Shown here: positions 1 through 64,000 of the stretch, piece after piece | How the letters are laid out: every line of letters starts with the position of its first letter | Numbering within the stretch: the stretch's first letter is position 1 | From: Pseudomonadota bacterium | GTDB taxonomy: Bacteria > Pseudomonadota > Alphaproteobacteria > RF32 > CAG-239 | DNA: 64,000 bases | Direction: 5' to 3' | Assembly: GCA_918234285.1 (NCBI GenBank) | Contig: CAKJXZ020000012.1 | Coordinates: 35,050 to 99,049 of the forward strand | Notes under the pieces: generated by a model | What the model saw: only the letters and a program-made list of their open reading frames with translations | What the model was told of the DNA's origin: nothing | Databases searched by the model: none | Made by a program: the position numbers and the translations under genes

Positions 1-3000
1 CACAGCTTCTATCAATACTTTGAACGCCGATGCCAGCAATGCTAACTCTGTTAAAGGTATGATTAAAGCTAATGCTTCTGCTGCTACTTATACAGAAAGC
101 ACTGATGAGACCACAATCGGCGGCGCAATCAAAGCTAATGCTAATAAGATTGCTACCTTGAACGGTACAGGTACCGGTTCGGTTGATAAGAAGATTACCG
201 ACCAAGCTGAAAACGCTACCTTTACTGATAGTGCAACAGCTCACACTTCGGTTAACGGTGCTACTACAATCGGTGGTGCAATTCAAAACATTGCCGGTGC
301 TACTGATGCCAATACTGCTAAATTGGCCGGTTTGGGCGACCAAACGGTTGTACAAGCGATTGCTGCTGCCGGTACTGCTGCCGATGGCAAGTATGTTGCT
401 AAGACATATTTGGATAACACCAAGTCCGGTTTGACGGTAGACGCTACTGCCGGTTCTGAAAAAGTAACGGCTTATGCGAAGAATGGCGAATACAAGACCA
501 GTGCAATTGAAGTTGCCGGTACAACTATCAAACTCGGTACCACCACTAATAATGGTGCTGCCGGTACTGCATTTGCCGGTTTAACCTTGAGTAACGATGG
601 CAAGACGGCTACATTTGCTTCTGCTGATACATCCGGTGCGGCTAAAAACGTTGTAGTTGCCGCCGGTAACGTAACGGCTGATGGCGAAGTTAAGGCAGCC
701 AGTTTCAAGATTGGCGACAACGATGTTACGTCGATTGACAGCGGTGCGGCTCTGAGTTATGCTGCAGCTGCTGCCGATGCTGATAAGAAAGTAATGGCTA
801 CCGACGCTACCGTAATCAATACGGTTAGAGCTTTGGCTACTACTGAAGTTAAGAACAACGCTAATGCTATTGCTTTGTTGAATGAAGCAGATACCGAAGA
901 CGGTTCTGTATTGAACAGCATCAAGACAAAAGCTTCTAGTGCTACTTATACAGCAAGTGCTGACCCGACCACAATCGGCGGCGCAATCAAAGCTAATGCT
1001 GATAGATTGAATTCTTTGAAGTCTGCTGCTTATGTAGATGTTACTACAACATTGCCGGAAGGCAGTGATCTGACAGATCCTACAACACTCAAGGTTAATG
1101 ACGAACAGATCAATGCATGGGTTGGTACTGAAGGCGCTAAACTCGCCACTGTAGGCACCACTTATTATGTAATTGGTCAGAAGTTGCTGAACGTTCACCA
1201 AGACTTGATGGATGACGGTGCAAATAAGTTCTCTATTGCACGCGCTTTGGGTGGTACTACCGAGAACGATACTTTGATATCTAAAGTTCAAGATCTTGCG
1301 GTTGCGGCACCTCTCGGTGACAGCACAGTTGGTGCATCTATCAATGCTAACACAACTAAATTGGCAGGTCTGAATGCCGGCGAAACAGCTAATCCGACAG
1401 TTCAAGATGCTATTGACTATGCAAAAGGACAGGCAGGCGTGTATACATCTGCTACCGGTATGCAAGATTCCGGCGCAATCTTTGAGGGTAAAACAACATT
1501 TACCGCTGCTATGGATGAAGCCGGTGCGCAAATTACAGCCAACAAGGCTCGCTTTGAGGGCTTTGCCAGCGATACGCAGACTGTTGCTCAATACGTAACA
1601 GCTAATGCTAAAGACGCTATTTATACTCCGGCTCAAGAAGAAACTACGCCGGGTGCTGGTGATGCTGTTCCGGCTGTAACCATCGGTGAAGCTATCCAAG
1701 CTAACGCTGATGATATTGCTGAATTGATAGGTAGCGGTGAAGGTTCTATCGACGAGAGAATTGCTAAACAGGCTAAAGATGCCGGTTATACATTCGATTC
1801 TCAAACCGGTGCAATCACCAAGACAATCGGCGCTGCTATCAAAGACAACGCTGATGCTATCGATGTTTTGAACGGCGATGATGCTGGCTCGGTTAATAAG
1901 AAGATTAAGGACCAAGCTTCTGCTGCTACTTATACGGCAAGTGATGACGCAACCACAATCGGCGGCGCAATCAAAGCTAATGCTAATAAATTGGCTGGTT
2001 TGAAGAAAGCTGACCAATCTGCTGCCGCTACGGTTCAAGATGCTATTGAATCGTTTGCTGATGCTAGCGAAGCTGACTTGGCTAACGTACTGAATGGTAC
2101 AACCAAGTTCACTAAGGCTAAAATCGGTGACGATTGGGCTGTTACTGAAAATGGTAGAAAACGTTTCACAATTCGTGACACAACCACAGATGAGGCCATC
2201 GCAGTACTCGATAAAGCCGGTACATTCTCACTGAATGCTTTATCAGATACAGGCTCTCAGCAATACTTCGAAGTTAGAAACGGTTCTTTGAACCTGCAAA
2301 ACAATGGTAAGAAAGTAATGATGGCTTCGGCTGCTGACCATACTTTCGCATTGTATGATGGTGAAGGCGCTGCAACTGTTAATGTTGACTTGACAAGTGG
2401 CAACATCACTTCTAATGGTACTTTGACCTTGAAGGATGCTACGGTTGGCAATCAGACCTTGAACGCTGCTAAGATTAAGCAAATCACCACCAACCAAACC
2501 AACATTGGCGATATGAGCCAGTTGCATGGTTCTGACAACGCTATGGTTAACCGTGACGACAATGATAATCCTGATGGTGCTCCGACTGATATCGTTTCAG
2601 CTTTGAACAACATCTCTAAGAGTGTTGGTGATGTTCATGGTTTGAAAGCTAAAGTTGCAGGTGGAGCTTATGATACCGGAAGCAGCACTAAATATGCTGA
2701 CGGTGCAGGCAACTTGTTTGCCGGTTCCGGTACTGACGACCACTTGGCTGAATTGGCTGCTTCTATCGGTAACAGAACTTATGATTCTACGGTACCGTAT
2801 TTGCATGCTAACGAGAGCGTTGCTACTTCGTTGGTTGCTTTGGCTACCAACTTGAAGGACGTTGCTGACGATTATGTAAAGCAATCTTACTTTGATAACG
2901 GCGAACCGGCTACGGGTACCAATCCGGGCCTGATTTCTATGGGCTCCGGTGCGAAGAACATCGTAATCGGTAAGGTTAATGCTACTGCTCCGGATTCGGC

Positions 3001-6000
3001 TGCTAACATTGCTATTGATACTGCTGATGCAACTCGCTCAATCAAGGCTACGGTTAGAAATACCGAAAACGAAGAACAAACCTTAACATTGGATAATACA
3101 GCAAATGCTCAAGGTTTGGAAGTTGCTTATAATAAGTACGACAATGCCGGTAATCCTACCGCAACCAAGAAGGTTGTTATCAATAAGGGTGTTGTAACCG
3201 CTGATGACAGCTTGGTTGCCAGCGATACAGCAGCAGCTACTTCGTCTACGATTAATTCTGACGGTTCTGCTACCTTCGTAGGTGCAAACAAGACAGCCAG
3301 CATTGTTGACGGTACGGTAACCGCTAATAAGTTTGCATTCGATGCAACTCATTATGCAACCGGTATCGACAATACGGGCGGCGTATTTACTGCTGCTCCG
3401 GCTGATAACTATACAATAGCTACCACCAGAACGGTTTATGACAATACCACGCTGTTGGCAGATGCCACTAACGGCAACTATACAGCTGGTTCGCTCATTA
3501 GCGCTATGGGTACTGTTGATTCGGCTATCGGTAACAGAAACTATGCTTCTACGGTACCGTATTTGACTGCTAATGAAAGCGTTGCTACTTCGTTGACCGT
3601 TTTGGCCAATAACTTGAAAGGTGTTGCCGATAATTATGTAACCAAAGATTACTTCAATAACGGTGATACCAGCGGTGACGCAACCAGCAATCCGAACTTC
3701 AAGAAGATTTCTATGGGCTCAGGTGCTAACGATATCACTATCGGCGGCGATAACACCAACGTTGTTGTTGACAATGCCGGTAAGAAGATTACGTTAACAG
3801 CTGCCGGTACGACAACTGATACATTCACCTTTGATAATACAGATGGTGCAGTATTCAGCAATGTTGACGGTAGCACCACCAAGAGCGTGAAGATTGCCAC
3901 AGGTAATGTTACGGCTGATGGTGATGTAATCGCAGCTGGTAGCTTGATTGCCGGTGATAAGACTGGCACGGCTTATGCTGAAGTTAAGTCTGACGGTTCT
4001 GCTACCTTCAAGAATGGCAGCAAGGAAGTTACCATTAAAAACGGTGATATCAATGCTGACGATATCGTTTCGACATCATTGTCTGCTAGCGTAATTAATG
4101 GCGCTAAAATCAACGGTGCTAGTATTACTGCCGGCACGATTGATTTCTTGGCTGGTGGTGTAGCGAAGTCTGTTGATAACGCAGGTAAAGATGTTCTCGC
4201 CAGCGGTACAACCATTGATGAAGAAGGCAAAGAACTTGCTTCTACCTTGACGGTTAAGAATACGGTTCAAGGTGCAATTTCAGTTGGCGCCGGTGTTAAC
4301 TATGCTGCTGGCACGGTTAAGACGGCTGTTGCCGACTTGGATGGTGCGATTGCTGACAGAAAACTGTACAACAATACGAAGTATGCAAATCCGGGTTCGC
4401 TCGCTACTGATACTCCGATTAGCTTAGCTCAGGCCATTAAGAACATTGATGACAACGTATATGCTAAAGTTGGTGCTGTTGACTTTGCCGATACGATGCA
4501 CTATGTATCTTCGGCTGATACCGATCTGACTAAGGCCATTAAGAGCATGGATACCAATGTATTCAACGCTATCGGTGGTTTGGATAACAGATTCGTTACC
4601 CAGGCTTACTTCAACGGTGAGAATGGTGCAAGCGGTGCTTCTTCTGATGTTGTTATGGGCAGAAGCGCAAGCAGCATTCAAATCGGTGCTCAAAACTTCA
4701 GCGGTACAGGTCCGACAGGTTTGAACTCCGGTATTCAGATTGATGTAACCAGAAGCGGTACCGGTTCGATTACCGACAGCACAATTTCTATCGGTACGAA
4801 CGGCAACAGCTCGTTTGACGGTATTCAGGTCAGCAGCAACGGTACTAACGTTGTTATCGGCAATTCTGCCGCTAACGGTGATAAAGTTACCTTCGCTGGC
4901 GGTGCTGTAACGGCTACCGGTGCGGTTCAGACCACTGAATTGAAGTTGGCTAAGACCGAAACCGGTTCGACAACTCCGACCATTACAAGTGCTGATTCTA
5001 TCGACAACGCAGGTACGGTTATGACCGCTGCTCCGACAGACGGTAAGACCTTAGCTTCTACCTTGACTGTTTATAACAACATTCAAGATGCTACGGTATT
5101 TAAGGCTGCCGAAGTGCCGGCAACTGCACACAACTATGCGGCAGGTGATACGGTTAAACAAGCTATCGCCAGCTTGGATAATGTTGCAGGTGACAGACAG
5201 GTTTACAGAAGTTCGCACTATGCTAACCCGGCCAGTACCGATATTTCGTTGGCAAATGCCATCAAGAACTTGGATACGGAAGTTTACACCATTGCTAATG
5301 ACTATGTAAAGATTTCGTACTTCAACAACGGTGAACCTGATCAAATTGACAACGGTTCCGGTACGATGGTTGATAATCCGAACGCTGGTCTGATTTCTAT
5401 GGGTTCTGGTTCTACCACCATTCAAATCGGTAAGGTTGATGCTACATCCGGCTTGAACGGTATCATCATCAACAATACTGCTGGCGGCGATAAGACCATC
5501 AAGATTGGTAACAATACTGACAACGTTACGGTTAACGGCGGTGATTTGACCGCTACCGGTAAGGTTATTGCCAACGCGGTTGAAGCTGCTACTTCTATGA
5601 AGATTGGCACAAGCGAAGCTACCTTGTTTGATAATGCAACAGCAGCTATTACGGCTAGTGTTGCCGGCGCCGATGGTGCAGAAAAGAAGATGGCTAACGT
5701 TGCCGAAGTTTACAACACGGTTAAGACCAATGCTGAAGAAGCTGATTACACCAAGGGTGGTACAACAACCACAATCGGTGCTGCAATCAAAGCTAATACT
5801 GATGAGATTGCTAAGAGAGATGTTTCTATCTCTACAGCTAAGGTTGGTAACGTAGAAGGTGTTGAACTCGTTACGGTTACAGATGGTACCGATACGGCTA
5901 CTACTTTGACCAGTACCGGTTTGGCTACATTCTTTGATAAGAAGCAAATTTGGTTGAATAAAGAACTTGGTATTGATTCCGGCGATTTGACCGGCAATCC

Positions 6001-9000
6001 GTATCATACGGCATTTAATGGTGCCTTCAACCTGACCAATGATGCTGATACCACCATGACCGGTGCTATTATGGAACTGGATAGTTCTATTGGCAACAGA
6101 AAGCTGTACAACAATACGCAGTACGCAAATCCGGGTTCTGCCGCTGGTGATGATCCGATTGACGTTGCAACGGCTATTCAGAACATGGATACCAATATCT
6201 ATGCTAAGATGGGCGATGTTAACTTCGCTACCGATCCGGCGATGCACTATGTTGAAGCAAGTGATAACCTGACTGATGCAATTAAGCACATCGACACCAA
6301 AGTTTATAACGAAATCTCCGGTTTGGATGACAAGTATGTAACCAAAGCTTACTTCAATAACGGTGAACTGTCTACGGGCACTAATCCGGGCTTGATTTCG
6401 ATGGGTTCCGGCGCAAGTCAGATTAACATCGGTAAGACAGTTCCGGCAGGAACTCCTACTTCTGCAGTACTTGATTCCGGCTTGTCTATCAACAACACAA
6501 CCGGCGATGTAATGCTCGGTCAAATTTCTCAAGTTGGCTCAGGCGCTACTGCGAAGAGCGTTGTTGAAACCGGTGTTAACGTTGATAATGCTACGCATAC
6601 CGCAAGCCTTATCTCGGCTAACGGCCAATCCAGTATTAATGCGGTTGATGTTAACCAGACCACAATTAAACTCGGTATGACCACGACTGATACCAACGGC
6701 AACCCGTTGTTCTCCGGCGTATCGATTAACAATGGTGTTATGACCAACGCTAATCCGACCAACGCTAACAAGAAGTCTACTGTTTCTTCTGATGCTGTTG
6801 TAGTAACAGATGGATCTAGCACTTCTTCAATGGCTGCCAGCGGTATGGCTGTTGCCGGTGCTACCGGTACAACCTTAATCGGTGCCGGTGCTATCTCGGC
6901 TTCCGACGGCGCTGGTAACGTAACCGGTATTAGTACTACGGGCGTATCCGTAACCGATGGTAGTAGTACCTCTTTGGTTGCGGCTGACGCTATGGCTGTT
7001 ATGAAAGGAAACGACTCTTCATCGATGTCGGCTACCGGTGTAACTATTAAAGATAACAGCGGTAACTCTAACACCATCAACAAGTCTGGTATGACGGTTG
7101 CTGATAGTCAGGGTAATACTGCGGCTGTCACAACTACCAGCATGAGTGTTGCTAACGGTTCTAAGAAGGCTGAAATGACTACCGACGCTATCTCGATTAC
7201 CGATGGTAACAACACCACGTCGATTACTGCCGGTAGCGTAACCACCAAGGAAGTGATTGCTGAGAAGTTCGCATTCAATGATACCGATTATGCAACCGGT
7301 ATTGATGCAGGTAATGATGTCAACGGCGGCAGTGCTGTAGTTGACGGTCACACTATTGCTACGACCGCTACGGTTAAGGCAAGTGTTGACGGTATGGTTG
7401 CCGATATCAAGAAGGAAATTCACGGTGATCAGAATGATTCGACAGTACCGGTTACTCTCGGCGATTATTCTGACACAGTTGTTGTCGGTAGTAGTTCGGT
7501 TGACGCCGTAAGCCATGAGAGAACTCTGTGGTCCGGTATGGAAATTGATACCACAAGAGATGCTACTTCTGGTGATGTAACCAACCGTGAAGTAACGCTT
7601 GCTGCTATCATCGACGACGATAACGGTGTTGAAGTTGACTTGGATGCCGCTAACCAAACCATTGAGTTGACGGCAGCCGGTAAGGATACGAATAACAAGG
7701 ATTCTGAAACCGGTGTCAAGATTGACAACAAGAATCAGAAGATTACCTTGAGTTCGACTGATGAGGCTTCGGAAAACACAACCGGAATCGAAATCAGCAA
7801 CAAGGATGGTACCATTGCTATTTCTTCGGCTAACGATGATGATCATACCGCCAGCGGCTTGACCATTGTTAACGACAAGGCAAGTGGCAAACATACCATT
7901 GACTTGGCTTACACCGAGAAAGACAATAACGTTACGTCCACTTACGGCTTGAGCATCGATGGCGATAATCAGACCTACAGCTTAGGTTCTGAAACCGCAA
8001 CATCGTCTTCGGGCTTAGATATCAATGCTAATACCAGTGTTTATACATTAGGTAAGAGCACGATTTCTGGCACTACGAAAACGCTTGACTATGGTATGAC
8101 CATGGATGCTGCTAACGGTGTAACCACGTTTGCTGCTAGCGACGGTGAAGGTGTTACCATGAATAAGGGTGACATGACTGTTACCAGCAGTGCTACGGTT
8201 GGTTCTGAAACCGGCGGTGTATTGTCCGGTGTTAAACTTGACAAGTCCGGTACGGCTCAGGCTTCTGAGAGCGTTACTGTAGGTCAGGTTAAAGCTGACG
8301 GCAGCTTGGACGGCAACGGCGTTCAGATGAAGAACGACGGCTCTGCTAAGTTCAGCGCTACCGAAGGTGCCGTGACCGTTGAGAAGGGCGGAGTTATCGC
8401 TGATAACAACGTAACCGTTGGCGACAAGTCCGGTGATAACTACATCGACATGGCTAAGCAAACCGACGGCAGCTTAAAAGCTACCTTCGCTTCTGCTGAC
8501 GGTAATGTTGAAATTGCCGGTGGTAATGTAACTGCCGACAACAAGGTTACCGCTAATGACATCGAAGCTAAGAACAGCATCTTTGTCGGTGATCCGGCAG
8601 GTGAAATTGCTGCTCTGTACAAGAAAGGTCTTGTTGCAGTTAAAGACGCTGACAACCAAGCTACTTACGGTAGCGGCGGTATGTGGGCTAAAAAGAAGAC
8701 TGATGATGGCAAGACATATGCTGCTGACTTCGGTGGTACAGGCTTGAGCGTTAGCCAATTGGATCCTTCAGATCCTACAAGTGTGATTGCTTCTGCAGGT
8801 GTCAGCGAAACCGGTCTGTGGACTCAGAGCGACAGCAAGAAATCATCATATGGCAACGATGGTTTGTGGATTGGAAACAAAGCTGAAACAGCATTTGCAA
8901 GCCTCAACGAAAAAGCCTTATACATTACGGATGGTACCGATACATCCAACATTGGTTTGGACGGTATTTACACTAGCCAAAACATCTCTGCTGCAGGCAA

Positions 9001-10120
9001 CTCTTATGTTGGCGGCAACTCGCAAGTTGACGGTGTTGCCACCTTCGGTAAGGAGGCCGGTAAGCAAGTTGTTATTGACAGCGGTGACGTAACTGCTGAT
9101 GGTAAGGTTAAAGGTAAAGACCTCGAGGCTACCAACAGCTTCACCTTGGCCGGTACTCAGGTTCACTCGATTGATACCGGTGCCGCTAAGTCTGCTCCGT
9201 CTGCCGACGCGTTGGCTACAACGGCTTCGATCTATCGTAATGCTGAAGATGGTTTGTATACACCGGCTTCCGGTACATACACCACGGCTAATGCCGCAAC
9301 CATCAACGAAGCTTTCGAGGCTTTGGACAATATTGTTGGTAACTTCCCGGATGGTTTGAATTATGAAAACCACAACCTCGACAATGGCGGTAAGGCTACT
9401 CCGGAAACCATTGTTGATGCCTTCAACAATATTGATGCTACTTTGGGTACCATCCACGGCTTGGCAGCTAAACGCGGCGCTGACTACAAGGGCAACCTTG
9501 CAGAAGGTACCACGGTTGAGATGCACTTGTCCGCTTTGGATGACTCCATCGGCGATCGTACAACCATTACTAACGAAAACGGTTCGAACGGTTATGCGTT
9601 CTCTACCGATACGATGTATGTGGCTGACGTTCTGACCGATCTGGCTTCGCAAATCGGCACTGCCGGTGAGTTGGATGCTGCTAAGTTTAACGGCGTAAGC
9701 AAAGATAACACCGTTAATGCTAACATCGCTGCTCTTAACAACACCATCGGTGATGTATCCGAATTGCAAGAGACCACATACGCTCAAGGCGACACAATTG
9801 TTGACTCGATTAAGAGTGTTGACAACAAGTTGGGTAACTTGGATACACGTATGGAAAGAGCTGAACGTGACTTGAAGGATGTTCACCACGAATTGCGTAG
9901 AGGTATGGCTTCCATGGCTGCTATGTCGGCTTTGGTACCGAACTCTCGCTCGACTGGTAAGACATCGTTGTCTCTCGGTACGGGTGCTTACAGCGGACAT
10001 GGCGCTGTTGCAGTCGGTGGTTTCCACTATCTGACAGACAACTTGATGTTTAATGCGGGCGCCGCATGGAGCAACAGCCGCGATGCTGTTTACCGTGTAG
10101 GCTTAACGTATTCATTCTAA
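1..10120 (+). CDS. Giant trimeric autotransporter adhesin (YadA-like C-terminal anchor), 5'-truncated by window edge
   Basis: Frame is open from nt 2 for >3370 aa and is A/T/G/N/D-rich, with recurring stalk-like motifs (TTIGGAIKANA, SIGNRxY, YFNNG..ISMGSG). It ends in a coiled coil plus LRRGMASMAAMSAL...SLGTGAYSGHGAVAVG...YRVGLTYSF, a YadA-type anchor with terminal Phe. Confidence 0.93.
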   Translation, partial: TASINTLNADASNANSVKGMIKANASAATYTESTDETTIGGAIKANANKIATLNGTGTGSVDKKITDQAENATFTDSATAHTSVNGATTIGGAIQNIAGATDANTAKLAGLGDQTVVQAIAAAGTAADGKYVAKTYLDNTKSGLTVDATAGSEKVTAYAKNGEYKTSAIEVAGTTIKLGTTTNNGAAGTAFAGLTLSNDGKTATFASADTSGAAKNVVVAAGNVTADGEVKAASFKIGDNDVTSIDSGAALSYAAAAADADKKVMATDATVINTVRALATTEVKNNANAIALLNEADTEDGSVLNSIKTKASSATYTASADPTTIGGAIKANADRLNSLKSAAYVDVTTTLPEGSDLTDPTTLKVNDEQINAWVGTEGAKLATVGTTYYVIGQKLLNVHQDLMDDGANKFSIARALGGTTENDTLISKVQDLAVAAPLGDSTVGASINANTTKLAGLNAGETANPTVQDAIDYAKGQAGVYTSATGMQDSGAIFEGKTTFTAAMDEAGAQITANKARFEGFASDTQTVAQYVTANAKDAIYTPAQEETTPGAGDAVPAVTIGEAIQANADDIAELIGSGEGSIDERIAKQAKDAGYTFDSQTGAITKTIGAAIKDNADAIDVLNGDDAGSVNKKIKDQASAATYTASDDATTIGGAIKANANKLAGLKKADQSAAATVQDAIESFADASEADLANVLNGTTKFTKAKIGDDWAVTENGRKRFTIRDTTTDEAIAVLDKAGTFSLNALSDTGSQQYFEVRNGSLNLQNNGKKVMMASAADHTFALYDGEGAATVNVDLTSGNITSNGTLTLKDATVGNQTLNAAKIKQITTNQTNIGDMSQLHGSDNAMVNRDDNDNPDGAPTDIVSALNNISKSVGDVHGLKAKVAGGAYDTGSSTKYADGAGNLFAGSGTDDHLAELAASIGNRTYDSTVPYLHANESVATSLVALATNLKDVADDYVKQSYFDNGEPATGTNPGLISMGSGAKNIVIGKVNATAPDSAANIAIDTADATRSIKATVRNTENEEQTLTLDNTANAQGLEVAYNKYDNAGNPTATKKVVINKGVVTADDSLVASDTAAATSSTINSDGSATFVGANKTASIVDGTVTANKFAFDATHYATGIDNTGGVFTAAPADNYTIATTRTVYDNTTLLADATNGNYTAGSLISAMGTVDSAIGNRNYASTVPYLTANESVATSLTVLANNLKGVADNYVTKDYFNNGDTSGDATSNPNFKKISMGSGANDITIGGDNTNVVVDNAGKKITLTAAGTTTDTFTFDNTDGAVFSNVDGSTTKSVKIATGNVTADGDVIAAGSLIAGDKTGTAYAEVKSDGSATFKNGSKEVTIKNGDINADDIVSTSLSASVINGAKINGASITAGTIDFLAGGVAKSVDNAGKDVLASGTTIDEEGKELASTLTVKNTVQGAISVGAGVNYAAGTVKTAVADLDGAIADRKLYNNTKYANPGSLATDTPISLAQAIKNIDDNVYAKVGAVDFADTMHYVSSADTDLTKAIKSMDTNVFNAIGGLDNRFVTQAYFNGENGASGASSDVVMGRSASSIQIGAQNFSGTGPTGLNSGIQIDVTRSGTGSITDSTISIGTNGNSSFDGIQVSSNGTNVVIGNSAANGDKVTFAGGAVTATGAVQTTELKLAKTETGSTTPTITSADSIDNAGTVMTAAPTDGKTLASTLTVYNNIQDATVFKAAEVPATAHNYAAGDTVKQAIASLDNVAGDRQVYRSSHYANPASTDISLANAIKNLDTEVYTIANDYVKISYFNNGEPDQIDNGSGTMVDNPNAGLISMGSGSTTIQIGKVDATSGLNGIIINNTAGGDKTIKIGNNTDNVTVNGGDLTATGKVIANAVEAATSMKIGTSEATLFDNATAAITASVAGADGAEKKMANVAEVYNTVKTNAEEADYTKGGTTTTIGAAIKANTDEIAKRDVSISTAKVGNVEGVELVTVTDGTDTATTLTSTGLATFFDKKQIWLNKELGIDSGDLTGNPYHTAFNGAFNLTNDADTTMTGAIMELDSSIGNRKLYNNTQYANPGSAAGDDPIDVATAIQNMDTNIYAKMGDVNFATDPAMHYVEASDNLTDAIKHIDTKVYNEISGLDDKYVTKAYFNNGELSTGTNPGLISMGSGASQINIGKTVPAGTPTSAVLDSGLSINNTTGDVMLGQISQVGSGATAKSVVETGVNVDNATHTASLISANGQSSINAVDVNQTTIKLGMTTTDTNGNPLFSGVSINNGVMTNANPTNANKKSTVSSDAVVVTDGSSTSSMAASGMAVAGATGTTLIGAGAISASDGAGNVTGISTTGVSVTDGSSTSLVAADAMAVMKGNDSSSMSATGVTIKDNSGNSNTINKSGMTVADSQGNTAAVTTTSMSVANGSKKAEMTTDAISITDGNNTTSITAGSVTTKEVIAEKFAFNDTDYATGIDAGNDVNGGSAVVDGHTIATTATVKASVDGMVADIKKEIHGDQNDSTVPVTLGDYSDTVVVGSSSVDAVSHERTLWSGMEIDTTRDATSGDVTNREVTLAAIIDDDNGVEVDLDAANQTIELTAAGKDTNNKDSETGVKIDNKNQKITLSSTDEASENTTGIEISNKDGTIAISSANDDDHTASGLTIVNDKASGKHTIDLAYTEKDNNVTSTYGLSIDGDNQTYSLGSETATSSSGLDINANTSVYTLGKSTISGTTKTLDYGMTMDAANGVTTFAASDGEGVTMNKGDMTVTSSATVGSETGGVLSGVKLDKSGTAQASESVTVGQVKADGSLDGNGVQMKNDGSAKFSATEGAVTVEKGGVIADNNVTVGDKSGDNYIDMAKQTDGSLKATFASADGNVEIAGGNVTADNKVTANDIEAKNSIFVGDPAGEIAALYKKGLVAVKDADNQATYGSGGMWAKKKTDDGKTYAADFGGTGLSVSQLDPSDPTSVIASAGVSETGLWTQSDSKKSSYGNDGLWIGNKAETAFASLNEKALYITDGTDTSNIGLDGIYTSQNISAAGNSYVGGNSQVDGVATFGKEAGKQVVIDSGDVTADGKVKGKDLEATNSFTLAGTQVHSIDTGAAKSAPSADALATTASIYRNAEDGLYTPASGTYTTANAATINEAFEALDNIVGNFPDGLNYENHNLDNGGKATPETIVDAFNNIDATLGTIHGLAAKRGADYKGNLAEGTTVEMHLSALDDSIGDRTTITNENGSNGYAFSTDTMYVADVLTDLASQIGTAGELDAAKFNGVSKDNTVNANIAALNNTIGDVSELQETTYAQGDTIVDSIKSVDNKLGNLDTRMERAERDLKDVHHELRRGMASMAAMSALVPNSRSTGKTSLSLGTGAYSGHGAVAVGGFHYLTDNLMFNAGAAWSNSRDAVYRVGLTYSF

Positions 10121-10141
10121 TTTTAGTCTGAAACAAAAAAT

Positions 10142-10171
10142 GCGGGGAGGGGAAACTCTCCCCGTGTTTTT
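10142..10171 (+). terminator. Intrinsic terminator after the adhesin gene
   Basis: GCGGGGAG-GG-GAAA-CT-CTCCCCGT hairpin followed by a T-run. Confidence 0.7.
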
Positions 10172-10187
10172 GAAAGAAGAGGTTATT

Positions 10188-10796
10188 ATGAGTCGTAAAA
10201 ATAAAACAACGTCAATATCACAACAAGCTTTGTTTGAAACAACGGAAACAGCCGTTGCTCCGGCAGAACAAACTCCGGCTCCGGCTTTGCCGAAAATATC
10301 GGACCGTGGTTTTAAGCGGATTATTATACTGGTGTTGGCGCTGTTATTGATTACCAACGTTTTTTCAATGTATAAAATACATAAATTGGAAAAAGCGGTT
10401 GATCATGACAGTAAAGTCTATGTTTATAGTATGGAAAACGTTTTGCTCTTAGCCGGGATGGCTGACGAAAACAAACAACATCAGATAGAAATGGATAAAC
10501 TGGGAAAAGAAATTGATGCCGCACAGAAAAAACTCAACGGCATTAAAGATAAAAAGCTGAAACAGGAATATTCGGAAGTCTATATGAAGTCGCTGACGCT
10601 CAAACGCGATACTTTAGTGGAAACGCACGAAAAGTTTATGGCGAATTTGCTGAAAAACGTCAATCGTGCACTTTTGAGCGTAACCGCAAAGTATAAGGCA
10701 CCGACCATCTATACGGCCAAATCAATTGCCGTGCATACACCGAATGTGATTGATGTGACAGATGAGATTTCACAGTATCTGAAAGATAATATGTAA
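10188..10796 (+). CDS. Membrane-anchored OmpH/Skp-like protein
   Basis: RBS GAGG and ATG at 10188. One TM helix, then VYVYSMENVL, a long coiled coil and C-terminal IDVTDEI resembling OmpH. Confidence 0.55.
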   Translation: MSRKNKTTSISQQALFETTETAVAPAEQTPAPALPKISDRGFKRIIILVLALLLITNVFSMYKIHKLEKAVDHDSKVYVYSMENVLLLAGMADENKQHQIEMDKLGKEIDAAQKKLNGIKDKKLKQEYSEVYMKSLTLKRDTLVETHEKFMANLLKNVNRALLSVTAKYKAPTIYTAKSIAVHTPNVIDVTDEISQYLKDNM

Positions 10797-10907
10797 TCTC
10801 GTCAACATATTCCAAGTTGCTTAAATACCCGCTTTTTGCGGGTATTAGAGTTTTAAAAGGTTGATTTTTTGCGTTTATGGCATAAAATAAAGGCAAGGAA
10901 AAGCAAA

Positions 10908-12020
10908 ATGGGATTTTGGATTGTTTATTTGCTCGTAGGAACGTTGTGCAGCACCGTCGGCGGTTACGCGCTGTCGGCAGATGCCGGCTATCCGTTTTGG
11001 GCTTCTGCGGGCATTTACGGCGCCTTTTTTGCGGCTTGGCTTGCCATGCCGGCGATTTGGTATTGGCAACATCGGAGCACTTTGCCGCCGCGATTGTATA
11101 AATTTGTTTTTCGTGCCGGCTATCTGCTGTTCGGAGTTGCATTTGTGCTGACGGCTTTATTGGTGCTGCGTAATATGGTGTGGTACGCTGCCTATATTTT
11201 CGGGCTGAATGTACCGTCGCCGTTCACGGAGTCGGCAGTGCGGGCGGCTAATGCAATAACGTTGGCAATTACCGCACTGTGCTGTTTGTATGCGCTGCAT
11301 GCCGCACAAAAGTTGCCGCGAGTGGTGCATTATGAATATCATGATGCGCGCATTAAAAGGCCGCTGGCACTGTTAGTAATTTCCGATTGGCATATAAATC
11401 GGACGATTTCTCCACAAAAAGTAGCCGAACGCGTGGCCCTGTTCAATAATCTTAAGCCAGATGTTATTCTAATGCCCGGCGATATTGCCGACGATACTCC
11501 GGAGATAATGCGCGAACAATTAAATGCGCTGAAAAAACTGCGTGCACCGCTCGGTATTTATTATACCGTCGGCAATCACGAAGCGTATAATTATGCGCCG
11601 GCATGGGAAGCCGCATTTGCCGCTCTCGGATGGCGAGTTTTGCACAACAGCGGAGTATCGGTTGAAGACTGCGGAATCTATATCGGAGGTGTGCCGGACG
11701 CAAGCACTTTCGGTGTCAGTGCCGGACAGGCGCTCAGACAGGCCGCGTCGGAACAATATAGGATTTTGCTCTCGCATACACCGACGATTATGGCACAAAC
11801 AGAAGATATTTCTGTTGATTTGGTGGTGGCGGGACATACCCACGGCGGGCAGATTTTTCCGTTTAATTTTTTAACCAAATTCGGGAACAGCGGCTTTGTC
11901 GCCGGAGAATATCGGCAACACAATACCGTTTTACTGGTTTCGCGCGGAGCCGGCTATTGGGGACCGCCGCTGCGCCTGTTTGCTCCGAGCGATGTTTTGA
12001 TGGTAGAGCTGCGGCCATAA
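10908..12020 (+). CDS. Membrane-bound calcineurin-like metallophosphoesterase (YkuE/YaeI type)
   Basis: N-terminal TM helices; motifs SDWH, GDIAD, GNHE, SHTP, GHTHGGQ. Confidence 0.9.
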   Translation: MGFWIVYLLVGTLCSTVGGYALSADAGYPFWASAGIYGAFFAAWLAMPAIWYWQHRSTLPPRLYKFVFRAGYLLFGVAFVLTALLVLRNMVWYAAYIFGLNVPSPFTESAVRAANAITLAITALCCLYALHAAQKLPRVVHYEYHDARIKRPLALLVISDWHINRTISPQKVAERVALFNNLKPDVILMPGDIADDTPEIMREQLNALKKLRAPLGIYYTVGNHEAYNYAPAWEAAFAALGWRVLHNSGVSVEDCGIYIGGVPDASTFGVSAGQALRQAASEQYRILLSHTPTIMAQTEDISVDLVVAGHTHGGQIFPFNFLTKFGNSGFVAGEYRQHNTVLLVSRGAGYWGPPLRLFAPSDVLMVELRP

Positions 12021-12085
12021 AAACACGTTAACGATATTTTAGAGAATCCGTTGTATTTTATAGAAAAAATTACGGGAGATTTGGT

Positions 12086-12670
12086 ATGAAAAAAATCATT
12101 GTTATTTTGGGTTGTGCCGTATTTTTGCTGAGCGCTTGCGGTAAAAAAGATGAGGATAAGCAGAAAAAAACGGCGACAACAACAGAAGTATCTGAAGTAA
12201 TTTCGGCCGAAGAAATTGATGTTTTGGCTGAGGAAGAAGTCGCTCCGGTCAGCGTTTATGAAGACGAATTTACCAAAAAAGTCGGCGGCGATGCACAAAT
12301 ATTCAAGAAGGAGTTCAAGAAACTCAGCGAACCGCAACAGTATTATTTTTGCGCCGCATTTGCCATGGGGGCGATGTCGGTGGCCAAACCGATTACCGCT
12401 TCGGCAATGGTCAACTATTTCCTGGGCTTGGGGGTTAACCAATATAACGTCGGTATCAACGACGATACGTACATGACTTTTAATGCCGGTAAGAATTCGT
12501 TTTTGCACGAAGAATTGGTTAATGTCATTTTACAGGATAAAATCTGCGAAGATATGATTAATTCCGCCACCGATTATGCCGTAAAAAACAACAAGAGCGT
12601 GGCCGATTTGGATAAGCTCGGCCAAGTCGAAGTGGAAAAAGTGGTGAAATACATTCAGGATATGCAATAG
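12086..12670 (+). CDS. Hypothetical lipoprotein
   Basis: MKK signal peptide with lipobox LSAC; GGAG RBS. Confidence 0.75.
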   Translation: MKKIIVILGCAVFLLSACGKKDEDKQKKTATTTEVSEVISAEEIDVLAEEEVAPVSVYEDEFTKKVGGDAQIFKKEFKKLSEPQQYYFCAAFAMGAMSVAKPITASAMVNYFLGLGVNQYNVGINDDTYMTFNAGKNSFLHEELVNVILQDKICEDMINSATDYAVKNNKSVADLDKLGQVEVEKVVKYIQDMQ

Positions 12671-12853
12671 ACCTGATATTATCGTCAGAACAGGGCTTCG
12701 CGTGCATATTGCCGCGGAGCTTTTTTATATTTCAAAGGTATACGGCCGAGAGAGCTGTGCAAAAGTCAAATAAGTGTGGTAATTAATAATATATTAAGAT
12801 ATATATGATTTAGTATATGCGAAGGCATACAACTAAATGAAAGGATCCTTAAT

Positions 12854-13456
12854 ATGAAAAAAATTTTATTGTTAGCCGGTGTCGCCGCATTGTTTGCCTC
12901 TAATGCTTCGGCATCAATGTTTACTCCGTATTTGTCGGCTAAGGTTAAGTATGACTTTGTTGATAGTACCGTAAAGTACGAAAAAAGCGATCTTGACCAT
13001 AGAATCAATATGGATAAAGATGTTTTTGCCGGCAGCGTTGCATTCGGTTTGCGTCCGGAAGCTCTTCCGGCACTTCGCGGCGAATTGGAATACAACCACA
13101 ACAAGACCATTAAAAAGACGGTTGACGATGGTTCTGCCAGAACGGAAATTCACTATGTTTTGCTCAATATGTACTATGATTACATAACTTGCACTCCGTT
13201 TACACCGTACCTCGGCGTCGGCTTGGGCGGTTCGAGCATAAAATACTCGGTTGAAGACCAAAGTGACCGTAACAACCGCTTTGCATGGCAAGTCGGTGCA
13301 GGTATTGCCTATGCTTTCAATACCAATATTTCGGCTGATGTAGGCTATCGTTTTGTTGATTTGGGCCACATGTCCAGAAATCACGATGGTGCTAAAACCA
13401 GAATTGATTCCAATGCTCACGAACTTTATCTCGGTTTGAGATATACGTTTGAATAA
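12854..13456 (+). CDS. Outer-membrane beta-barrel protein (opacity/OmpA-like 8-stranded)
   Basis: Signal peptide; LRGELEY, NMYYD, FTPYLGVGLG, FAWQVGAG, DVGYRF, LGLRYTF motifs. Confidence 0.88.
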   Translation: MKKILLLAGVAALFASNASASMFTPYLSAKVKYDFVDSTVKYEKSDLDHRINMDKDVFAGSVAFGLRPEALPALRGELEYNHNKTIKKTVDDGSARTEIHYVLLNMYYDYITCTPFTPYLGVGLGGSSIKYSVEDQSDRNNRFAWQVGAGIAYAFNTNISADVGYRFVDLGHMSRNHDGAKTRIDSNAHELYLGLRYTFE

Positions 13457-13481
13457 GCGAAATTAACGCATAATTGCGATA

Positions 13482-13509
13482 AGGGACGGACTAGCTCCGC
13501 CCCTTTTTT
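13482..13509 (+). terminator. Intrinsic terminator
   Basis: AAGGGACGGA-CTAGC-TCCGCCC followed by TTTTTT. Confidence 0.6.
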
Positions 13510-13544
13510 GTTGCCGATAAATAAGATTTTTCATTAATAAAACA

Positions 13545-14621
13545 TTGGCGGGCTATCAATCCGGTCGCGGAGGGGTGGATAGCTACGGCGTAGACCACAG
13601 CGGTTTTACCACGCGCGATGAACTGGAATATCAAAGCGCGCGATTGGCCAGAGAAAATCAACTGGCGGAAGGTTTTGCTAAGCAAGGAATTGCCGAAGAA
13701 AACTACCCGCAGTATGGCACAAATTTTTGGGGTGGTTCGCCGGAAAATAACTACGGCTTCGGCACTTCAAATATTAAGCAAAATATTGAAAATATTACAA
13801 ACCGGTTGAACAACGGCGCAAACAGCGGGCAAGTCTTCGCAAATTCCGACCATTCTGTCAACACCGAAAGCTTAGTCGGTCAACCAAGCAGTTATTTTCA
13901 AAATAATAGCTCTGCTTTTGTAAATAATAACACCAGCGGCTTAGGAAATAACAATACAAGCGGTTTGAATAGTACTGCCACTGGCGGATTCAATAACGAC
14001 AGCACAAAACTTAATCAAAATAACTTGAGCGAAAATGGTACGAGTGAGGTGGATACATTACAACAATCTCAACAATTATCACAAATTCCGGAATGGCAAA
14101 AACCAGCATACAGCTCTACACACATGTATGCGTGGCAGAGAAATAAGCAACCACCCATATTGTGGCAAACTAATCAACAAGATATGCTTTCCCCCGGACG
14201 TGCAATTGATTATAAAAAATTGGCTGAGGGTATCTTGAATAACCAATCTGTACAGCCAGATATGATACAACATGATAATCAAAAAGGATATAACATTCGA
14301 AACGATAATAATTATGAGTGGACAAACTCAGAACCTTATGATCGTGGAGGAGATATAATATCAGTGTACAATAATTTTAGAAAAATAAACACAGAAAACC
14401 CAATTATATCACCAACATCATCTGGAAACAAAGTTACGGATTTTGTTGTTATACAAAGAATTAAAAAGTTGTATCCTCACTTGGCAAAAATGATAAGAGC
14501 ATATGATTTAGGTTACAGAGGGGCAGGTTATTATGATAATTTAAAAAGAGCATATCGCGAAAGTCACCGTTATGATAGAGTATTTTCTGATGAGGAACTT
14601 TTATCGTTGCAAAATCGGTAA
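13545..14621 (+). CDS. Putative polymorphic toxin A1 lacking its native promoter, RBS and ATG; conserved N-domain plus unknown C-terminal domain
   Basis: The first ~115 aa closely match the 46915 ORF but MDIWDEIK is missing. The TTG start has no RBS. The C-terminus is unrelated to the other copies. Confidence 0.65.
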   Translation: MAGYQSGRGGVDSYGVDHSGFTTRDELEYQSARLARENQLAEGFAKQGIAEENYPQYGTNFWGGSPENNYGFGTSNIKQNIENITNRLNNGANSGQVFANSDHSVNTESLVGQPSSYFQNNSSAFVNNNTSGLGNNNTSGLNSTATGGFNNDSTKLNQNNLSENGTSEVDTLQQSQQLSQIPEWQKPAYSSTHMYAWQRNKQPPILWQTNQQDMLSPGRAIDYKKLAEGILNNQSVQPDMIQHDNQKGYNIRNDNNYEWTNSEPYDRGGDIISVYNNFRKINTENPIISPTSSGNKVTDFVVIQRIKKLYPHLAKMIRAYDLGYRGAGYYDNLKRAYRESHRYDRVFSDEELLSLQNR

Positions 14622-14647
14622 TATTTGATTACAATTACATAAACCCC

Positions 14648-14732
14648 AAAAACAGAGAGTATGTAGCAGAATTTCTGCTTCTGCATATTGGGCACATATT
14701 AGGAATACTTCGCTACAACTCTCTGTTTTTTT
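14648..14732 (+). repeat. Long imperfect inverted repeat / terminator-like hairpin between toxin A1 and its candidate immunity gene
   Basis: AAAAACAGAGAGT-A-TGTAGC ... GCTACA-ACTCTCTGTTTTT followed by further Ts. Confidence 0.65.
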
Positions 14733-14762
14733 TGAAAACTGGAAATATGCGGAGAGTGTAAT

Positions 14763-15236
14763 ATGAAAAATATTGATAAAGAAGTTTGTATATTCGGCGG
14801 TTGTTATTTTGCAAGCGAATATATCATTTATATTTTTACTGGATTTTTACAATTTCTCATACAACATCTGCCGCAAAATTTGAATGCAATTTTTATTTTC
14901 TTGAGTGATGCTCTCACCATATTCTCCGGATTAATGTTTGTGCTGTTTGTGGTACTTTTATTACGGTATTTATTTACACAAAAGTCTTTATCGATTATTA
15001 GCAAAATTCACAACAAATTTCCGAAGATTTCGGTGTATTTGTATTATTTGGGGTATGCAGGTTATATTTTGCTTGCGCTGAATGTGTTGCTATTGATACC
15101 GCTTTATGCTATGAATTTGAGTGAAATTGTGCAAAATATCATCGTATGGACATTAACAGTCATTAATATTTTGGGATTATTATTCCCCCTTGTTTTTGCA
15201 AGTTATAAGGTATTTTACAAACCCAAAAGATGTTAG
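14763..15236 (+). CDS. Integral membrane protein (~4 TM), candidate immunity for A1
   Basis: GGAGAG RBS; four hydrophobic stretches; lies directly after the toxin C-terminus. Confidence 0.6.
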   Translation: MKNIDKEVCIFGGCYFASEYIIYIFTGFLQFLIQHLPQNLNAIFIFLSDALTIFSGLMFVLFVVLLLRYLFTQKSLSIISKIHNKFPKISVYLYYLGYAGYILLALNVLLLIPLYAMNLSEIVQNIIVWTLTVINILGLLFPLVFASYKVFYKPKRC

Positions 15237-15245
15237 ATAGATTAA

Positions 15246-15926
15246 CTCAATAACAGCGGATTTGGTAACGGTACAAATAACGGTCAAGTCTTTGCAAATT
15301 CTGATTATACCGTCAATACCGAAAGCCTAGTCGGCAAACCGAGCAGTTATTTTCAGAATGGTAATTCTGTTTTTGCAAATAACAATACCAGCAATTTGGA
15401 AAATAATAACACAAGCGGCGCTAATACAACAATAGGGCAACAGGATAATAATGTAGGAAGTAATAATTCTATTGTTCAAAGTATTACTGCATTAAATCCG
15501 ATTAATGCCGGTTATCAAATCGGACAGAAAATTGGTGAATTTGCTGCTGATACAAAGTTAGCATATGATTATTGGCAAAAGATGAATCAAACAGGAAACC
15601 AACTTGTTACAACGTTCGGTTCTGGACAAGGTGCTGATATAGATAATTATTACCATCCATTATTACAGTGCGAATTAGCAAAAATAAGTCCGCAAAGTCG
15701 AAATAATGGTATTGCTTTGGGTTATGCTAAAGAGTATCTGATGGATTATCCTAAAAAGAGGTTTTTACAACACCAAAGCCATGATGAAATTATGAAAGAT
15801 AGTAGAAAAGACTTGCAAAACAATCTTTATGGTAGTAACTTAGGGTATGATAATCCAAGCAGAAGCTGTGAGGATTTGTTGGATGACAGAAGAACACCCA
15901 ATATGCGCAAATTAGGCATAAAGTAA
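15246..15926 (+). pseudogene. Orphan toxin cassette A2 (no start codon) with SAA-like C-terminal domain
   Basis: Frame opens after TAA at 15243 and reads NNGQVFANSDYTVNTESLVGKPSSYFQN, the shared linker. The C-terminus has DNYYH..C...KE...DSRKDLQNNLYG...SC. Confidence 0.7.
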
Positions 15927-15996
15927 TTATCGAATGATATAGAGGGAGTTAACGTTATTTAATCCCCTCTATATTTATTACATGGAATGTGTTAAA

Positions 15997-16200
15997 ATGA
16001 AGAAAAATATATTAAAATCAATTCTGTATGTGGTTTATAAATGCGCATTGTATTTTATTGTGGCAACTTTTATTGCCGTTCTTTTTATACAAATATTTTA
16101 CCTCTATGAAGAAAACAAATTTATAGACGATTGTGTTAAAAAAGGAGATACCCGGGAACATTGTCAGAGTATTTGGTCTGAAATAGATGCCTTAAATTAA
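15997..16200 (+). CDS. Small membrane protein with CxxxGxxxExC motif, candidate immunity
   Basis: Hydrophobic helix then FIDDCVKKGDTREHC; paralogous to the next gene. Confidence 0.6.
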   Translation: MKKNILKSILYVVYKCALYFIVATFIAVLFIQIFYLYEENKFIDDCVKKGDTREHCQSIWSEIDALN

Positions 16201-16220
16201 AATTATAGAGGAGGATTGTG

Positions 16221-16421
16221 ATGAGCTTATTCAAAGATATATCAACAGACGTTATTAAACTATTGTGCTGGATTGGGTTCTTTATTGCATTATTTTTTAT
16301 TGCAACTACAGCTTTTTATTATTGGGATTTCTATATAAATTTGGAACAAAATACAAAATTGATTCAAGAATGTATGGATGAAGGTAATAGTGAAGAAGTC
16401 TGTAAAGGCAGAGTTTATTGA
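16221..16421 (+). CDS. Small membrane protein with CxxxGxxxExC motif, candidate immunity paralog
   Basis: RBS GAGGAGG; hydrophobic helix then LIQECMDEGNSEEVC. Confidence 0.65.
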   Translation: MSLFKDISTDVIKLLCWIGFFIALFFIATTAFYYWDFYINLEQNTKLIQECMDEGNSEEVCKGRVY

Positions 16422-16498
16422 ACTTCGAGGACATAGCAAACAAAATAACTTTACCTCTCAAAGTTAAATACAAAAGAGGTTGGTAATTTACATAATAG

Positions 16499-16530
16499 GC
16501 AAGAGTTGAAATATACTCTTGCTCTTTTTT
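16499..16530 (+). terminator. Intrinsic terminator
   Basis: GCAAGAGT-TGAAATAT-ACTCTTGC followed by TCTTTTTT. Confidence 0.6.
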
Positions 16531-16689
16531 ATTTACACTGTATTATATTCTTAATTCAACTTAAAATGGTGCAATTATGCTTAAAAATTTACTTCTGATG
16601 ATGAAAAACAATAAAGAAAAAACGGCTCCCCTCTGTTTTTGTGGATGCTGTGCTTCAATTTATTATGTTTGAGAACAGCGGAGAGTAAA

Positions 16690-17262
16690 ATGGTAACAAA
16701 AGATAGAATATATATGACATTTAAATATCTCGGGTGTTTTCTTGCATGCAATATTTTATTGTGGGCTATGATATGGCTTATTGCCGAATTAGACCAAGAC
16801 AAACTTGAGCTGATTGATTGCTTTGCGTTTGAATACGGATATATTACAAAAACACTTAGTTACCAAAGTTATTTACAAGGAGCTTGCACCTACCCGCAAA
16901 TATGCACGTGCGCCGTAAATGCCGAATGGATATTGTTTTTCTATATTTGGGCTTTGCCGATTTTTGTTTTTTATGAAGTTTTTCGGCGCAAAATCATTCC
17001 GGCACAATACACCTATTTGTTTGTTTTTGGCGAAATTGCTTTTTGGTCGGTTATATGTTTTTTATGCCAAGACAATGCACCCTTTTTATGGTTTCCGCTC
17101 GGGAATACTTACAAAATCATCGCACCTATGGCAATTATTATGCTCGCATTACACAGCTTGCCGCCGAAAGTACTTAAAGTGCTCTCTACAATCATCGGCA
17201 CGATTTACGGGTTGTATTGGGGAATTTTTATAGCAATGATTGTCCCGAACTTTTTCCGCTAA
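16690..17262 (+). CDS. Multi-TM membrane protein with Cys-containing loop; orphan immunity candidate, paralog of 48176..48751
   Basis: GGAGAG RBS; ALPIFVFYEVFRRKII aligns with IIPLYLLYDYVRRKIV; same downstream hairpin and junction. Confidence 0.65.
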   Translation: MVTKDRIYMTFKYLGCFLACNILLWAMIWLIAELDQDKLELIDCFAFEYGYITKTLSYQSYLQGACTYPQICTCAVNAEWILFFYIWALPIFVFYEVFRRKIIPAQYTYLFVFGEIAFWSVICFLCQDNAPFLWFPLGNTYKIIAPMAIIMLALHSLPPKVLKVLSTIIGTIYGLYWGIFIAMIVPNFFR

Positions 17263-17266
17263 AAGA

Positions 17267-17291
17267 AGGAGGCCACAGAGCCTCCTTTATT
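17267..17291 (+). terminator. Terminator hairpin, also present at ~48787-48810
   Basis: AGGAGGC-CACAGA-GCCTCCT-TTATT. Confidence 0.6.
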
Positions 17292-17303
17292 GTGTAATAT
17301 GAG

Positions 17304-17413
17304 TGGCGCAGAATTTCAGCAAGCAAGGAATAGCCGAAGAAAACTACCCGCAGTTCGGCACCAACTTTTGGGGCGGAACACCGGAAAATAACTACGGCTT
17401 CGGCGCCAACCCC
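17304..17413 (+). repeat. Truncated remnant of the conserved toxin N-terminal repeat (right end of locus A)
   Basis: Encodes AQNFSKQGIAEENYPQFGTNFWGGTPENNYGFG(ANP), near-identical to ~47060-47160. Confidence 0.9.
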
Positions 17414-17560
17414 GTATATCTCCTAAGGTTTGATTGATTTTAGGCAGAATAAATTTATTTAAATGATGTCATTATCCAAAAAATTTGTTTTTGACAATTT
17501 TTTACTTGATTTTTTGTACAAAATGTGTTTTTATAAGAAGACCAGAGTAGGAGAACATCA

Positions 17561-19036
17561 ATGACAGACGAGAATATGGAAGATATCACGGAAACGACGG
17601 AAGCGGGAGATACCGAGGATACACAAGTCGCGGAAGATATCGAGCAAGAAGCAGCGCAAGAGGAGGAAACTACGATTCCGCCTGACATGTCGTTGCAAAT
17701 GTTGGCAGAAACAATTGATCCTATCAGCCGTAAAGAGCTGTTTGAACACGGATTGAACATGTTGCAAATTTCGGCGGAGAAAAAGCCGATTGTTGCTGAA
17801 TATTATAAGAGTCTGCGTGATGAGTATTTCGGTCCGGATGTACCGGAAGAAGAAGCAATAAACGCGCCGATTGAAGATGAACGGCAACGAAATTTGGTTG
17901 GCGAATTTTTAGATAATAAGCTTGACTTGATTAAGTCAGATGTGGTGAGTCTTAATTCGGATAGTGTGAATAAAGCGTTTGCGGAAATTTTTACTTTGGT
18001 CGGTGTAAAAGTAAGTCCCGAAAAGTTGGAAGAAAGTTTTTACGATCAACTGTTTGAAACGCGTTGTGAGAATATTCCGGAACTGTTGGACGAATACAAA
18101 ATTTTGCAACTCAACCGCAGTTTATACCATATTTATGCCAACAAAAGCGGTACGTTGGCTCTGAACGGTATTATCTTGCAAATGGAAAAATACTATTCTC
18201 AAAAAGATATAACGCGTGAACAGTTGGCGCAGTTTTATTATAACATCGGTTGCATTTATGACGTTCATTCTTTGCAGAAAAATACCGAAAAGATGGTCAA
18301 AGAAGAACATATGTTGGCACTGAGTTATAAGCGTAAGGCTTTGGATAAAACCAGAAAGAATATGGAATTGATTTTGAATGTTCATCGTGACTGGTGTACC
18401 AACTACGACTATAAACCGCAGAAAATTCTCGATGCTTGCCATCGAGTAATCGATAATTCCGGCGACAGTCGAAGTCTGTATCAGGCCCATATGCTTTATG
18501 CCGAAACTCTGCAAGACTTTAGAGGCACCGAGGGTTTCGGTAGTCAGCGCGAAAAACGCGTGGCTTCAATTATCAAGCACTATCGCAAAGCGGTAAATTA
18601 TACCGAAAATGAAGAAGAAAAAATCGATATACTCGATATGATTTCCGCGCAGCAGAAAAATTACGATAAGCCGGCTTATATCCGTACGCGGATGGAAATG
18701 GCTTCGTTATTGAATTATCGCGCCAAAATCAGAGAATACAGTCGTTTGGTTGATGAAACCGATGATTTCAAATTGAAATCGTTTTTGTTTATGTCCGGAA
18801 TTAATGAGTTTTACGAACTCAGCGGTATTGATGACGAAGACCGCCAGTTGTATGACGATTTGGATGCCAAATTCCGCAAGACCATTGAGGATAACGGCGG
18901 TGATGCAAAAGTTATTGCCAAATTGAATGAATTGAAAAAAGAATACGGCACTGCAGATAAAAAAGAGCCGGAAATGTTATTTGTACGGGCATCAACCAGC
19001 GGACATGATTTTTTCGGTTCAGGTAAAGGCAGATAA
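17561..19036 (+). CDS. Hypothetical protein, acidic N-terminus, helical (TPR-like) body
   Basis: 491-aa ORF with AGGAG RBS; YYNIGCIY and HMLYAETL look TPR-like. Confidence 0.7.
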   Translation: MTDENMEDITETTEAGDTEDTQVAEDIEQEAAQEEETTIPPDMSLQMLAETIDPISRKELFEHGLNMLQISAEKKPIVAEYYKSLRDEYFGPDVPEEEAINAPIEDERQRNLVGEFLDNKLDLIKSDVVSLNSDSVNKAFAEIFTLVGVKVSPEKLEESFYDQLFETRCENIPELLDEYKILQLNRSLYHIYANKSGTLALNGIILQMEKYYSQKDITREQLAQFYYNIGCIYDVHSLQKNTEKMVKEEHMLALSYKRKALDKTRKNMELILNVHRDWCTNYDYKPQKILDACHRVIDNSGDSRSLYQAHMLYAETLQDFRGTEGFGSQREKRVASIIKHYRKAVNYTENEEEKIDILDMISAQQKNYDKPAYIRTRMEMASLLNYRAKIREYSRLVDETDDFKLKSFLFMSGINEFYELSGIDDEDRQLYDDLDAKFRKTIEDNGGDAKVIAKLNELKKEYGTADKKEPEMLFVRASTSGHDFFGSGKGR

Positions 19037-19050
19037 AAAGGAGAAAGATA

Positions 19051-19587
19051 ATGTCTCGTCGCTCTTGGATATTAAGTTTTTTGATTGTGCTCGCCGGATT
19101 GTTTTCGGCGCAGGCTCGAACTATGAAAATGCAACAAATTAACTGTGTTATGCGCGATTCAAAAGAATTTTGCACGTCGCTGAAACACAGGCCGTTGAAC
19201 GGTAAAGTGGCCGTTCAGAGTCCGGACGGTAATTTAGGCAGTATCAGCGAGTTCAAAAAGGGATATCGCCACGGCGAGAGTCTGTTTTACGATGGCAACG
19301 GCTATATGACCGAGAGAATTCTTTTCCGCGACGGCATGAAGGATGGAGTGTCCTTATATTATCATAAAAACGGTAAAGTTTGGATATCCGCGCCATATAT
19401 CAAAGCTTTGTTGGACGGTTCGGTTGATATATATGACGTAAACGGTAAAATTCGCGGCAAATTCAAATATGACAAGGGTAATTTAAAGTGGGGATATTGT
19501 AAACGCAAAGGTCAACATAAAGTTAAATATCCCAATCGCAAATCCTTTGTCGAAAACAACCAACTTGTTACATGCGGTCCAAAATGA
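19051..19587 (+). CDS. Exported MORN-variant repeat protein (YwqK-like)
   Basis: Signal peptide; repeats FKKGYRHGESLFYDGNG, FRDGMKDGVSLYYHKNGK, LLDGSVDIYDVNGK. Confidence 0.8.
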   Translation: MSRRSWILSFLIVLAGLFSAQARTMKMQQINCVMRDSKEFCTSLKHRPLNGKVAVQSPDGNLGSISEFKKGYRHGESLFYDGNGYMTERILFRDGMKDGVSLYYHKNGKVWISAPYIKALLDGSVDIYDVNGKIRGKFKYDKGNLKWGYCKRKGQHKVKYPNRKSFVENNQLVTCGPK

Positions 19588-20429
19588 CGACGGGGTTGGT
19601 TTTAGAAGGTGGAGCACATCGGGCGATTTATACCGCCGGTGTGCTTGATGTTTTAAACGAAAACGACATTATGTTTGATGGTGTTGTAGGCGTTTCCGCC
19701 GGCGCTATTCACGGTTGTGCTTTTGTTTCCAAACAAAAAGGTCGCAGTATCGGCTATACTTTAAAATATGCCGATAACTGGCGGTATATGAGTTTTTATT
19801 CGTGGCTTCTTACCGGTAATCTGGTGGGCGAGCAGTTTTGCTATCACGATTTGCCGGAAAAACTTTTTCCGTTTAATCATCAGACATTTGAGGCATCGCC
19901 GACCAAATTTTACGCCGTGTGCACCAATTTGGAAAGCGGACAAGCCGAATATCTATATTGCGACGAATTGCGCACCAAACTATCGTATATCAGAGCTTCC
20001 GCTTCAATGCCGCTGGTATCTAAAATCAGTTATATAGGCAACAAAAAATATCTGGACGGAGGTATTGCCGACAGCATACCGGTACGCGCTTTTCAACAGA
20101 TGGGATATGATCGTTGTGTGGTGGTGCAAACAAGAGCGGCCGGATATCGCAAAAAACCTAATAAATTGGCGTGGATCGCGAAAATATTGTATCGCAAATA
20201 CCCGAAATTTGTTGACGCCGTTAAAAATCGTCATATCATGTATAACAACGAGTTGGCGGATATTGAGCAAATGCAAAAAAGCGGCGAAGTGTTGGTTATT
20301 CGGCCGAGCAAGGAAATCAAAATCAGCCATACCGAGCGTAATAAATCGGTTTTGCAGGCAGTATATAATCTCGGACGCGAGGATGCATTACGGATGTTGC
20401 CGCAAATAAAGGAGTTTATTGCCAAATAA
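19584..20429 (+). CDS. Patatin-like phospholipase family protein
   Basis: LVLEGGAHR, GVSAG nucleophile elbow, YLDGG; ATGA overlap with the upstream gene. Confidence 0.92.
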   Translation: MTTGLVLEGGAHRAIYTAGVLDVLNENDIMFDGVVGVSAGAIHGCAFVSKQKGRSIGYTLKYADNWRYMSFYSWLLTGNLVGEQFCYHDLPEKLFPFNHQTFEASPTKFYAVCTNLESGQAEYLYCDELRTKLSYIRASASMPLVSKISYIGNKKYLDGGIADSIPVRAFQQMGYDRCVVVQTRAAGYRKKPNKLAWIAKILYRKYPKFVDAVKNRHIMYNNELADIEQMQKSGEVLVIRPSKEIKISHTERNKSVLQAVYNLGREDALRMLPQIKEFIAK

Positions 20430-20465
20430 ACATCGGCCAGAACCTAACCGGAAGGACTAAGAATT

Positions 20466-22247
20466 GTGAAAATTAAACCGTTCCCGCAAACAGCTTTCAA
20501 ATATTTGCTACATGAATGTATAATACCGTTCAAGTGGGCATTTTTGATGTGTTTGTTGCTGGTGTTTGCCGAAACCGGTGTTCACAATCTGGTTACTTGG
20601 TTGGTCGCTCGCTTGGTGGACAGTATTAAATCGGGGGTATCGCCGGAAGCTTTGCACCGCGCGTTATGGATTATCGGGGCGCTGGTGGTAGGCGACATCA
20701 TCAATATCTTTTTACCGAAACAGGTTTTGATGTATCGGCAAAAGCATCTTTATTTTCCGGTACAGGAGAGTATTTACGGCCGTGCATTGTCCTATATTTT
20801 TGCCCATTCGGTAAATTATATCGTCAACAAGCAGACCGGCACCTTGCTCGCCAAAACCAATCAGATTACAAGCTTGCCACCCTTATTTTCGGTTATCATT
20901 ACGCAATTTTGGTGGTTAATCAGCGATATTAGCTTAAAAATAATCTTATTGACTGCTATCAATGTATGGCTTGGTATTTTATTTGTATCCTGTTCCGGAA
21001 TTGTCGCTATCGTAAACTACTATGCCAATAAACCGAGCGACCGACTTAATAATATGCAAAGCAAGGCAGAATCTTTGTATTCCGGCTGGTTGGTTGATAC
21101 TATTGCTAATATTCGCTTGGTTAAGCAATTCAATCGTTTAGACTATGAAAAAAAGCGATTGGCAACACTTTTACAGCAATATATCTCGATTAAAGTCAAA
21201 AATATGTTTGTCTGGTTTTCTTCCTATACCGGCGTTGGTTGCTTTATACATTTTTGCTCGGTTACGATGCTGACGTTTGCCGTATATTTATGGAGTAAAT
21301 CCTTAATCAATATCGGTGATATTGTTTTTGTTTTATTAACCATAAACAGTGGTTTTATGTGGCTGATGGAGTTATGTATTGATTATCGCCGCTTTATGAA
21401 TAATCTGGCGCATATTCAAGCCGGATTAGAGCCGTTTAACGATAGACACGAAATTGAAGATGCACCGGATGCCAAAGAGCTGAAAATTAAAAAAGGCAAA
21501 ATCGAATTTAAAAATGTCGGCTTTGCTTATCCTGAGCAAAAAAGAATTTTTGACGGCTTTAATTTAGAGATTAAAAGCGGTGAAAAAGTCGGTATCGTCG
21601 GCTTATCCGGCAATGGTAAAACCACACTGATTAATCTGTTGCAACGCGCATACGATATAGAGGAGGGGCAAATTCTGATTGACGGGCAGGATATTAAAAC
21701 CGTTACGCAATCAAGTCTGCACCAAAATTTGGCGATTATTCCGCAAGAAACCGTGCTGTTCCACCGTAGCCTTAAAGATAATATCGGGTACGGGGTTAAA
21801 ACCACTGATAAAAAAATCCGACAGGCCGCAAAAGTTGCTTGTGCCGATGAATTCATTAAGGCACTGCCCGACGGATACGATTCAATGGTCGGCGACAGGG
21901 GTTGCAAACTCTCCGGCGGAGAACGGCAACGCATTGCCATTGCCCGTGCGGTTTTGAGAAACAGCCCGATATTGATTTTAGATGAAGCTACCTCATCGCT
22001 TGACAGCGAGGCTGAAAGTATTGTTGCCGAGGCCATCAATAACTTACTCGGCAAACAAACGGTTATTGCGATTGCGCACCGCCTCTCTACCTTACGTAAA
22101 ATGGATAGGATTATTTATTTAGAGCAAGGTAAAGTGACGGAAGTCGGCACTTTTACGGAGTTGGCAAAAAAGAAAAACGGCAAATTTGCCAAGCTGTGGA
22201 AAATGCAACAGTTGGCGCAAAAGGAGGCGAGCGATGAAGTTATTTGA
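20466..22247 (+). CDS. ABC exporter half-transporter (TMD+NBD)
   Basis: Multi-TM domain; Walker A GLSGNGKTT, LSGGERQR, ILILDEATS, IAHRLS. Confidence 0.93.
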   Translation: MKIKPFPQTAFKYLLHECIIPFKWAFLMCLLLVFAETGVHNLVTWLVARLVDSIKSGVSPEALHRALWIIGALVVGDIINIFLPKQVLMYRQKHLYFPVQESIYGRALSYIFAHSVNYIVNKQTGTLLAKTNQITSLPPLFSVIITQFWWLISDISLKIILLTAINVWLGILFVSCSGIVAIVNYYANKPSDRLNNMQSKAESLYSGWLVDTIANIRLVKQFNRLDYEKKRLATLLQQYISIKVKNMFVWFSSYTGVGCFIHFCSVTMLTFAVYLWSKSLINIGDIVFVLLTINSGFMWLMELCIDYRRFMNNLAHIQAGLEPFNDRHEIEDAPDAKELKIKKGKIEFKNVGFAYPEQKRIFDGFNLEIKSGEKVGIVGLSGNGKTTLINLLQRAYDIEEGQILIDGQDIKTVTQSSLHQNLAIIPQETVLFHRSLKDNIGYGVKTTDKKIRQAAKVACADEFIKALPDGYDSMVGDRGCKLSGGERQRIAIARAVLRNSPILILDEATSSLDSEAESIVAEAINNLLGKQTVIAIAHRLSTLRKMDRIIYLEQGKVTEVGTFTELAKKKNGKFAKLWKMQQLAQKEASDEVI

Positions 22248-24021
22248 AAATATACCGAATATGCGTAAAGTGCCGTCAAATCCGCTGTTGTTTATGTGGG
22301 AGGCGATATACGGTGCGCGCAAGTGGGCGTTTATCGGCATGGCTTTAGCCTTCGGGCTGCAGTTGATGAAAATTTATGTGCCGGTATATTTTTCGCGGAT
22401 GATTGATTATTTTACCAAAATAACGCCGGAAGAATTTGCTTGGGAAAAAATGTGGTGGTTCTTGGCGGCCATTTTGGCTTCATACATTGGGCAATCGGTA
22501 TTCAGAATGATTCGTGAGTTATTGGAAGAAAACAATGTGCGGATTTTCATGGATGCTAAAATTAAACTGTTTGCGGTGGATTACTTGGCCAAACATTCGG
22601 AAAATTACTTTTCTTCACAAAAAACCGGACAATTATCGCAGAAAGTAACGACTTGCGCTGAGAAGGTTACAACGGTACATGGTCAAATCTCGCGTCTTTA
22701 CAGCAATATTTTCAACGTTTTGATTAACTTTTTCTATATTGGTTGTGTCAGCTTATGGATTTTGCTCTTGGTGGTTATTTTTGGCTCAATATCTGCTTTT
22801 GCTTCGTATAAATCGAGCATTAAATTACGTGCTTTGAGTAAAGATAATGATAATATATTTGATGATTTTAATGGTGTTTTAGCCGATAGTATCGGTAATG
22901 CCTTGAATGTGAAGGCCGGCGGCAGTGAAGATTATGAGATTTCTTTTGTTAAGAGTGTTTTTGATAAATACAAAAATACAGCTTATGCAAGTCTTAGCAG
23001 ATTTCAAGACAGTCTTCGTTTTCAACGGCTAATGGTCTGTCTGTTTGGAATTTGCGCTTTGTTGTTGCTGATTTATCTGTGGTATCACGAAAAAGTGAGT
23101 ATCGGCGATGTAACCTTGGTGTTGATGTTGATGAGGATGGTTATGGATTGCTTGGTTGCAGTACTTGGGAATATTTGCAAGCTAAATACTTTTTTGGGGG
23201 CGTTACAGGCGGCAATGATGCCGTTTGTGGTCAAACATGAGATTATTGACGCACCACACGCCAAAGCGCTTAAAATCGGCGGTGGCGCGATTGAGCTTAA
23301 AAAAGTTAAATTCGGATACGACAACAAAAAGGTGTTCAATAACTTTTCGCTAAAAATCAAAGCCGGAGAAAAGGTCGGTATTGTCGGCGCGTCGGGCAGC
23401 GGCAAGAGCACCTTGATAAATTTGTTGCAACGCGCATACGATATAGAGGCCGGCGAAATTTTGATAGACGGGCAGAATGTAGCGAAGGTTAAGCAAAACA
23501 GCTTGCACGATGCCATCGCGCTTATTCCGCAAGATACGTCGCTGTTTCATCGCACCGTCAGTCAAAATATAGCTTACGGCAAGCTGAATGCCAAGCAAAG
23601 CGAAATTGAAAAGGCGGCGCAAAAGGCCTATGCCGACGAGTTTATCAAAGAACTGCCGAAAGGCTATCAAACCAAAGTAGGGGAAAAGGGGGTTAAACTT
23701 TCCGGCGGACAAAGGCAACGCGTGGCCATCGCCCGCGCGATTTTGAAAAACTCGCCGATATTGTTGTTGGACGAGGCTACTTCGGCGCTCGACAGCGAGG
23801 CGGAATTTTATATTCAAAAAGCGTTGGACGGGCTGATAAAAAACAAAACGGTTATTGCTGTGGCGCACCGCTTATCGACCCTCAAAAATATGGATAGAAT
23901 CGTGGTGCTGGAAAAAGGGCGTATTATTGAAGACGATACGCCGGAGAATTTGCTTAAATCAGCCGGTAAATTTGCCGAATTGTGGCAGATTCAGATGAAT
24001 GCCGAAGCAGGAAAGGACTGA
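22234..24021 (+). CDS. ABC exporter half-transporter (TMD+NBD), paralog and likely heterodimer partner
   Basis: GASGSGKST, LSGGQRQR, LLLDEATS, VAHRLS; AGGAGG RBS; overlaps the upstream gene. Confidence 0.93.
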   Translation: MKLFENIPNMRKVPSNPLLFMWEAIYGARKWAFIGMALAFGLQLMKIYVPVYFSRMIDYFTKITPEEFAWEKMWWFLAAILASYIGQSVFRMIRELLEENNVRIFMDAKIKLFAVDYLAKHSENYFSSQKTGQLSQKVTTCAEKVTTVHGQISRLYSNIFNVLINFFYIGCVSLWILLLVVIFGSISAFASYKSSIKLRALSKDNDNIFDDFNGVLADSIGNALNVKAGGSEDYEISFVKSVFDKYKNTAYASLSRFQDSLRFQRLMVCLFGICALLLLIYLWYHEKVSIGDVTLVLMLMRMVMDCLVAVLGNICKLNTFLGALQAAMMPFVVKHEIIDAPHAKALKIGGGAIELKKVKFGYDNKKVFNNFSLKIKAGEKVGIVGASGSGKSTLINLLQRAYDIEAGEILIDGQNVAKVKQNSLHDAIALIPQDTSLFHRTVSQNIAYGKLNAKQSEIEKAAQKAYADEFIKELPKGYQTKVGEKGVKLSGGQRQRVAIARAILKNSPILLLDEATSALDSEAEFYIQKALDGLIKNKTVIAVAHRLSTLKNMDRIVVLEKGRIIEDDTPENLLKSAGKFAELWQIQMNAEAGKD

Positions 24022-24025
24022 GAAA

Positions 24026-25030
24026 ATGGAAGTGATAACCCCGATATCGCCGCAAAAAGATTATATCGACAAGAAAATAGTGTTTTTGGCGGGGCCGATT
24101 AAGGGTGCGCCCGATTGGCAGGCTCAAGCCATTAAAGACTTGGCGGATTTAGATGTGTATGTCGCTAATCCGCGCCGTGAAAACGTAGTCAATTTTAACC
24201 TCGATTTGCAGGTTAATTGGGAAAGCAAGTTTTTGGCGCTCGCCGATGTGATTATGTTTTGGATTCCGCCGAAAGATACTGATGTTGCCGGTCGCGATTA
24301 TGCCCAAACCACGCGCTTTGAATTGGCAGAGTGGATGGCCAAAACTAATTATAATCAAACGCACAAGCAAGTAGTGGTCGGGATTGATGATGCCTTTTTC
24401 GGCAAAAGTTATATCGTTAAGCGGTTACAAGCGGAAAATGTACCGGTTTATTTCACTTATGCCGAAACCCTCAGTAAAGTTTGCTCGTTATTAAAAAGCG
24501 GCGGGCGGGTTTTCTTTACTTCCGATACGCATTTCGGCAGTGAGCGTACACGTCAATTTTCGCGCCGTCCGTTTGATTCCGTAAAAGAAATGGATGACGT
24601 ATTGGTTAAAAACTGGAATAACAAAGTGGCTTCCGATGACGTAGTATATCATTTGGGCGATTTCGGCGACTTGAATGTCCGTCCGTATTTGCACGGCAAG
24701 ATTCATTTTATTTTGGGCAATTACGAAACCGATGCCTTAAAGAAAAATCCGGCGTTGCGGACCGAATTGGAAAAATGTTTTGCCAGTGTTTTGCTGCACG
24801 ATACGCTGACTTTGAAAAACGGCGAACCGGTATATTTAACCCATAAGCCGAGCGAGTGCAAACGAGACATGTTCAACTTGTTCGGACATATCCACGGTTT
24901 GAGAAAAGTAAGCACAAACGGCTTAAATGTCGGCGTTGATGCCAATCATTTCCGGCCAATCAGTGAAGACGATGTGCTGTTTTTCAAAAATGCAATATTG
25001 AATCATTATGACCACGAGGTGTTTTTATAA
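24026..25030 (+). CDS. Fusion of a nucleoside 2-deoxyribosyltransferase-like domain and a calcineurin-like phosphoesterase
   Basis: N-half VFLAGPIKGAPDWQ..NPRR..QVNWE..ADVIMFW..TRFEL; C-half TSDTHFG, HLGDF, GNY, THKP, FGHIH, NVGVD. Confidence 0.8.
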   Translation: MEVITPISPQKDYIDKKIVFLAGPIKGAPDWQAQAIKDLADLDVYVANPRRENVVNFNLDLQVNWESKFLALADVIMFWIPPKDTDVAGRDYAQTTRFELAEWMAKTNYNQTHKQVVVGIDDAFFGKSYIVKRLQAENVPVYFTYAETLSKVCSLLKSGGRVFFTSDTHFGSERTRQFSRRPFDSVKEMDDVLVKNWNNKVASDDVVYHLGDFGDLNVRPYLHGKIHFILGNYETDALKKNPALRTELEKCFASVLLHDTLTLKNGEPVYLTHKPSECKRDMFNLFGHIHGLRKVSTNGLNVGVDANHFRPISEDDVLFFKNAILNHYDHEVFL

Positions 25031-25031
25031 A

Positions 25032-25835
25032 ATGAATAAGATTGCAAAATTGCTGAAATGGGGAGTTTTATTGGGTTCTATTCTGCTTTTTGAAGCGGTT
25101 ATTTACGAACCTTACAGCCTGAAGATAACTTCGTATGATTTGCAAAATCCGCAGCTTTCCGGCCTTAAAATCGTGTTTGCGGCGGATTTTCATATTGCAC
25201 CGTACGGTTGGGAAAAGCGGCGATTAAACAGGATTATCGACACCATAAACAAACAAAAAGCTGATTTGGTTATTTTGGGCGGAGATTACGTGAACCGGCA
25301 TAATAAAACGGGAACTATGCCACCGGAGTATATTGCCGCCGCCTTGCAACGGATTACCGCTCCAAAGGTGGCGGTGCTGGGCAATCATGATTCTTATTAC
25401 GGCAAAAAAGAAGTCAAGGGGGCTTTGGAAAATGCCGCAATTCCCGTATTGGATAACAGCAACCTCTCAATCAATCTGCAGGGCAGGGAAGTATATGTTG
25501 CCGGCGTGAGCGATTATGATACGGATAAGCCGGATATAGAAAAGGCTGTGCAAAATACCCAAACACCGCTGATTTTTGTTACCCATTCGCCCGATGTGTT
25601 CGTTAATCTCAAAGACGAGGCAGATATATCCTTTGCCGGACATACCCACGGCGGGCAGATTGTTTTGCCGTTTTGGGGCGCGTTGGTAGTCAACACCGAC
25701 AGCGGCAGAAAATACACTTACGGCTTGTTTATGGAATACGGCAAACCGCGGATAGTGTCTTCCGGTTTGGGTACCAGCATTTTGCCGGTGCGCTTCAATA
25801 ATCGTCCGGAGATTGTAGTGGTGGAATTTGAATAA
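25032..25835 (+). CDS. Metallophosphoesterase (YkuE/YaeI type)
   Basis: ADFH, GGDYV, GNHD, THSPD, GHTHGGQ. Confidence 0.9.
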   Translation: MNKIAKLLKWGVLLGSILLFEAVIYEPYSLKITSYDLQNPQLSGLKIVFAADFHIAPYGWEKRRLNRIIDTINKQKADLVILGGDYVNRHNKTGTMPPEYIAAALQRITAPKVAVLGNHDSYYGKKEVKGALENAAIPVLDNSNLSINLQGREVYVAGVSDYDTDKPDIEKAVQNTQTPLIFVTHSPDVFVNLKDEADISFAGHTHGGQIVLPFWGALVVNTDSGRKYTYGLFMEYGKPRIVSSGLGTSILPVRFNNRPEIVVVEFE

Positions 25836-25871
25836 AAAAAATCCCTCGCGGCGGTTAAGCGGCGGGGGATT
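25834..25871. repeat. Repeated hairpin/terminator AAAAAAATCCCTCGC..GTTAAGC.GCGGGGGATT (copies at ~26896-26933 and partial at 26703)
   Basis: Near-identical copies visible; A-run flanks the hairpin; located at gene ends. Confidence 0.75.
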
Positions 25872-25876
25872 GCTGT

Positions 25877-26314
25877 TCAATTTCCGGATTTTTTCTCATG
25901 TCTGTGCTCGGATAGCAACACATACGCAAAACCGAAGATGATTAAGATACCGAAAAATGTGATAAAGCTGTAATTTGTATGAAAGGTAGCTTCAATCTGT
26001 GCTTTATTCCATTCTCCCAACATAAAGTAGGTACGATTGCCTTCCAGACGGTAGGAGCAATTGTGAAGTTCGACCGCTGTAACCGGCATTCCCACAACCG
26101 GTTTGATTTTGGTATAGCCGAGTTTTCTTTCGCCGGTATAAACTTTTTTTACGGCATAACGGGTACTACCGATTTCCACATAATACACGCCTTCGTCTGC
26201 GGCGATTTGTCCGCTACCGATGATTTCCGGTTCAAGCGGTTCGCTGTCAAAACACGAGCACCCCACCAATGCCACCCCGAGTGCGGCAATCAACATAAAT
26301 ACGATTTTTTTCAT
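25877..26314 (-). CDS. Hypothetical lipoprotein with C-terminal TM
   Basis: MKK signal peptide with LVGC lipobox; C-terminal hydrophobic helix. Confidence 0.65.
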   Translation of the reverse strand: MKKIVFMLIAALGVALVGCSCFDSEPLEPEIIGSGQIAADEGVYYVEIGSTRYAVKKVYTGERKLGYTKIKPVVGMPVTAVELHNCSYRLEGNRTYFMLGEWNKAQIEATFHTNYSFITFFGILIIFGFAYVLLSEHRHEKKSGN

Positions 26315-26412
26315 AAGCAGAATAATATTTTGGTTATAATTATAAATTTGTTGCTTTTGTTTTAAATAAAAAATCTGTTTAAGTCAAGCATTATGCTTTG
26401 TATGGTTGCCAT

Positions 26413-26653
26413 AAAAAAATAGTCCCTAAGGTGCTCGACCAAAGGGACTATAACAGACATGAATATAGTTGACGCACAGAGTATCTCACGACAGTCTGAC
26501 AACAACCTGCGTATTAATGCTTCACAGCATCGCCACGCACATTAGTAACTCTTTAAAACTAAAAACTTATGAATGACTACTACAATCTCACATTAATGTC
26601 TCTCGACATTTTACTTATGTGGTAATAAATAAATACAGCATAATATAATTGAT
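26413..26653 (-). ncRNA. Candidate small RNA with three GNRA-capped hairpins
   Basis: Minus-strand promoter TTGATT-16nt-TATAAT (26687-26660); hairpins at 26589-26621, 26508-26539 and 26477-26498; terminator 26419-26451 plus U-run; no ORF found. Confidence 0.5.
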
Positions 26654-26740
26654 GGGCTCATTATAGATGCTTATTTGCAAAAATCAAGCTTTTTTTATAT
26701 ATAAAAAAATCCCTCGCTGCGTGCCGCGCAAAGAAATAAA

Positions 26741-26890
26741 GTCATCCCTCTCGCAGCGCTGTGCGTCTGCGAGTCAAGGGATCCGACCTTTGCGAAGCGC
26801 AATATTTTATATAAAGCGGAAGCAATGCCTGCGGCATTGAAAGACGATATCCTTGGACGCACGGACACACCGTGCCGTGCAAAGGATGAC
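26741..26890. mobile_element. MITE/REP-like palindromic element
   Basis: GC-rich, with terminal inverted ends GTCATCCCT...AAGGATGAC and direct repeat CGTGCCG(C/T)GCAAAG at 26720 and 26871. Confidence 0.5.
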
Positions 26891-26943
26891 AATAATAAAA
26901 AAATCCCTCGCAGCAGTTAAGCAGCGGGGGATTAGAAGTTTAA

Positions 26944-27345
26944 TCAGAACATGAGTTTTGCCAGCATCAGCAACAGCGACAGTCCGACAATTCCTTCGTA
27001 AATCGACGCCCAGAAGAACGGCGATATCAGAATTGCAGCAGCCGCAAAGACAGCCGCGGCGGTAAAGCCCGCATGATACAGCACCAACACCACTCCGGCC
27101 ATAATCATCCACTGATATTGCATCCAGAGTAGATGGACCATTCGGTGTAGACTGATGTTGTAAATCAACGTATTGACCGCACATACCAATATTCCGATGA
27201 AGAAATAATTGCTAACCGTTTCCCAATCGGTAAGGTAGTACAGCGCGCCCCACAGCAGGGCAATCACAACGTTGGTCCAACAGAAAATCCTCCGGAACTT
27301 TTTAAGTTGGTAGAGGCAGTAGTTCAGTATTGTTAACAGATTCAT
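26944..27345 (-). CDS. Hypothetical membrane protein
   Basis: Start MNLLTILNY overlaps (ATGA) the stop of the upstream gene; several TM segments. Confidence 0.6.
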   Translation of the reverse strand: MNLLTILNYCLYQLKKFRRIFCWTNVVIALLWGALYYLTDWETVSNYFFIGILVCAVNTLIYNISLHRMVHLLWMQYQWMIMAGVVLVLYHAGFTAAAVFAAAAILISPFFWASIYEGIVGLSLLLMLAKLMF

Positions 27346-27653
27346 ACTTTCTTGGGTTTGCGTTTGTAATTTTTCAAGAACAAAGGCAACAGCATCAGTG
27401 CACCTAACGGCATTAGCCACCATGGTTTCGCCGGTGCAAAAATCTGAGTGATGAAGATGAGGACGACGATCCAGAGCGTTTCTCCCGTAAACAAGAGAAC
27501 AAGATAGTTGTTTTTGAGCCTTGACCTTTCGGCGGCATTCGAGCACATCTGTACTTTTTTGTTCATGTACTTGCGATAAGTCAGGAACAAAATGACAGCC
27601 ACAAACAACCACGCCAAAACAATAATTGCGGGGTTTTCAAGTAATAACTTCAT
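27342..27653 (-). CDS. Hypothetical membrane protein (~3 TM)
   Basis: 103-aa hydrophobic ORF coupled to the downstream gene. Confidence 0.6.
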   Translation of the reverse strand: MKLLLENPAIIVLAWLFVAVILFLTYRKYMNKKVQMCSNAAERSRLKNNYLVLLFTGETLWIVVLIFITQIFAPAKPWWLMPLGALMLLPLFLKNYKRKPKKV

Positions 27654-27720
27654 AGGCAATAATATTTGTAATGATAGAAATTTGCTATAATGATAATCAA
27701 TGTAATGTCAAGTATATACA

Positions 27721-27752
27721 AAAAAACGACAAAGTCAATGACTTTGTCGTTT
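27721..27752 (-). terminator. Terminator after bcp
   Basis: Perfect palindrome AAACGACAAAGTCA-A-TGACTTTGTCGTTT with flanking A-run. Confidence 0.7.
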
Positions 27753-27771
27753 AAATCAGGCAAATGATTGT

Positions 27772-28215
27772 TTAAGCGTTTTGTAAAGCAGCCAGAACCT
27801 CGTCAACATGGCCGGCAACTTTAACTTTGCGCCATTCCTTGACGATTTTACCTTCGGCATTGATAATGAAGGTGGAACGTTCAATACCCATATATTTACG
27901 CCCGTACATCGATTTTTCTTTCCAAACGCCGTATTTTTCCGCCAGCTCGTGATTGACATCGGCCACCAACATAAAATTCAGATTTTGTTTTTGCTGAAAC
28001 TTTTGATGGCTGACAACACTGTCCGGACTGACACCGACAACTTCGGCATACGCCGTCAATCGGCTCATATTGTCGCGAAAATCACAAGCTTCTTTGGTAC
28101 ATCCGGAAGTATTGTCTTTCGGATAGAAATACAAAACCGCAGTTTTACCGTGGAGATTTTGTTCGTCAAACTCCGTCGGCTGTCCGTTTTTATCAATCGC
28201 TTGCAGAATCATCAT
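27772..28215 (-). CDS. bcp: Peroxiredoxin BCP/PrxQ
   Basis: VLYFYPKDNTSGCTKEACDFRD; GIERSTF. Confidence 0.93.
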   Translation of the reverse strand: MMILQAIDKNGQPTEFDEQNLHGKTAVLYFYPKDNTSGCTKEACDFRDNMSRLTAYAEVVGVSPDSVVSHQKFQQKQNLNFMLVADVNHELAEKYGVWKEKSMYGRKYMGIERSTFIINAEGKIVKEWRKVKVAGHVDEVLAALQNA

Positions 28216-28237
28216 TTTCTCCCGTCAGCCGTGCCGA

Positions 28238-29446
28238 TTATTTTTTGAAAATAACCACACCCGGAAGTTCTTTACCTTCCATCCACTCCAAAAAGGCACC
28301 GCCGGCCGTTGAAATGTAGCTGAATTTATCGGCCACACCGGCATTGGCCAAAGCCGATACCGTATCACCGCCGCCGGCAACCGAAGTCAATTTTCCGGCC
28401 TGAGTCAGTTCTGCGGCATATTGGGCAACGGCGTTGGTAGCGGCATCAAACGGCTTAAGTTCAAATGCACCGAGCGGACCGTTCCATACCAAAGTTTTGC
28501 ATTCTGCCAATTTGGCTTTGATGTTGGCAACCGTTTTGGTGCCGACGTCAAGCAAAGTTCCATCTTGCGGAATATTATCGATATCAACGGTTTTATGCGG
28601 TGCGTCGGCGGCAAATTCTTTAGCCCATACCAAATCCAATGGTAAAATCACCTCGCAGTTATGAGCCTTGGCCGTTGCCAGAATTTCTTTAGCCGTATCA
28701 AGCATATCCATCTGCACCAAAGAGTTGTTTTCGTTAATACCGTCAGCGCCCAAAACTTTGAGGAAAGTATGAGCCATACCGCCGGAGATTACCAGTTTGT
28801 CAACCTTTTTAACCAAGTTATTCAATAAATCGAGTTTGGTGGAAACTTTGGAACCGCCGACAATAGCCATCAGCGGACGCGTCGGGTTATTCAAACCTGA
28901 AGTTAAAGCGGCAACTTCTTCCGCCATCAACAAACCCATGGCAGACGGCAATAATTCCGGTGCCGCCACCATTGAAGCGTGAGCACGGTGAGCGGTTGAA
29001 AATGCATCGGAAACATAAACATCGGCCGGCTTAACCAATTCTTTAGCCCAAGCTTCATCGCCTTTCTTTTCTTCGTTATAATAACGCAGATTTTCCAAAA
29101 GCAACACTTCATCAGCTTTCATATTTTTAACCGCGGTTGCAACCGCATCGCCGATACAATCTTCAACAAAAACAACTTTGCTGCCGAGAGCTTTTTCAAG
29201 TTCCGGTGCCACATAGCGCAGAGAGTTTTTGATGTCGCCTTTGCCTTCCGGACGACCGAAGTGAGAAATCACCACAACTTTGGCACCTTTGTTCATCAGA
29301 GTTTTAATGGTCGGAACCGTACGGTCGATACGTGCGGTGTTGGTAACATGAAAATCTTCATCCATCGGTACGTTTAAATCGGCGCGAAGCATTACGACTT
29401 TGCCGTTCAAATCACCTAAATCTTCAATAGTTTTATATTCTTGCAT
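28238..29446 (-). CDS. pgk: Phosphoglycerate kinase
   Basis: RADLNVP, SHFGRP, LLENLR, HRAHAS, GGSKVSTK, WNGPLG, GGGDT, STAGGAFLE. Confidence 0.98.
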   Translation of the reverse strand: MQEYKTIEDLGDLNGKVVMLRADLNVPMDEDFHVTNTARIDRTVPTIKTLMNKGAKVVVISHFGRPEGKGDIKNSLRYVAPELEKALGSKVVFVEDCIGDAVATAVKNMKADEVLLLENLRYYNEEKKGDEAWAKELVKPADVYVSDAFSTAHRAHASMVAAPELLPSAMGLLMAEEVAALTSGLNNPTRPLMAIVGGSKVSTKLDLLNNLVKKVDKLVISGGMAHTFLKVLGADGINENNSLVQMDMLDTAKEILATAKAHNCEVILPLDLVWAKEFAADAPHKTVDIDNIPQDGTLLDVGTKTVANIKAKLAECKTLVWNGPLGAFELKPFDAATNAVAQYAAELTQAGKLTSVAGGGDTVSALANAGVADKFSYISTAGGAFLEWMEGKELPGVVIFKK

Positions 29447-29481
29447 TTATCTTTTCCTCATCATTTTTATATAAAAAAAAA

Positions 29482-29540
29482 CGTCATTCCGAACCGGAAA
29501 AATTCCCATAAAGGATTCTTCGCTGTTACTCGGAATGACG
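29482..29540. repeat. REP-like palindrome CGTCATTCCGA...TCGGAATGACG (related half copy at 56707-56737)
   Basis: 11-bp terminal inverted repeat with internal GATTCTTCG. Confidence 0.6.
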
Positions 29541-29549
29541 ATTATAAAA

Positions 29550-30626
<1,077 letters not shown>

Positions 30627-30722
30627 CTAATTTAACATTAAAGATAAAAAATTCAAGCAAAATTTTACGGCTGAGGGTATAATTGTGAGTTATATGCCGG
30701 CAAGGCAGATTTTATGCATAAA

Positions 30723-31625
30723 TCAGTCGTTGCGGATTTTGGCGGCGATAATTCCGTTCAATAGTGAAGCCAACATCGGACCGGTTTTCTGCAAGCGTTT
30801 TTTGGTTTGATAACGCTGTTTATAAACCTTAACCTTAGGGTTATTAGCGACCTTTTTATCAATTTCTTTTTTATGCTTTTGATAATAGCGGCGCCCGATT
30901 TCACTACGATTGGCCTTAGAATTGTGTTTCTTATCGAGTTCCTTTAACAGCTCCGGATTTTCTGCCTTCATATTGGCGCGGCGCTCAACCGCCTTTTGCC
31001 GCAAGCGTTCGCGATTTTTGGCGCGATATATGGCATTGCGGAGGTTATTTCCCGCACGCTTTTTTTCCTGTTCTTCCGGAGTCAGAGTATCAAATCTTTT
31101 ATAATACGACTTACGTTGTTCCGGATGTTCTTCCCGAAATTTACGCATCCGCAACTTGTTTTTTTCGCGCTTTGCATCTTCTTTTGTCATAACCGGTTGC
31201 GGTTTTTCATGCTTTCTCATTCTGATGTCGGCAAGTGTTTCTATAACTCTTTGAATTTTCAAATCATACTCATTTTGTATGATTTCCTGCGCCTGCGTAA
31301 ACGAAATATTGATAAGGTGGCAACTCGGACGGTTTATTCTTTCCTGATTCAGTCGCATAAATGTTTTAGGAGACAGAATTATGTTTTGTTTTTTGTTGAC
31401 CGGTATTTTTATCGGTAGCAAAGAATATACTGCCAAAACGGTCTCATCGGCAAAAAATCCGTCGAACTCCAAAATTCGCACAACATCAGAAGTATACAGC
31501 AACCTGTTCAGCGGGCTGTTTTCCATAAAAGCATCGATTTCTTTGACGTTGTCCGGTTTGCCACCGAGAAGGGCATAGAAAACATCGGCCAAATCCGTAA
31601 TTTTATCCGTTTCAAAGTTTTTCAT
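30723..31625 (-). CDS. Hypothetical protein with highly basic coiled-coil C-terminus
   Basis: 300-aa ORF with AGGAG RBS; K/R-rich segments (YRAKNRERL, YYQKHKKEI). Confidence 0.65.
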   Translation of the reverse strand: MKNFETDKITDLADVFYALLGGKPDNVKEIDAFMENSPLNRLLYTSDVVRILEFDGFFADETVLAVYSLLPIKIPVNKKQNIILSPKTFMRLNQERINRPSCHLINISFTQAQEIIQNEYDLKIQRVIETLADIRMRKHEKPQPVMTKEDAKREKNKLRMRKFREEHPEQRKSYYKRFDTLTPEEQEKKRAGNNLRNAIYRAKNRERLRQKAVERRANMKAENPELLKELDKKHNSKANRSEIGRRYYQKHKKEIDKKVANNPKVKVYKQRYQTKKRLQKTGPMLASLLNGIIAAKIRND

Positions 31626-31843
31626 TGTCGACTCCTTGCGGCGATTTATAACACAAAAACATCATAAAGGCAATATAAATTGCCAAAATTTTAGAAAAAA
31701 TTTGAGAAACCGAGATTGATACCGATAGCCGTTCTATCAGCAACAGTGATTCATCTGCGGGATTCTGAGCCGGAATAAAAAATATGGCGTGTATCTTCCT
31801 TGAGCGGGAGAACACACGCCGTTTGTTTTTTACTTGCGGCTTT

Positions 31844-33121
31844 TTAGGCAGACTTTTTCAGCTGCGCCTTTGCTTTTATCAGTTTAGGCTTGGCCTTGCC
31901 TTCAACAACCTTTTCATCAAACACGATTTCCGCAATATCTTTTTTATCCGGCAGCTCGTACATCCACTCCATCAAGATTTCTTCCATAATGGCACGCAGA
32001 CCGCGGGCACCCGTTTTGCGCTCAATCGCCAGTTTGGCAATCGCCAACAGCGCCTTGTCGGTAATCGTCAGTTTGACATTATCCATATTGAACAGCGAGC
32101 GATATTGGCTGACCAGAGCGTTTTTCGGCTCGGTTAAAACCGAAATCAGCGCCTTTTCATCCAAATCATCAAGGGTGGCAATAACCGGAACACGACCGGT
32201 AAATTCCGGAATAAGTCCGTATTTTACCAAGTCTTCCGGCCGCACTTCTTTTAATATCTGGCCGACCGATTTTTCGTCTTTTTCCACTTTAGCGCCGAAG
32301 CCTATGGAATTATTGTTTTCCGTGCCGTGCTTTTCAATAATCTTTTCCAAACCGGCAAACGCACCACCGCAAATAAATAAGATGTTGGTAGTGTCAACAT
32401 GCAAAAACTCCTGTTGCGGATGTTTGCGCCCGCCCTGCGGCGGCACATTGGCAACCGTGCCTTCAATGATTTTTAAAAGAGCCTGTTGTACGCCTTCGCC
32501 TGAAACATCACGCGTAATCGACGGACCGTCACCTTTGCGCGAAATTTTATCGATTTCATCAATATAAATAATGCCGCGTTGTGCTTTTTCGATATCGTAA
32601 TTGGCATTTTGCACCAGTTTCAAAACGATGTTTTCCACATCTTCGCCGACATATCCGGCCTCAGTTAAGGTGGTGGCATCGGCAATGGCAAAAGGTACGT
32701 TCAAAATCTTGGCGAGCGTTTGTGCCAACAAGGTCTTACCGCAACCGGTTGAGCCGATTAAAATAACGTTGGATTTATTGATATCAACTTCATCTTTGTT
32801 GGGATTATTCAGGCGTTTGTAGTGGTTATAAACCGCTACCGCCAATACCTTTTTGGCATAATCCTGGCCGATAACGTATTCATCCAAAAATTTTTTGATT
32901 TTGGAAGGTGTCGGCAAATCTTCGGTTACCTGAGCGTCTTTTTTATCGGTATTGTTTTCGTCATCGAAGATTTCTTCTTCCATAATCGAATGGCAAACAT
33001 CAATACACTCATTACAAATATATACGCCGCGACCGGCCACCAGTTTTTTTACCTCTTTTTGGCTTTTGCCGCAAAAAGAGCAGTGCAAAATGTCTTCGTC
33101 TTTCTCGTCTTTTTTACTCAT
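31844..33121 (-). CDS. clpX: ATP-dependent Clp protease ATPase subunit ClpX
   Basis: CSFCGK zinc finger, [33 protein letters not shown] loop, GARGLR. Confidence 0.98.
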
Positions 33122-33130
33122 AACTTTCAC

Positions 33131-33748
33131 CTACTTTATTTCGTTACGATTAGTGATAATATGGTCAATCAAACCAAAATCAAGTGCTTCCTGCGGTGTC
33201 ATAAAATTATCTCTGTCCATAGCTTTTTCAATAACCGAGAGTTTTTGACCGGTGTTGTCGGCATAAATTTTGTTCAGGCGCTTACGTAAATCCAAAATCA
33301 ATTTGGCCTGAATTTCAATATCGGTTGCCTGACCTTTGGCACCGCCCGACGGCTGATGAATCATAATCTGCGAGTTTGGCAACGAATAGCGTTTGCCTTT
33401 GGTACCGCCCGCCAGCAAAAACGAACCCATCGAACAGGCCTGACCGACGCAAATCGTTGCCACATCACACGAAATATATTGCATAGTGTCATACATTGCA
33501 AGTCCGGAAGTTACCACACCGCCCGGCGAATTGATGTAAAGCGAAATGTCTTTTTTCGGGTTTTCGGCTTCCAAAAACAAAAGCTGAGCGCATACCAGCG
33601 ACGACACTTCATCATTTACTTCGCCGGTTAAAAAGATAATCCGCTCCTTCAATAAACGCGAAAAAATATCAAATTGCCGCTCGCCCTTAGGGGTTTGTTC
33701 AACCACCATCGGTACCAAGGAGCTGTTTAAAATCTCTGCATTATTCAT
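33131..33748 (-). CDS. clpP: Clp protease proteolytic subunit
   Basis: [33 protein letters not shown]. Confidence 0.98.
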
Positions 33749-33887
33749 CGTCTTTTTTCCTTATATATAACAAACTTCCGCTATTAAAACACATTTATGA
33801 TTAATATTTCCTAAACAAACAATATTTTGTGCTATTGTCGTATGTATAACAAAAAAAGATGCCGATTTCAAGGCATCTTTTCAAAAA

Positions 33888-33965
33888 TGGGGCGGATGAT
33901 CGGATTTGAACTGACGACATCTGGTACCACAAACCAGCGCTCTAACCAACTGAGCTACATCCGCC
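33888..33965 (-). tRNA. tRNA-His(GTG) with G-1 and encoded CCA
   Basis: GGCGGATGTAGCTCAGTTGGTTAGAGCG-CTGGT-TTGTGGT-ACCAG...GTTCAAATC...CATCCGCCCCA. One A-C mismatch in the T stem; downstream hairpin at 33854-33880. Confidence 0.95.
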
Positions 33966-34206
33966 ATAAGCAAGTCATTTATTAACCTTAAAAACGGCGA
34001 ATGTCAATAAGAAAATAAAAAAAATGCAAATTAATCTGATTATTGCAACCAATGACGTATAAATATGCCGATTTTACGGGGTTTTTTACTAAAATAATAA
34101 CTTTTTTGCGGCCGTTTGTATATAAAACCGATTTATTGGCGTTTCTTCAGCTTTTATTTACCATTTTTGTTTTATACTTGACGAAATGCTGATATATGAG
34201 GAAAAA

Positions 34207-35478
34207 ATGATAAGAAAAATCGCGTTATTTCTTTTGGTTACGGTTTTGAGTTTAGGTGCCGAAAAAGCGGCAGCGGCAACCTCGTCGATTATGGTTAATG
34301 CCGAAAACGGCAAGGTTATGTATGAAATGAATGCCGATGAACTGCGCTATCCGGCCTCTTTGACTAAACTGATGACACTGTATATTACTTTTAATGCACT
34401 GGAAAACGGACATTTGAAGTTGACCGACAAGCTGAAAGTTTCGGCAACCGCCGCCAGTCGTTCGCCATCAAAATTGGGTGTTCGTGCCGGTGAAACCATT
34501 ACGGTTAAGGATGCAATTATGGCGGTTATCGTTAAATCGGCCAACGACTGTGCCACGGTTTTGGCTGAGCATTTTTCCAAAAATGAAGCCGAATTTGCGG
34601 TGCTGATGACCAAAACGGCACGCAAACTCAATATGAACCGCACCACTTTCAAAAATGCCTCCGGCTTGCCTAATTCCATGCAAAAAACCACGGCGCGCGA
34701 TATGTCTAAGTTGGCGATGGCGGTGTACCATCATTTTCCGCAATATTACAAGTGGTTTTCGGTACAAAGCTTTAAGTACAAAGGTCAGCTTATTACCGGA
34801 CATAATCATCTTTTGAATACTTTTTCCGGCGCTGACGGTATGAAAACCGGATATACTGCGGCCTCCGGCTACAATATTGTTACTTCGGCCAAACGTAGCG
34901 GTAAGCGCGTAATCGCCGTTACCATGGGACATCGCTATGTGAACGAACGCGATAAAAAAGCGGCGGTAATGATGGATAAAGGTTTGGGTGCTCTGAAAAA
35001 ATCAAACAATGTGGATGTGGCAGCCTTAACTCGTTCAATTAACGGTAATACCACGCAATTGGCCTCGGTAAAATCGGTCAGCCAGAGTACTCGGCCGACT
35101 ACGGCCAAGGCTGCTGCGGCGGCACGTAAAGCTCAACCGCAAACCAAGGCTGTTGCAAGCGTTGCTCCGACAGCCGCAACAACATCCGCATCCGTGCCGA
35201 CGGCAGGCGGATCTTATGGCGTGCAGGTAGGGGCTTTTTCCGATTATCAACGCGCCAGAAGTTATGCCAACAGCGTGAAGAACGATTTAGCTAAAAAATA
35301 TGCGGTATATAATATCAAAGTGGAAGAAACCAAAGTTGCCGATAAAACCATGTATCGTTCCAAGGTGGTTGGCATGGCGAAAAATACGGCCGCGCAGATT
35401 TGTAACGGTATGAAAAGCCAGAAAAAATCCTGCATAGTGGTGGCCGAAAGCAACACGTACAGTTTGGCGCAGAAATAA
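34207..35478 (+). CDS. D-alanyl-D-alanine carboxypeptidase (peptidase S11) with C-terminal SPOR domain
   Basis: YPASLTKLM (SxxK), SAN, KTG; C-terminal YGVQVGAF SPOR motif. Confidence 0.93.
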   Translation: MIRKIALFLLVTVLSLGAEKAAAATSSIMVNAENGKVMYEMNADELRYPASLTKLMTLYITFNALENGHLKLTDKLKVSATAASRSPSKLGVRAGETITVKDAIMAVIVKSANDCATVLAEHFSKNEAEFAVLMTKTARKLNMNRTTFKNASGLPNSMQKTTARDMSKLAMAVYHHFPQYYKWFSVQSFKYKGQLITGHNHLLNTFSGADGMKTGYTAASGYNIVTSAKRSGKRVIAVTMGHRYVNERDKKAAVMMDKGLGALKKSNNVDVAALTRSINGNTTQLASVKSVSQSTRPTTAKAAAAARKAQPQTKAVASVAPTAATTSASVPTAGGSYGVQVGAFSDYQRARSYANSVKNDLAKKYAVYNIKVEETKVADKTMYRSKVVGMAKNTAAQICNGMKSQKKSCIVVAESNTYSLAQK

Positions 35479-36158
35479 TGGAAACACCGGTTATTGTCAT
35501 CAGCAGTTCGGCAAAAGGTACGGGTAAGACAACGTTAGCACTCAATTTGGCGGCAGCGCTGTGGTCGGATTCGTATCGGGTCAAATTATTTGCTCCGCTT
35601 AATTTGCAAGTGGCGCAGTTTATGGAACAACGGCAGGTTTTGCGCGAGCAAAGCGGTGCCGATTTGCCGATGCCGGAATTAATCGCAAATTTTGATAATA
35701 TTGATGATGATGCCGCCAAAAGCGTGATTATTGCCGATATCCCCTCCGAAAATATGGCGGATTATGCCACTGTGTTTGCCAAGGCGCATACGCTGATTAC
35801 CGTCGGCAAAACGGCGGAAGATTTTGAGTGGCCGCTTTCTCATCCCTATATTAATCTGATTTGGGAGGCCAAAAAGAATATTGCTGCCCGCGGCATCAAA
35901 TACTTAAATTGGATCGCAGTGCTGAATCAGACCGATGAAGCAAGCGACGATGTTAAGCAAAGTCTGGCGGCGGCAACCAAACGTTTCGGTTTTCGGGTGG
36001 CCGAGCCGCTACACGACCGCGAGGCTTTTCGTTATATTGATAACGGCTATTGTGCGGCGGATATGGCCGACTTTCGCAAGCTGTTCAAAATGTCGATGTC
36101 CGATGTGTATGCCAGACGCGAGATTCTGACGCTTACCGATTTTTTGTGGCAAAAATAA
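35478..36158 (+). CDS. mipZ: MipZ/ParA-like ATPase (divergent)
   Basis: KGTGKTT P-loop; WIAVLN, FGFRVA..LHDREAFR and MSMSDVYARREI resemble the MipZ C-terminus. Confidence 0.6.
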   Translation: METPVIVISSSAKGTGKTTLALNLAAALWSDSYRVKLFAPLNLQVAQFMEQRQVLREQSGADLPMPELIANFDNIDDDAAKSVIIADIPSENMADYATVFAKAHTLITVGKTAEDFEWPLSHPYINLIWEAKKNIAARGIKYLNWIAVLNQTDEASDDVKQSLAAATKRFGFRVAEPLHDREAFRYIDNGYCAADMADFRKLFKMSMSDVYARREILTLTDFLWQK

Positions 36159-36332
36159 ACTCCTGACAATATAAAAACACGCTGTCGGCAAGATTTTCCG
36201 ATGTTGCCGTTTTGTGTAAACGTTTGTTTCCGCATAAAAGGTGTTTAATAAAATAAAAAAAACTTTACCTCGCAATCTTTTTAATGTTACATATATATAA
36301 CTGATACAATAAAAACAGAAAGGGGTATGCTT

Positions 36333-37952
36333 ATGCTGAAAATCGTTCAAACAACACCGTATACCGACCAAAAGATGGGTACGGCCGGCTTGCGTCGTAA
36401 ATCAAAAGTCGCTATGCAGGAAAACTATGTCGAAAACTTTGTGCAGAGTATTTTTGATGCCATCGGCGGAGTTAAGGGGCAAACTTTTATTTTGGGCGGC
36501 GACGGGCGCTTTTATAATAAAATTGCTATTCAAAAGATTATGAAAATGTCGGCTGCAGCCGGAATGAAGAAGATGATTGTCGGGCAAAACGGCTATATCT
36601 CTACCCCGACAGCTTCGCGTGTGCTCTTAAAAAATCATGCCGACGGCGGTTTTGTGCTGACCGCTTCGCATAATCCGGGCGGTCCGAACGGCGATTTCGG
36701 TATTAAATATGCCATCGCTTCCGGCGGACAATGTCCGACGAGTTTGAGTGATAAAATTTATGAAAATACCAAAAAAATCACGCAATATACTATTTTGGAC
36801 GCGCCCGATGTTGACTTGAGCAAAATCGGCACACAAAAACTCGGTGATATGGAAATTGAAGTCATTGATTCGCTCAAAGATTATATCGATATGATGGAGC
36901 AGATTTTTGATTTTGATGCCATTCGTAAGCTGTTTGCCGGCGGATTTACTATGCGTTTTGACGCCATGAATGCCGTTACCGGCCCGTATGCGTTGAAAAT
37001 ATTTGAAGAAATTTTGGGTGCGCCGAAGGGTTCGGTGGTGCATTATGTGCCGATGGAAGATTTCGGCGGTTTGCATCCGGATCCGAACCTGATTTACGCC
37101 AAAGAACTGGTGGATTTGATGTGGTCCGATAATGCGCCTGATTTCGGTGCGGCCAATGACGGCGACGGCGACCGCAATATGATTTTGGGCAAAAAATTCT
37201 TTGTTACTCCGAGCGACAGTTTGGCGATTTTAACCGACAATTATAAGCTGATTCCGGCCTATAAAAACGGTATTTACGGCGTAGCCAAATCGGCGGCGAC
37301 CTCAACGGCGGTTAAACGTGTGGCCGAAGCGCTCGGTATCGGTTATTACGAAGTGCCGACCGGTTGGAAATATTTCTGCAACCTGATGGACAGCAACCGC
37401 ATTACTTTCTGCGGCGAAGAAAGCTTCGGCACCGGCTCCAGCCATATCCGCGAAAAAGACGGTATTTGGGCGATTTTATTCTGGCTCAATATTATTGCCG
37501 TTACCGGTAAATCGGTGGAAGAAATTGCCCACGAACACTGGCAAAAATACGGCCGCAGCTACTATATGCGTAACGATTACGAAATTGCCGACACCGAGGT
37601 TGCCAATAAACTGATGGCGGATTTGGAAACCAGTCTGCCGTCGCTGAAAGGCAAAACTTTTGGCGCCTATACGGTCAGCGATGCCTATCCGTTTGTTTAT
37701 AACGATCCGGTGGACGGCAGTTCGACCAAAAACGGTTTGATGGTTTATTTTGCCGATAAATCGCGCATTGTATATCGTTTGTCCGGCACCGGCAGCAGCG
37801 GTGCCACGCTTCGTGTTTATTTGGAACGCTATGCCACAAAAGATTTTGATGAAAACGTGGAAAAAACGCTGGAAAGTTTGGCCGATGTTTCGCGCGAAAT
37901 CGCCGAAATTACGGAGCGCACCGGTAAGACCAAGGCTGATTTGCTGACTTAA
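36333..37952 (+). CDS. pgm: Phosphoglucomutase
   Basis: GTAGLR, TASHNPGG, DGDGDRN, CGEESFG, RLSGTGS. Confidence 0.96.
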   Translation: MLKIVQTTPYTDQKMGTAGLRRKSKVAMQENYVENFVQSIFDAIGGVKGQTFILGGDGRFYNKIAIQKIMKMSAAAGMKKMIVGQNGYISTPTASRVLLKNHADGGFVLTASHNPGGPNGDFGIKYAIASGGQCPTSLSDKIYENTKKITQYTILDAPDVDLSKIGTQKLGDMEIEVIDSLKDYIDMMEQIFDFDAIRKLFAGGFTMRFDAMNAVTGPYALKIFEEILGAPKGSVVHYVPMEDFGGLHPDPNLIYAKELVDLMWSDNAPDFGAANDGDGDRNMILGKKFFVTPSDSLAILTDNYKLIPAYKNGIYGVAKSAATSTAVKRVAEALGIGYYEVPTGWKYFCNLMDSNRITFCGEESFGTGSSHIREKDGIWAILFWLNIIAVTGKSVEEIAHEHWQKYGRSYYMRNDYEIADTEVANKLMADLETSLPSLKGKTFGAYTVSDAYPFVYNDPVDGSSTKNGLMVYFADKSRIVYRLSGTGSSGATLRVYLERYATKDFDENVEKTLESLADVSREIAEITERTGKTKADLLT

Positions 37953-37969
37953 AGCCCAAAGGAACGCAA

Positions 37970-40609
37970 ATGCTCAGAGATATCAACAATCGTCGCCCCG
38001 ATCGGCAGCTAGAAAGGAATTTGCTCTTTCTGGCTTACGCGATTATGCTGACCTCTCTGAGCCTGTTTGCGCTGTTTTTATATCCGCAGTTCTCGTTTTA
38101 CATCATCATTTTGGTGGTGGTATGGAACATTTTGTGTATTCTGATTACCATTCGCATTTTGCAGGTCAGCGAAACCGCCATCGGTTTTGGGGCATTGGCG
38201 GCCGAATTGTTGAACGATAAAGCCAAATATAATCGTGTCGATAATTCGGCGGGCGAGGCGATTATCATTAACCGAGCGGCGGCGGAATATTTCCAAAATG
38301 TGCCGATTATACCGTTTTTGGAGCAGAATATCATTGATTCTCCGGCCAATAAAATGGATTTGCAAAAACTTATCTCGGCGGTCAATAAGTTGCAGGCAAC
38401 TACGGTAGAACTTTCGTTAAACCCGAAGCAAGACAGCGTTTTTGTGGTGGAAGAATGGCTCCGTATCAACGTAAAGCCGATTTATTTGAACAAAACGGAT
38501 ATTTTTGAATCCGAGTTTTCGCTCAATAAAATCAAGCGAGAAACCTATATTTATTGGTCAATCGAAAATATTACCGCATATAAGAACATGGACGCGGTTT
38601 TCAAGGTCGAAATGTCGTCTTTGCATTCGTTTTTGGACTATTTGCCGGTGGGGTTGTATACTTGCGACGACAGCGGAAAATTGGAATATATCAATGATAC
38701 GCTGGCCGAGAAATTGCATATCGATAAAAATACCGCCGTCAGCAAAACGATCGACGACTTTGTGGCTTATAAACCGGAACTGTTGCATACACCGACCGGC
38801 GAATATAACGACAACTTAACCTTCAAAACCGCCGACGGTATATTTGAGGCCTATGTACGGCAACGCAACGTACGCGAGAACAACGAGCTGAAAACCCGCG
38901 GCGTGGTAATGTGGGATTTGCCTACCGATGCGCAACTGCAAAATCGCCTGAATATTATTATCGATCGTTTCGAATATTTGTTGGAAACGGCGCCGGTCGG
39001 GATTGTGTTGCTTGACAATCAATTGAATGTTCGTGAGCTGAATAAATACGTTAAGCCGTTGCTTAATGCGGAAAATCGCGATATTGTCGGTCAAAAGTTC
39101 AGCGGTTATTTGAATACCGATGCGCAAAAGCAATTTAAGCGAATTTTGAGCAAAAAACTGTATCAAACTACGGATAATGTGATTGAAACCGTTTTGAATG
39201 ACGGAAGTGATGAGCGCAATGTGCGCTTGGCGATTTATGCCGCAGATAAATATCGCAATGATGAGGATGAACAAAGCGGTTATTTGGTATATGTTCAAGA
39301 TACCACTAACCGCCGCAGTCTGGAAATGCAAGTGGCACAGGCACAAAAAATGCAGTCGTTCGGCCAACTTACCGGTATGGTGGCGCACGATTTCAATAAT
39401 TTGCTGACGGCAGTCGTCGGTTATTGTGATTTATTGCTCCGTCGCCATGGTATCGGTGATCCGTCGTTTGTAGACTTGATCGAACTTAAGAATAACGTAA
39501 CCACAGCCATCGGTGTGGCACGGCAGCTTTTGACCATTTCGCGGCGGCAACCGCTTAATCCGAAAGTTATCGACGCCACCGAGGCCTTTACCGAAAATGA
39601 CCATCTGATTGCGCGTATTTTAGGCGAAAAAATTAAGCTTAACGTGAATTATGGGGCTGATTTGGGGTATATTCGCGTAGATACGGTACAACTCTCGCAA
39701 GTGTTACTGAATCTGGCTATTAATGCCCGCGATGCCATGAACGGTGTGGGGACTTTAACCTTATCTGCTCGTCTTGAGCACCTTAACTTGCCATATCAGT
39801 ACGGTGCCGAAACGATTAAGCCCGGAGATTTTGTGGTAATCAGCGTCAGTGATACCGGTTGCGGTATTCCGCCGGAAAATCTGGAACGGATTTTTGAGCC
39901 GTTTTTCTCCACTAAGAAGAATGTTTTGAATTCCGGTACCGGTCTGGGGCTGGCGATGGTAGACAGCATTGTACGGCAAATGAACGGCTTTTTGAAGGTA
40001 CATAGCGAGGTCGGTAAGGGCACAACCTTTGAAATTTATCTGCCGTCGTATGTGGATACCGAGAGTGCGCAAAGTCAGGCGGTGACGGAACAGCCGGCTT
40101 CCGAGGTGATTTTGGATAAAACCGGTAACGCGGCGATGACCACCGTTTTGCCACATTATGCCGATGATAAAAGCCAAAAAATCATTCTCGGGCTTAATGT
40201 GGCGGAATTTGACAGCCAACGCAGTGTTTCCCGCAATCCGGGAGAAATCCGCATTTTGTTTGTTGATGACGAGGATGCGGTGCGGATGGTCGGGGCGCGC
40301 GGCTTGCGGCAAAAGGGCTACGATGTGGTTGATTGTATTTCGGCGGAAAATGCTTTAGAGCATATTGATGCCGGCGAAAAATTTGATTTGGTGATTACCG
40401 ATATGCGTATGCCGGGAATGAGCGGAGCCGAACTGGCAACTATTTTGCACGAAAAATATCCGGAAATTCTGATTATTCTGGCTTCCGGTTATTCGGAAGA
40501 AATAGCTCGCAAAGAGTTGGCCGGTTCGCAGGATTTCTTCTTTATAGCCAAGCCTTACGGTCTGGATGATTTGAACAAAAAAGTAAAGGCGGTATTAGCG
40601 AAAAAATGA
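37970..40609 (+). CDS. cckA: CckA-like hybrid PAS histidine kinase/receiver
   Basis: Two N-terminal TMs, PAS-like segments, AHDFNNLL, NLAINARDAM, FEPFFSTK, GTGLGL, receiver VDDED/DMRMP/KP. Confidence 0.85.
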   Translation: MLRDINNRRPDRQLERNLLFLAYAIMLTSLSLFALFLYPQFSFYIIILVVVWNILCILITIRILQVSETAIGFGALAAELLNDKAKYNRVDNSAGEAIIINRAAAEYFQNVPIIPFLEQNIIDSPANKMDLQKLISAVNKLQATTVELSLNPKQDSVFVVEEWLRINVKPIYLNKTDIFESEFSLNKIKRETYIYWSIENITAYKNMDAVFKVEMSSLHSFLDYLPVGLYTCDDSGKLEYINDTLAEKLHIDKNTAVSKTIDDFVAYKPELLHTPTGEYNDNLTFKTADGIFEAYVRQRNVRENNELKTRGVVMWDLPTDAQLQNRLNIIIDRFEYLLETAPVGIVLLDNQLNVRELNKYVKPLLNAENRDIVGQKFSGYLNTDAQKQFKRILSKKLYQTTDNVIETVLNDGSDERNVRLAIYAADKYRNDEDEQSGYLVYVQDTTNRRSLEMQVAQAQKMQSFGQLTGMVAHDFNNLLTAVVGYCDLLLRRHGIGDPSFVDLIELKNNVTTAIGVARQLLTISRRQPLNPKVIDATEAFTENDHLIARILGEKIKLNVNYGADLGYIRVDTVQLSQVLLNLAINARDAMNGVGTLTLSARLEHLNLPYQYGAETIKPGDFVVISVSDTGCGIPPENLERIFEPFFSTKKNVLNSGTGLGLAMVDSIVRQMNGFLKVHSEVGKGTTFEIYLPSYVDTESAQSQAVTEQPASEVILDKTGNAAMTTVLPHYADDKSQKIILGLNVAEFDSQRSVSRNPGEIRILFVDDEDAVRMVGARGLRQKGYDVVDCISAENALEHIDAGEKFDLVITDMRMPGMSGAELATILHEKYPEILIILASGYSEEIARKELAGSQDFFFIAKPYGLDDLNKKVKAVLAKK

Positions 40610-41352
40610 TTAAAAACAATGACATATTGAAACAACTGCCGCTTGATTTCGCCACTCATACCTATATGGGGCGTGACGATTTTATGGTTTCGGAGTGCAA
40701 CAAAGAGGCTTTTATGTTGCTTGACGGTTGGCCTAATTGGCTTGGCTCCGGTGCGGTGATTTACGGGCCTAAAGGGTGCGGAAAGTCGCATTTGGCGCAG
40801 CTGCTTTTGGAGAAAGTGCACAATATTTCTACCCCGCCGCTGACGGTATCAGTCATTAATTGCTCTACAATAAATATGCGTAATTTCAAAAAGTTGGCTA
40901 ATGAAAATAAAGTATTGGTTGTAGAAAATCTAAAGCCGGGTAATCATGACGAGGCATTGTTTCATTTGTTTAATCTGTTCAATGTTGCGGGGCGATGGAT
41001 ACTTTTTACGGCGGAAAAGGCTCCGGCGCAGATGAAATTCGCACTTAAGGACTTGCAGACCAGGCTTAATATGTTGCCATGTGCGGCGATTTCCGAACCG
41101 GACGATGTTATGTTGCAAATGCTTGTGGTTAAGCTGTTTGATGACAGGCAGTTGAAAATTACACCGGAAATTCTGCAATATATCATCAATAATGCGCCGC
41201 GCTCGTTTGCTTATATTGAACAACTTGTTGCGGAAATTGATGAGATTTCACTTGCATATCAAACGGCGGTAACATATACAGTAATCAGACAGGCTATGGA
41301 ATCTCTGACACTTAAAGACCGACATGAGCCTGATTTGTTTGATGATTATTAG
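40606..41352 (+). CDS. hdaA: DnaA regulatory inactivator HdaA
   Basis: QLPLDF clamp-binding motif, GPKGCGKSHL, EALFHLFN, DLQTRL, KLFDDRQL. Confidence 0.85.
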   Translation: MIKNNDILKQLPLDFATHTYMGRDDFMVSECNKEAFMLLDGWPNWLGSGAVIYGPKGCGKSHLAQLLLEKVHNISTPPLTVSVINCSTINMRNFKKLANENKVLVVENLKPGNHDEALFHLFNLFNVAGRWILFTAEKAPAQMKFALKDLQTRLNMLPCAAISEPDDVMLQMLVVKLFDDRQLKITPEILQYIINNAPRSFAYIEQLVAEIDEISLAYQTAVTYTVIRQAMESLTLKDRHEPDLFDDY

Positions 41353-41379
41353 AAATTAACAATTTTAAAGGAGAACAAA

Positions 41380-42087
41380 ATGAAAAAGTTTTTGCTTGAA
41401 CAAAAGTGGGTAGGGGTAGGCATTGTGGTGATTGTATCACTGCTGGTCGCTTGGATTTCCACCTCGAAAACGGTGAAGTTCGTACAGGCTGTTTCACCGT
41501 ATATATCCGAAGAAGCACAGGCTTTCCTGCCGATTACGTTTGAAAACGGAGTTATTACCGAGCCGCAGAATGCGGTTATTACTAAAGAATATAATTACGG
41601 TTATAATAATGAGAAGGTGGTTAAAGTTGTGCTTAACACCGCAGTTGACGAGCTGAACAGCAATGATATCAAAGATTCCGGTGTTTATTTCAGCCGCAAA
41701 TATATGTATGCCGTTTCGCCGCAAAAAACGGAAATCAGAACATTTGAAGATTTCCCGAATATGACGGTTGATCAAGAGACGTTCGATTCCGGTATAAAAT
41801 GGTTGGAAACCAAGGTAAGCGGTTATTTGTTTGTTATCATCTTTTTCATGATGCTGATTTGGATTGGTCTTGCCTCCGCAGTTTATGCTGCAATTTCGCA
41901 ATTGCTGCTCGGTAAGGTGGTTCCGTCCGCATTTGCCCGCACTTTGCGGATTACGACTATAGGCTATGTGGTTTTATTCATAATTGAACTCGGGACCGGT
42001 TTAGGTATCAACATATTAATTAAATTGGTGTTGTTGGTATTGTTAAACTACTTCATTAATAAACAATTGTATATTGTTGAAAAATAG
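41380..42087 (+). CDS. Hypothetical membrane protein (DUF1189-like architecture)
   Basis: N-terminal TM, soluble loop (LPITFENGVI), ~3 C-terminal TMs; AGGAG RBS. Confidence 0.6.
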   Translation: MKKFLLEQKWVGVGIVVIVSLLVAWISTSKTVKFVQAVSPYISEEAQAFLPITFENGVITEPQNAVITKEYNYGYNNEKVVKVVLNTAVDELNSNDIKDSGVYFSRKYMYAVSPQKTEIRTFEDFPNMTVDQETFDSGIKWLETKVSGYLFVIIFFMMLIWIGLASAVYAAISQLLLGKVVPSAFARTLRITTIGYVVLFIIELGTGLGINILIKLVLLVLLNYFINKQLYIVEK

Positions 42088-42109
42088 TACTTTTTCTATT
42101 CTTTATATG

Positions 42110-42139
42110 GTGAGCAGGTTACAGCCTGCTCACTTTTTT
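42110..42139 (+). terminator. Intrinsic terminator
   Basis: GTGAGCAGG-TTACAG-CCTGCTCAC followed by TTTTTT. Confidence 0.75.
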
Positions 42140-42393
42140 ATTTTGCTGATTGACAAAATGCGAAAATAGGATTACAATTATCGTTGCTTGTTAATTATTG
42201 ATATTAGATTATGGTTGTATTATTGATGGATTGGGACTAATCACCCGAAACGGAGAAAGGACAATCAACAAAGTCGAACACAATAAGCGATAAGCAGGTT
42301 TTTTGCCGATACCGTCAGTGGTTTTCGGGTTCCTCAAATAACCTTTACAAGATTACGCCGCGGGAACCGGCGAGCCATCAAAACTTTTATTTT

Positions 42394-43899
42394 ATGGCAA
42401 AATCTGTTTCGACAAGTCTGTATGACTTCTTTATGTTCAGTTACAGACTGGTTATTTTTGTTTTGTTCGGCAATCCGTTGTCGATGGTTATTTACAATCT
42501 TCTGGCGCCGCGCGATGCGGCTGAATTCGCAAACAATCGCAATATTTTCGGTGAAAAAATCTATGCTTTCTATGAGCGTCATGCGCTCAAGTGGCATTTT
42601 CACTGGGCAAAATATTGGATGAAACTGGATCGGCTTTCCGATTATACGGTAAAACAGCAAATCAACTATCTGTTTAAGGTCGCTTTCCGCAATCAGACGG
42701 AGGTTGAGGCCTTGAAGGCCATGGGCGAGAATCGTACCGGCGTCAAAGACGCTTACAGTGAGCTGTTTTTCAAATACGGAAAGAAGTATCTGCCGTTAAG
42801 ACATAGTGATGTTAAAAATCGGGAGACTCCCAAGTGGTATCGCCGACCGGTTGCAGTTTTTATGATGCAGAACATTCGTCTGGACGGTGATTTTCTGAAG
42901 GCTATGATCGAGTGGGCCAAGCATGATGAAGAGATTCGTTTTGCTCTTAAAGAGTATCTCTCTACGGGTAAGCTCAACGATTCGCAAACACAGTTGTTGG
43001 TTGACTCGGTTAAGTCTGCCGATGAAGCCGGTGTCGACTTGCAAATGCTCGGTCTGTTGGCCGATTACATCAAGCGCTACGGCATTTGCAAAGAGCAGGT
43101 GCAGCTGTTGAAGGCCAGATTGGCCAAGCCGTGCTTTGAGTTTGTGCTCAACGCCGACAAGCACTATCGCCATTGTAAAGCGGTGCGTGCCGGTCAAAAA
43201 GACGAGACAAAGTGGGAAGAGTATTGCAAGCAGATTGAATCTCTGGTTCCGGAAGCGCAGAAGCTGATGACCACCAATCAGTATGCCGTGTACAGTCGTA
43301 CCGGACATACGCTTGATAACGAGGTTATCTACGATTTTCTGCACAACCGGAAAGACGAAATTCTGTGGAGATTGATTTTCCTGCGTGAGCCGAATCACGG
43401 CCTGTATGACGCACAGACGCATACTCTGGTGGTGGAAACCGAAACCACCTGGAACAAGGTATATCGGAAGACATTCAACGATATGTTCGAAAAGTTGCGT
43501 ACCAAGGTCACAACCGGCAAGGAGTTGAATGAAGAAGAGCAGGTTGAACTGTTCAATTCTCCGTATGCCAGCGTGTTGGCACCGGAATATTTCTCCGCTC
43601 GTCGCTTGTGTCCCGCCGCCGAGGCATACATGCTGTCGCTGCTTGATTACAGTGCCGCCGTCGAGTTTTATATCGACAAGTACGGACTCTCCACCGAGGC
43701 CATTGAGAAGATGTTTGAAGCGAACTTTGCGCCCCGCTTGGTTCGGAAGTTCGTTACCAAGTACTCTCTGGGCAATGCGGATGTCAAACTCTTTGATATG
43801 AAAATGGATGACATCAAGGATGTTGTTCTGCAGTATCATAAGCTCTTCAAGCTGACCCCAAAGGCTGAAAAGCTGGCGCGAGAGAAAGGCTGGATTTAG
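42394..43899 (+). CDS. Hypothetical protein with C-terminal ~24-aa helical repeats
   Basis: 501-aa ORF; repeats RLCPAAE, GLSTEAI, SLGNAD, KLTPKAE. Confidence 0.65.
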   Translation: MAKSVSTSLYDFFMFSYRLVIFVLFGNPLSMVIYNLLAPRDAAEFANNRNIFGEKIYAFYERHALKWHFHWAKYWMKLDRLSDYTVKQQINYLFKVAFRNQTEVEALKAMGENRTGVKDAYSELFFKYGKKYLPLRHSDVKNRETPKWYRRPVAVFMMQNIRLDGDFLKAMIEWAKHDEEIRFALKEYLSTGKLNDSQTQLLVDSVKSADEAGVDLQMLGLLADYIKRYGICKEQVQLLKARLAKPCFEFVLNADKHYRHCKAVRAGQKDETKWEEYCKQIESLVPEAQKLMTTNQYAVYSRTGHTLDNEVIYDFLHNRKDEILWRLIFLREPNHGLYDAQTHTLVVETETTWNKVYRKTFNDMFEKLRTKVTTGKELNEEEQVELFNSPYASVLAPEYFSARRLCPAAEAYMLSLLDYSAAVEFYIDKYGLSTEAIEKMFEANFAPRLVRKFVTKYSLGNADVKLFDMKMDDIKDVVLQYHKLFKLTPKAEKLAREKGWI

Positions 43900-43912
43900 T
43901 CCTCATCTATAC

Positions 43913-43990
43913 AAAGGCCGACGGAATTTTCCGTTGGCCTTTTTTCTTTTTTGTGCACAAAAAAAGCATCGGAACTCGCCGATGCTTTTT
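43913..43990. terminator. Two back-to-back terminators between convergent genes
   Basis: AAAGGCCGACGGAA-TT-TTCCGTTGGCCTTT plus T-run; AAAAAGCATCGG...CCGATGCTTTTT. Confidence 0.7.
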
Positions 43991-44007
43991 CTTTAATTTG
44001 CTTCCGA

Positions 44008-44742
44008 TTATTTGGCAGCATTGATTGCAGCCTGAATCGGATCCGGAGACATGGCCGGAACGTGTCTGGCATTGACGAATACGGTCGGAACACCATTTAC
44101 CTCAATGTTTTGTGCCAATGCGGAAACATCGGCCAAAGCAGCAGCGGTTTCCTCGGAGTTCAAATCAGCCTTAAATTTATCCATATCCAAACCGAGTTTA
44201 CCGGCAACGGCATCAACATCGGCTTCGGTCATACGGCCGGCAAAGTTCATAACTTCTTTGTAATATTCAATGAATTTGCCCTGTTTGAATGCGGCAATAC
44301 CGCCCTTAGCCTGATACGGAGAAGCCTGAGATACGAAAGATACCGGCTTGAATACGACTTTTACATCCGGATTGTCGGCAACAATCTTTTCGATTGCCGG
44401 AGACAATTTTTTGCAATAGCCGCAAGAGAAATCGAAGAATTCAACAACCGTAACTTTAGCGTCTTTCGGACCGATGAACGGTAAATTGGTTTCATCGCCG
44501 ATTTTCGGACCGAACTCAGCCAGTCTTTCATTACGGATTCTTTCGGCTTCTTCACGTTGAAACTTTTCATAAGCCGCCAAAGCATCAGCCATAATCTTCG
44601 GATTTTTGGTCAGAACAGTAGCTAATTGTTCTGCGTCAATGGCAGCTTCAGCCGGAACGGCTTTACATTTGCAAGTAGAATAAATTGCAACAGCTGCTAA
44701 AATGATAGCAACCGTAGAAAGAAAGATTGAAAAATTTTTCAT
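44008..44742 (-). CDS. DsbA/Com1-family thioredoxin-fold protein
   Basis: N-terminal anchor; VVEFFDFSCGYCK; cis-Pro motif GVPT. Confidence 0.9.
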   Translation of the reverse strand: MKNFSIFLSTVAIILAAVAIYSTCKCKAVPAEAAIDAEQLATVLTKNPKIMADALAAYEKFQREEAERIRNERLAEFGPKIGDETNLPFIGPKDAKVTVVEFFDFSCGYCKKLSPAIEKIVADNPDVKVVFKPVSFVSQASPYQAKGGIAAFKQGKFIEYYKEVMNFAGRMTEADVDAVAGKLGLDMDKFKADLNSEETAAALADVSALAQNIEVNGVPTVFVNARHVPAMSPDPIQAAINAAK

Positions 44743-44894
44743 ATTTATTTCCTTTTAATAATTTTAATTGTTCAAACAGGTATAACATAATCACATTTTT
44801 TTATTTAAGCAAGTAAAAAAATATAGTTCAAAATAAAAGTGGACTTTAAATTATTTTGCGTTAAGATTAACGGCAATAGAGGGGAGAAATCGAA

Positions 44895-45554
44895 ATGTTT
44901 AATCTGAAATTATCGATATTTTCCGGCACTCGTGAGCTGGAAGAAAAAATAGATGAAATGCACGATCAGGTGATTGAGAGTGTGTTGGCATTTCAAAATG
45001 CGTTCGAAATATATCTTAAAGAAAAACGCAGTACCAAATATCGCCATGCCAGTAAAAAAATGAAACAAATCGAGGCCAAAGCCGATGATTTGCGGCGCGA
45101 TATCGAAAGCCGGCTGTATATTCATAACCTGATTCCGGATTTACGCGCCGATGTTTTGCAAATGGTGGAAAATATCGATAAAGTGATTAATGAATTTGAT
45201 GAAGTGGCACATAAATTTTATATTGAACAGCCGGATATTCCGGAAAAATATCAGGGAAAATTCCGCAAACTGGTAAAAGAAGTTTCCGATTGTGCCGAAA
45301 ATATGGCCATCGCTTCACGTGCGTTTTTTCGCGATTTTACCACGGTACGCGACTATTCGCGCAAGGTTTATTTTTTGGAACAGGAGAGTGATAAAACCTG
45401 GGCCGAATTAAAGCAAAACGTGTTCGATTCGGATATGGAATTGGCTCACAAAATTCAACTCAATGCCTTAATCGGTGATGTGGCCGATATTGCCGACCGA
45501 GCGGAAGATTGCATTGACGCGTTGCTGATTTTCACTATTAAACGGGATATCTGA
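44895..45554 (+). CDS. DUF47 (PhoU-like) phosphate transport accessory protein
   Basis: EAKADDLRR, EQESD, IADRAED; coupled to the pit gene. Confidence 0.88.
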   Translation: MFNLKLSIFSGTRELEEKIDEMHDQVIESVLAFQNAFEIYLKEKRSTKYRHASKKMKQIEAKADDLRRDIESRLYIHNLIPDLRADVLQMVENIDKVINEFDEVAHKFYIEQPDIPEKYQGKFRKLVKEVSDCAENMAIASRAFFRDFTTVRDYSRKVYFLEQESDKTWAELKQNVFDSDMELAHKIQLNALIGDVADIADRAEDCIDALLIFTIKRDI

Positions 45555-46606
45555 TGGATTTAAGCTATTTGTTTTATTTGAGCAGCGGTTTGTTTTTGGG
45601 GTGGTCGTTGGGTGCCAATGATGCCGCCAATATTTTTGGTACGGCCGTCGGCTCTAAAATGGTACGCTTTTCTACTATTGCTGCGGTGGCCAGTATTTTT
45701 GTGGTTATCGGGGCGGTGTTCGGCGGTTCCGGTACCAGTGAAACCCTGGGCGCACTCGGCTCGGTGAATGCGTTGGCCGGAGCGTTTATGGTGGCTCTTT
45801 CGGCGGCATTGGCCGTGTATATGATGTTGCGCACCGGTTTAACCGTATCCACTTCGCAGGCGATTGTCGGTGCGATTGTCGGTTGGAACCTTTATGCCGG
45901 AAAACCTACCGATTATACTACTTTGGCAGAGATTGTCGGTACCTGGACCACCTGTCCGCTGTTATCAGGCATAGTGGCGATTATCTTGTATCTGTGTTTG
46001 AAAAAGTTGCGGAAGTGCTCGAGTATGCACCTCTTGACGCGTGATCAGGTGACGCGCATCGGATTGATTATTACCGCAGCGGTCGGAGCTTATGCGCTCG
46101 GCGCCAACAATATTGCGAATGTGGTGGGGGTGTTTATGAAATCGTGCCCGTTTAAGCCGCTTCATTTCGGTAATTTTACCACGCTTAATCCGCACCAGGT
46201 GCTGTTTTTGCTTGGTGCTATAGCGATTTGTATCGGTATTTGGACTTATTCTCGCAAGGTAATTAAAACCGTGGGCAACAGCCTGATGCGGATGTCGCCG
46301 TCGGTGGCGCTGATTATTGTTTTGGCGCAAGCTACGGTGTTGTTGCTGTTTTCGTCGGTAAGCCTGCATGATTGGTTGGCAGCCTCTTCTTTGCCGACTA
46401 TTCCGTTGGTGCCGGTATCAAGCACTCAGGCGGTTATCGGCGCAGTTATCGGTATCGGACTGATAAAAGGCGGGCGCGGCATTAATTGGGGCATTATCGG
46501 CAAAATCGTCACCGGTTGGGTGGTGGCGCCGCTGATGGCGATGTTGATTTGCTTTATCTGCCTGTTTTTCTTGGAAAACGTGTTTAACCAAACAGTATTT
46601 ATGTGA
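45554..46606 (+). CDS. pit: Inorganic phosphate transporter, PiT family
   Basis: GANDAAN and GANNIAN signatures; VSTSQAIVG and PVSSTQAVIG. Confidence 0.92.
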   Translation: MDLSYLFYLSSGLFLGWSLGANDAANIFGTAVGSKMVRFSTIAAVASIFVVIGAVFGGSGTSETLGALGSVNALAGAFMVALSAALAVYMMLRTGLTVSTSQAIVGAIVGWNLYAGKPTDYTTLAEIVGTWTTCPLLSGIVAIILYLCLKKLRKCSSMHLLTRDQVTRIGLIITAAVGAYALGANNIANVVGVFMKSCPFKPLHFGNFTTLNPHQVLFLLGAIAICIGIWTYSRKVIKTVGNSLMRMSPSVALIIVLAQATVLLLFSSVSLHDWLAASSLPTIPLVPVSSTQAVIGAVIGIGLIKGGRGINWGIIGKIVTGWVVAPLMAMLICFICLFFLENVFNQTVFM

Positions 46607-46700
46607 TTTAGCGATTTTTTTGCTCGCGTTTATTTTTGCCTTCAAAATAAGATTTTTCATTTTATACACCGTTTTATTTTATATTTTTCTTATTTTAAAC

Positions 46701-46914
46701 TTGACAGAGATATAAAGTTGTGTTATTCGTATATTGTCTCTGTTGTTGACATCATGTTTGTTTTCTTTCAATAAACCGCAATGGCTTTCGGGCTTATGCA
46801 GTTTGTTTTGATGTCGCGATAGAATAATAAATAAATTATTGTATAAGAATTTAATTATAAAATTAAAGGAGTAATAAAAATGAAAATAGAAAACTTTTAT
46901 AAAAGGAGGCAAAT
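46701..46914 (+). promoter_or_regulatory. Putative promoter/leader of the head toxin gene, with tandem RBSs
   Basis: TTGACA at 46701; AAGGAG before ATG 46880 (18-codon uORF); AGGAGG before ATG 46915. Confidence 0.45.
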
Positions 46915-48224
46915 ATGGATATTTGGGACGAAATAAAGACATTGGCGGGCTATCAATCCGGCCGCGGAGGGGTGGATAGCTATGGGGTTGACCACAGCGG
47001 ATTTTCAACGCGTGATGAGTTGGAATATCAAAGTGCGCGATTAGCCAGAGAAAATCAACTGGCGGAGAATTTCAGCAAGCAAGGGATAGCCGAAGAAAAC
47101 TATCCGCAGTTCGGCACTAACTTTTGGGGAGGAACGCCGGAAAATAACTACGGCTTCGGCACTTCAAACATTAAGCAAAATATCGAAAACGTTACAAATC
47201 GGCTTAATAACAACACAAATAACGGGCAAGTCACTACAAATTCCGATTATACAGCCAACACCGAAAGCTTGGTCGGAAAACCGAGCAGTTATTTTCAAAA
47301 TAACAACACTTTCGGTGGGTTTAGCAATAACAACACAGGCAATACAGCTAATACGATAGGACAATCAAATAGTAATACTATGGGAAATAATAACCCAAAT
47401 ACTTGGAGTAATACCGGCGGTTTTGGCGGATATACAAGCAACGGATTTAGCACAAATGCGAATATGGGGACTAATGCAAACTTTGGCGCAAATCCGAGCT
47501 TTGCTGCAAGTCCAAGCTACTGCACTACGCCGACGTTACAAAATCAAACCCCGACGCCGTGGAGTTGAGTTATAACGAACCACAAACGACACCAACCCCG
47601 TGGAACAATCCGTCAGCACAGGTTACACCGTCTCCGTGGGTCGATAATTCTCTGACCAAAAATCAACGTATTCTAGCACTAAGATACGGAAAACCACTAA
47701 ACCTATATATGGGAAATGCATGGAATGCGAACTATGAATGGCCTTGGTACACAATGAATTGGTTGGGTAAGTATTATGTAGATAAGCATAATAATGATAT
47801 TGAAAAATATGCTATTCAAAATAATATAAATCCAGACTTAGTTCGTGCGGTAATGTATAATGAAGGCGCTACAGGACATAAAGGTATATTCAACTATTTA
47901 TGGGATGTTTTGGGATGGTCAGGTAGTCAAATGCCGATGAATATTCAAGGTAAGACATGGGGAGATTTTGACGGCAAACACTATGATACTGACATACCTC
48001 AGCAGAATATTGAATTAGGAACAAAGGTTTTGAAACAAATGCAAAATTCCTTAAATGAACCTACGCCGGATAGAGTTGGAACATTATGGAATGAGACCGG
48101 AGCCAATAATATAAATGACGTTGGTGCAAGAGTGAAGACGGCTTATGATACAAAACCTTGGTTAGGAGAAAAACAATGGGAGCAAAAGCTATTGGAGTTC
48201 TTTTTCGGAAACAAGAAAAAATAA
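46915..48224 (+). pseudogene. Head toxin B1: conserved N-domain + Asn-rich linker + SLT/lysozyme-like C-terminus, frameshifted by a 5-bp duplication
   Basis: ORFs 46915..47568 and 47559..48224 fuse in frame if one GAGTT of GAGTTGAGTT (47562-47571) is removed. The CT has IEKYAIQNNINPDLVRAVMYNE...QNIELGTKVL...WN. Confidence 0.8.
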
Positions 48225-48751
48225 TACGTTATATTTTGGCGGCAACATGGTTCGTTTTTGCAACCATTGTAGCCGTCACATTATATCGTGCCGGTATGGA
48301 AACCAATAATAATGGAGAATCTTGTGATTATAATATATGGGAAAAAGGTTTAATATACCAATGGATATGGTACGGAGGTGAACCATGTATCTTTTCCTTA
48401 GAATATTACATAACCGTATCTTTTTTTATAATTCCGCTCTATCTCTTATATGACTATGTTCGGCGGAAGATAGTAGGATTTAATCCGGATATTCTTTGGC
48501 GGATGGCAGAAGTAGGAGTATGGTTTGTCTTAAATTGGGGATATTTATTGTGGCTGACCGCAACGGATTACGGAACATTAAATTGGACAATGGGTTGGAC
48601 ATCTTTTGTCGGCACTTTGCTGTTTTTTGTTCCGATTATTCTATTGACAAGCGGTGTGCGTTTTTTAAGCAATCGTGCGGTTTTATGGACATTCTTCGGA
48701 ATTCTGCTTGCTTATTTCGGCTTGGTGTTTTTAGCCATAGTATATCAATAA
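48176..48751 (+). CDS. Membrane protein with Cys-containing periplasmic loop, candidate immunity for B1
   Basis: AGGAG RBS and ATG 48176 overlap the toxin 3' end; multi-TM; paralog of 16690. Confidence 0.7.
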   Translation: MGAKAIGVLFRKQEKIIRYILAATWFVFATIVAVTLYRAGMETNNNGESCDYNIWEKGLIYQWIWYGGEPCIFSLEYYITVSFFIIPLYLLYDYVRRKIVGFNPDILWRMAEVGVWFVLNWGYLLWLTATDYGTLNWTMGWTSFVGTLLFFVPIILLTSGVRFLSNRAVLWTFFGILLAYFGLVFLAIVYQ

Positions 48752-48822
48752 TTCAACAAGGTAGCGACATTCACAACTAAAAGTAAAAGAGGCTGCAAAG
48801 CCTCCTTTGTTCCGCAATATGA

Positions 48823-49968
48823 GTGGTACGATATTATAGCCAAATGGGGATAGCACAAGAAAACTACCCGCAGTTTGGTACAAACTTTTGGGGAGGAACG
48901 CCGGAAAATAACTACGGCTTCGGCACTTCAAACATTAAGCAAAACATTGAAAGTGTTACAAACCGGTTGAATAATGGCGGTTTTAGTGGCGGCACAAATA
49001 ACGGATTTAATAACAACACAAATAACGGTCAAGTTTTTGCAAATTCAAACTATACGGTCAACACCGAAAGCTTAGTCGGCAAACCAAGCAGTTATTTTCA
49101 AAATAATAACACTTTCGGTGGGTTTAGCAATAACAACACAGGCAATACAGCTAATACGATAGGACAATCAAATAGTAATACTATGGGAAATAATAACCCA
49201 AATACTTGGAGTAATACCGGTAGCTTTGTCAGAAATAAAAGCAACGGGCCTAACGCAAATACGAATTTTGGCGCAAATCAGAGTTTTGCAACAACGTCAA
49301 CGCAGCAGATGACCACCCCGACGCCGTGGAGCAATCCTGCGGAACAAATCAGTCCGGTGCCGTGGCGGAATAATCAAACAGTAACACCATGGGCAGGAGG
49401 TTATGATTTAAGCGATGAATACACTATTACTATAAATTCAAATCCACAACCTTATATATTTTCTGAAGATATGCGCAATCGCCTGGGTGAGTTGGAATCT
49501 GGTAATAATTATACTAAAGTGAATTCAGAAGGTGGTGGTATCGGAGCGTTAGGCAGATATCAAATTCGTCGTGATGGTTTTAAAGATTCCGGATATATCA
49601 ATGCAAACAATCAATGGGCTGGAAAAAATGATATTAATTCTGTGGATGATTATCTAAACAATTCAGCACTTCAAGAACAAGCATTAGACGATTTTATGAA
49701 AGCAAAATACCATCAGCTCCAAAATAATGGTTCTCGCCAATATTTAGGTTATCCAATAAAGGGAATTGTTGACAACTTTAATATTACCGATACAGGACTT
49801 TTAGCGGCAAGTCATCGTGAAGGGGCCGGAGCTGTTCATAATTATTTATCTCATCTTGAAAAAGATGAAAATGGGCGATACTACTTGAATTATGATAAAG
49901 TCTCTGACCCCCGCCAACGAGAGATGTTTAAGCGAATTGAAACAAGGTTGAGAAAATTTGAAAAATAG
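48823..49968 (+). pseudogene. Orphan toxin cassette B2 (5'-truncated) with lysozyme-like C-terminal domain
   Basis: Begins mid-conserved domain right after a terminator, with no RBS. The CT has LGELESGNNY..VN...ALGRYQ...YLNNSALQE...GLLAASHREGAG. Confidence 0.75.
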
Positions 49969-50563
49969 TTTGTTGATATTACTTATAGCTTTATCTTGCG
50001 GCTCAGCTTATGCTTTGCCGCAAGATTGGCCATGTAAAGATTTTGAACTCCAAAAATGTGAACAAACCGAAAAATCAACCGACTATATTGTATATTGCGG
50101 AAAAGATAATGACTATGCATTGAAAGTAAATGTGTTTTGGCAGAAAGATAAGGAAGCCGATGATTGCGGCACTGCAGGATGCGATGGCACAATTAAAAAT
50201 TTAAAAACAGAACAAGAGGAAAATTTGCGTTTCTTTTGCAAAACTGAAAATAATTACAATATAGCAAAGTGCCATATTCGAGTAGGAGAAGAATATATAT
50301 TACACAAAGTTACAGATGATTATTATCAAGTTAATTTATGCAATAATACTTTTTTTAAGTATGTTAATTTTAATGAATGTTCCGAATGTATGTGTATAGT
50401 TCACGATTCAAGAAAAAAAGGCGGTGATTCTGATTTTTATATGGGATGCGGAATTGGAAATAGTAATAAATTACATTGTATGACCGGAAATATTTACGAA
50501 GAGAAATATAATCCGACCAATGATAATGATTTTAAAAACTGTATTAGTTTAAGGATAAGATAG
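49958..50563 (+). CDS. Exported Cys-rich protein, candidate immunity for B2
   Basis: TTG start overlapping the toxin stop; Sec signal (SAYA|LP); many Cys including DDCGTAGC. Confidence 0.7.
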   Translation: MKNSLLILLIALSCGSAYALPQDWPCKDFELQKCEQTEKSTDYIVYCGKDNDYALKVNVFWQKDKEADDCGTAGCDGTIKNLKTEQEENLRFFCKTENNYNIAKCHIRVGEEYILHKVTDDYYQVNLCNNTFFKYVNFNECSECMCIVHDSRKKGGDSDFYMGCGIGNSNKLHCMTGNIYEEKYNPTNDNDFKNCISLRIR

Positions 50564-50781
50564 AATTTTCTGATTTTGATAATTTTCCATTACCATTAAA
50601 AGAAGTGTTGCTGGATATTCAGTATAATACTGGAAACTTAAACCAACAAAATTGGCCAAATTTATACCGTGCAACCAGAAACCGCGACGTTAATGGCATT
50701 GTATCAAACGTGCATCGCAGAGACGTGGCTCAAAGACGTAATAATTGGACAAGAGATACGGCGCGCTCAATCCGATTCTGA
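50563..50781 (+). pseudogene. C-terminal remnant of a T4-lysozyme/pesticin-like muramidase (toxin B3)
   Basis: Unannotated frame EFSDFDNFPLPLKEVLLDIQYNTGNLNQQNWPNLYRATRNRDVNGIVSNVHRRDVAQRRNNWTRDTARSIRF*; no start codon. Confidence 0.65.
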
Positions 50782-51213
50782 TGGAACGTAATCAGGAGGA
50801 GTAACACAGTATTTTGCTGCATGCATTTCATTTTCGGAAAAATCTTCTATTTTTCGATAATTGTATTCTAATATGCGTAGGCAATCTGGCATAAATAAAC
50901 CTTTTATTACATATGTGTAATATTCTTTCTTTTTTTCGTTACGCCATGTAACATCGCACAACAGGGTAATGTGGTCTTGTTTATTTTCAACAAGTTCACA
51001 TTCCCCTGTGCTATCAACAAGATTTTTATCTAATGGTGTTCTAAAATCAATTGTTTTAGGTGTCAAATAAGTCCACCCCACAGTGCTACTCAATGGTTCT
51101 AACGGTTGATAAAAAATTGGATTAACAAACTCTTGTTTATTTACATTATCATCTGCCCGAGCATTTGCGCTTAAACTCAAAAACAGCCCTAAAATCAAAA
51201 CCAACTTTTTCAT
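50767..51213 (-). CDS. Exported protein, candidate immunity for B3 (convergent, overlapping)
   Basis: GGAG RBS; signal MKKLVLILGLFLSLSANARA; 4 Cys; own TTGACT promoter-like sequence at 51266; 15-nt 3' overlap with the muramidase remnant. Confidence 0.7.
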   Translation of the reverse strand: MKKLVLILGLFLSLSANARADDNVNKQEFVNPIFYQPLEPLSSTVGWTYLTPKTIDFRTPLDKNLVDSTGECELVENKQDHITLLCDVTWRNEKKKEYYTYVIKGLFMPDCLRILEYNYRKIEDFSENEMHAAKYCVTPPDYVPSESD

Positions 51214-51287
51214 TTTTATACTCCATAAAATTGTAATTATAATAAAATATATATTGAAAAAGTCAACAAAGGATTATCCTTAACCGA

Positions 51288-51335
51288 TACAAACTTTTGG
51301 GGCGGCTCGCCGGAAAACAACTACGGCTTCGGCAC
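51288..51335 (+). repeat. Minimal remnant of the conserved core (right end of locus B)
   Basis: TACAAACTTTTGGGGCGGCTCGCCGGAAAACAACTACGGCTTCGGCAC = TNFWGGSPENNYGFG. Confidence 0.9.
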
Positions 51336-51472
51336 GTAAAAATCCGGCGGCGGTTGATAAAACGCAAAAAAATGCTTTACAAATCAAAAAAACGTGATAT
51401 ATGTGTTGACAACATAACAATATTATCAAAAGTGGAGCTGCAAAGCCCCGCTTTTTTATTAAAGGATAAACG

Positions 51473-51970
51473 ATGCAAAAACACTATTTACAGGACCTTA
51501 TCGAGCCGGTGGTGGAAAAAGAGGGCTTTGAACTGGTGCGCGTTTTGACTATCGGACAGGCAAATCCGACGCTGCAGGTGATGATTGATAAGCTTGACGG
51601 CACGGATATCACGGTAGAAGATTGCGCAACCGTCAGTCAGGCACTGTCCGCCGTATTGGATGAGAAAGATCCGATTGAAAATCGCTATTCGCTTGAAGTC
51701 AGTTCGCCGGGGCTCGACCGTCCGTTGACCAAACCGCAACACTTTGAGCGTTGGAAAGGTTTTGAAGCTAAAATCGAAACAGCGGAAAAAGTTGAAAATC
51801 GTAAGCGCTTCAAAGGGAAAATATCCGACGTTGCCGATGATAATATCGTCATTACGGCGGAAGAAGGACAATACACAATTCCGTTTGCTCTTATCAATAA
51901 GGCAAAATTGGTGGTTACCGACGAATTGTGGGAGCAATACATGGCAGCGCATCAAGCTGCGGAATTTTAA
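51473..51970 (+). CDS. rimP: Ribosome maturation factor RimP
   Basis: ITVEDCATVS, YSLEVSSPGLDRPL, RKRFKG; upstream of nusA. Confidence 0.97.
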   Translation: MQKHYLQDLIEPVVEKEGFELVRVLTIGQANPTLQVMIDKLDGTDITVEDCATVSQALSAVLDEKDPIENRYSLEVSSPGLDRPLTKPQHFERWKGFEAKIETAEKVENRKRFKGKISDVADDNIVITAEEGQYTIPFALINKAKLVVTDELWEQYMAAHQAAEF

Positions 51971-51995
51971 ATTTTTTTGAAAGGTAGTAAAAAAA

Positions 51996-53555
51996 ATGGA
52001 AACTTATGAAAATATGCCGAGACCGGAAATTGTGGCAGTTGCCGATGCGGTGGCTCGCGATAAAAATATTGATAAAGAAGACGTTTTTGTGGCAATGGAA
52101 GTTGCCATTCAAAAAGCCGGCCGTACCAAATACGGTAAAGAGCACGATGTACGTGTTTCTATTGACCGCAAAACCGGTGCAATCGCTTTGTCGCGCTATC
52201 GTGAAGTGGTGGCCGATGATGCGATTATCGAAAACGAAGCGGCACAAATTCCGCTCAGCATAGCCAAAACCTACAACAAAAAGTATAAAGTCGGCGATTT
52301 TATCATTGATCCGTTGCCGCCGATTGATTTCGGCCGTATTGCCGCTCAAACCGCACGTCAGGTAATCATGCAAAAGGTACGTGAAGCCGAGCGTAATAAG
52401 CAATATGAAGAATATAAAGAAAAAGTCGGTACCATCATTAACGGTACGGTTAAAAAAGTTGAGCAGAACAGCTACGGCAATATCAGCAGTGTGGTGCTGG
52501 AAATCGGCAACAAAAATGATGAGGCCGTTTTGCGCTACAACGAAATCATTCCGAGGGAAAAATTCAAAAACGGCGATCGCGTTCGCGCTTATTTGCTCGA
52601 TGTTCGTCGCGAAGTAAAAGGTCCGCAGATTTTCTTAAGCCGTACCTGTCCGGAATTTATGGCTAAACTGTTCACGCAGGAAGTTGCTGAAATTTATGAC
52701 GGCGTGGTGCAGATTATGGGTGTGGCTCGTGATCCGGGTTCTAAAGCTAAAATCGCGGTAAAAGCTAATGATAAGACGATTGATCCGGTCGGTGCCTGCG
52801 TCGGTTTGCGCGGTATCAGAGTTCAAGCTGTTGTCAGCGAATTGCAAGGCGAAAAAATCGATATCGTTCAATATTCTGACGATAAGGCCCAATACATTGT
52901 TAATGCTTTGGCTCCGGCGGAAGTTATCAAGGTGGTTTTGGATGAAGAAAACAATCGTATTGAAGTGGTGGTTTCCGAAGAAGAGTTCTCCAAGGCCATC
53001 GGTCGTCACGGCCAAAACGTTAAGCTTGCCTCTCAGCTTTTGGGCTGCAACATCGATGTTATGACCGAAGAACAGGAACAGGAACGTCGCTCCAACGAAA
53101 ATAAAGTTCGCACGCAACGCTTTATGGAAGCTCTTGATGTTGATGACATGATTGCTCACCTGTTGGTGGCCGAAGGCTTTACCACGGTTGACGAAGTGGC
53201 TTATGTTGAACAGAGCGAATTGGCGGAAATTGAAGGCTTTGATGAAGATATTGCCGCCGAGTTGCAATCGCGCGCCAAGGAATTTATTGCCGCTCGCGAT
53301 AAAGAATTCAACGCCAAGAGTAAAGCTCTTAAGATTGACGAGAATATGAAATCGGTTGAAGGTTTGGAGCCGGAAATGATTATCACTCTGGCGGAAAAAG
53401 GCGTTAAGAACCTTGAAGACTTGGCTGATTTGGCCGCCGATGAGCTGATTGAAATGCTCGGCGCGGAAATTATTTCCGAAAACGAAGCCAACGAAATCAT
53501 TATGTCGGCGCGTCGTCAGGCCGGTTGGTTTGATGATGAACAAACCGAGGAATAA
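51996..53555 (+). CDS. nusA: Transcription termination factor NusA
   Basis: FGRIAAQTARQVI, LSRT, ARDPGSKAKIAV, DPVGACVG, AIGRHGQNV. Confidence 0.98.
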   Translation: METYENMPRPEIVAVADAVARDKNIDKEDVFVAMEVAIQKAGRTKYGKEHDVRVSIDRKTGAIALSRYREVVADDAIIENEAAQIPLSIAKTYNKKYKVGDFIIDPLPPIDFGRIAAQTARQVIMQKVREAERNKQYEEYKEKVGTIINGTVKKVEQNSYGNISSVVLEIGNKNDEAVLRYNEIIPREKFKNGDRVRAYLLDVRREVKGPQIFLSRTCPEFMAKLFTQEVAEIYDGVVQIMGVARDPGSKAKIAVKANDKTIDPVGACVGLRGIRVQAVVSELQGEKIDIVQYSDDKAQYIVNALAPAEVIKVVLDEENNRIEVVVSEEEFSKAIGRHGQNVKLASQLLGCNIDVMTEEQEQERRSNENKVRTQRFMEALDVDDMIAHLLVAEGFTTVDEVAYVEQSELAEIEGFDEDIAAELQSRAKEFIAARDKEFNAKSKALKIDENMKSVEGLEPEMIITLAEKGVKNLEDLADLAADELIEMLGAEIISENEANEIIMSARRQAGWFDDEQTEE

Positions 53556-53576
53556 AAAGTTATAAAGGCAGCGACA

Positions 53577-54152
53577 ATGGCTAAGGAAACGGAAATGAGA
53601 AAATGCGTGCTGACGGGTAATGTTTTGCCTAAAGACGAGCTGCTGCGTTTCGTTTTGTTGAAAGACGGCACGGTTTTGCCCGATTTCAATAAAAAACTGG
53701 ACGGGAACGGCTTTTATCTTTCCAATTCCAAAGCGTTGTTGCAGGGGTTGTCGGCCAAGACCAATCCGCTGAATAAAATTCTGCACACCAAAACGGTTAT
53801 GGCGGAAGATTTACCGCAAATCGTCGAGCAGATTTTATATAAGCGCGGACTTGATGCCCTCAACCTTGCCCGCAAGGCCGGAGATTTGGTTTCGGGGTTT
53901 GAAAAAGTAAAAGAAATTATAGCAAAAGGTAAGGCAGCCTTTGTGATTGAAGCAACAGATGCCGGAGATGACGGTAAGCAGAAAATCGCAGCAATGTCTA
54001 AAGATGTGGAAAAATTTATTATATACGATGTCGCCGCTTTAAGCAAAGCACTTAATCGTGAAAATACGGTGCATTTGGCGGTTAAAAAAGGCCCGATGAG
54101 CACGATGGTGCGCAATGCTTTGTTGCGATATCAGACATTTTTGAATGCTTAA
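53577..54152 (+). CDS. YlxR/DUF448 domain fused to an L7Ae-like domain
   Basis: [23 protein letters not shown]; [17 protein letters not shown]; lies between nusA and infB. Confidence 0.88.
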
Positions 54153-54169
54153 ACGGAGAAAAAGTTATA

Positions 54170-56698
54170 ATGACAGAAGAAAGTGCAAAGGGAAAATTAA
54201 CGTTAAAGAAAACCCTTACATTGAAAACGGTAGCCAAACCGACGCCGGCGGATGGTAAGAAGGTGGTGCAGGTTGAGGTGCGTAAAAAACGTACCATAAA
54301 TACGGCTCCGCAAGCGTCTGCGCCAAAAGAAATCGACGAGGCTACGGCACAAAAACTCAAACTGTTGGCCGAAGCCAAGGAATATGAGGCTAAACGTAAG
54401 CAGGAGGAAGAGGCCAAAGAAGCTCATCGCCGCAAACAGCAAGCCGCAAAACAAGAAAAAATGGAGCAGAAGCGTCTAGCAGAGGAGGCGGAACAGGCCG
54501 CTGCCGAGCAAAAGGCTACGGAAGAAGCCGAGGCCAAAAAAGCTGCGGACAAAGCGGCCAAAGAGGCAAAAGAAGCCTCCGAGAAAAAAGCTCGCGAAGA
54601 AAGCCAATCCGTCGCCGAACATCGCGCCAAAAAAATGAAAGATTATAACGACGACGATGAAGATGACGAGGACGAGTCTTATCGCAAAAAAGGCAAAAAA
54701 ACTACAGTAAATACAGAAAAACATACTCTGACGCGCGAAGAAACCTTTGAACAGGAACGCAAAAAGATTCAGAAACGCACTTTTGAGCCGCAACGTCGCA
54801 ACAATAAAATAAGCGCCAATAATTATATGATTGGCGGCGGAGACGAAGATGACGATGATTACGGCTACGGTGCCCCGCATCGTCGCTTTAAGAAAAAACA
54901 ACCGAAACCGGTACAGCAGGCTCCGGTTCCGCAGGAAAAAGTGGTACACGAGGTAATAATTCCGGAAACCATTACGGTACAGGAACTGGCCAACCGTATG
55001 GCAGAAAAGAGTTCCGATGTGATTAAGCGCCTGATGTCGATGGGAGTGATGGTAACGATTAACCAGCCGATTGATGCCGATACGGCACAGATTATCGTTG
55101 AAGATATGGGACATATTGCCAAGCGCGTTGCCGACAGCGATGTGGAAGAAGGGCTTGACGGTCCGGAAGATACGGCAGAAGATTTGTTGCCGCGTGCTCC
55201 GATTGTTACGGTTATGGGGCACGTTGACCATGGTAAAACTTCGCTGTTGGATGCCTTGCGCGAAACCAACGTGGTGGCCAAAGAAGCCGGCGGTATTACG
55301 CAACATATCGGTGCTTACCAGATTACGCTGGAAAGCGGTCAAAAAATTACCTTTATTGATACCCCGGGTCACGAAGCGTTTTCGGAAATGCGTGCCCGTG
55401 GGGCGCAGGTAACCGATATTGTGGTGCTGGTGGTGGCGGCCAACGACGGTATTATGCCGCAAACGGTGGAGGCTATTCGTCACGCACAGGCTGCAAATGT
55501 GCCGATTGTGGTGGCAATTAATAAAATCGATTTACCGGGGGCCGACCCGATGCGGGTTAAGACCGAATTGTTGCAATACGGTATCGGTGTTGAGGAAATG
55601 GGCGGTGAGTCGCTCTGTGCCGAGATTTCCGCCAAAAAGCGCATCAATATCGACAAACTGGTCGATGCCATTTTGTTGCAGGCGGAAATGCTTGATTTGA
55701 AGGCCAATCCGAACCGTACGGCACAAGGTACGGTGGTTGAGGCTAAAATGGAAAAAGGCCGCGGTTCGGTGGCAACCGTTTTGGTACAACGCGGAACTTT
55801 GCACATCGGCGATATTTTGATTGCCGGTAAGGAATGGGGACGTGTACGCGCCATGTTTAACGAACTCGGCAAAAAGGTAATGCAGGCCGGGCCGGCAACT
55901 CCGGTGGAAGTGGTAGGTTTGCAGGGTACTCCGATGGCCGGCGATACCTTTGTTATCGGTAAAGACGAAAACCAGGCTCGTGAGGTAACCGGATACCGCA
56001 TCAGAAAAGAACGTGAGCTGAAGATGGTGGCCAACACCAAGTCGGCGATGGAACAGATGATGGAAAAGATAAAATCCGGCGAATCCAAACACTTATCTGT
56101 GGTAATTAAAGCAGATGTTCAAGGTTCGATTGAAGCTCTTGAAGGCTCACTCAAAAAGCTAGCCAACGACGAAGTTTCGGTGCAGATTTTGCACTCGGCG
56201 GTGGGCGGAATTTCCGAATCCGATGTGACTTTGGCGCACGCTTCCGATGCATTGATTATCGGCTTTAACGTTCGTGCTAATGCTCAGGCGCGTGATATGG
56301 CGCATCGTGACGGGGTTGATATTCGCTATTATTCGATTATTTACACCGTGGTTGATGATGTAAAGAAAGCGCTCGAGGGTATGTTGACTCCGGAATTGCG
56401 CGAAAAGATTTTGGGTTATGCGCAAATCCGCAACGTTTTCAATATTACCGGTGTGGGTAAAGTTGCCGGCTGTATGGTGACCGAAGGTCTGGTTAAACGC
56501 GGCGCCAAAGTCAGACTTTTGCGTGATAACGTGGTTATTCATGACGGTAATCTGGGACAGCTTAAACGCTATAAAGACGACGTTAAAGAAGTCAAAGAGG
56601 GTTATGAGTGCGGTATGAGTTTTGAAAATTACGGCGATATTCAGGTTAATGACTCGATTGAGTGCTACGAAGTTGAAGAAATTGCCAAGACACTGTAA
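54170..56698 (+). CDS. infB: Translation initiation factor IF-2
   Basis: [35 protein letters not shown]. Confidence 0.99.
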
Positions 56699-56706
56699 GT
56701 TATAAC

Positions 56707-56737
56707 CGTCATTCTGAGGCAAAAGCCGAAGAATCTC
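56707..56737. repeat. Half copy of the GTCATTC-type REP-like element
   Basis: CGTCATTCTGAGGCAAAAGCCGAAGAATCTC; related to 29482-29540. Confidence 0.5.
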
Positions 56738-56756
56738 GAGAGAAAGAGAGGAAATT

Positions 56757-57143
56757 ATGGCTCGTGAATTATCGAACAGACAGCTGCGTGTGGGGCAGGA
56801 GGTGCGTCGCGTGATTGCCGAGGCAATCGAGCAGGATAACGTGCGCTCGCCGGAAATTGCCGAGGCATTTATCACGATTACGAATGTGATTATGTCGCCG
56901 GATTTGAAGTATGCCACCGTATATTTAACCACCTTAAACGGCAAAAATTTGGGGGCGATTTTGGAACAACTGGCGGCGGATAAGTGGCTGTTCAAAAAGC
57001 TGGTGGCGGATAAGTTGAAACTGCGCTTTACGCCGGAAATCAACTTCCGCGCCGATGATACATTTGAAGAAACCGAACGCATCGAGCGCCTGATGAACGA
57101 CCCGAAGGTAAAGGCTGATTTAAGTAAGCCGGCGGAGGAATAA
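56757..57143 (+). CDS. rbfA: Ribosome-binding factor A
   Basis: RQLRVGQEVRR, MSPDLKYATVY, LRFTPEINFRADDTF. Confidence 0.97.
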   Translation: MARELSNRQLRVGQEVRRVIAEAIEQDNVRSPEIAEAFITITNVIMSPDLKYATVYLTTLNGKNLGAILEQLAADKWLFKKLVADKLKLRFTPEINFRADDTFEETERIERLMNDPKVKADLSKPAEE

Positions 57144-57268
57144 TGGACTATATTTTTGCATATATGGCTTCTGCCGATATAATGTATTGGTTTTTCGGCA
57201 TAGTATTTGCATTGTTTCTACTTGCGGTTATAATCTATTTATTTGATCGCAGCGGCGGATATTTTTAA
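57143..57268 (+). CDS. 41-aa single-pass membrane protein coupled to rbfA
   Basis: TAATG overlap with GGAGG RBS; MDYIFAYMASADIMYWFFGIVFALFLLAVIIYLFDRSGGYF. Confidence 0.5.
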   Translation: MDYIFAYMASADIMYWFFGIVFALFLLAVIIYLFDRSGGYF

Positions 57269-57476
57269 GGTAAAAAATCGACGATAAAGCCCTTGAAAAC
57301 TAAGGATAGTTTTCCTTTTGGTATCTACACGATTTTAATTGATTCTTAATCATTTATGTGCTAGCATATAAGGGAGTTTGAGCTTTTTAAAATACCTGTA
57401 TTGTGCACGGGGTACAATACATGGATATGATAAGAGTAATGTGCCTTTATTGCAGATATTATTGGAGGACTGGATT

Positions 57477-60400
57477 ATGAGATATACGCGTACGGCCATC
57501 GGGCTTTTAACACGGCAGTATCGTAGTGTTTTAAGAAAATGTTGGCTTATGAACATCGGACTGTTCGCGCTTGGTGCAATAGCAACTTCTGTACCGACTT
57601 CGGCGATGGCTGAAGTGGCGGATTTGTCCTCGACGATTGATAAAATCAGCGCTGAATCACTTAACTATTTGACCTCGACATCAGGGCACGGGCATTACAC
57701 CTTGTCTACGAACCAGGGCCAAAATGAGCGCAGCGTGATAATTAACGGCACAACCTACTATTACAGTCCGGGGAATGATACGACAGTTATCAACTTGGCG
57801 AACACCGGCGGTGCGGCACTCGAAGAAGTCACAGACCAAAGTAAAATCGCCGCCGGAGAATATGTATTTACTTTTGGTGATAAATACTACTCCTACAATA
57901 CCTCCAAACTTGCAAAATCCGGAATAAAAATCAAACAAGTTGCCAAAACTTCGGTTGATTATATGAGCGGAAGTCACGGACAATACACTTTAGCTACGAC
58001 CAAGGGTTCCAATACGAACAGCGTGATAATTAGCGGCACAACCTATTGGTATACACCGAATGAGGGCGATACGGCAATTGTTGATTTGGCGGCCAATGCC
58101 GGTGCGGTGCTCGAAGCGGTTACAGGTACAGGAGATTATGTTTTCAAAATTGACAACGGCGATACCACCTACACCTACTATACCTACGATACCTCCAAGT
58201 TGGTAACGCAAACAAAAATCAATGGCACGGATAAAAACTACTATGCTATCTCGCACGAAACCCCGAGCGGATATACGAAAGGTACCAACCCGACACCGCC
58301 GGCAGTAACCGATCGGAAGTATTACACCGGATCTAGCGGCAGTGCTGCGGGTGAAGGTGGCGGTATATCCGTTAAAAACTCTATTTCGGATATAACGGCA
58401 GATATCTACAACAACTCCAACAGTGCTGCCGCGGCTTCGTCCGGCGGACTTTTCCATAATGGCGGAACGATTACCAATTTAACCGCCGATTTTTATCAAA
58501 ATACAGCGAATTATGATGGCGGTGCTTTGCGTAACAATAGCGGAAGTATAACGAATATTACCGGTGATTTCGTCGGGAACAGTATAGCGAACGGCGATGG
58601 CGGTGCTATAGCTGTTCGAAAAGACACAATCAGGAACATCTCCGGTAATTTTATTAATAATCATGCTGATACCGGAACCAAAAACGGCGGTGCCATACAC
58701 TTTAGGGGCGGCGGAAGCGGTGCGTCAATTTCAGGTAATTTCACCGGAAATACCGCTAATATGTATGGTGGTGCCATAAACAACGGAACATATATTGATA
58801 AAGGATCGCTTCTGTCTGATCCTACTAACATAGCCAGTATTACCGGTAGTTTTACGGACAATAAAGCAACCAACGCTGCGGGCGGTGCCATAAACAATGG
58901 TGCTAAAAAGGATAGTACCGGCAGTATCAACAATATTAATGCGACATTCGTCCACAATACGGCCGGTACATTCGGCGGTGCGATTCATAATGCAAGTACT
59001 ATCGGAAGTGAAGACAGCGGTGGAATAAGCGGTGGTTTCTACTCAAACAGCGCAACGAAGGGTGGTGCGATTTACAACTCAGGAACAACCTACAGAGCAA
59101 ATGCTGATTTTCAGCAGAACAGTGCGACTGAGGAAGGCGGCGCGATTTATAACACCGGTACATTCGGCACCATTACCGGCAATCTCAACTCCAATACGGC
59201 CGACACAGACGGCGGCGCGATTTATAACACAGGCACAATCAGCATTGTCGGCAATGTGAGAGGCAACAGGGCTACGCAAAAAGGCGGTGCTATCTATAAC
59301 AACAACGGCACAGTCAACATTGCAATCGATGCCGACCACGATGCGATAGAGTTTTCAAACAACAAAGATAATAGCGGTTACAACGATATTTATACTAAGG
59401 GCGGCACGGTTAACCTGAACGCCGCAACCGATGATACTGTCGGCACTATAACCTTTAACGGTACGATTACCGGCACCGACGCGGCCGAAACCAATCCAGT
59501 TTATTATGCGTTGAATATGACGGGCGGTAATTATGTGTTTAACAACGCGGTGGACGCGCAAACAATTGCACTAAGTAATGTTAAATCGCTCAAATTGGGC
59601 ACGACAACACAGGCTCACCCGACCGATCCAATACAACCGGATATTACAACCAACGGCAAGCTTGCCTCGAACATCAATGCGCTTACAATTGCCAACACGG
59701 GCACCGATACGACTTTGTTTGATATGCAAAACGGCCTGATTGACAGCGTTACCGTGGCGACTTTAACGCTGAATTCGCCTGTGGCAATGGCGATTGATGC
59801 CGACCTGAGAGGTAGCGGCAGTATTGATAAGATTACGGCCTCCAATATCACTACGGAAATTACCAACAAACTGATTGTTGACGCCATAAATGTGGTTGCC
59901 GGCGGCGATATGGCTCGTGATAATATTTCGTTTACGTTGGATTCGAATTATTACACGGTTGATACCGCAAATTTGAAAATTACCGGTACCGACAATGTGT
60001 TCTTGAAAAAAACTTATGATGCCGACACCGACACGCTGACTTTGAGCACCGGTTCCATCGGGGATATCACCAAGATAATCGGTGATTGGGACAGCGGCAA
60101 CTATATTTTGAAATACAACGAAAATAGTCCTGCAACCACTTCCATCGGTGCCAACTTGCAATATTTGGATACGGCCATCGGTAAAGTGACGACCGACGGA
60201 CATTATATTAAGAAGTATGAAACGAGCGATACGGAATATACTTCTGTTGCCGATAATTTGCAGGCGCTCGACACCGCAATTTATAACACCAATGTAGAGT
60301 ATAAAGAATATGTTTACAATGAGATATGGGAGCATGTTCCGGGCATTAAGGCCATCAAAATTGATAAAGCCGGTGTGGATTCTGAGGCTTATCTTAAAGA

Positions 60401-63400
60401 TAACGCCGGACAGCACTACACGCTTTCGACAGATGGCGGCGATGATAAAAATTCGATTGTGATAGCCGAGTGGGACGGTAGTAAATATGTTAACCACACT
60501 TATTATTATACACCGAGGCCGGATGATACAACCCTTGCCGGTTTAATCTCTGACGGTTATGTCACCTTAGAAGAAGTTTCGGCATCAGATGTTGCGAACG
60601 GTGAGGAATATTTGTTTGACTACAACGGAAAATATTGGACACTTGATACGGACAAGCATTCCGGTACCAAAATTGTGGAGAGTAACGAAAACGATTATAA
60701 TTATAAAGAAGTTTTACCGGACGGCCGAACCAAATACTATAAGGTTGTTCACGTGGTGCCGAAGGGATATACGCTTGCTGACGAAAGAATTGACGCTTTA
60801 ACGGAAAGCGTTGACGAGGTTGCGTTCCATGGTTTACATAGCGAACCTCCGGCCGGAGGTGACGGGAAAACAGCCGGCGGCGGTGCAATAAGCATTAAAG
60901 GGAACATTGTAATCGATCATATTGTGGCTGACTTTAAGGATAATTATACAACGGGTAGTCAAGATTCGGCCGGTGCGTTATTTATTTCGAAAAGTTCAAC
61001 TTTGAACAACCTGACCGGCAGCTTCCAAGCCAATAAGGGCTTATATGGCGGCGTGGTGCAAAACAAAGGTAAAATCGGCGCTATTGTAGGCGACTTTATT
61101 AACAACGAAGATATCAACGGCGGGGCCGCTATTGATAACAACGGCACCATCACCATGATTAACGGCGATTTTTTAGGTAACTACGATAAAACGCCGGCCA
61201 GCTCAACAGAGTATACCGGTGGTGGAGCTATTCGTAACGTTAGGAAGGATAACTCTTATACTGCTCATATCGGAACAATTAAAGGACAATTTATTAACAA
61301 CTACGTTATGGGAACATTTGGCGGTGCAATTTTCAACCAACACCTGATTGATAACATTGACGCCAGATTTACCGGTAACTCGGCGGCAAAATCCGGCGGT
61401 GCCATTTATAATATGGCGCAATCTACCAGTGACTCTAAAGGTATCATTGAAAACATTCAGGGAACGTTTCTTGAAAATACGGCAGGTATTGACGGTGGTG
61501 CGATTTATAACAACGCAAGAAAAGAAAGCGGAACAAGTCAAAAACAGAGTGTTATTGAAAACATTGACAACACAACTTTCACAGGAAACGTTGCAAATCA
61601 TGCCGGTGGTGCGATTTATAACGGTGAATACGGTGTCATTAAGAAGATTACTGCAGACTTTACTGAAAACTATGCAGCAGACAGCGGTGGTGCTATTGCG
61701 TATTACGGCAGCAAAATAGAAGGCAAAAGTAATGATGTTGATAAAATCAGCGGTAGTTTTGTTGGAAATACAGCTGGTCAATACGGCGGCGCAATATATT
61801 TGGATAAAGCAAACGTCGCAAAAGCTTCCTTCAACTTTGCTCAAAACAAAGCAAAATATGGTGGTGCGATTGCACTGAGTAATTCATCTGTTGTGACGGA
61901 TTTGGATGCCGACTTTATAGAAAACGAGGCAACACAGGGCGGTGCGATTTATGCTGATAACAGCACAGTTTCTGCTTTAACCGGTAACTTTACGGACAAC
62001 AAAGCAACAGGGTATAAAGGCGCACAAGAAGGAGTGTGGATACAAGGCAAAGGCGGTGCGATTTATAATGACGCAAGCACGGTCAATTTGGTGGCAGATA
62101 ATAAGAATATTGCATTCTACAACAACACCATTGGTCTTAATAACACCGGGGGATTTGAATATAACGACTTATACAACAATGTCGGCAGAATTAACGTGAA
62201 TGCCGCAGAAGGACATCAAATCAGCTTCGGCGGCACGATTACCGGTGCCACGTATATCGATGAAGATACCGGTAAAACCATCATGAAAGACAACACCTTC
62301 GGTATCAACACCAATGCGGATGCGACCGGCGGTACCTATATTTTCAACAATGTTCTGGAATATCAGAATGTTTTGTGGCACAACAGCGCCTATCTCAAAT
62401 TCGGCAGTCAGGTGCAGGAAGACGGCACCACCACCTACGGTTATGTTCATGACCTCGGCACGGTGGAAATTACGCAATCACCGTATTTGTTCAAATCTTA
62501 TGATGACGAGGGCGGATATTATAACTATTGGACGTTTGATCCGGCTAAAAGCACTACGGATGTGGCTGAATATCTTGAAGACCATCCGGGCGCAACTTAT
62601 GACATGATTAATATCACTAATTTAAATAGTGATATCAAACTTGACGGTATAGATTATAAATTTATGTCGTCGCTCAATGCCGATACGTTTTCCGACCTTG
62701 TAGCCAACGCATCAACCGTGGCAGGTTCTTCTGCGGGTAGTTATGTATTTGAATACGGCGACAGCTATTGGTCAATAGGTAGTGCAACCAATAACTTGGC
62801 GATAAACAACTATCTAAATACCATATCGTCTAACTATGAATTGGATACATCTCCGACTCATATAGTAGATGAGCAGACGGTTCCGTATACAAACAGCGTT
62901 GTAATCGGCGGCATAACCTATTATTATACGCCGGATTCCGAACAGGGGCATGTTGACCCGATTGCGGACTTGATTGCCGGCGGTGCAATAGTGGAAGAAG
63001 TTTCAAAAGAAGATGCCGAAGCCGGCAGAGTTAAAGGAGTGTTCATTACTCCGGACGATAAGTATTGGACAATTTCCGCTTTGAGCAGTCAACATTATGA
63101 TTTAACCAAAATTACCGGTACGGAACAGGTAACCATCGAAAGCAGTAAGTTTATATATACGCCTGCCGACGAAGATATTGCGACCTTGACCAGAAACAGC
63201 GGCACAAAGTATTCATACGTTCAAACCGCGATTCTCGATACCATAAACGACCATCTTGAAGATAACACGATGCAAAAGTTGCACTTGAGCGGTGATGTTA
63301 AGTTAAGATTGGATGTGGATTTAGGTAATTCATATAATTTCAATAAGGACGGACTTGCTCTCGGTAACGGTGCCGATACGTTTACGACCAAAGACCGCTA

Positions 63401-64000
63401 TAATACCTTCGGTCCGGATAACGATAAAATGATGGTTATCGATTCCCTCAACCTGCTCGGCGGTTCGCGCAAAGACGCGGTGGCAGTTACGGTTACCAAC
63501 CCGTATAACCACCACGTTGCGATTTCGCCGAATATTTTGGAAAATATTACCGGTGCCGATAACCTGCACAGTAAGTTCGATTATAGAGAGGATACCGGTG
63601 AGTTGGTGGTTCACGACCGCTTTGCGGTTATCTCCGACTTAGCTAATATGCTTAATACTTTGCTTGAAGGTACGGTTGCTACTTATCACGGTTTGTACGG
63701 AACGGATAAAGATGGTAATATTCAATACCTAAAGGGTAAATTGGATAATTCTACCGGTATTATACACGCGTATTATATTGATGATAACGGTAAGGAAGTT
63801 TATATTGAAGAAGGTTCGCAAGCTGAATATAAAACAGCAGACGGATTTTCGTTAGATGACTACAATTACATCATTGACCCGATAAATCGGGTAACTGACC
63901 CGGAAACTTTGGAAGTTGATACTTCGGATGCCAGAATTAAACGTTACGACCCGTTGGTCGGTACCATTACGTACAGCTCCAACGATGAGTCGGTTTTGGA
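57477..64000 (+). CDS. Giant surface adhesin/autotransporter passenger with Pmp-like GGA(I/L)-FxxN repeats, 3'-truncated by window edge
   Basis: GGAGG RBS and ATG 57477; extended signal MRYTRTAIGLLTRQYRSVLRKCWLMNIGLFALGA..AMA. Same frame at every point spot-checked to 64000 and no terminated ORF in the track. Many FxxNxA..GGAIxN repeats. Confidence 0.88.
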   Translation, partial: MRYTRTAIGLLTRQYRSVLRKCWLMNIGLFALGAIATSVPTSAMAEVADLSSTIDKISAESLNYLTSTSGHGHYTLSTNQGQNERSVIINGTTYYYSPGNDTTVINLANTGGAALEEVTDQSKIAAGEYVFTFGDKYYSYNTSKLAKSGIKIKQVAKTSVDYMSGSHGQYTLATTKGSNTNSVIISGTTYWYTPNEGDTAIVDLAANAGAVLEAVTGTGDYVFKIDNGDTTYTYYTYDTSKLVTQTKINGTDKNYYAISHETPSGYTKGTNPTPPAVTDRKYYTGSSGSAAGEGGGISVKNSISDITADIYNNSNSAAAASSGGLFHNGGTITNLTADFYQNTANYDGGALRNNSGSITNITGDFVGNSIANGDGGAIAVRKDTIRNISGNFINNHADTGTKNGGAIHFRGGGSGASISGNFTGNTANMYGGAINNGTYIDKGSLLSDPTNIASITGSFTDNKATNAAGGAINNGAKKDSTGSINNINATFVHNTAGTFGGAIHNASTIGSEDSGGISGGFYSNSATKGGAIYNSGTTYRANADFQQNSATEEGGAIYNTGTFGTITGNLNSNTADTDGGAIYNTGTISIVGNVRGNRATQKGGAIYNNNGTVNIAIDADHDAIEFSNNKDNSGYNDIYTKGGTVNLNAATDDTVGTITFNGTITGTDAAETNPVYYALNMTGGNYVFNNAVDAQTIALSNVKSLKLGTTTQAHPTDPIQPDITTNGKLASNINALTIANTGTDTTLFDMQNGLIDSVTVATLTLNSPVAMAIDADLRGSGSIDKITASNITTEITNKLIVDAINVVAGGDMARDNISFTLDSNYYTVDTANLKITGTDNVFLKKTYDADTDTLTLSTGSIGDITKIIGDWDSGNYILKYNENSPATTSIGANLQYLDTAIGKVTTDGHYIKKYETSDTEYTSVADNLQALDTAIYNTNVEYKEYVYNEIWEHVPGIKAIKIDKAGVDSEAYLKDNAGQHYTLSTDGGDDKNSIVIAEWDGSKYVNHTYYYTPRPDDTTLAGLISDGYVTLEEVSASDVANGEEYLFDYNGKYWTLDTDKHSGTKIVESNENDYNYKEVLPDGRTKYYKVVHVVPKGYTLADERIDALTESVDEVAFHGLHSEPPAGGDGKTAGGGAISIKGNIVIDHIVADFKDNYTTGSQDSAGALFISKSSTLNNLTGSFQANKGLYGGVVQNKGKIGAIVGDFINNEDINGGAAIDNNGTITMINGDFLGNYDKTPASSTEYTGGGAIRNVRKDNSYTAHIGTIKGQFINNYVMGTFGGAIFNQHLIDNIDARFTGNSAAKSGGAIYNMAQSTSDSKGIIENIQGTFLENTAGIDGGAIYNNARKESGTSQKQSVIENIDNTTFTGNVANHAGGAIYNGEYGVIKKITADFTENYAADSGGAIAYYGSKIEGKSNDVDKISGSFVGNTAGQYGGAIYLDKANVAKASFNFAQNKAKYGGAIALSNSSVVTDLDADFIENEATQGGAIYADNSTVSALTGNFTDNKATGYKGAQEGVWIQGKGGAIYNDASTVNLVADNKNIAFYNNTIGLNNTGGFEYNDLYNNVGRINVNAAEGHQISFGGTITGATYIDEDTGKTIMKDNTFGINTNADATGGTYIFNNVLEYQNVLWHNSAYLKFGSQVQEDGTTTYGYVHDLGTVEITQSPYLFKSYDDEGGYYNYWTFDPAKSTTDVAEYLEDHPGATYDMINITNLNSDIKLDGIDYKFMSSLNADTFSDLVANASTVAGSSAGSYVFEYGDSYWSIGSATNNLAINNYLNTISSNYELDTSPTHIVDEQTVPYTNSVVIGGITYYYTPDSEQGHVDPIADLIAGGAIVEEVSKEDAEAGRVKGVFITPDDKYWTISALSSQHYDLTKITGTEQVTIESSKFIYTPADEDIATLTRNSGTKYSYVQTAILDTINDHLEDNTMQKLHLSGDVKLRLDVDLGNSYNFNKDGLALGNGADTFTTKDRYNTFGPDNDKMMVIDSLNLLGGSRKDAVAVTVTNPYNHHVAISPNILENITGADNLHSKFDYREDTGELVVHDRFAVISDLANMLNTLLEGTVATYHGLYGTDKDGNIQYLKGKLDNSTGIIHAYYIDDNGKEVYIEEGSQAEYKTADGFSLDDYNYIIDPINRVTDPETLEVDTSDARIKRYDPLVGTITYSSNDESVL

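Follow-up and report, generated by a model that had tools for sequence, protein, structure and literature searches.

Two clusters of genes in the window, the whole 64-kb stretch of DNA that we analysed, carry copies of one N-terminal module (N-module; Table 1). Searching the window by blastn and tblastn, with the open reading frame (ORF) 46915–47568 as query, we recovered six occurrences of the module, far above chance and on the + strand throughout. By blastn, the copies beyond the query lie at 13536–13906 (85% over 372 nt, E = 2e-118), 48847–49266 (81%, E = 7e-125), 17304–17404 (94%, E = 3e-40), 15273–15359 (86%, E = 2e-24) and 51289–51341 (87%, E = 2e-12); by tblastn, they retain query residues 8–170 (at 13539), 49–217 (at 48823), 49–86 (at 17303), 99–159 (at 15267) and 68–83 (at 51289). 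The first-pass annotation had listed six recurrences at two loci, and all six are present in the window, with three corrections: the copy placed at 13545 begins at module residue 8, homology in the copy placed at 15246 starts only at 15267, and the genome has a third N-module locus outside the window. Of the six copies, that at 46915 alone retains the opening seven codons of the module, along with a ribosome-binding site and ATG.

Table 1. Features of the two N-module loci in the window
Position	Strand	Feature	Remark
13519..13535	+	17-nt remnant of the beginning of the upstream promoter/5′UTR module	fused straight to N-module codon 8
13536..14621	+	lead gene, 5′-deleted: N-module residues 8–131, Asn/Gly/Ser linker, C-terminus A	
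14763..15236	+	157-aa protein, three hydrophobic segments; candidate immunity for C-terminus A	
15267..15926	+	orphan cassette: N-module residues 99–131 and SAA-like C-terminus B	
15982..16200	+	72-aa single-pass membrane protein, 4 Cys (family 3); candidate immunity for C-terminus B	
16218..16421	+	67-aa paralog in tandem with 15982–16200, one hydrophobic segment	
16639..17262	+	207-aa multi-pass membrane protein, 10 Cys (family 18); orphan immunity-like	toxin gene absent in front
17303..17416	+	N-module fragment, residues 49–86, then unrelated sequence and stop	tblastn
46644..46914	+	upstream module: TTGACA-containing promoter-like region, long leader, short upstream ORF	
46915..48224	+	lead gene: full N-module, TPxPW-repeat linker, SLT-like C-terminus D	weak Pfam SLT match, E 0.002
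48158..48751	+	197-aa protein, four hydrophobic segments, Cys-containing; candidate immunity for C-terminus D	
48785..48808	.	two-way terminator-like hairpin at the boundary of first gene pair and orphan cassette	consensus match alone
48823..49968	+	orphan cassette: N-module residues 49–132, linker, lysozyme/lytic-transglycosylase-like C-terminus E	
49958..50563	+	201-aa exported protein, signal peptide, 15 Cys (family 24); candidate periplasmic immunity for C-terminus E	
50563..50781	+	remnant: last 72 residues of GH24-like lysozyme C-terminus (50563–50778)	
50767..51213	-	148-aa exported-looking protein, 4 Cys (family 4)	convergent with GH24-like remnant
51289..51341	+	N-module fragment, residues 68–83	blastn/tblastn

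Promoter, ribosome-binding site and start are missing from the lead gene of the first locus: positions 13519–13535 are identical to the opening 17 nt of the 270-bp module at 46644, homology to the 46915 gene resumes at 13536, and the sole possible start is a TTG at 13545 with no ribosome-binding site. C-terminus A has no match in Pfam, NCBIfam or PHROG, and its one other relative, P0151, bears a different N-terminus. The pairing of C-terminus A with the gene at 14763–15236 is weaker than the other pairings because a homolog of that gene follows a different, unrelated toxin C-terminus in L069. The orphan cassette behind it has no start codon upstream of a TTG at 15396. In a profile comparison, its C-terminus B aligned with Pfam-SAA-positive relatives with an hhalign probability of 96.8% (E = 2.4e-10), and family 3 lies downstream of the same C-terminal group in 9 of 31 cases. 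The product of 16639–17262 is weakly similar to that of 48158–48751 (29% over 34 aa, E = 9e-4).

At the second locus, the upstream module and the sequence preceding the intact gene of contig C69 share 97% identity (346/357, first codons included), and the module is conserved in four of five relatives aligned; its short ORF begins at 46881 and overlaps the start codon of the 46915 gene. A 5-bp tandem duplication near 47558–47567 interrupts the frame of that gene and splits it into ORFs 46915–47568 and 47559–48224. This frameshift is strain-specific: the five extra bases are in contigs of runs X1 and X2 and missing from X3 and X4, and L029 holds an uninterrupted 408-aa homolog. The four different C-termini that had been noted after the module are all seen, although that of the 46915 gene is reached only across the frameshift, and the fifth, proposed as a remnant, is confirmed as the GH24-like fragment, which is 74% identical to residues 303–374 of the intact L026 toxin and 78% to L023.

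C-terminus E matches PHROG 27932 (baseplate hub/tail lysozyme, E = 4e-8) and its relatives are P0006 and P0007; homologs of family 24, encoded behind it, stand elsewhere amid other immunity-like genes. The product of 50767–51213 is 84% identical to the L054 copy and has an exported-looking N-terminus, MKKLVLILGLFLSLSANARA, that falls below the 19-residue hydropathy threshold. Family 4, to which it belongs, is encoded on the opposite strand directly after the GH24-like C-terminal group in 15 of 25 cases and is predicted to be the cognate immunity type for this C-terminus. At both loci, as had been observed, every C-terminus has behind it a Cys-containing ORF for a membrane or exported protein. 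Both loci are decayed and not active, and their remaining copies are orphan cassettes; the sole intact lead gene of this strain is that on contig C69.

Anatomy and range of the N-module

The module has a core of about 45 residues and a long form of about 95 residues that adds an aromatic and Gly-rich stretch; in a short form of the family, about 45 module residues precede a toxin of about 110 aa. An AlphaFold2 model gives one helix, with the rest at low confidence (pLDDT 59 overall, below 50 at residues 66–89). Consistent with the suggestion that the module lies outside described families, it had no match in Pfam (even at E ≤ 5), NCBIfam, PHROGs or PDB sequences, and no relative was found among IMG/VR viral contigs. 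Among the matches listed, the module begins no more than 5 residues from the N-terminus in 143 of 150 proteins, and a hydrophobic stretch falls within the first 35 residues in 1 of 118 proteins with a complete module start. N-module proteins have no signal peptide, in agreement with the absence of a Sec signal first noted.

In a search of 1.84 billion representatives, the N-module heads 261 protein clusters (E ≤ 1e-3), whose members are small, mostly 250–450 aa. Its range is 5 of 20 genera, within a single family of uncultured Alphaproteobacteria from gut and rumen. It occurs in 58 of the 151 genomes of the order sample, with 38 positive and 12 negative genomes within the genus. Presence is patchy among genomes, with several copies and many pseudogenes and fragments, and orphan copies hold nested pieces of the module.

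An accessory gene of about 155 aa lies directly upstream of 16 of 67 full-length genes, on the same strand and 33–113 bp away, and upstream of none of 17 truncated copies. In the order sample, it was found in 44 of 58 genomes with the module versus 9 of 93 without it, and within the genus in 30 of 38 versus 2 of 12; as the genomes are related and hence not independent, these and other genome associations are overstated. Nor is the accessory gene obligatory, since 14 of the 58 module-positive genomes are without it, including G016 with its 11 module matches. An XRE-type helix-turn-helix (HTH) on some copies suggests a regulator rather than a chaperone.

C-terminal domains and their downstream genes

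We grouped the C-termini of 69 full-length representatives and scanned the same 69 proteins against Pfam. They fall into 26 C-terminal groups, so that, as had been proposed, the C-terminus is variable and not one fixed domain. Pfam matches were to GH108 (11 proteins), SLT (4), the VgrG3-like C-terminal domain/muramidase (PF21277; 4), SAA (3), YkuD (3), Pesticin (3), Tlde1 (PF10908; 3), PBECR2 (1) and Phage_lysozyme (1), and glycine-zipper-type C-termini also occur in the family. The Pfam match is weak or absent for many C-termini, among them A and D/E of the window. Those that can be named are mostly predicted peptidoglycan hydrolases or L,D-transpeptidase-like enzymes, and the Pfam-matched C-termini fall mostly into families that act on peptidoglycan and are known from T6SS effectors and bacteriocins, in keeping with the peptidoglycan-type activity first suggested. 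The SAA-like and glycine-zipper C-termini are probably membrane-active.

The downstream genes covary with these groups. Across 83 loci, a downstream family was common to 241 of 738 pairs of loci from the same C-terminal group (33%) but to only 9 of 3969 pairs from different groups (0.2%), and one group had the same downstream family in 8 of 8 cases. This pattern bears out the initial reading of constant-N/variable-C genes with toxin-specific downstream genes, and we infer that the gene behind each C-terminus specifies a membrane or periplasmic immunity protein dedicated to it. In the GH24-like group, 15 of 25 cases have the immunity gene on the opposite strand, as do 5 of 10 in the GH108 group.

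Comparison with known systems

The arrays resemble Rhs, CdiA and MafB loci, as portrayed by Zhang et al. 2012 (PMC3482391), in having a constant N-terminal region with many exchangeable C-terminal toxins, an adjoining toxin-specific immunity gene, and downstream 5′-truncated toxin–immunity orphans that retain recombination homology. They differ in that Pfam scans found no YD/Rhs repeats, PAAR, TPS, haemagglutinin repeats or MafB N-domain, and in that the proteins here are small and without a signal peptide, with some immunity genes running convergently towards the toxin gene. LXG toxins belong to the Gram-positive type VII secretion system and have small helical partner proteins encoded upstream. 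Here, too, a small, helical-looking cytoplasmic protein is often encoded just upstream and might bind the toxin. The two also share a signal-less N-terminal targeting domain before polymorphic C-termini (for LXG toxins, see PMC5555719). Unlike them, the present family has no Pfam LXG match, resides in a Gram-negative alphaproteobacterium and has an accessory protein that sometimes carries an HTH.

The X-Tfe effectors of Xanthomonadales have a common C-terminal recognition domain, whereas the present proteins are constant at the N-terminus and variable at the C-terminus. Resemblance to X-Tfe/X-Tfi pairs (PMC6759196, PMC11253643) lies in cell-wall-degrading effectors with periplasmic or membrane immunity; as with those pairs, the host genome has a VirB/VirD4 type IV secretion system (T4SS), and no T6SS was found in it. 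Pesticin and colicin M offer a parallel in their lysozyme-type killing domains (Pesticin in 3 of the 69 proteins here), exported immunity proteins, some on the opposite strand, and an N-terminal region that is modelled here as flexible; they differ from the present family, in which no receptor-binding domain is recognisable and no lysis gene was seen, which forms arrays of orphan cassettes and whose host genome yielded no TonB_C. Tlde1 and the VgrG3 muramidase, found as C-termini in 3 and 4 of 69 proteins, recall periplasmic T6SS effectors, but the host genome has no TssC sheath gene and the Pfam scan of the 69 gave no PAAR or Rhs.

Delivery route and alternative explanations

The chances seem evenly balanced that these proteins travel by a route not yet recognised. 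The host genome encodes VirB4, VirD4 and TolB; no TssC (T6SS), FHIPEP (flagellar T3SS) or TonB_C was found, and the VirB/VirD4-type T4SS is the sole envelope-spanning export machine found there. It is possible, though we hold this tentatively, that the proteins are T4SS effectors, the N-module being recognised by VirD4 with or without the accessory protein and the toxins injected into neighbours in one step; this is a sub-case of the toxin–immunity explanation given below. VirB4 is encoded by 48 of 50 genomes from the genus and by 150 of 151 from the order, which means that every module-bearing lineage has a T4SS, and G071, the sole high-completeness module-bearing genome without a VirB4 match, retains VirD4. 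The effector repertoire is like the antibacterial set of the Xanthomonadales T4SS, whose effectors are paired with periplasmic immunity proteins. In addition, T4SS-based killing of related bacteria is proposed for free-living basal Rickettsiales (PMC11077975). A T4SS is present across the order, but its presence does not discriminate, because the module is in only 58 of the order genomes; 93 of 151 carry a T4SS without the module, and none of the 83 mapped toxin loci adjoins T4SS genes. Described T4SS protein signals are C-terminal, and a signal in the N-terminal constant part, ahead of a variable C-terminus, would be unusual.

A somewhat less likely alternative is that the family comprises colicin- or pesticin-like bacteriocins, released by lysis or in vesicles and then taken up, with the disordered N-module serving as a target-cell translocation region that engages a conserved envelope protein, for example Tol–Pal, and not as an export signal of the producer. 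The low-confidence model of the module, the long Asn/Gly/Ser linkers, the pesticin-like and other periplasm-acting C-termini, the TolB of the host and the lack of secretion genes linked to mapped toxin loci would suit such proteins, as would the opposite-strand immunity genes of the GH24-like and GH108 groups, an arrangement typical of pore-forming colicins. The short form, however, has little space to accommodate receptor binding and translocation, an unsystematic look at the arrays saw no lysis gene, the host genome yielded no TonB_C, and orphan arrays that keep nested N-module pieces are more typical of contact-dependent systems. It is very improbable that the genes are no weapons at all and encode paralogous housekeeping or phage-derived cell-wall enzymes (autolysins or virion-associated lysins) with a common anchoring domain. 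Many C-termini are lysozyme- or transglycosylase-like, one has a PHROG tail-lysozyme match, and in a feature-based comparison the N-module came closest to a viral hypothetical protein, with a score (0.81) at chance level. Against this stand C-termini that do not act on the wall (SAA-like, PBECR2 nuclease and glycine-zipper types), downstream genes specific to the C-terminus, and the lack of relatives in IMG/VR viral contigs and of phage genes flanking mapped loci; housekeeping genes would not be expected to occur so patchily, in multiple copies and with so many pseudogenes and fragments.

A probable lineage-restricted toxin family

The first-pass reading of a polymorphic toxin–immunity system is supported in every part that could be tested. 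Most likely, judging from sequence comparisons, the two loci of the window are decaying arrays of a lineage-restricted polymorphic antibacterial toxin family and its immunity genes. The family was previously unnamed, and the accessory gene and the 45-aa short module form are new parts. An intact member consists of the constant N-terminal module, without a signal peptide, a low-complexity linker and one of many exchangeable C-terminal domains, the predicted toxins. The pattern of copies suggests that recombination inside the common module brings in a new C-terminus with its immunity gene and that displaced cassettes persist downstream as 5′-truncated orphans. The N-module would act as a trafficking handle, often together with the cytoplasmic accessory protein of about 155 aa encoded just upstream, and the toxins would be delivered into the periplasm of a neighbouring cell.

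A constant N-terminal module heads varied putative toxin domains

A profile built from an alignment (A1) of 23 N-modules, the constant N-terminal region that heads the toxin genes of the window, was searched against 1.84 billion cluster representatives and matched 261 proteins at E ≤ 1e-3 (202 at E ≤ 1e-10), corresponding to 261 protein clusters at 50% identity. The module starts no more than 5 residues from the N-terminus in 143 of the best 150 of these 261 matches. A hydrophobic stretch within the first 35 residues occurs in only 1 of the 118 listed proteins with a complete module start, which agrees with the first-pass annotation's claim that the N-domain carries no Sec signal. Homologues are also not tied to one C-terminus: the 69 proteins of at least 240 aa among the 150 listed matches have C-termini that fall into 26 groups. 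Pfam matches in these 69 proteins (E ≤ 0.01) comprise GH108 (11 members), PG_binding_3 (6), the T6SS VgrG3-like C-terminal domain and SLT (4 each), SAA, Tlde1, YkuD and Pesticin (3 each), and PBECR2, Phage_lysozyme, GH46 and DUF6973 (1 each); 7 of 10 representatives rescanned singly had no Pfam match.

Within the window, the C-termini behind the N-module are four in number and all different. C-terminus B is distantly related to the SAA-like group (hhalign 96.8%), D has a weak likeness to SLT, and E matches a PHROG of phage tail lysozyme. C-terminus A, which follows the module copy at 13545, retrieved a single other protein cluster (representative P0151), with a different N-terminus, and its AlphaFold2 model, made with no alignment, was too poor for a fold search (pLDDT 50). 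The N-terminus of P0151 differs from the N-module, is likewise signal-less and is followed by a Gln/Pro-rich linker; it may be a second trafficking module using the same toxin domains. Of a fifth C-terminus in the window, a GH24-like lysozyme domain, only the final 72 residues remain. Behind every window C-terminus comes a small Cys-containing ORF whose product is a membrane or exported protein.

Downstream genes covary with the C-termini

The loci mapped number 83: public genomes supplied 80 of them and the source genome 3. A downstream family was shared by 241 of 738 pairs of cassettes from the same C-terminal group, compared with 9 of 3,969 pairs from different groups. In one C-terminal group the downstream family was identical in 8 of 8 cases, and 15 of 25 GH24-like cases had one family (family 4) next, encoded on the opposite strand; the remnant in the window and the gene beside it have exactly this arrangement. 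An exception to the covariation is the membrane protein behind C-terminus A, which also follows an unrelated C-terminus in a relative (locus L069). Orphan 5′-truncated copies number 17 within the 83 loci. The gene adjoining each C-terminus is thus, as judged from these arrangements, a candidate immunity gene.

Near toxin loci in relatives (loci L057, L064, L081, L118 and L129) lie prepilin-like proteins of 195–314 aa; their N-terminal motif is like that of type IV pilins, and their C-termini vary.

A short form of the module and an accessory gene

Thirteen ORFs, found in 12 of 13 loci fetched for the purpose, encode short proteins (149–270 aa) in which the first ~45 residues of the module, lacking the aromatic/Gly-rich stretch and the linker, run straight into C-termini of SAA-like, Tlde1-like or glycine-zipper type. 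Because the short form keeps only these residues, the first ~45 residues constitute the core of the N-module.

Full-length toxin genes are often preceded by an accessory gene, which encodes a signal-less protein of ~155 aa belonging to no known family, with an XRE-type HTH in some copies; ESM Atlas matches to it were hypothetical proteins only. Of 67 full-length toxin genes, 16 have it 33–113 bp upstream in the same orientation, compared with 0 of 17 truncated ones. In the sample of the order, 44 of the 58 genomes with the module and 9 of the 93 without it carry the accessory gene, related genomes not being independent; the corresponding figures in the genus are 30 of 38 and 2 of 12. The source genome has a single accessory copy, which is at a distance from the toxin loci and has a serine recombinase gene as its neighbour.

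Distribution

Of 50 genomes from the genus, 38 contain the N-module, as do 58 of the 151 sampled across the order. In the order sample, the genera that have it do so in 18 of 23, 17 of 34, 11 of 13, 3 of 7 and 8 of 8 genomes, and it was not found in the remaining 15 genera. Among 24 other families of the class, a first search with a single-sequence query found it in none, and viral contigs (IMG/VR) contained no relative. The most matches in one genome was 18. The 80 best public loci all come from uncultured metagenome-assembled genomes, most of them with titles that name Alphaproteobacteria of human gut cohorts or of the rumen of goat, sheep, yak or deer, while two carry Bacteroidaceae or Eubacteriales bin labels, as deposited.

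The source genome (2.0 Mb, 71 contigs), in which the window spans C12:35050–99049, has a third toxin locus outside the window, on contig C69, where an intact lead gene is followed by a 5′-truncated 389-aa copy and then, in convergent orientation, by a gene for an exported protein rich in Cys. When the whole genome was searched with the profile in six-frame translation, no N-module copy besides these loci came up. The same contig encodes at least 8 paralogous leucine-rich-repeat proteins in tandem arrays; the tail at their C-terminus is Lys-rich and conserved.

Decayed copies in the window

The first ~130 codons of the 46915 ORF recur five times in the window, with E-values from 2e-12 to 7e-125. 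This search, together with ORF reading, bore out the first-pass annotation's description of the two loci, save for small shifts in its coordinates. Among the window copies, only that at 46915 retains the first seven codons together with a strong ribosome-binding site and ATG. The 270 bp upstream of it are 97% identical to the region 5′ of the intact C69 gene, and this upstream module is also kept in 4 of 5 relatives aligned; we read the stretch as a putative promoter and leader module. At the 13519 locus, which directly follows the terminator-like hairpin of a preceding porin gene, the first 17 nt of the upstream module are fused straight to N-module codon 8, so that a deletion of ~290 bp took the promoter, ribosome-binding site and start.

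The frame of the 46915 gene is itself broken, by a 5-bp tandem duplication; a relative (locus L029) has an uninterrupted 408-aa homologue. The five extra bases are present in DNA contigs from two public runs (X1 and X2) and absent from those of two runs of another study (X3 and X4), which are ~1.5% diverged, indicating a genuine and recent frameshift in this strain. The other window copies are 5′-truncated orphans. The upstream modules of the window contain no accessory-gene remnant, promoter scans gave no signal above shuffled expectation, and tRNA-His was the sole match in an Rfam scan of the window. Both arrays are best read as largely silent relics that document earlier exchanges of cassettes.

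Upstream of the 46915 toxin gene, a short ORF that has a ribosome-binding site to itself runs across the toxin start codon in another frame and may couple or regulate toxin translation; relatives (L019 and L030) have an equivalent ATG-led ORF. Directly behind the first array lies a gene for a 491-aa acidic protein without a Pfam match. The second array adjoins rimP-nusA, and the same housekeeping genes (families 35–37) flank toxin loci in three relatives (L093, L098 and L100), which suggests a conserved insertion hot spot.

Coordinates of features in the window and, where a contig is named, elsewhere in the source genome
Feature	Coordinates	Strand	Remark
N-module copy	13536–13906	+	
N-module copy	15267–15467	+	
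Orphan cassette with C-terminus B	15267–15926		
N-module copy	17303–17416	+	
Acidic protein	17561–19036		
Upstream ORF	46881–46937		
46915 ORF	46915–47568		search query
5-bp duplication	near 47558–47567		
Terminator-like hairpin	48785–48808		between first gene pair and next orphan; consensus match only
N-module copy	48823–49332	+	
Orphan cassette with C-terminus E	48823–49968		
Gene after C-terminus E	49958–50563		candidate immunity gene
GH24-like remnant	50563–50778		
Gene beside remnant	50767–51213		
N-module copy	51289–51341	+	
rimP-nusA	51473–53555		
Intact lead gene, 436 aa	C69:8471–9781	minus	
Leucine-rich-repeat arrays	C69:70–2761 and 25404–28483		
Accessory gene	C30:114038–114505		single copy
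VirB-type T4SS genes	C17:20700–38500 and C24:33000–39500		over at least two contigs

Relation to known toxin systems and predicted delivery

The claim that the N-domain belongs to no described family withstood wider searching: no match was found in Pfam (23 modules, even at E ≤ 5), NCBIfam or PHROGs, and PDB sequences gave only chance matches to the module profile (E about 1). AlphaFold2 predicts one helix, at residues 32–55, with low confidence elsewhere (pLDDT 59, too poor for a fold search), and the best ESM Atlas score was 0.81.

At the sequence level, the loci share three properties with polymorphic toxin systems: a common N-terminus with varied C-termini, a specific neighbour gene and orphan cassettes. 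Defining features of the established families were missing. As the first-pass annotation had held for Rhs, PAAR and LXG, Pfam scans found none of these domains in the 69 proteins, nor any MafB or haemagglutinin family. YD repeats, PAAR and MIX had no match there (E ≤ 0.01) or in the window ORFs, and Rhs/PAAR/T6SS effectors need a T6SS, whose sheath protein TssC (PF05943) was not found in the source genome (100% complete by markers). Of the hallmarks of CdiA and two-partner secretion, the TPS domain, haemagglutinin repeats and pre-toxin VENN were likewise without a Pfam match, and a hydrophobic N-terminal stretch, as expected of a Sec signal, is confined to 1 of 118 proteins. The MafB N-terminal domain (PF06255) was not matched on the 23 N-modules even at E ≤ 5, and the ESM Atlas feature score against a MafB cluster (0.76) is at chance level; LXG was also without a match on these modules. 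X-T4SS effectors, which have a VirB/VirD4 T4SS in the genome as here, carry a conserved C-terminal VirD4-interacting domain, whereas here the C-termini vary and no such Pfam family was matched. The loci would work like MafB- or LXG-type loci, yet lie outside all those families. Literature searches at abstract level found neither the N-module nor toxins of this lineage described, and as far as they reach the N-module toxin family is undescribed.

We conclude that the N-module is probably a trafficking handle, and of the known routes a T4SS leads. VirB4 lies on contig C17 and VirD4 on C24 (33033–35246) of the source genome. VirB4 is present in 48 of 50 genus genomes and in 150 of 151 order genomes, in which it is single-copy, and we read the order-wide VirB-type T4SS as chromosomally fixed. 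A T4SS is thus available wherever the toxins occur, but its presence is non-discriminating, and no secretion genes lie beside the toxin loci in the 83 mapped loci. A colicin-like mode comes second. Colicin-like bacteriocins have an N-terminal Tol/Ton-binding region; here the module is mostly low-confidence in AlphaFold2, and TolB was found in the source genome but TonB_C was not. The operons of such bacteriocins also include a gene for lysis or release, and none is obvious in the maps of the 83 loci. What we took to be a resemblance of the N-module to the Tol-binding epitopes of colicins prompted a complex prediction for the module and TolB of the source genome (alignments A1 and A4), which speaks neither for nor against binding (score 0.01, mark 0.32). 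A route of a kind not yet recognised is at least as likely as either; FHIPEP, of flagellar or injectisome T3SS, was not found in the source genome.

The products of the T4SS genes on these contigs of the source genome include VirB4, a separate VirD4, a protein of 1789 aa and two 250-aa proteins that resemble VirB8, only VirB4 and VirD4 being confirmed by Pfam. The T4SS is reminiscent of the Rickettsiales rvh system.

Implications

Each N-terminal family newly recognised among polymorphic toxins has so far been a pointer to a route of delivery (LXG, to the T7SS; MafB; TANFOR). Our tentative proposal, which we hold to be possible and rather less than probable, is that the N-module (45–95 residues) and the accessory protein mark substrates for an export route undescribed for interbacterial toxins: either a new N-terminal signal class for an order-wide, chromosomally fixed T4SS that kills gut and rumen neighbours, or a wholly unrecognised pathway of Gram-negative bacteria without T6SS, T3SS and TonB. 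The window itself holds decayed copies, and its message is more modest. The family is of real interest for microbial competition in the gut and rumen, being abundant in poorly known, uncultured, small-genome Alphaproteobacteria of the human gut and rumen. It offers a collection of toxin and immunity domains that lack annotation and, for gut and rumen metagenomes, a marker of competition at strain level, and the N-module with its accessory gene provides a defined handle for finding how these bacteria export proteins and compete.

Follow-up and report, generated by a model that had tools for sequence, protein, structure and literature searches.

A 42-bp core repeated in the genome studied here encodes the most conserved motif (YPQ.GTNFWG..ENNYGFG) of the N-terminal domain of a small toxin family, and it is probably also the place at which toxin-immunity cassettes are swapped, driven by homology, in three chromosomal arrays, with ordinary homologous recombination as the most likely route. 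Two of these arrays, islands A and B, lie in the window (the whole stretch of 64,000 nt that was analysed), and the third is found on contig C69 of the same genome. Judged from their sequences, these loci would be arrays of polymorphic toxins that combine an N-domain of ~95 aa, an Asn/Gly-rich linker and variable C-termini predicted to degrade or modify peptidoglycan, together with putative immunity genes. The family is new and unnamed, and the logic of its orphan cassettes is already known from Rhs, CdiA and MafB.

The Core and Its Protein Family

Five direct copies of the core had been reported in the window in the preliminary description, and all five are present, with matches to CCGGAAAAYAACTACGGCTTCGGC at 13740, 17381, 47137, 48901 and 51310 on the forward strand and with 0 mismatches (0 of 100 shuffles contained a match; expected number 0). 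A 54-nt repeat family (D6) spans all five 42-bp copies, and two more on C69 bring the genome-wide count to seven. At the protein level, F70, W71, G72, N78, G80 and F81 never vary in an alignment of 39 sequences, and all 21 invariant alignment columns fall within residues 12-86. The pattern N[YF]G[FY][GS] was found in 119 of the 120 homologues listed, the remaining one reading NYGFR, and conservation continues past it (x-S-N-I...) in all 120, the motif being located inside the conserved domain about 17 residues ahead of the variable linker.

The N-domain was matched by 235 of 268 candidate proteins (E <= 0.001); matches occur in 20 of 24 other genomes of the genus and in none of 16 genomes of other genera. 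The host genus itself consists of uncultured Alphaproteobacteria known through metagenome-assembled genomes. Sampled C-termini of homologues match GH108 with PG_binding_3, YkuD/Tlde1, Pesticin (a domain present in some family members), T6SS_VgrG3-like_C and SAA, i.e., five unrelated Pfam groups, with at least one family above the Pfam cut-off in each of the seven. A conserved N-terminal region joined to highly variable C-terminal domains is the layout of a polymorphic toxin locus. Each tip is followed by small ORFs whose products look like signal-peptide or membrane proteins and have no Pfam match; their position suggests an immunity role.

Among known polymorphic toxins, CdiA is characterized by a TPS domain and FHA repeats with VENN, Rhs by YD repeats with DPxGL, and MafB by DUF1020 with a signal peptide. 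None of these regions was found in the proteins studied here, which are 300-450 aa long, and neither the N-domain nor whole window proteins matched any Pfam family at E <= 0.1, so that membership in the three families was rejected; the N-domain also matched no solved fold (best Z 4.1). A role as T6SS effectors was rejected as well, since PF05943 (TssC/VipB), the sole T6SS apparatus family searched, had no match in 50 genomes from this genus (35 with a completeness of 90% or more), with E. coli matched as positive control.

The preliminary description had also treated the core as a possible recombination site, with a 3' half that is nearly invariant even at third codon positions. This holds among the seven copies of this genome, where two of eight wobble sites vary in the 3' half and five of six in the 5' half, but not across genomes: synonymous diversity in the core is no lower than in its flanks in 15 (0.322 vs 0.300) or 20 full-length copies (0.347 vs 0.305), and 32 and 47 of 84 equal-sized windows, respectively, are as low as the 3' half or lower. 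The proposed inverted repeat between an upstream GCCGAAG and the terminal CTTCGGC exists at three copies (GCCGAAG at 13692, 17333 and 47089) and pairs in their minimum-energy DNA folds (z -1.9 to -2.75), but its left arm is missing from the other four (c4, c5, C69b and the C69 terminal fragment; see below) and from sub-families reading GITENYPQ. Together with scattered fragment ends and the lack of a nearby recombinase, this argues against a special nucleotide site.

Organization of the Arrays

In each array, a single gene whose N-domain is complete or almost so is followed by 5'-truncated orphan cassettes, in which just 50-150 nt or so of the N-domain around the core are left; most arrays close with a core fragment that has no toxin part and is set against the chromosomal flank. 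Islands A and B are insertions of ~4-5 kb that are missing from close relatives, and the empty sites contain no core. Remnant coordinates are given on an N-domain model of 297 positions. The features of island A are:

13509..17415, +, island A, predicted toxin/immunity array (boundaries good to ~10 nt)
13533..14621, +, c1, predicted toxin gene with N-domain, linker and a C-terminal part without Pfam match (model positions 14-296)
13722..13763, +, core copy 1, codons 69-82, NFWGGSPENNYGFG
14763..15236, +, putative c1 immunity gene, membrane-protein-like, 157 aa, no Pfam match (role suggested by position)
15267..15926, +, orphan cassette without core, homology to full genes starting in the linker
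15982..17262, +, three small/membrane ORFs (15982-16200, 16218-16421, 16639-17262)
17268..17306, +, terminator-like hairpin GGAGGCCACAGAGCCTCC, T run and ATATGAGTGG, a 5' junction common to c4 (48788-48826)
17302..17406, +, c2, terminal remnant, N-domain codons 49-83 (model positions 144-248)
17363..17404, +, core copy 2, in c2

The island is bordered by an outer-membrane beta-barrel gene with its terminator (12854-13508) on the left and by the promoter of gene 17561-19036 on the right; in G054, G046 and G009 the flanking genes are 221-295 nt apart with no N-domain match. The first gene, c1, lacks the promoter region and codons 1-7, with AAATAAGATTTTTCATT (13519) fused directly to codon 8, and its earliest possible start is TTG at 13545. 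Its linker (13812-13963) matches that of the coreless orphan (15267-15418) at 79%. The gene run 15982-17262 is also present in another genome (G007:C5), and its last ORF (16639-17262) shares a homologous 3' end and terminator with the immunity-like gene 48158-48751 of island B. Chromosomal homology is back by 17416. Island B is composed as follows:

46609..51344, +, island B, array between the stop codon (46606) of a PHO4-family transporter gene and the rimP promoter
46609..46914, +, upstream region of the full-length predicted toxin gene, with AAATAAGATTTTTCATT at 46645 and TTGACA at 46701
46915..48224, +, c3, full-length predicted toxin gene, divided over two ORFs by a frameshift
46915..47568, +, c3 ORF 1, N-domain and linker
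47559..48224, +, c3 ORF 2, weakly SLT-like (18.1 bits, below the 21.3 cut-off)
47119..47160, +, core copy 3, in c3
48158..48826, +, immunity-like membrane protein gene (48158-48751) and hairpin, with AGAGGCTGCAAAGCCTCC at 48788 and ATATGAGTGG at 48817
48824..49968, +, c4, 5'-truncated orphan from codon ~49-53, with linker and a C-terminal part without Pfam match (model positions 146-296)
48883..48924, +, core copy 4, in c4
49958..50563, +, putative c4 immunity gene, N-terminus lipoprotein-signal-like by eye, no Pfam match
50767..51288, -, reverse-strand gene (50767-51213; N-terminus reads as signal peptide) and its upstream region
51289..51344, +, c5, terminal remnant, codons 68-84 followed by 11 nt to the chromosomal flank (model positions 185-253)
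51292..51333, +, core copy 5, in c5

In G001 and G054, transporter and rimP genes are 149-152 nt apart, homology to the window ending at 46608 and returning at 51345. The upstream region 46609-46914 is 89% identical to that of the C69 gene, and the reverse-strand region is 90% identical, from 51145 on, to the end of the C69 array; where this region abuts the core at codon T68 we speak of a type I junction. Contigs of runs X3 and X4 have 5 letters fewer at 47562, so both parts of c3 are in one frame there. The linker of c3 is of the same type as that of the orphan C69b, and that of c4 as that of the full gene C69a. Truncated downstream cassettes that keep the conserved stretch, starting at codons 49-69, include c4, C69b and many copies in relatives.

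Both loci had been described as ending in a remnant of the core, and indeed neither c2 nor c5 (about 51289-51341) has a toxin part behind it, each lying at most 11 nt from the island/chromosome junction, with both islands stopping 0-11 nt past CTTCGGC; the 11 nt between core and flank differ between the two. The related statement that homology ends at CTACGGCTTCGGC or directly behind it holds for these remnants but not for c1, c3 and c4, which continue through TSNIKQNIENVTNRLNN and the linker. A single break site in the core was not borne out either, as remnant ends in other genomes scatter over model positions 230-293 (~60 nt); 5 of ~19, both window islands included, end at most 8 nt after the core (247-254). 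The 5' limits of roughly 22 truncated copies cluster just before the core (~173-199), with smaller groups at 105-112 and 144-156; some orphans begin in the linker, others at codons 36-38 and 49-53. The final match was a short fragment in 8 of 12 arrays taken from relatives, and in four of those arrays rpoC, truA, a Bax1-I gene or mfd comes next within 1 kb. These arrays were picked for several family matches on one contig, so the sample favours arrays with fragments, and part of the apparent centring on the core is a detection effect, since coreless copies easily go unnoticed.

Cassette Exchange at the Core

Alleles at locus A, locus B and the C69 site differ by cassettes, and this comparison bears out the earlier suggestion that cassettes are gained or lost by crossover in the core, with a duplicated core left at the array end, and, taken with the linker types, reveals exchange between full genes and orphans. 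At locus B, contigs from another study (X3 contig 21 and X4 contig 25) lead from 48866 to 51288 through 13 intervening letters and continue toward rimP, which the X3 contig reaches. This joined allele has a single remnant, made up of the left side of c4 and the core and right flank of c5, and the two alleles differ by one 2.4-kb cassette with a core at each end. The cores of c4 and c5 share no exact run longer than 17 nt, so a chimera from 31-mer assembly is unlikely at this join. At the C69 site, both the break at codon 77 and the flank beside gyrA are the same in G001, whose 5' junction is of the c4 type and not of type I. At locus A, the metagenome locus L096 matches 17337-17800 across the break into gene 17561, and its junction at codon 60/61 is type-I-like. 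Each of the three arrays of this genome has a counterpart in another strain with the same terminal 3' junction and different DNA on its left, which, together with the core-bounded cassette of locus B, indicates that crossovers do fall in the core.

The exchange would be driven by homology, either of the RecA type or as short-homology recombination between direct repeats, with one crossover in the long left-hand homology and another in the short stretch of core that an orphan or terminal fragment carries. A right-hand crossover inside the core of the terminal fragment would let that fragment persist as a constant right-hand boundary, to the left of which the contents of the array change, and the allele differences would represent gains or losses by this pathway. 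RecA, already named as a candidate route, is encoded in the genome. Several points stand against this reading. Homology for the right-hand crossover amounts to at most 46-68 nt, and falls to 15 identical nt if a deletion in the arrangement of this genome produced the locus B allele; such lengths are at or below the minimum for efficient RecA recombination in E. coli. Simple homology also does not predict the remnants that end within 8 nt of the core, and most joins across repeats in the assembly are unbridged among the contigs listed.

Alternative Explanations

It is very improbable that the core is a true site-specific site (integron-like or att-like) within a coding sequence, at which a remotely encoded recombinase would excise circles and insert them at any core. 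Such a site would suit the cassette-sized allele differences flanked by two cores, the islands and other remnants that stop so close behind CTTCGGC, the 7-nt inverted repeat that pairs in three copies, the 12 tyrosine-recombinase matches elsewhere in the genome (PF00589, the recombinase family searched genome-wide) and a joint in X3/X4 that goes back 4174 positions (51274 to 47101), as expected of a circle or tandem junction. But this joint is located at codon 64/65, ahead of the core, and is of a type seen as an ordinary orphan junction in other genomes; moreover, synonymous diversity, the partial loss of the inverted repeat, the spread of remnant ends, the varied starts of orphans and the coreless empty sites all count against a dedicated site. 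A recombinase accompanying the system, as had been envisaged, was not found in or beside the loci: no recombinase family appeared among the ORFs scanned (10-51 kb of the window), PF00589 had no match on the 99-kb contig of the window, and on C69 the array and its nearest match are 15 kb apart. An integron-like system was rejected on this ground and because the copies show neither one fixed crossover position nor a site or structure conserved beyond the needs of the coding sequence, with ends at 230-293, synonymous diversity equal to that of the flanks and the repeat in 3 of 7 copies.

We also consider it unlikely that core fragments are decay products or scars of illegitimate joins (by microhomology or homology-facilitated illegitimate recombination) with no later role in exchange, their centring on the core being a detection effect. 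Remnant ends do scatter, stops, frameshifts or indels occur in L040, L052, G016:C31, G019:C21 and the C69 terminal fragment, finding copies depends on the conserved motif, c2 and c5 differ between core and flank, and illegitimate displacement has been proposed for the effector-immunity arrays of Vibrio cholerae (PMC5361080). However, three independent sites combine the same terminal 3' junction with different, non-homologous 5' junctions, which requires exchange inside the fragment after its formation, and what separates the two locus B alleles is precisely the stretch from one core to the other. Nor is a simple preference for G+C-rich microhomology supported, since codons 15-18, and not the core, are the G+C-richest part of the N-domain. 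That the arrangement is an assembly artefact, with repeats mis-joined in a metagenome-assembled genome, is scarcely credible, although X1 and X2, the likely source runs, have contig breaks at 47117-47305, 48912-48958 and 51217-51255 and several contigs of relatives start or stop in the core (G007:C28, G007:C69, G006:C97). X1 contig 8 runs from 51255 through c5 into rimP, X1 contig 5 contains the junction of immunity gene, hairpin and c4, junctions of these kinds are found again in independent genomes and metagenomes, and the G001 and L096 alleles come from other assemblies.

Comparison with Known Systems

In integrons, attI recombines with attC through IntI, and promoterless cassettes, each bounded by a short repeat, stand behind one expressed position. 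Read as homology-driven cassette exchange, the arrays described here share this outline of promoterless cassettes stacked behind one expressed position with a short repeat bounding each, but they have no integrase beside them, their repeat is a protein-conserved coding sequence without conserved hairpin, and the breaks are variable. Pesticin/ColM-type bacteriocins combine an N-terminal uptake module, a C-terminal cell-wall domain and a linked immunity gene (PMC3390615, PMC5821083). The fit to colicin/pesticin-type bacteriocins would, as far as sequence comparison goes, be limited to domain order and cell-wall targets, given an N-domain without Pfam family, solved fold or identified TonB box and genes placed in chromosomal arrays with orphans.

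According to the account of the T6SS effector-immunity modules of Vibrio cholerae, older modules are pushed toward the 3' end of the cluster by incoming ones and leftover arrays remain, for which homologous and homology-facilitated illegitimate recombination without a specific integration site was proposed (PMC5361080). Sequential displacement with leftover arrays is a shared trait, whereas the leftovers described there are T6SS-linked immunity genes and those seen here include toxin tips, with an N-domain fragment as border. In Rhs of Salmonella Typhimurium, a full gene is followed by a 5'-truncated orphan rhs-CT/rhsI module, and recombination in the shared stretch transfers the orphan tip to the full gene (PMC3967940). 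The present arrays show the same succession of a full gene and a truncated tip/immunity module sharing a stretch of the conserved region; the stretch reported for Rhs, however, measures 522 bp with 95% identity (PMC3967940), compared with about 50-150 nt here and 46-68 nt in terminal fragments. They differ further in their short proteins, whose conserved part has neither Pfam match nor YD repeats, in the lack of TssC matches in the genus, and in arrays that usually finish in a fragment without toxin part.

MafB of the Neisseria maf islands, as described in PMC4287609, has a signal peptide, which was not seen by eye here, and its motifs VSGDF, VKYDT and DWVKN mark the border of conserved and variable parts, whereas the motif described here lies inside the conserved domain; a mafA-like partner gene is also lacking. 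The two systems are otherwise alike in their small, non-filamentous proteins, in the conservation of an N-terminal region and of a short motif, and in silent CT cassettes, each with an immunity gene, whose tips are exchanged with the full gene as seen by genome comparison (PMC4287609).

A Putative Polymorphic Toxin Family With a Common N-Terminal Domain

The ORFs and ORF remains that carry copies of the 42-bp core repeat (NFWGGxPENNYGFG) share an N-terminal domain (N-domain) of about 95 residues (MDIWDEIKTLAGYQSG...YPQFGTNFWGGTPENNYGFGTSNIKQNIENVTNRLNN). A linker rich in Asn, Gly, Ser and Thr, containing two more conserved stretches (ESLVGKPSSYFQNNN and TPTPW), leads from it to C-terminal parts that are unrelated to one another. 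In a search with the N-domain, 235 of 268 candidate proteins matched at E <= 0.001, and the few matches with a source name are all termed hypothetical proteins of Alphaproteobacteria MAGs. Seven sampled homologues carry GH108 with PG_binding_3, YkuD/Tlde1, Pesticin, T6SS_VgrG3-like_C or SAA as C-terminal domains, each with at least one family above its Pfam cut-off and some secondary matches (Tlde1, PG_binding_1) below theirs; all of these identifiable domains, SAA excepted, are predicted to act on peptidoglycan. Of the C-terminal parts in the window itself, only that of 47559-48224 resembled a Pfam family (SLT, below threshold), and PDB sequence searches returned no match for c4, the fourth core-bearing element of the window, and a single one (E 0.47) for the SLT-like part. 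Small ORFs reading as signal-peptide or membrane proteins come after each C-terminal part and, judged by position alone, are putative immunity genes; we infer the toxin, immunity and signal-peptide assignments throughout.

The N-domain matched no Pfam family, and a search of the ESM Atlas gave one uninformative match at 0.75. Its predicted model has three helices (mean pLDDT 69.8, pTM 0.61), for which the best Z score in a fold search (VIA, 48,161 chains) was 4.1, with no usable fold match. The proteins form a putative polymorphic toxin family without a name, built on a compact N-domain without family or fold match. The N-domain was matched in 20 of the 24 other genomes of the genus and in 0/16 genomes of the class outside the genus. 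No gene for TssC, a central type VI component, turned up in 50 genomes of the genus; judged by this one apparatus marker, the family members are not type VI effectors.

The Core Repeat and the Three Arrays

The genome (2.0 Mb, 71 contigs, the window being C12:35050-99049) contains seven core copies, five in the window and two on a further contig, C69, which holds a third array. The elements are arranged as follows, positions on the + strand referring to the 3' half (24 bases) of the core.

Locus A
13740, + strand: core of c1, the start of the locus, without promoter region and codons 1-7
15267-15926: core-less orphan (5'-truncated toxin cassette), homologous from the linker on, followed by three small ORFs and a hairpin of the same kind as behind c3
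17381, + strand: core of c2, the end of the locus, N-domain codons 49-83
Locus B
47137, + strand: core of c3, full-length from 46915 with a frameshift at about 47560, followed by an immunity-like gene and a terminator hairpin
48901, + strand: core of c4, a 5'-truncated orphan, followed by its own downstream ORF and a reverse-strand gene with a signal-peptide-like N-terminus
51310, + strand: core of c5, the end of the locus, N-domain codons 68-84 only
C69 locus
Full gene, orphan, reverse-strand gene and, at the end, a decayed half core

The five copies named in the preliminary description are real: the 3' half matches exactly at all five places and in 0 of 100 shuffled sequences, and the repeat finder places the copies in one 54-nt family with 80-100% identity. 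Housekeeping genes lie between loci A and B (ClpXP, GAPDH, PGK, a CckA-like kinase, an Hda-like and a MipZ-like protein). Elsewhere in the window we noted a very long ORF (2-10120, at least 3372 aa and open at the window start) that is repetitive, rich in Ala, Thr and Gly, and by eye resembles a trimeric-autotransporter anchor at its C-terminus; two tandem paralogous ABC exporter genes (20466-24021, ABC_membrane and ABC_tran), separated by a stretch that carries repeat families D7 and D10; and a 37-nt element at 25835-25871 and 26897-26933 (AAAAAAATCCCTCGC...GGGGGATT, copies 92% identical), which looks like a shared terminator hairpin.

In an alignment of 39 sequences F70, W71, G72, N78, G80 and F81 are invariant, and N[YF]G[FY][GS] is found in 119 of 120 listed homologues, the remaining one reading NYGFR. 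Conserved sequence extends beyond the motif in all 120 (TSNI in 59, SSNI in 19, TSKI in 14, ASNI in 7, others in 20), so that c2 and c5 are cut in mid-domain. By this alignment the core is a protein motif within the N-domain and not a border of it, and c2 and c5, read against these homologues, are not mere fusions to the variable part of another sub-family.

The left ends of both islands start with the first bases of the upstream region of the toxin gene (TTGCC...AAATAAGATTTTTCATT), and c2 and c4 have their 5' junction in common (hairpin, T run, ATATGAGTGG, then codon 49/53). In c1 (13509-13545) the usual upstream region is represented by its first 17 bases, which run straight into codon 8; the TTGACA-containing region and the ATG are absent, and c1 may therefore be silent or read from upstream. 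The c3 element (46915-48224) consists of two overlapping ORFs in different frames, split at about 47560; in contigs of two sequencing runs, X3 and X4, a gap of 5 letters at 47562 restores one continuous frame, and the likely source runs, X1 and X2, carry the split version of the window. Pieces that share only the linker blocks ESLVGKPSSYFQNNN and TPTPW with the toxin genes occur in the window (15267-15418) and on two further contigs of this genome (C36:3669-3866 and C24:76239-76550), which would make the linker a second site of cassette joining.

The reverse-strand genes of locus B and C69 have a signal-peptide-like N-terminus and an upstream region in common; where this region abuts the core at codon T68 we speak of a type I junction. 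Such array-end genes (window 51145-51288; C69:6007-5870; L038, L043, L051, L065, L094/L095 and L096 among loci of relatives and metagenomes) share the signal-peptide-like coding stretch and about 75 nt upstream, the promoter meeting the core at codon 68 or 60/61. Beyond the shared start they differ (148 aa vs 299 aa), so that they look polymorphic too.

Empty Sites and Alleles Keeping the Terminal Junction

Locus B is absent from the relatives G001 (RimP 98% identical) and G054, where 149-152 nt separate the PHO4 stop from rimP; these empty sites align with the window up to 46608 and again from 51345, 11 nt past the core end of c5. Three relatives, G054, G046 and G009, lack locus A, and on its right side homology resumes at 17416 (versus G046) and 17429 (versus G054), at most 11 nt after the core of c2. 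No core is present at the empty sites of either locus.

Three sites were found with other content. At locus B this concerns X3 and X4, which come from another study than X1 and X2 (runs X5-X20, with a small share of the sequence words, were left out): single contigs start at 48152 (or 48741), follow the window to 48866, pass through 13 other letters and go on from 51288 toward rimP, which is reached by the X3 contig. This strain has one fragment uniting the left junction of c4 with the core and right flank of c5, and it lacks the 2.4 kb that hold the toxin part of c4, its downstream ORF and the reverse-strand gene; the longest exact run common to the c4 and c5 cores is 17 nt, which makes a 31-mer chimera unlikely. 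At the C69 site G001 contains other genes, and the fragment next to gyrA breaks at the same codon 77 with the same flank, its 5' side being of the c4 type in G001 vs type I in C69. At locus A the counterpart is the metagenome locus L096, which is roughly 90% identical (judged by eye) to 17337-17800, through core, break and promoter into the gene at 17561; left of codon 60/61 it has the start of a reverse-strand gene with its upstream region in place of the hairpin junction. The same record also contains a full-length gene (L097) at a distance of about 1.2-1.6 kb. To judge from the aligned alleles, the exchange in all three cases must lie in 30-70 nt of N-domain common to both. The earlier proposal of recombination at the core, with a duplicated core left behind where the array ends, finds support in natural alleles at three sites.

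The G001 content at the C69 site (L090, C10 at about 19.6-22.5 kb) reads by eye as reverse-strand XRE-type regulator-like and ImmA/IrrE-type peptidase-like genes (HEIGH motif), which suggests an origin from a mobile element. At the equivalent site of G054 (L091, C6:1-600) the same toxin-gene upstream region drives a different ORF (MSKTRDNLYQ...) without N-domain.

Among 12 arrays of relatives, each covered for 3 kb or more past its final match, eight end in a short fragment (L046, L048, L051, L052, L053, L054, L055, L056) and four do not (L038, L039, L041, L050), a count biased upward because these loci were chosen for several matches on the contig. In four of the eight, the terminal fragment is followed within 1 kb by rpoC, truA, a Bax1-I gene or mfd, and in a fifth by the gene of a YadA-anchor adhesin.

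An exact scan of the metagenome contigs for the junction of c5 with its flank gave 0 matches, and most joins across repeats in this assembly are unbridged by any listed contig. We did not read the joint from 51274 to 47101 ("goes back 4174") as a circle, since it sits upstream of the core and agrees with a kind of orphan junction that occurs in other places. Two more joints, 47212 to 49019 and 47311 to 51145, were set aside as probable traces of the paralogous C69-type locus.

Homology-Driven Exchange or a Dedicated Site

The nucleotide features put forward for a recombination site were followed across copies. Mean synonymous diversity over 15 full-length copies (close sub-family; this genome and relatives) was 0.322 in the 42-bp core vs 0.300 outside it, and 0.280 vs 0.305 for its 3' half, a level reached or undercut by 32 of 84 equal-sized windows. 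Adding five metagenome copies, for 20 distinct ones in all, gave 0.347 vs 0.305 and 0.312 vs 0.311 (47/84 windows); in neither set was the 42-bp core less diverse than its surroundings, against the synonymous conservation proposed in the preliminary description. The lowest diversity (0.237 vs 0.323; 3/79 windows as low or lower, 20 copies, in a window chosen post hoc) belongs to codons 77-89 (e.g., 47143-47181), which overlap the end of the core and include the next seven codons. Near-invariance of the 3' half at third positions does hold within this genome, where 2 of 8 wobble sites vary among seven copies, but not across the 15-20 copies; we read it as recent copying between copies rather than constraint on a nucleotide site. 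The inverted repeat fared similarly: GCCGAAG stands upstream of three core copies in the window and pairs with CTTCGGC in the minimum-energy DNA folds of c1, c2 and c3 (z -1.9 to -2.75), but the left arm is absent from c4, c5, the C69 orphan and the C69 terminal fragment, as well as from sub-families whose protein reads GITENYPQ.

Break positions were placed on a DNA profile of the N-domain (297 positions, core 205-246). Truncated copies have 5' limits at 105-112 (5 copies), 144-156 (5), about 173-185 (about 13), 191-199 (about 9) and 220 (1). Since several of the 5' junction types are shared by distant genomes, independent events are fewer than copies. Short fragments have 3' ends at 230, 238, 247, 248 (c2), 252, 253 (c5), 254, 261, 262, 268, 269, 273-275 (five fragments), 279, 287 and 289-293. 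Array ends in other genomes thus show no single break nucleotide (230 to 293), but they are not uniform either, 5 of about 19 falling within 8 nt past the core, an excess that may come partly from the way copies were found. That ends cluster there because the core is the most G+C-rich patch was discarded, codons 15-18 being richer. Remnants in G016 (C31) and G019 (C21) that seemed to break exactly after NYGFG were also set aside, homology going on by eye with small indels; unlike this reading, nhmmer ends the G016 remnant at model position 252.

Core and type I junction together might be the closure point of a self-contained toxin-immunity cassette that travels in circular form, with a dedicated recombinase, its gene lying elsewhere, inserting the circle at any core. 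Such a circle, carrying one core and integrating at a core, has the same product as a double crossover from a linear donor array. None of the genome's 12 tyrosine-recombinase matches is on the window contig, the nearest one on C69 lies 15 kb from that array, and the features pointing to a dedicated site fail in synonymous diversity, inverted repeat and scattered ends. We consider this mode of movement very improbable; if true, it would amount to an integron-like capture system with its attachment site inside a protein-coding motif. The simplest account is cassette turnover by homology-driven exchange, as in Rhs, CdiA and MafB orphans. Illegitimate joins probably gave rise to the initial junction at every site. 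RecA is encoded on C71.

Comparison With Known Systems

The empty sites, together with three sites where a fixed terminal junction accompanies changing content, provide unusually clean natural evidence of orphan-cassette array turnover, in which the short terminal N-domain fragment serves as a persistent border on the right-hand side when cassettes are exchanged. In the portions consulted of the work on Rhs, Maf and Vibrio arrays (PMC3967940, PMC4287609, PMC5361080) we found no description of such a border. Homology-driven exchange is described there for Rhs and MafB orphans (PMC3967940, PMC4287609), and illegitimate joins have been proposed for Vibrio effector arrays (PMC5361080). The toxins are a new family in a kind of system already known, and the recombination logic is as expected for such loci, the exchange proposed here being of the same kind as that of Rhs, CdiA and MafB orphans.
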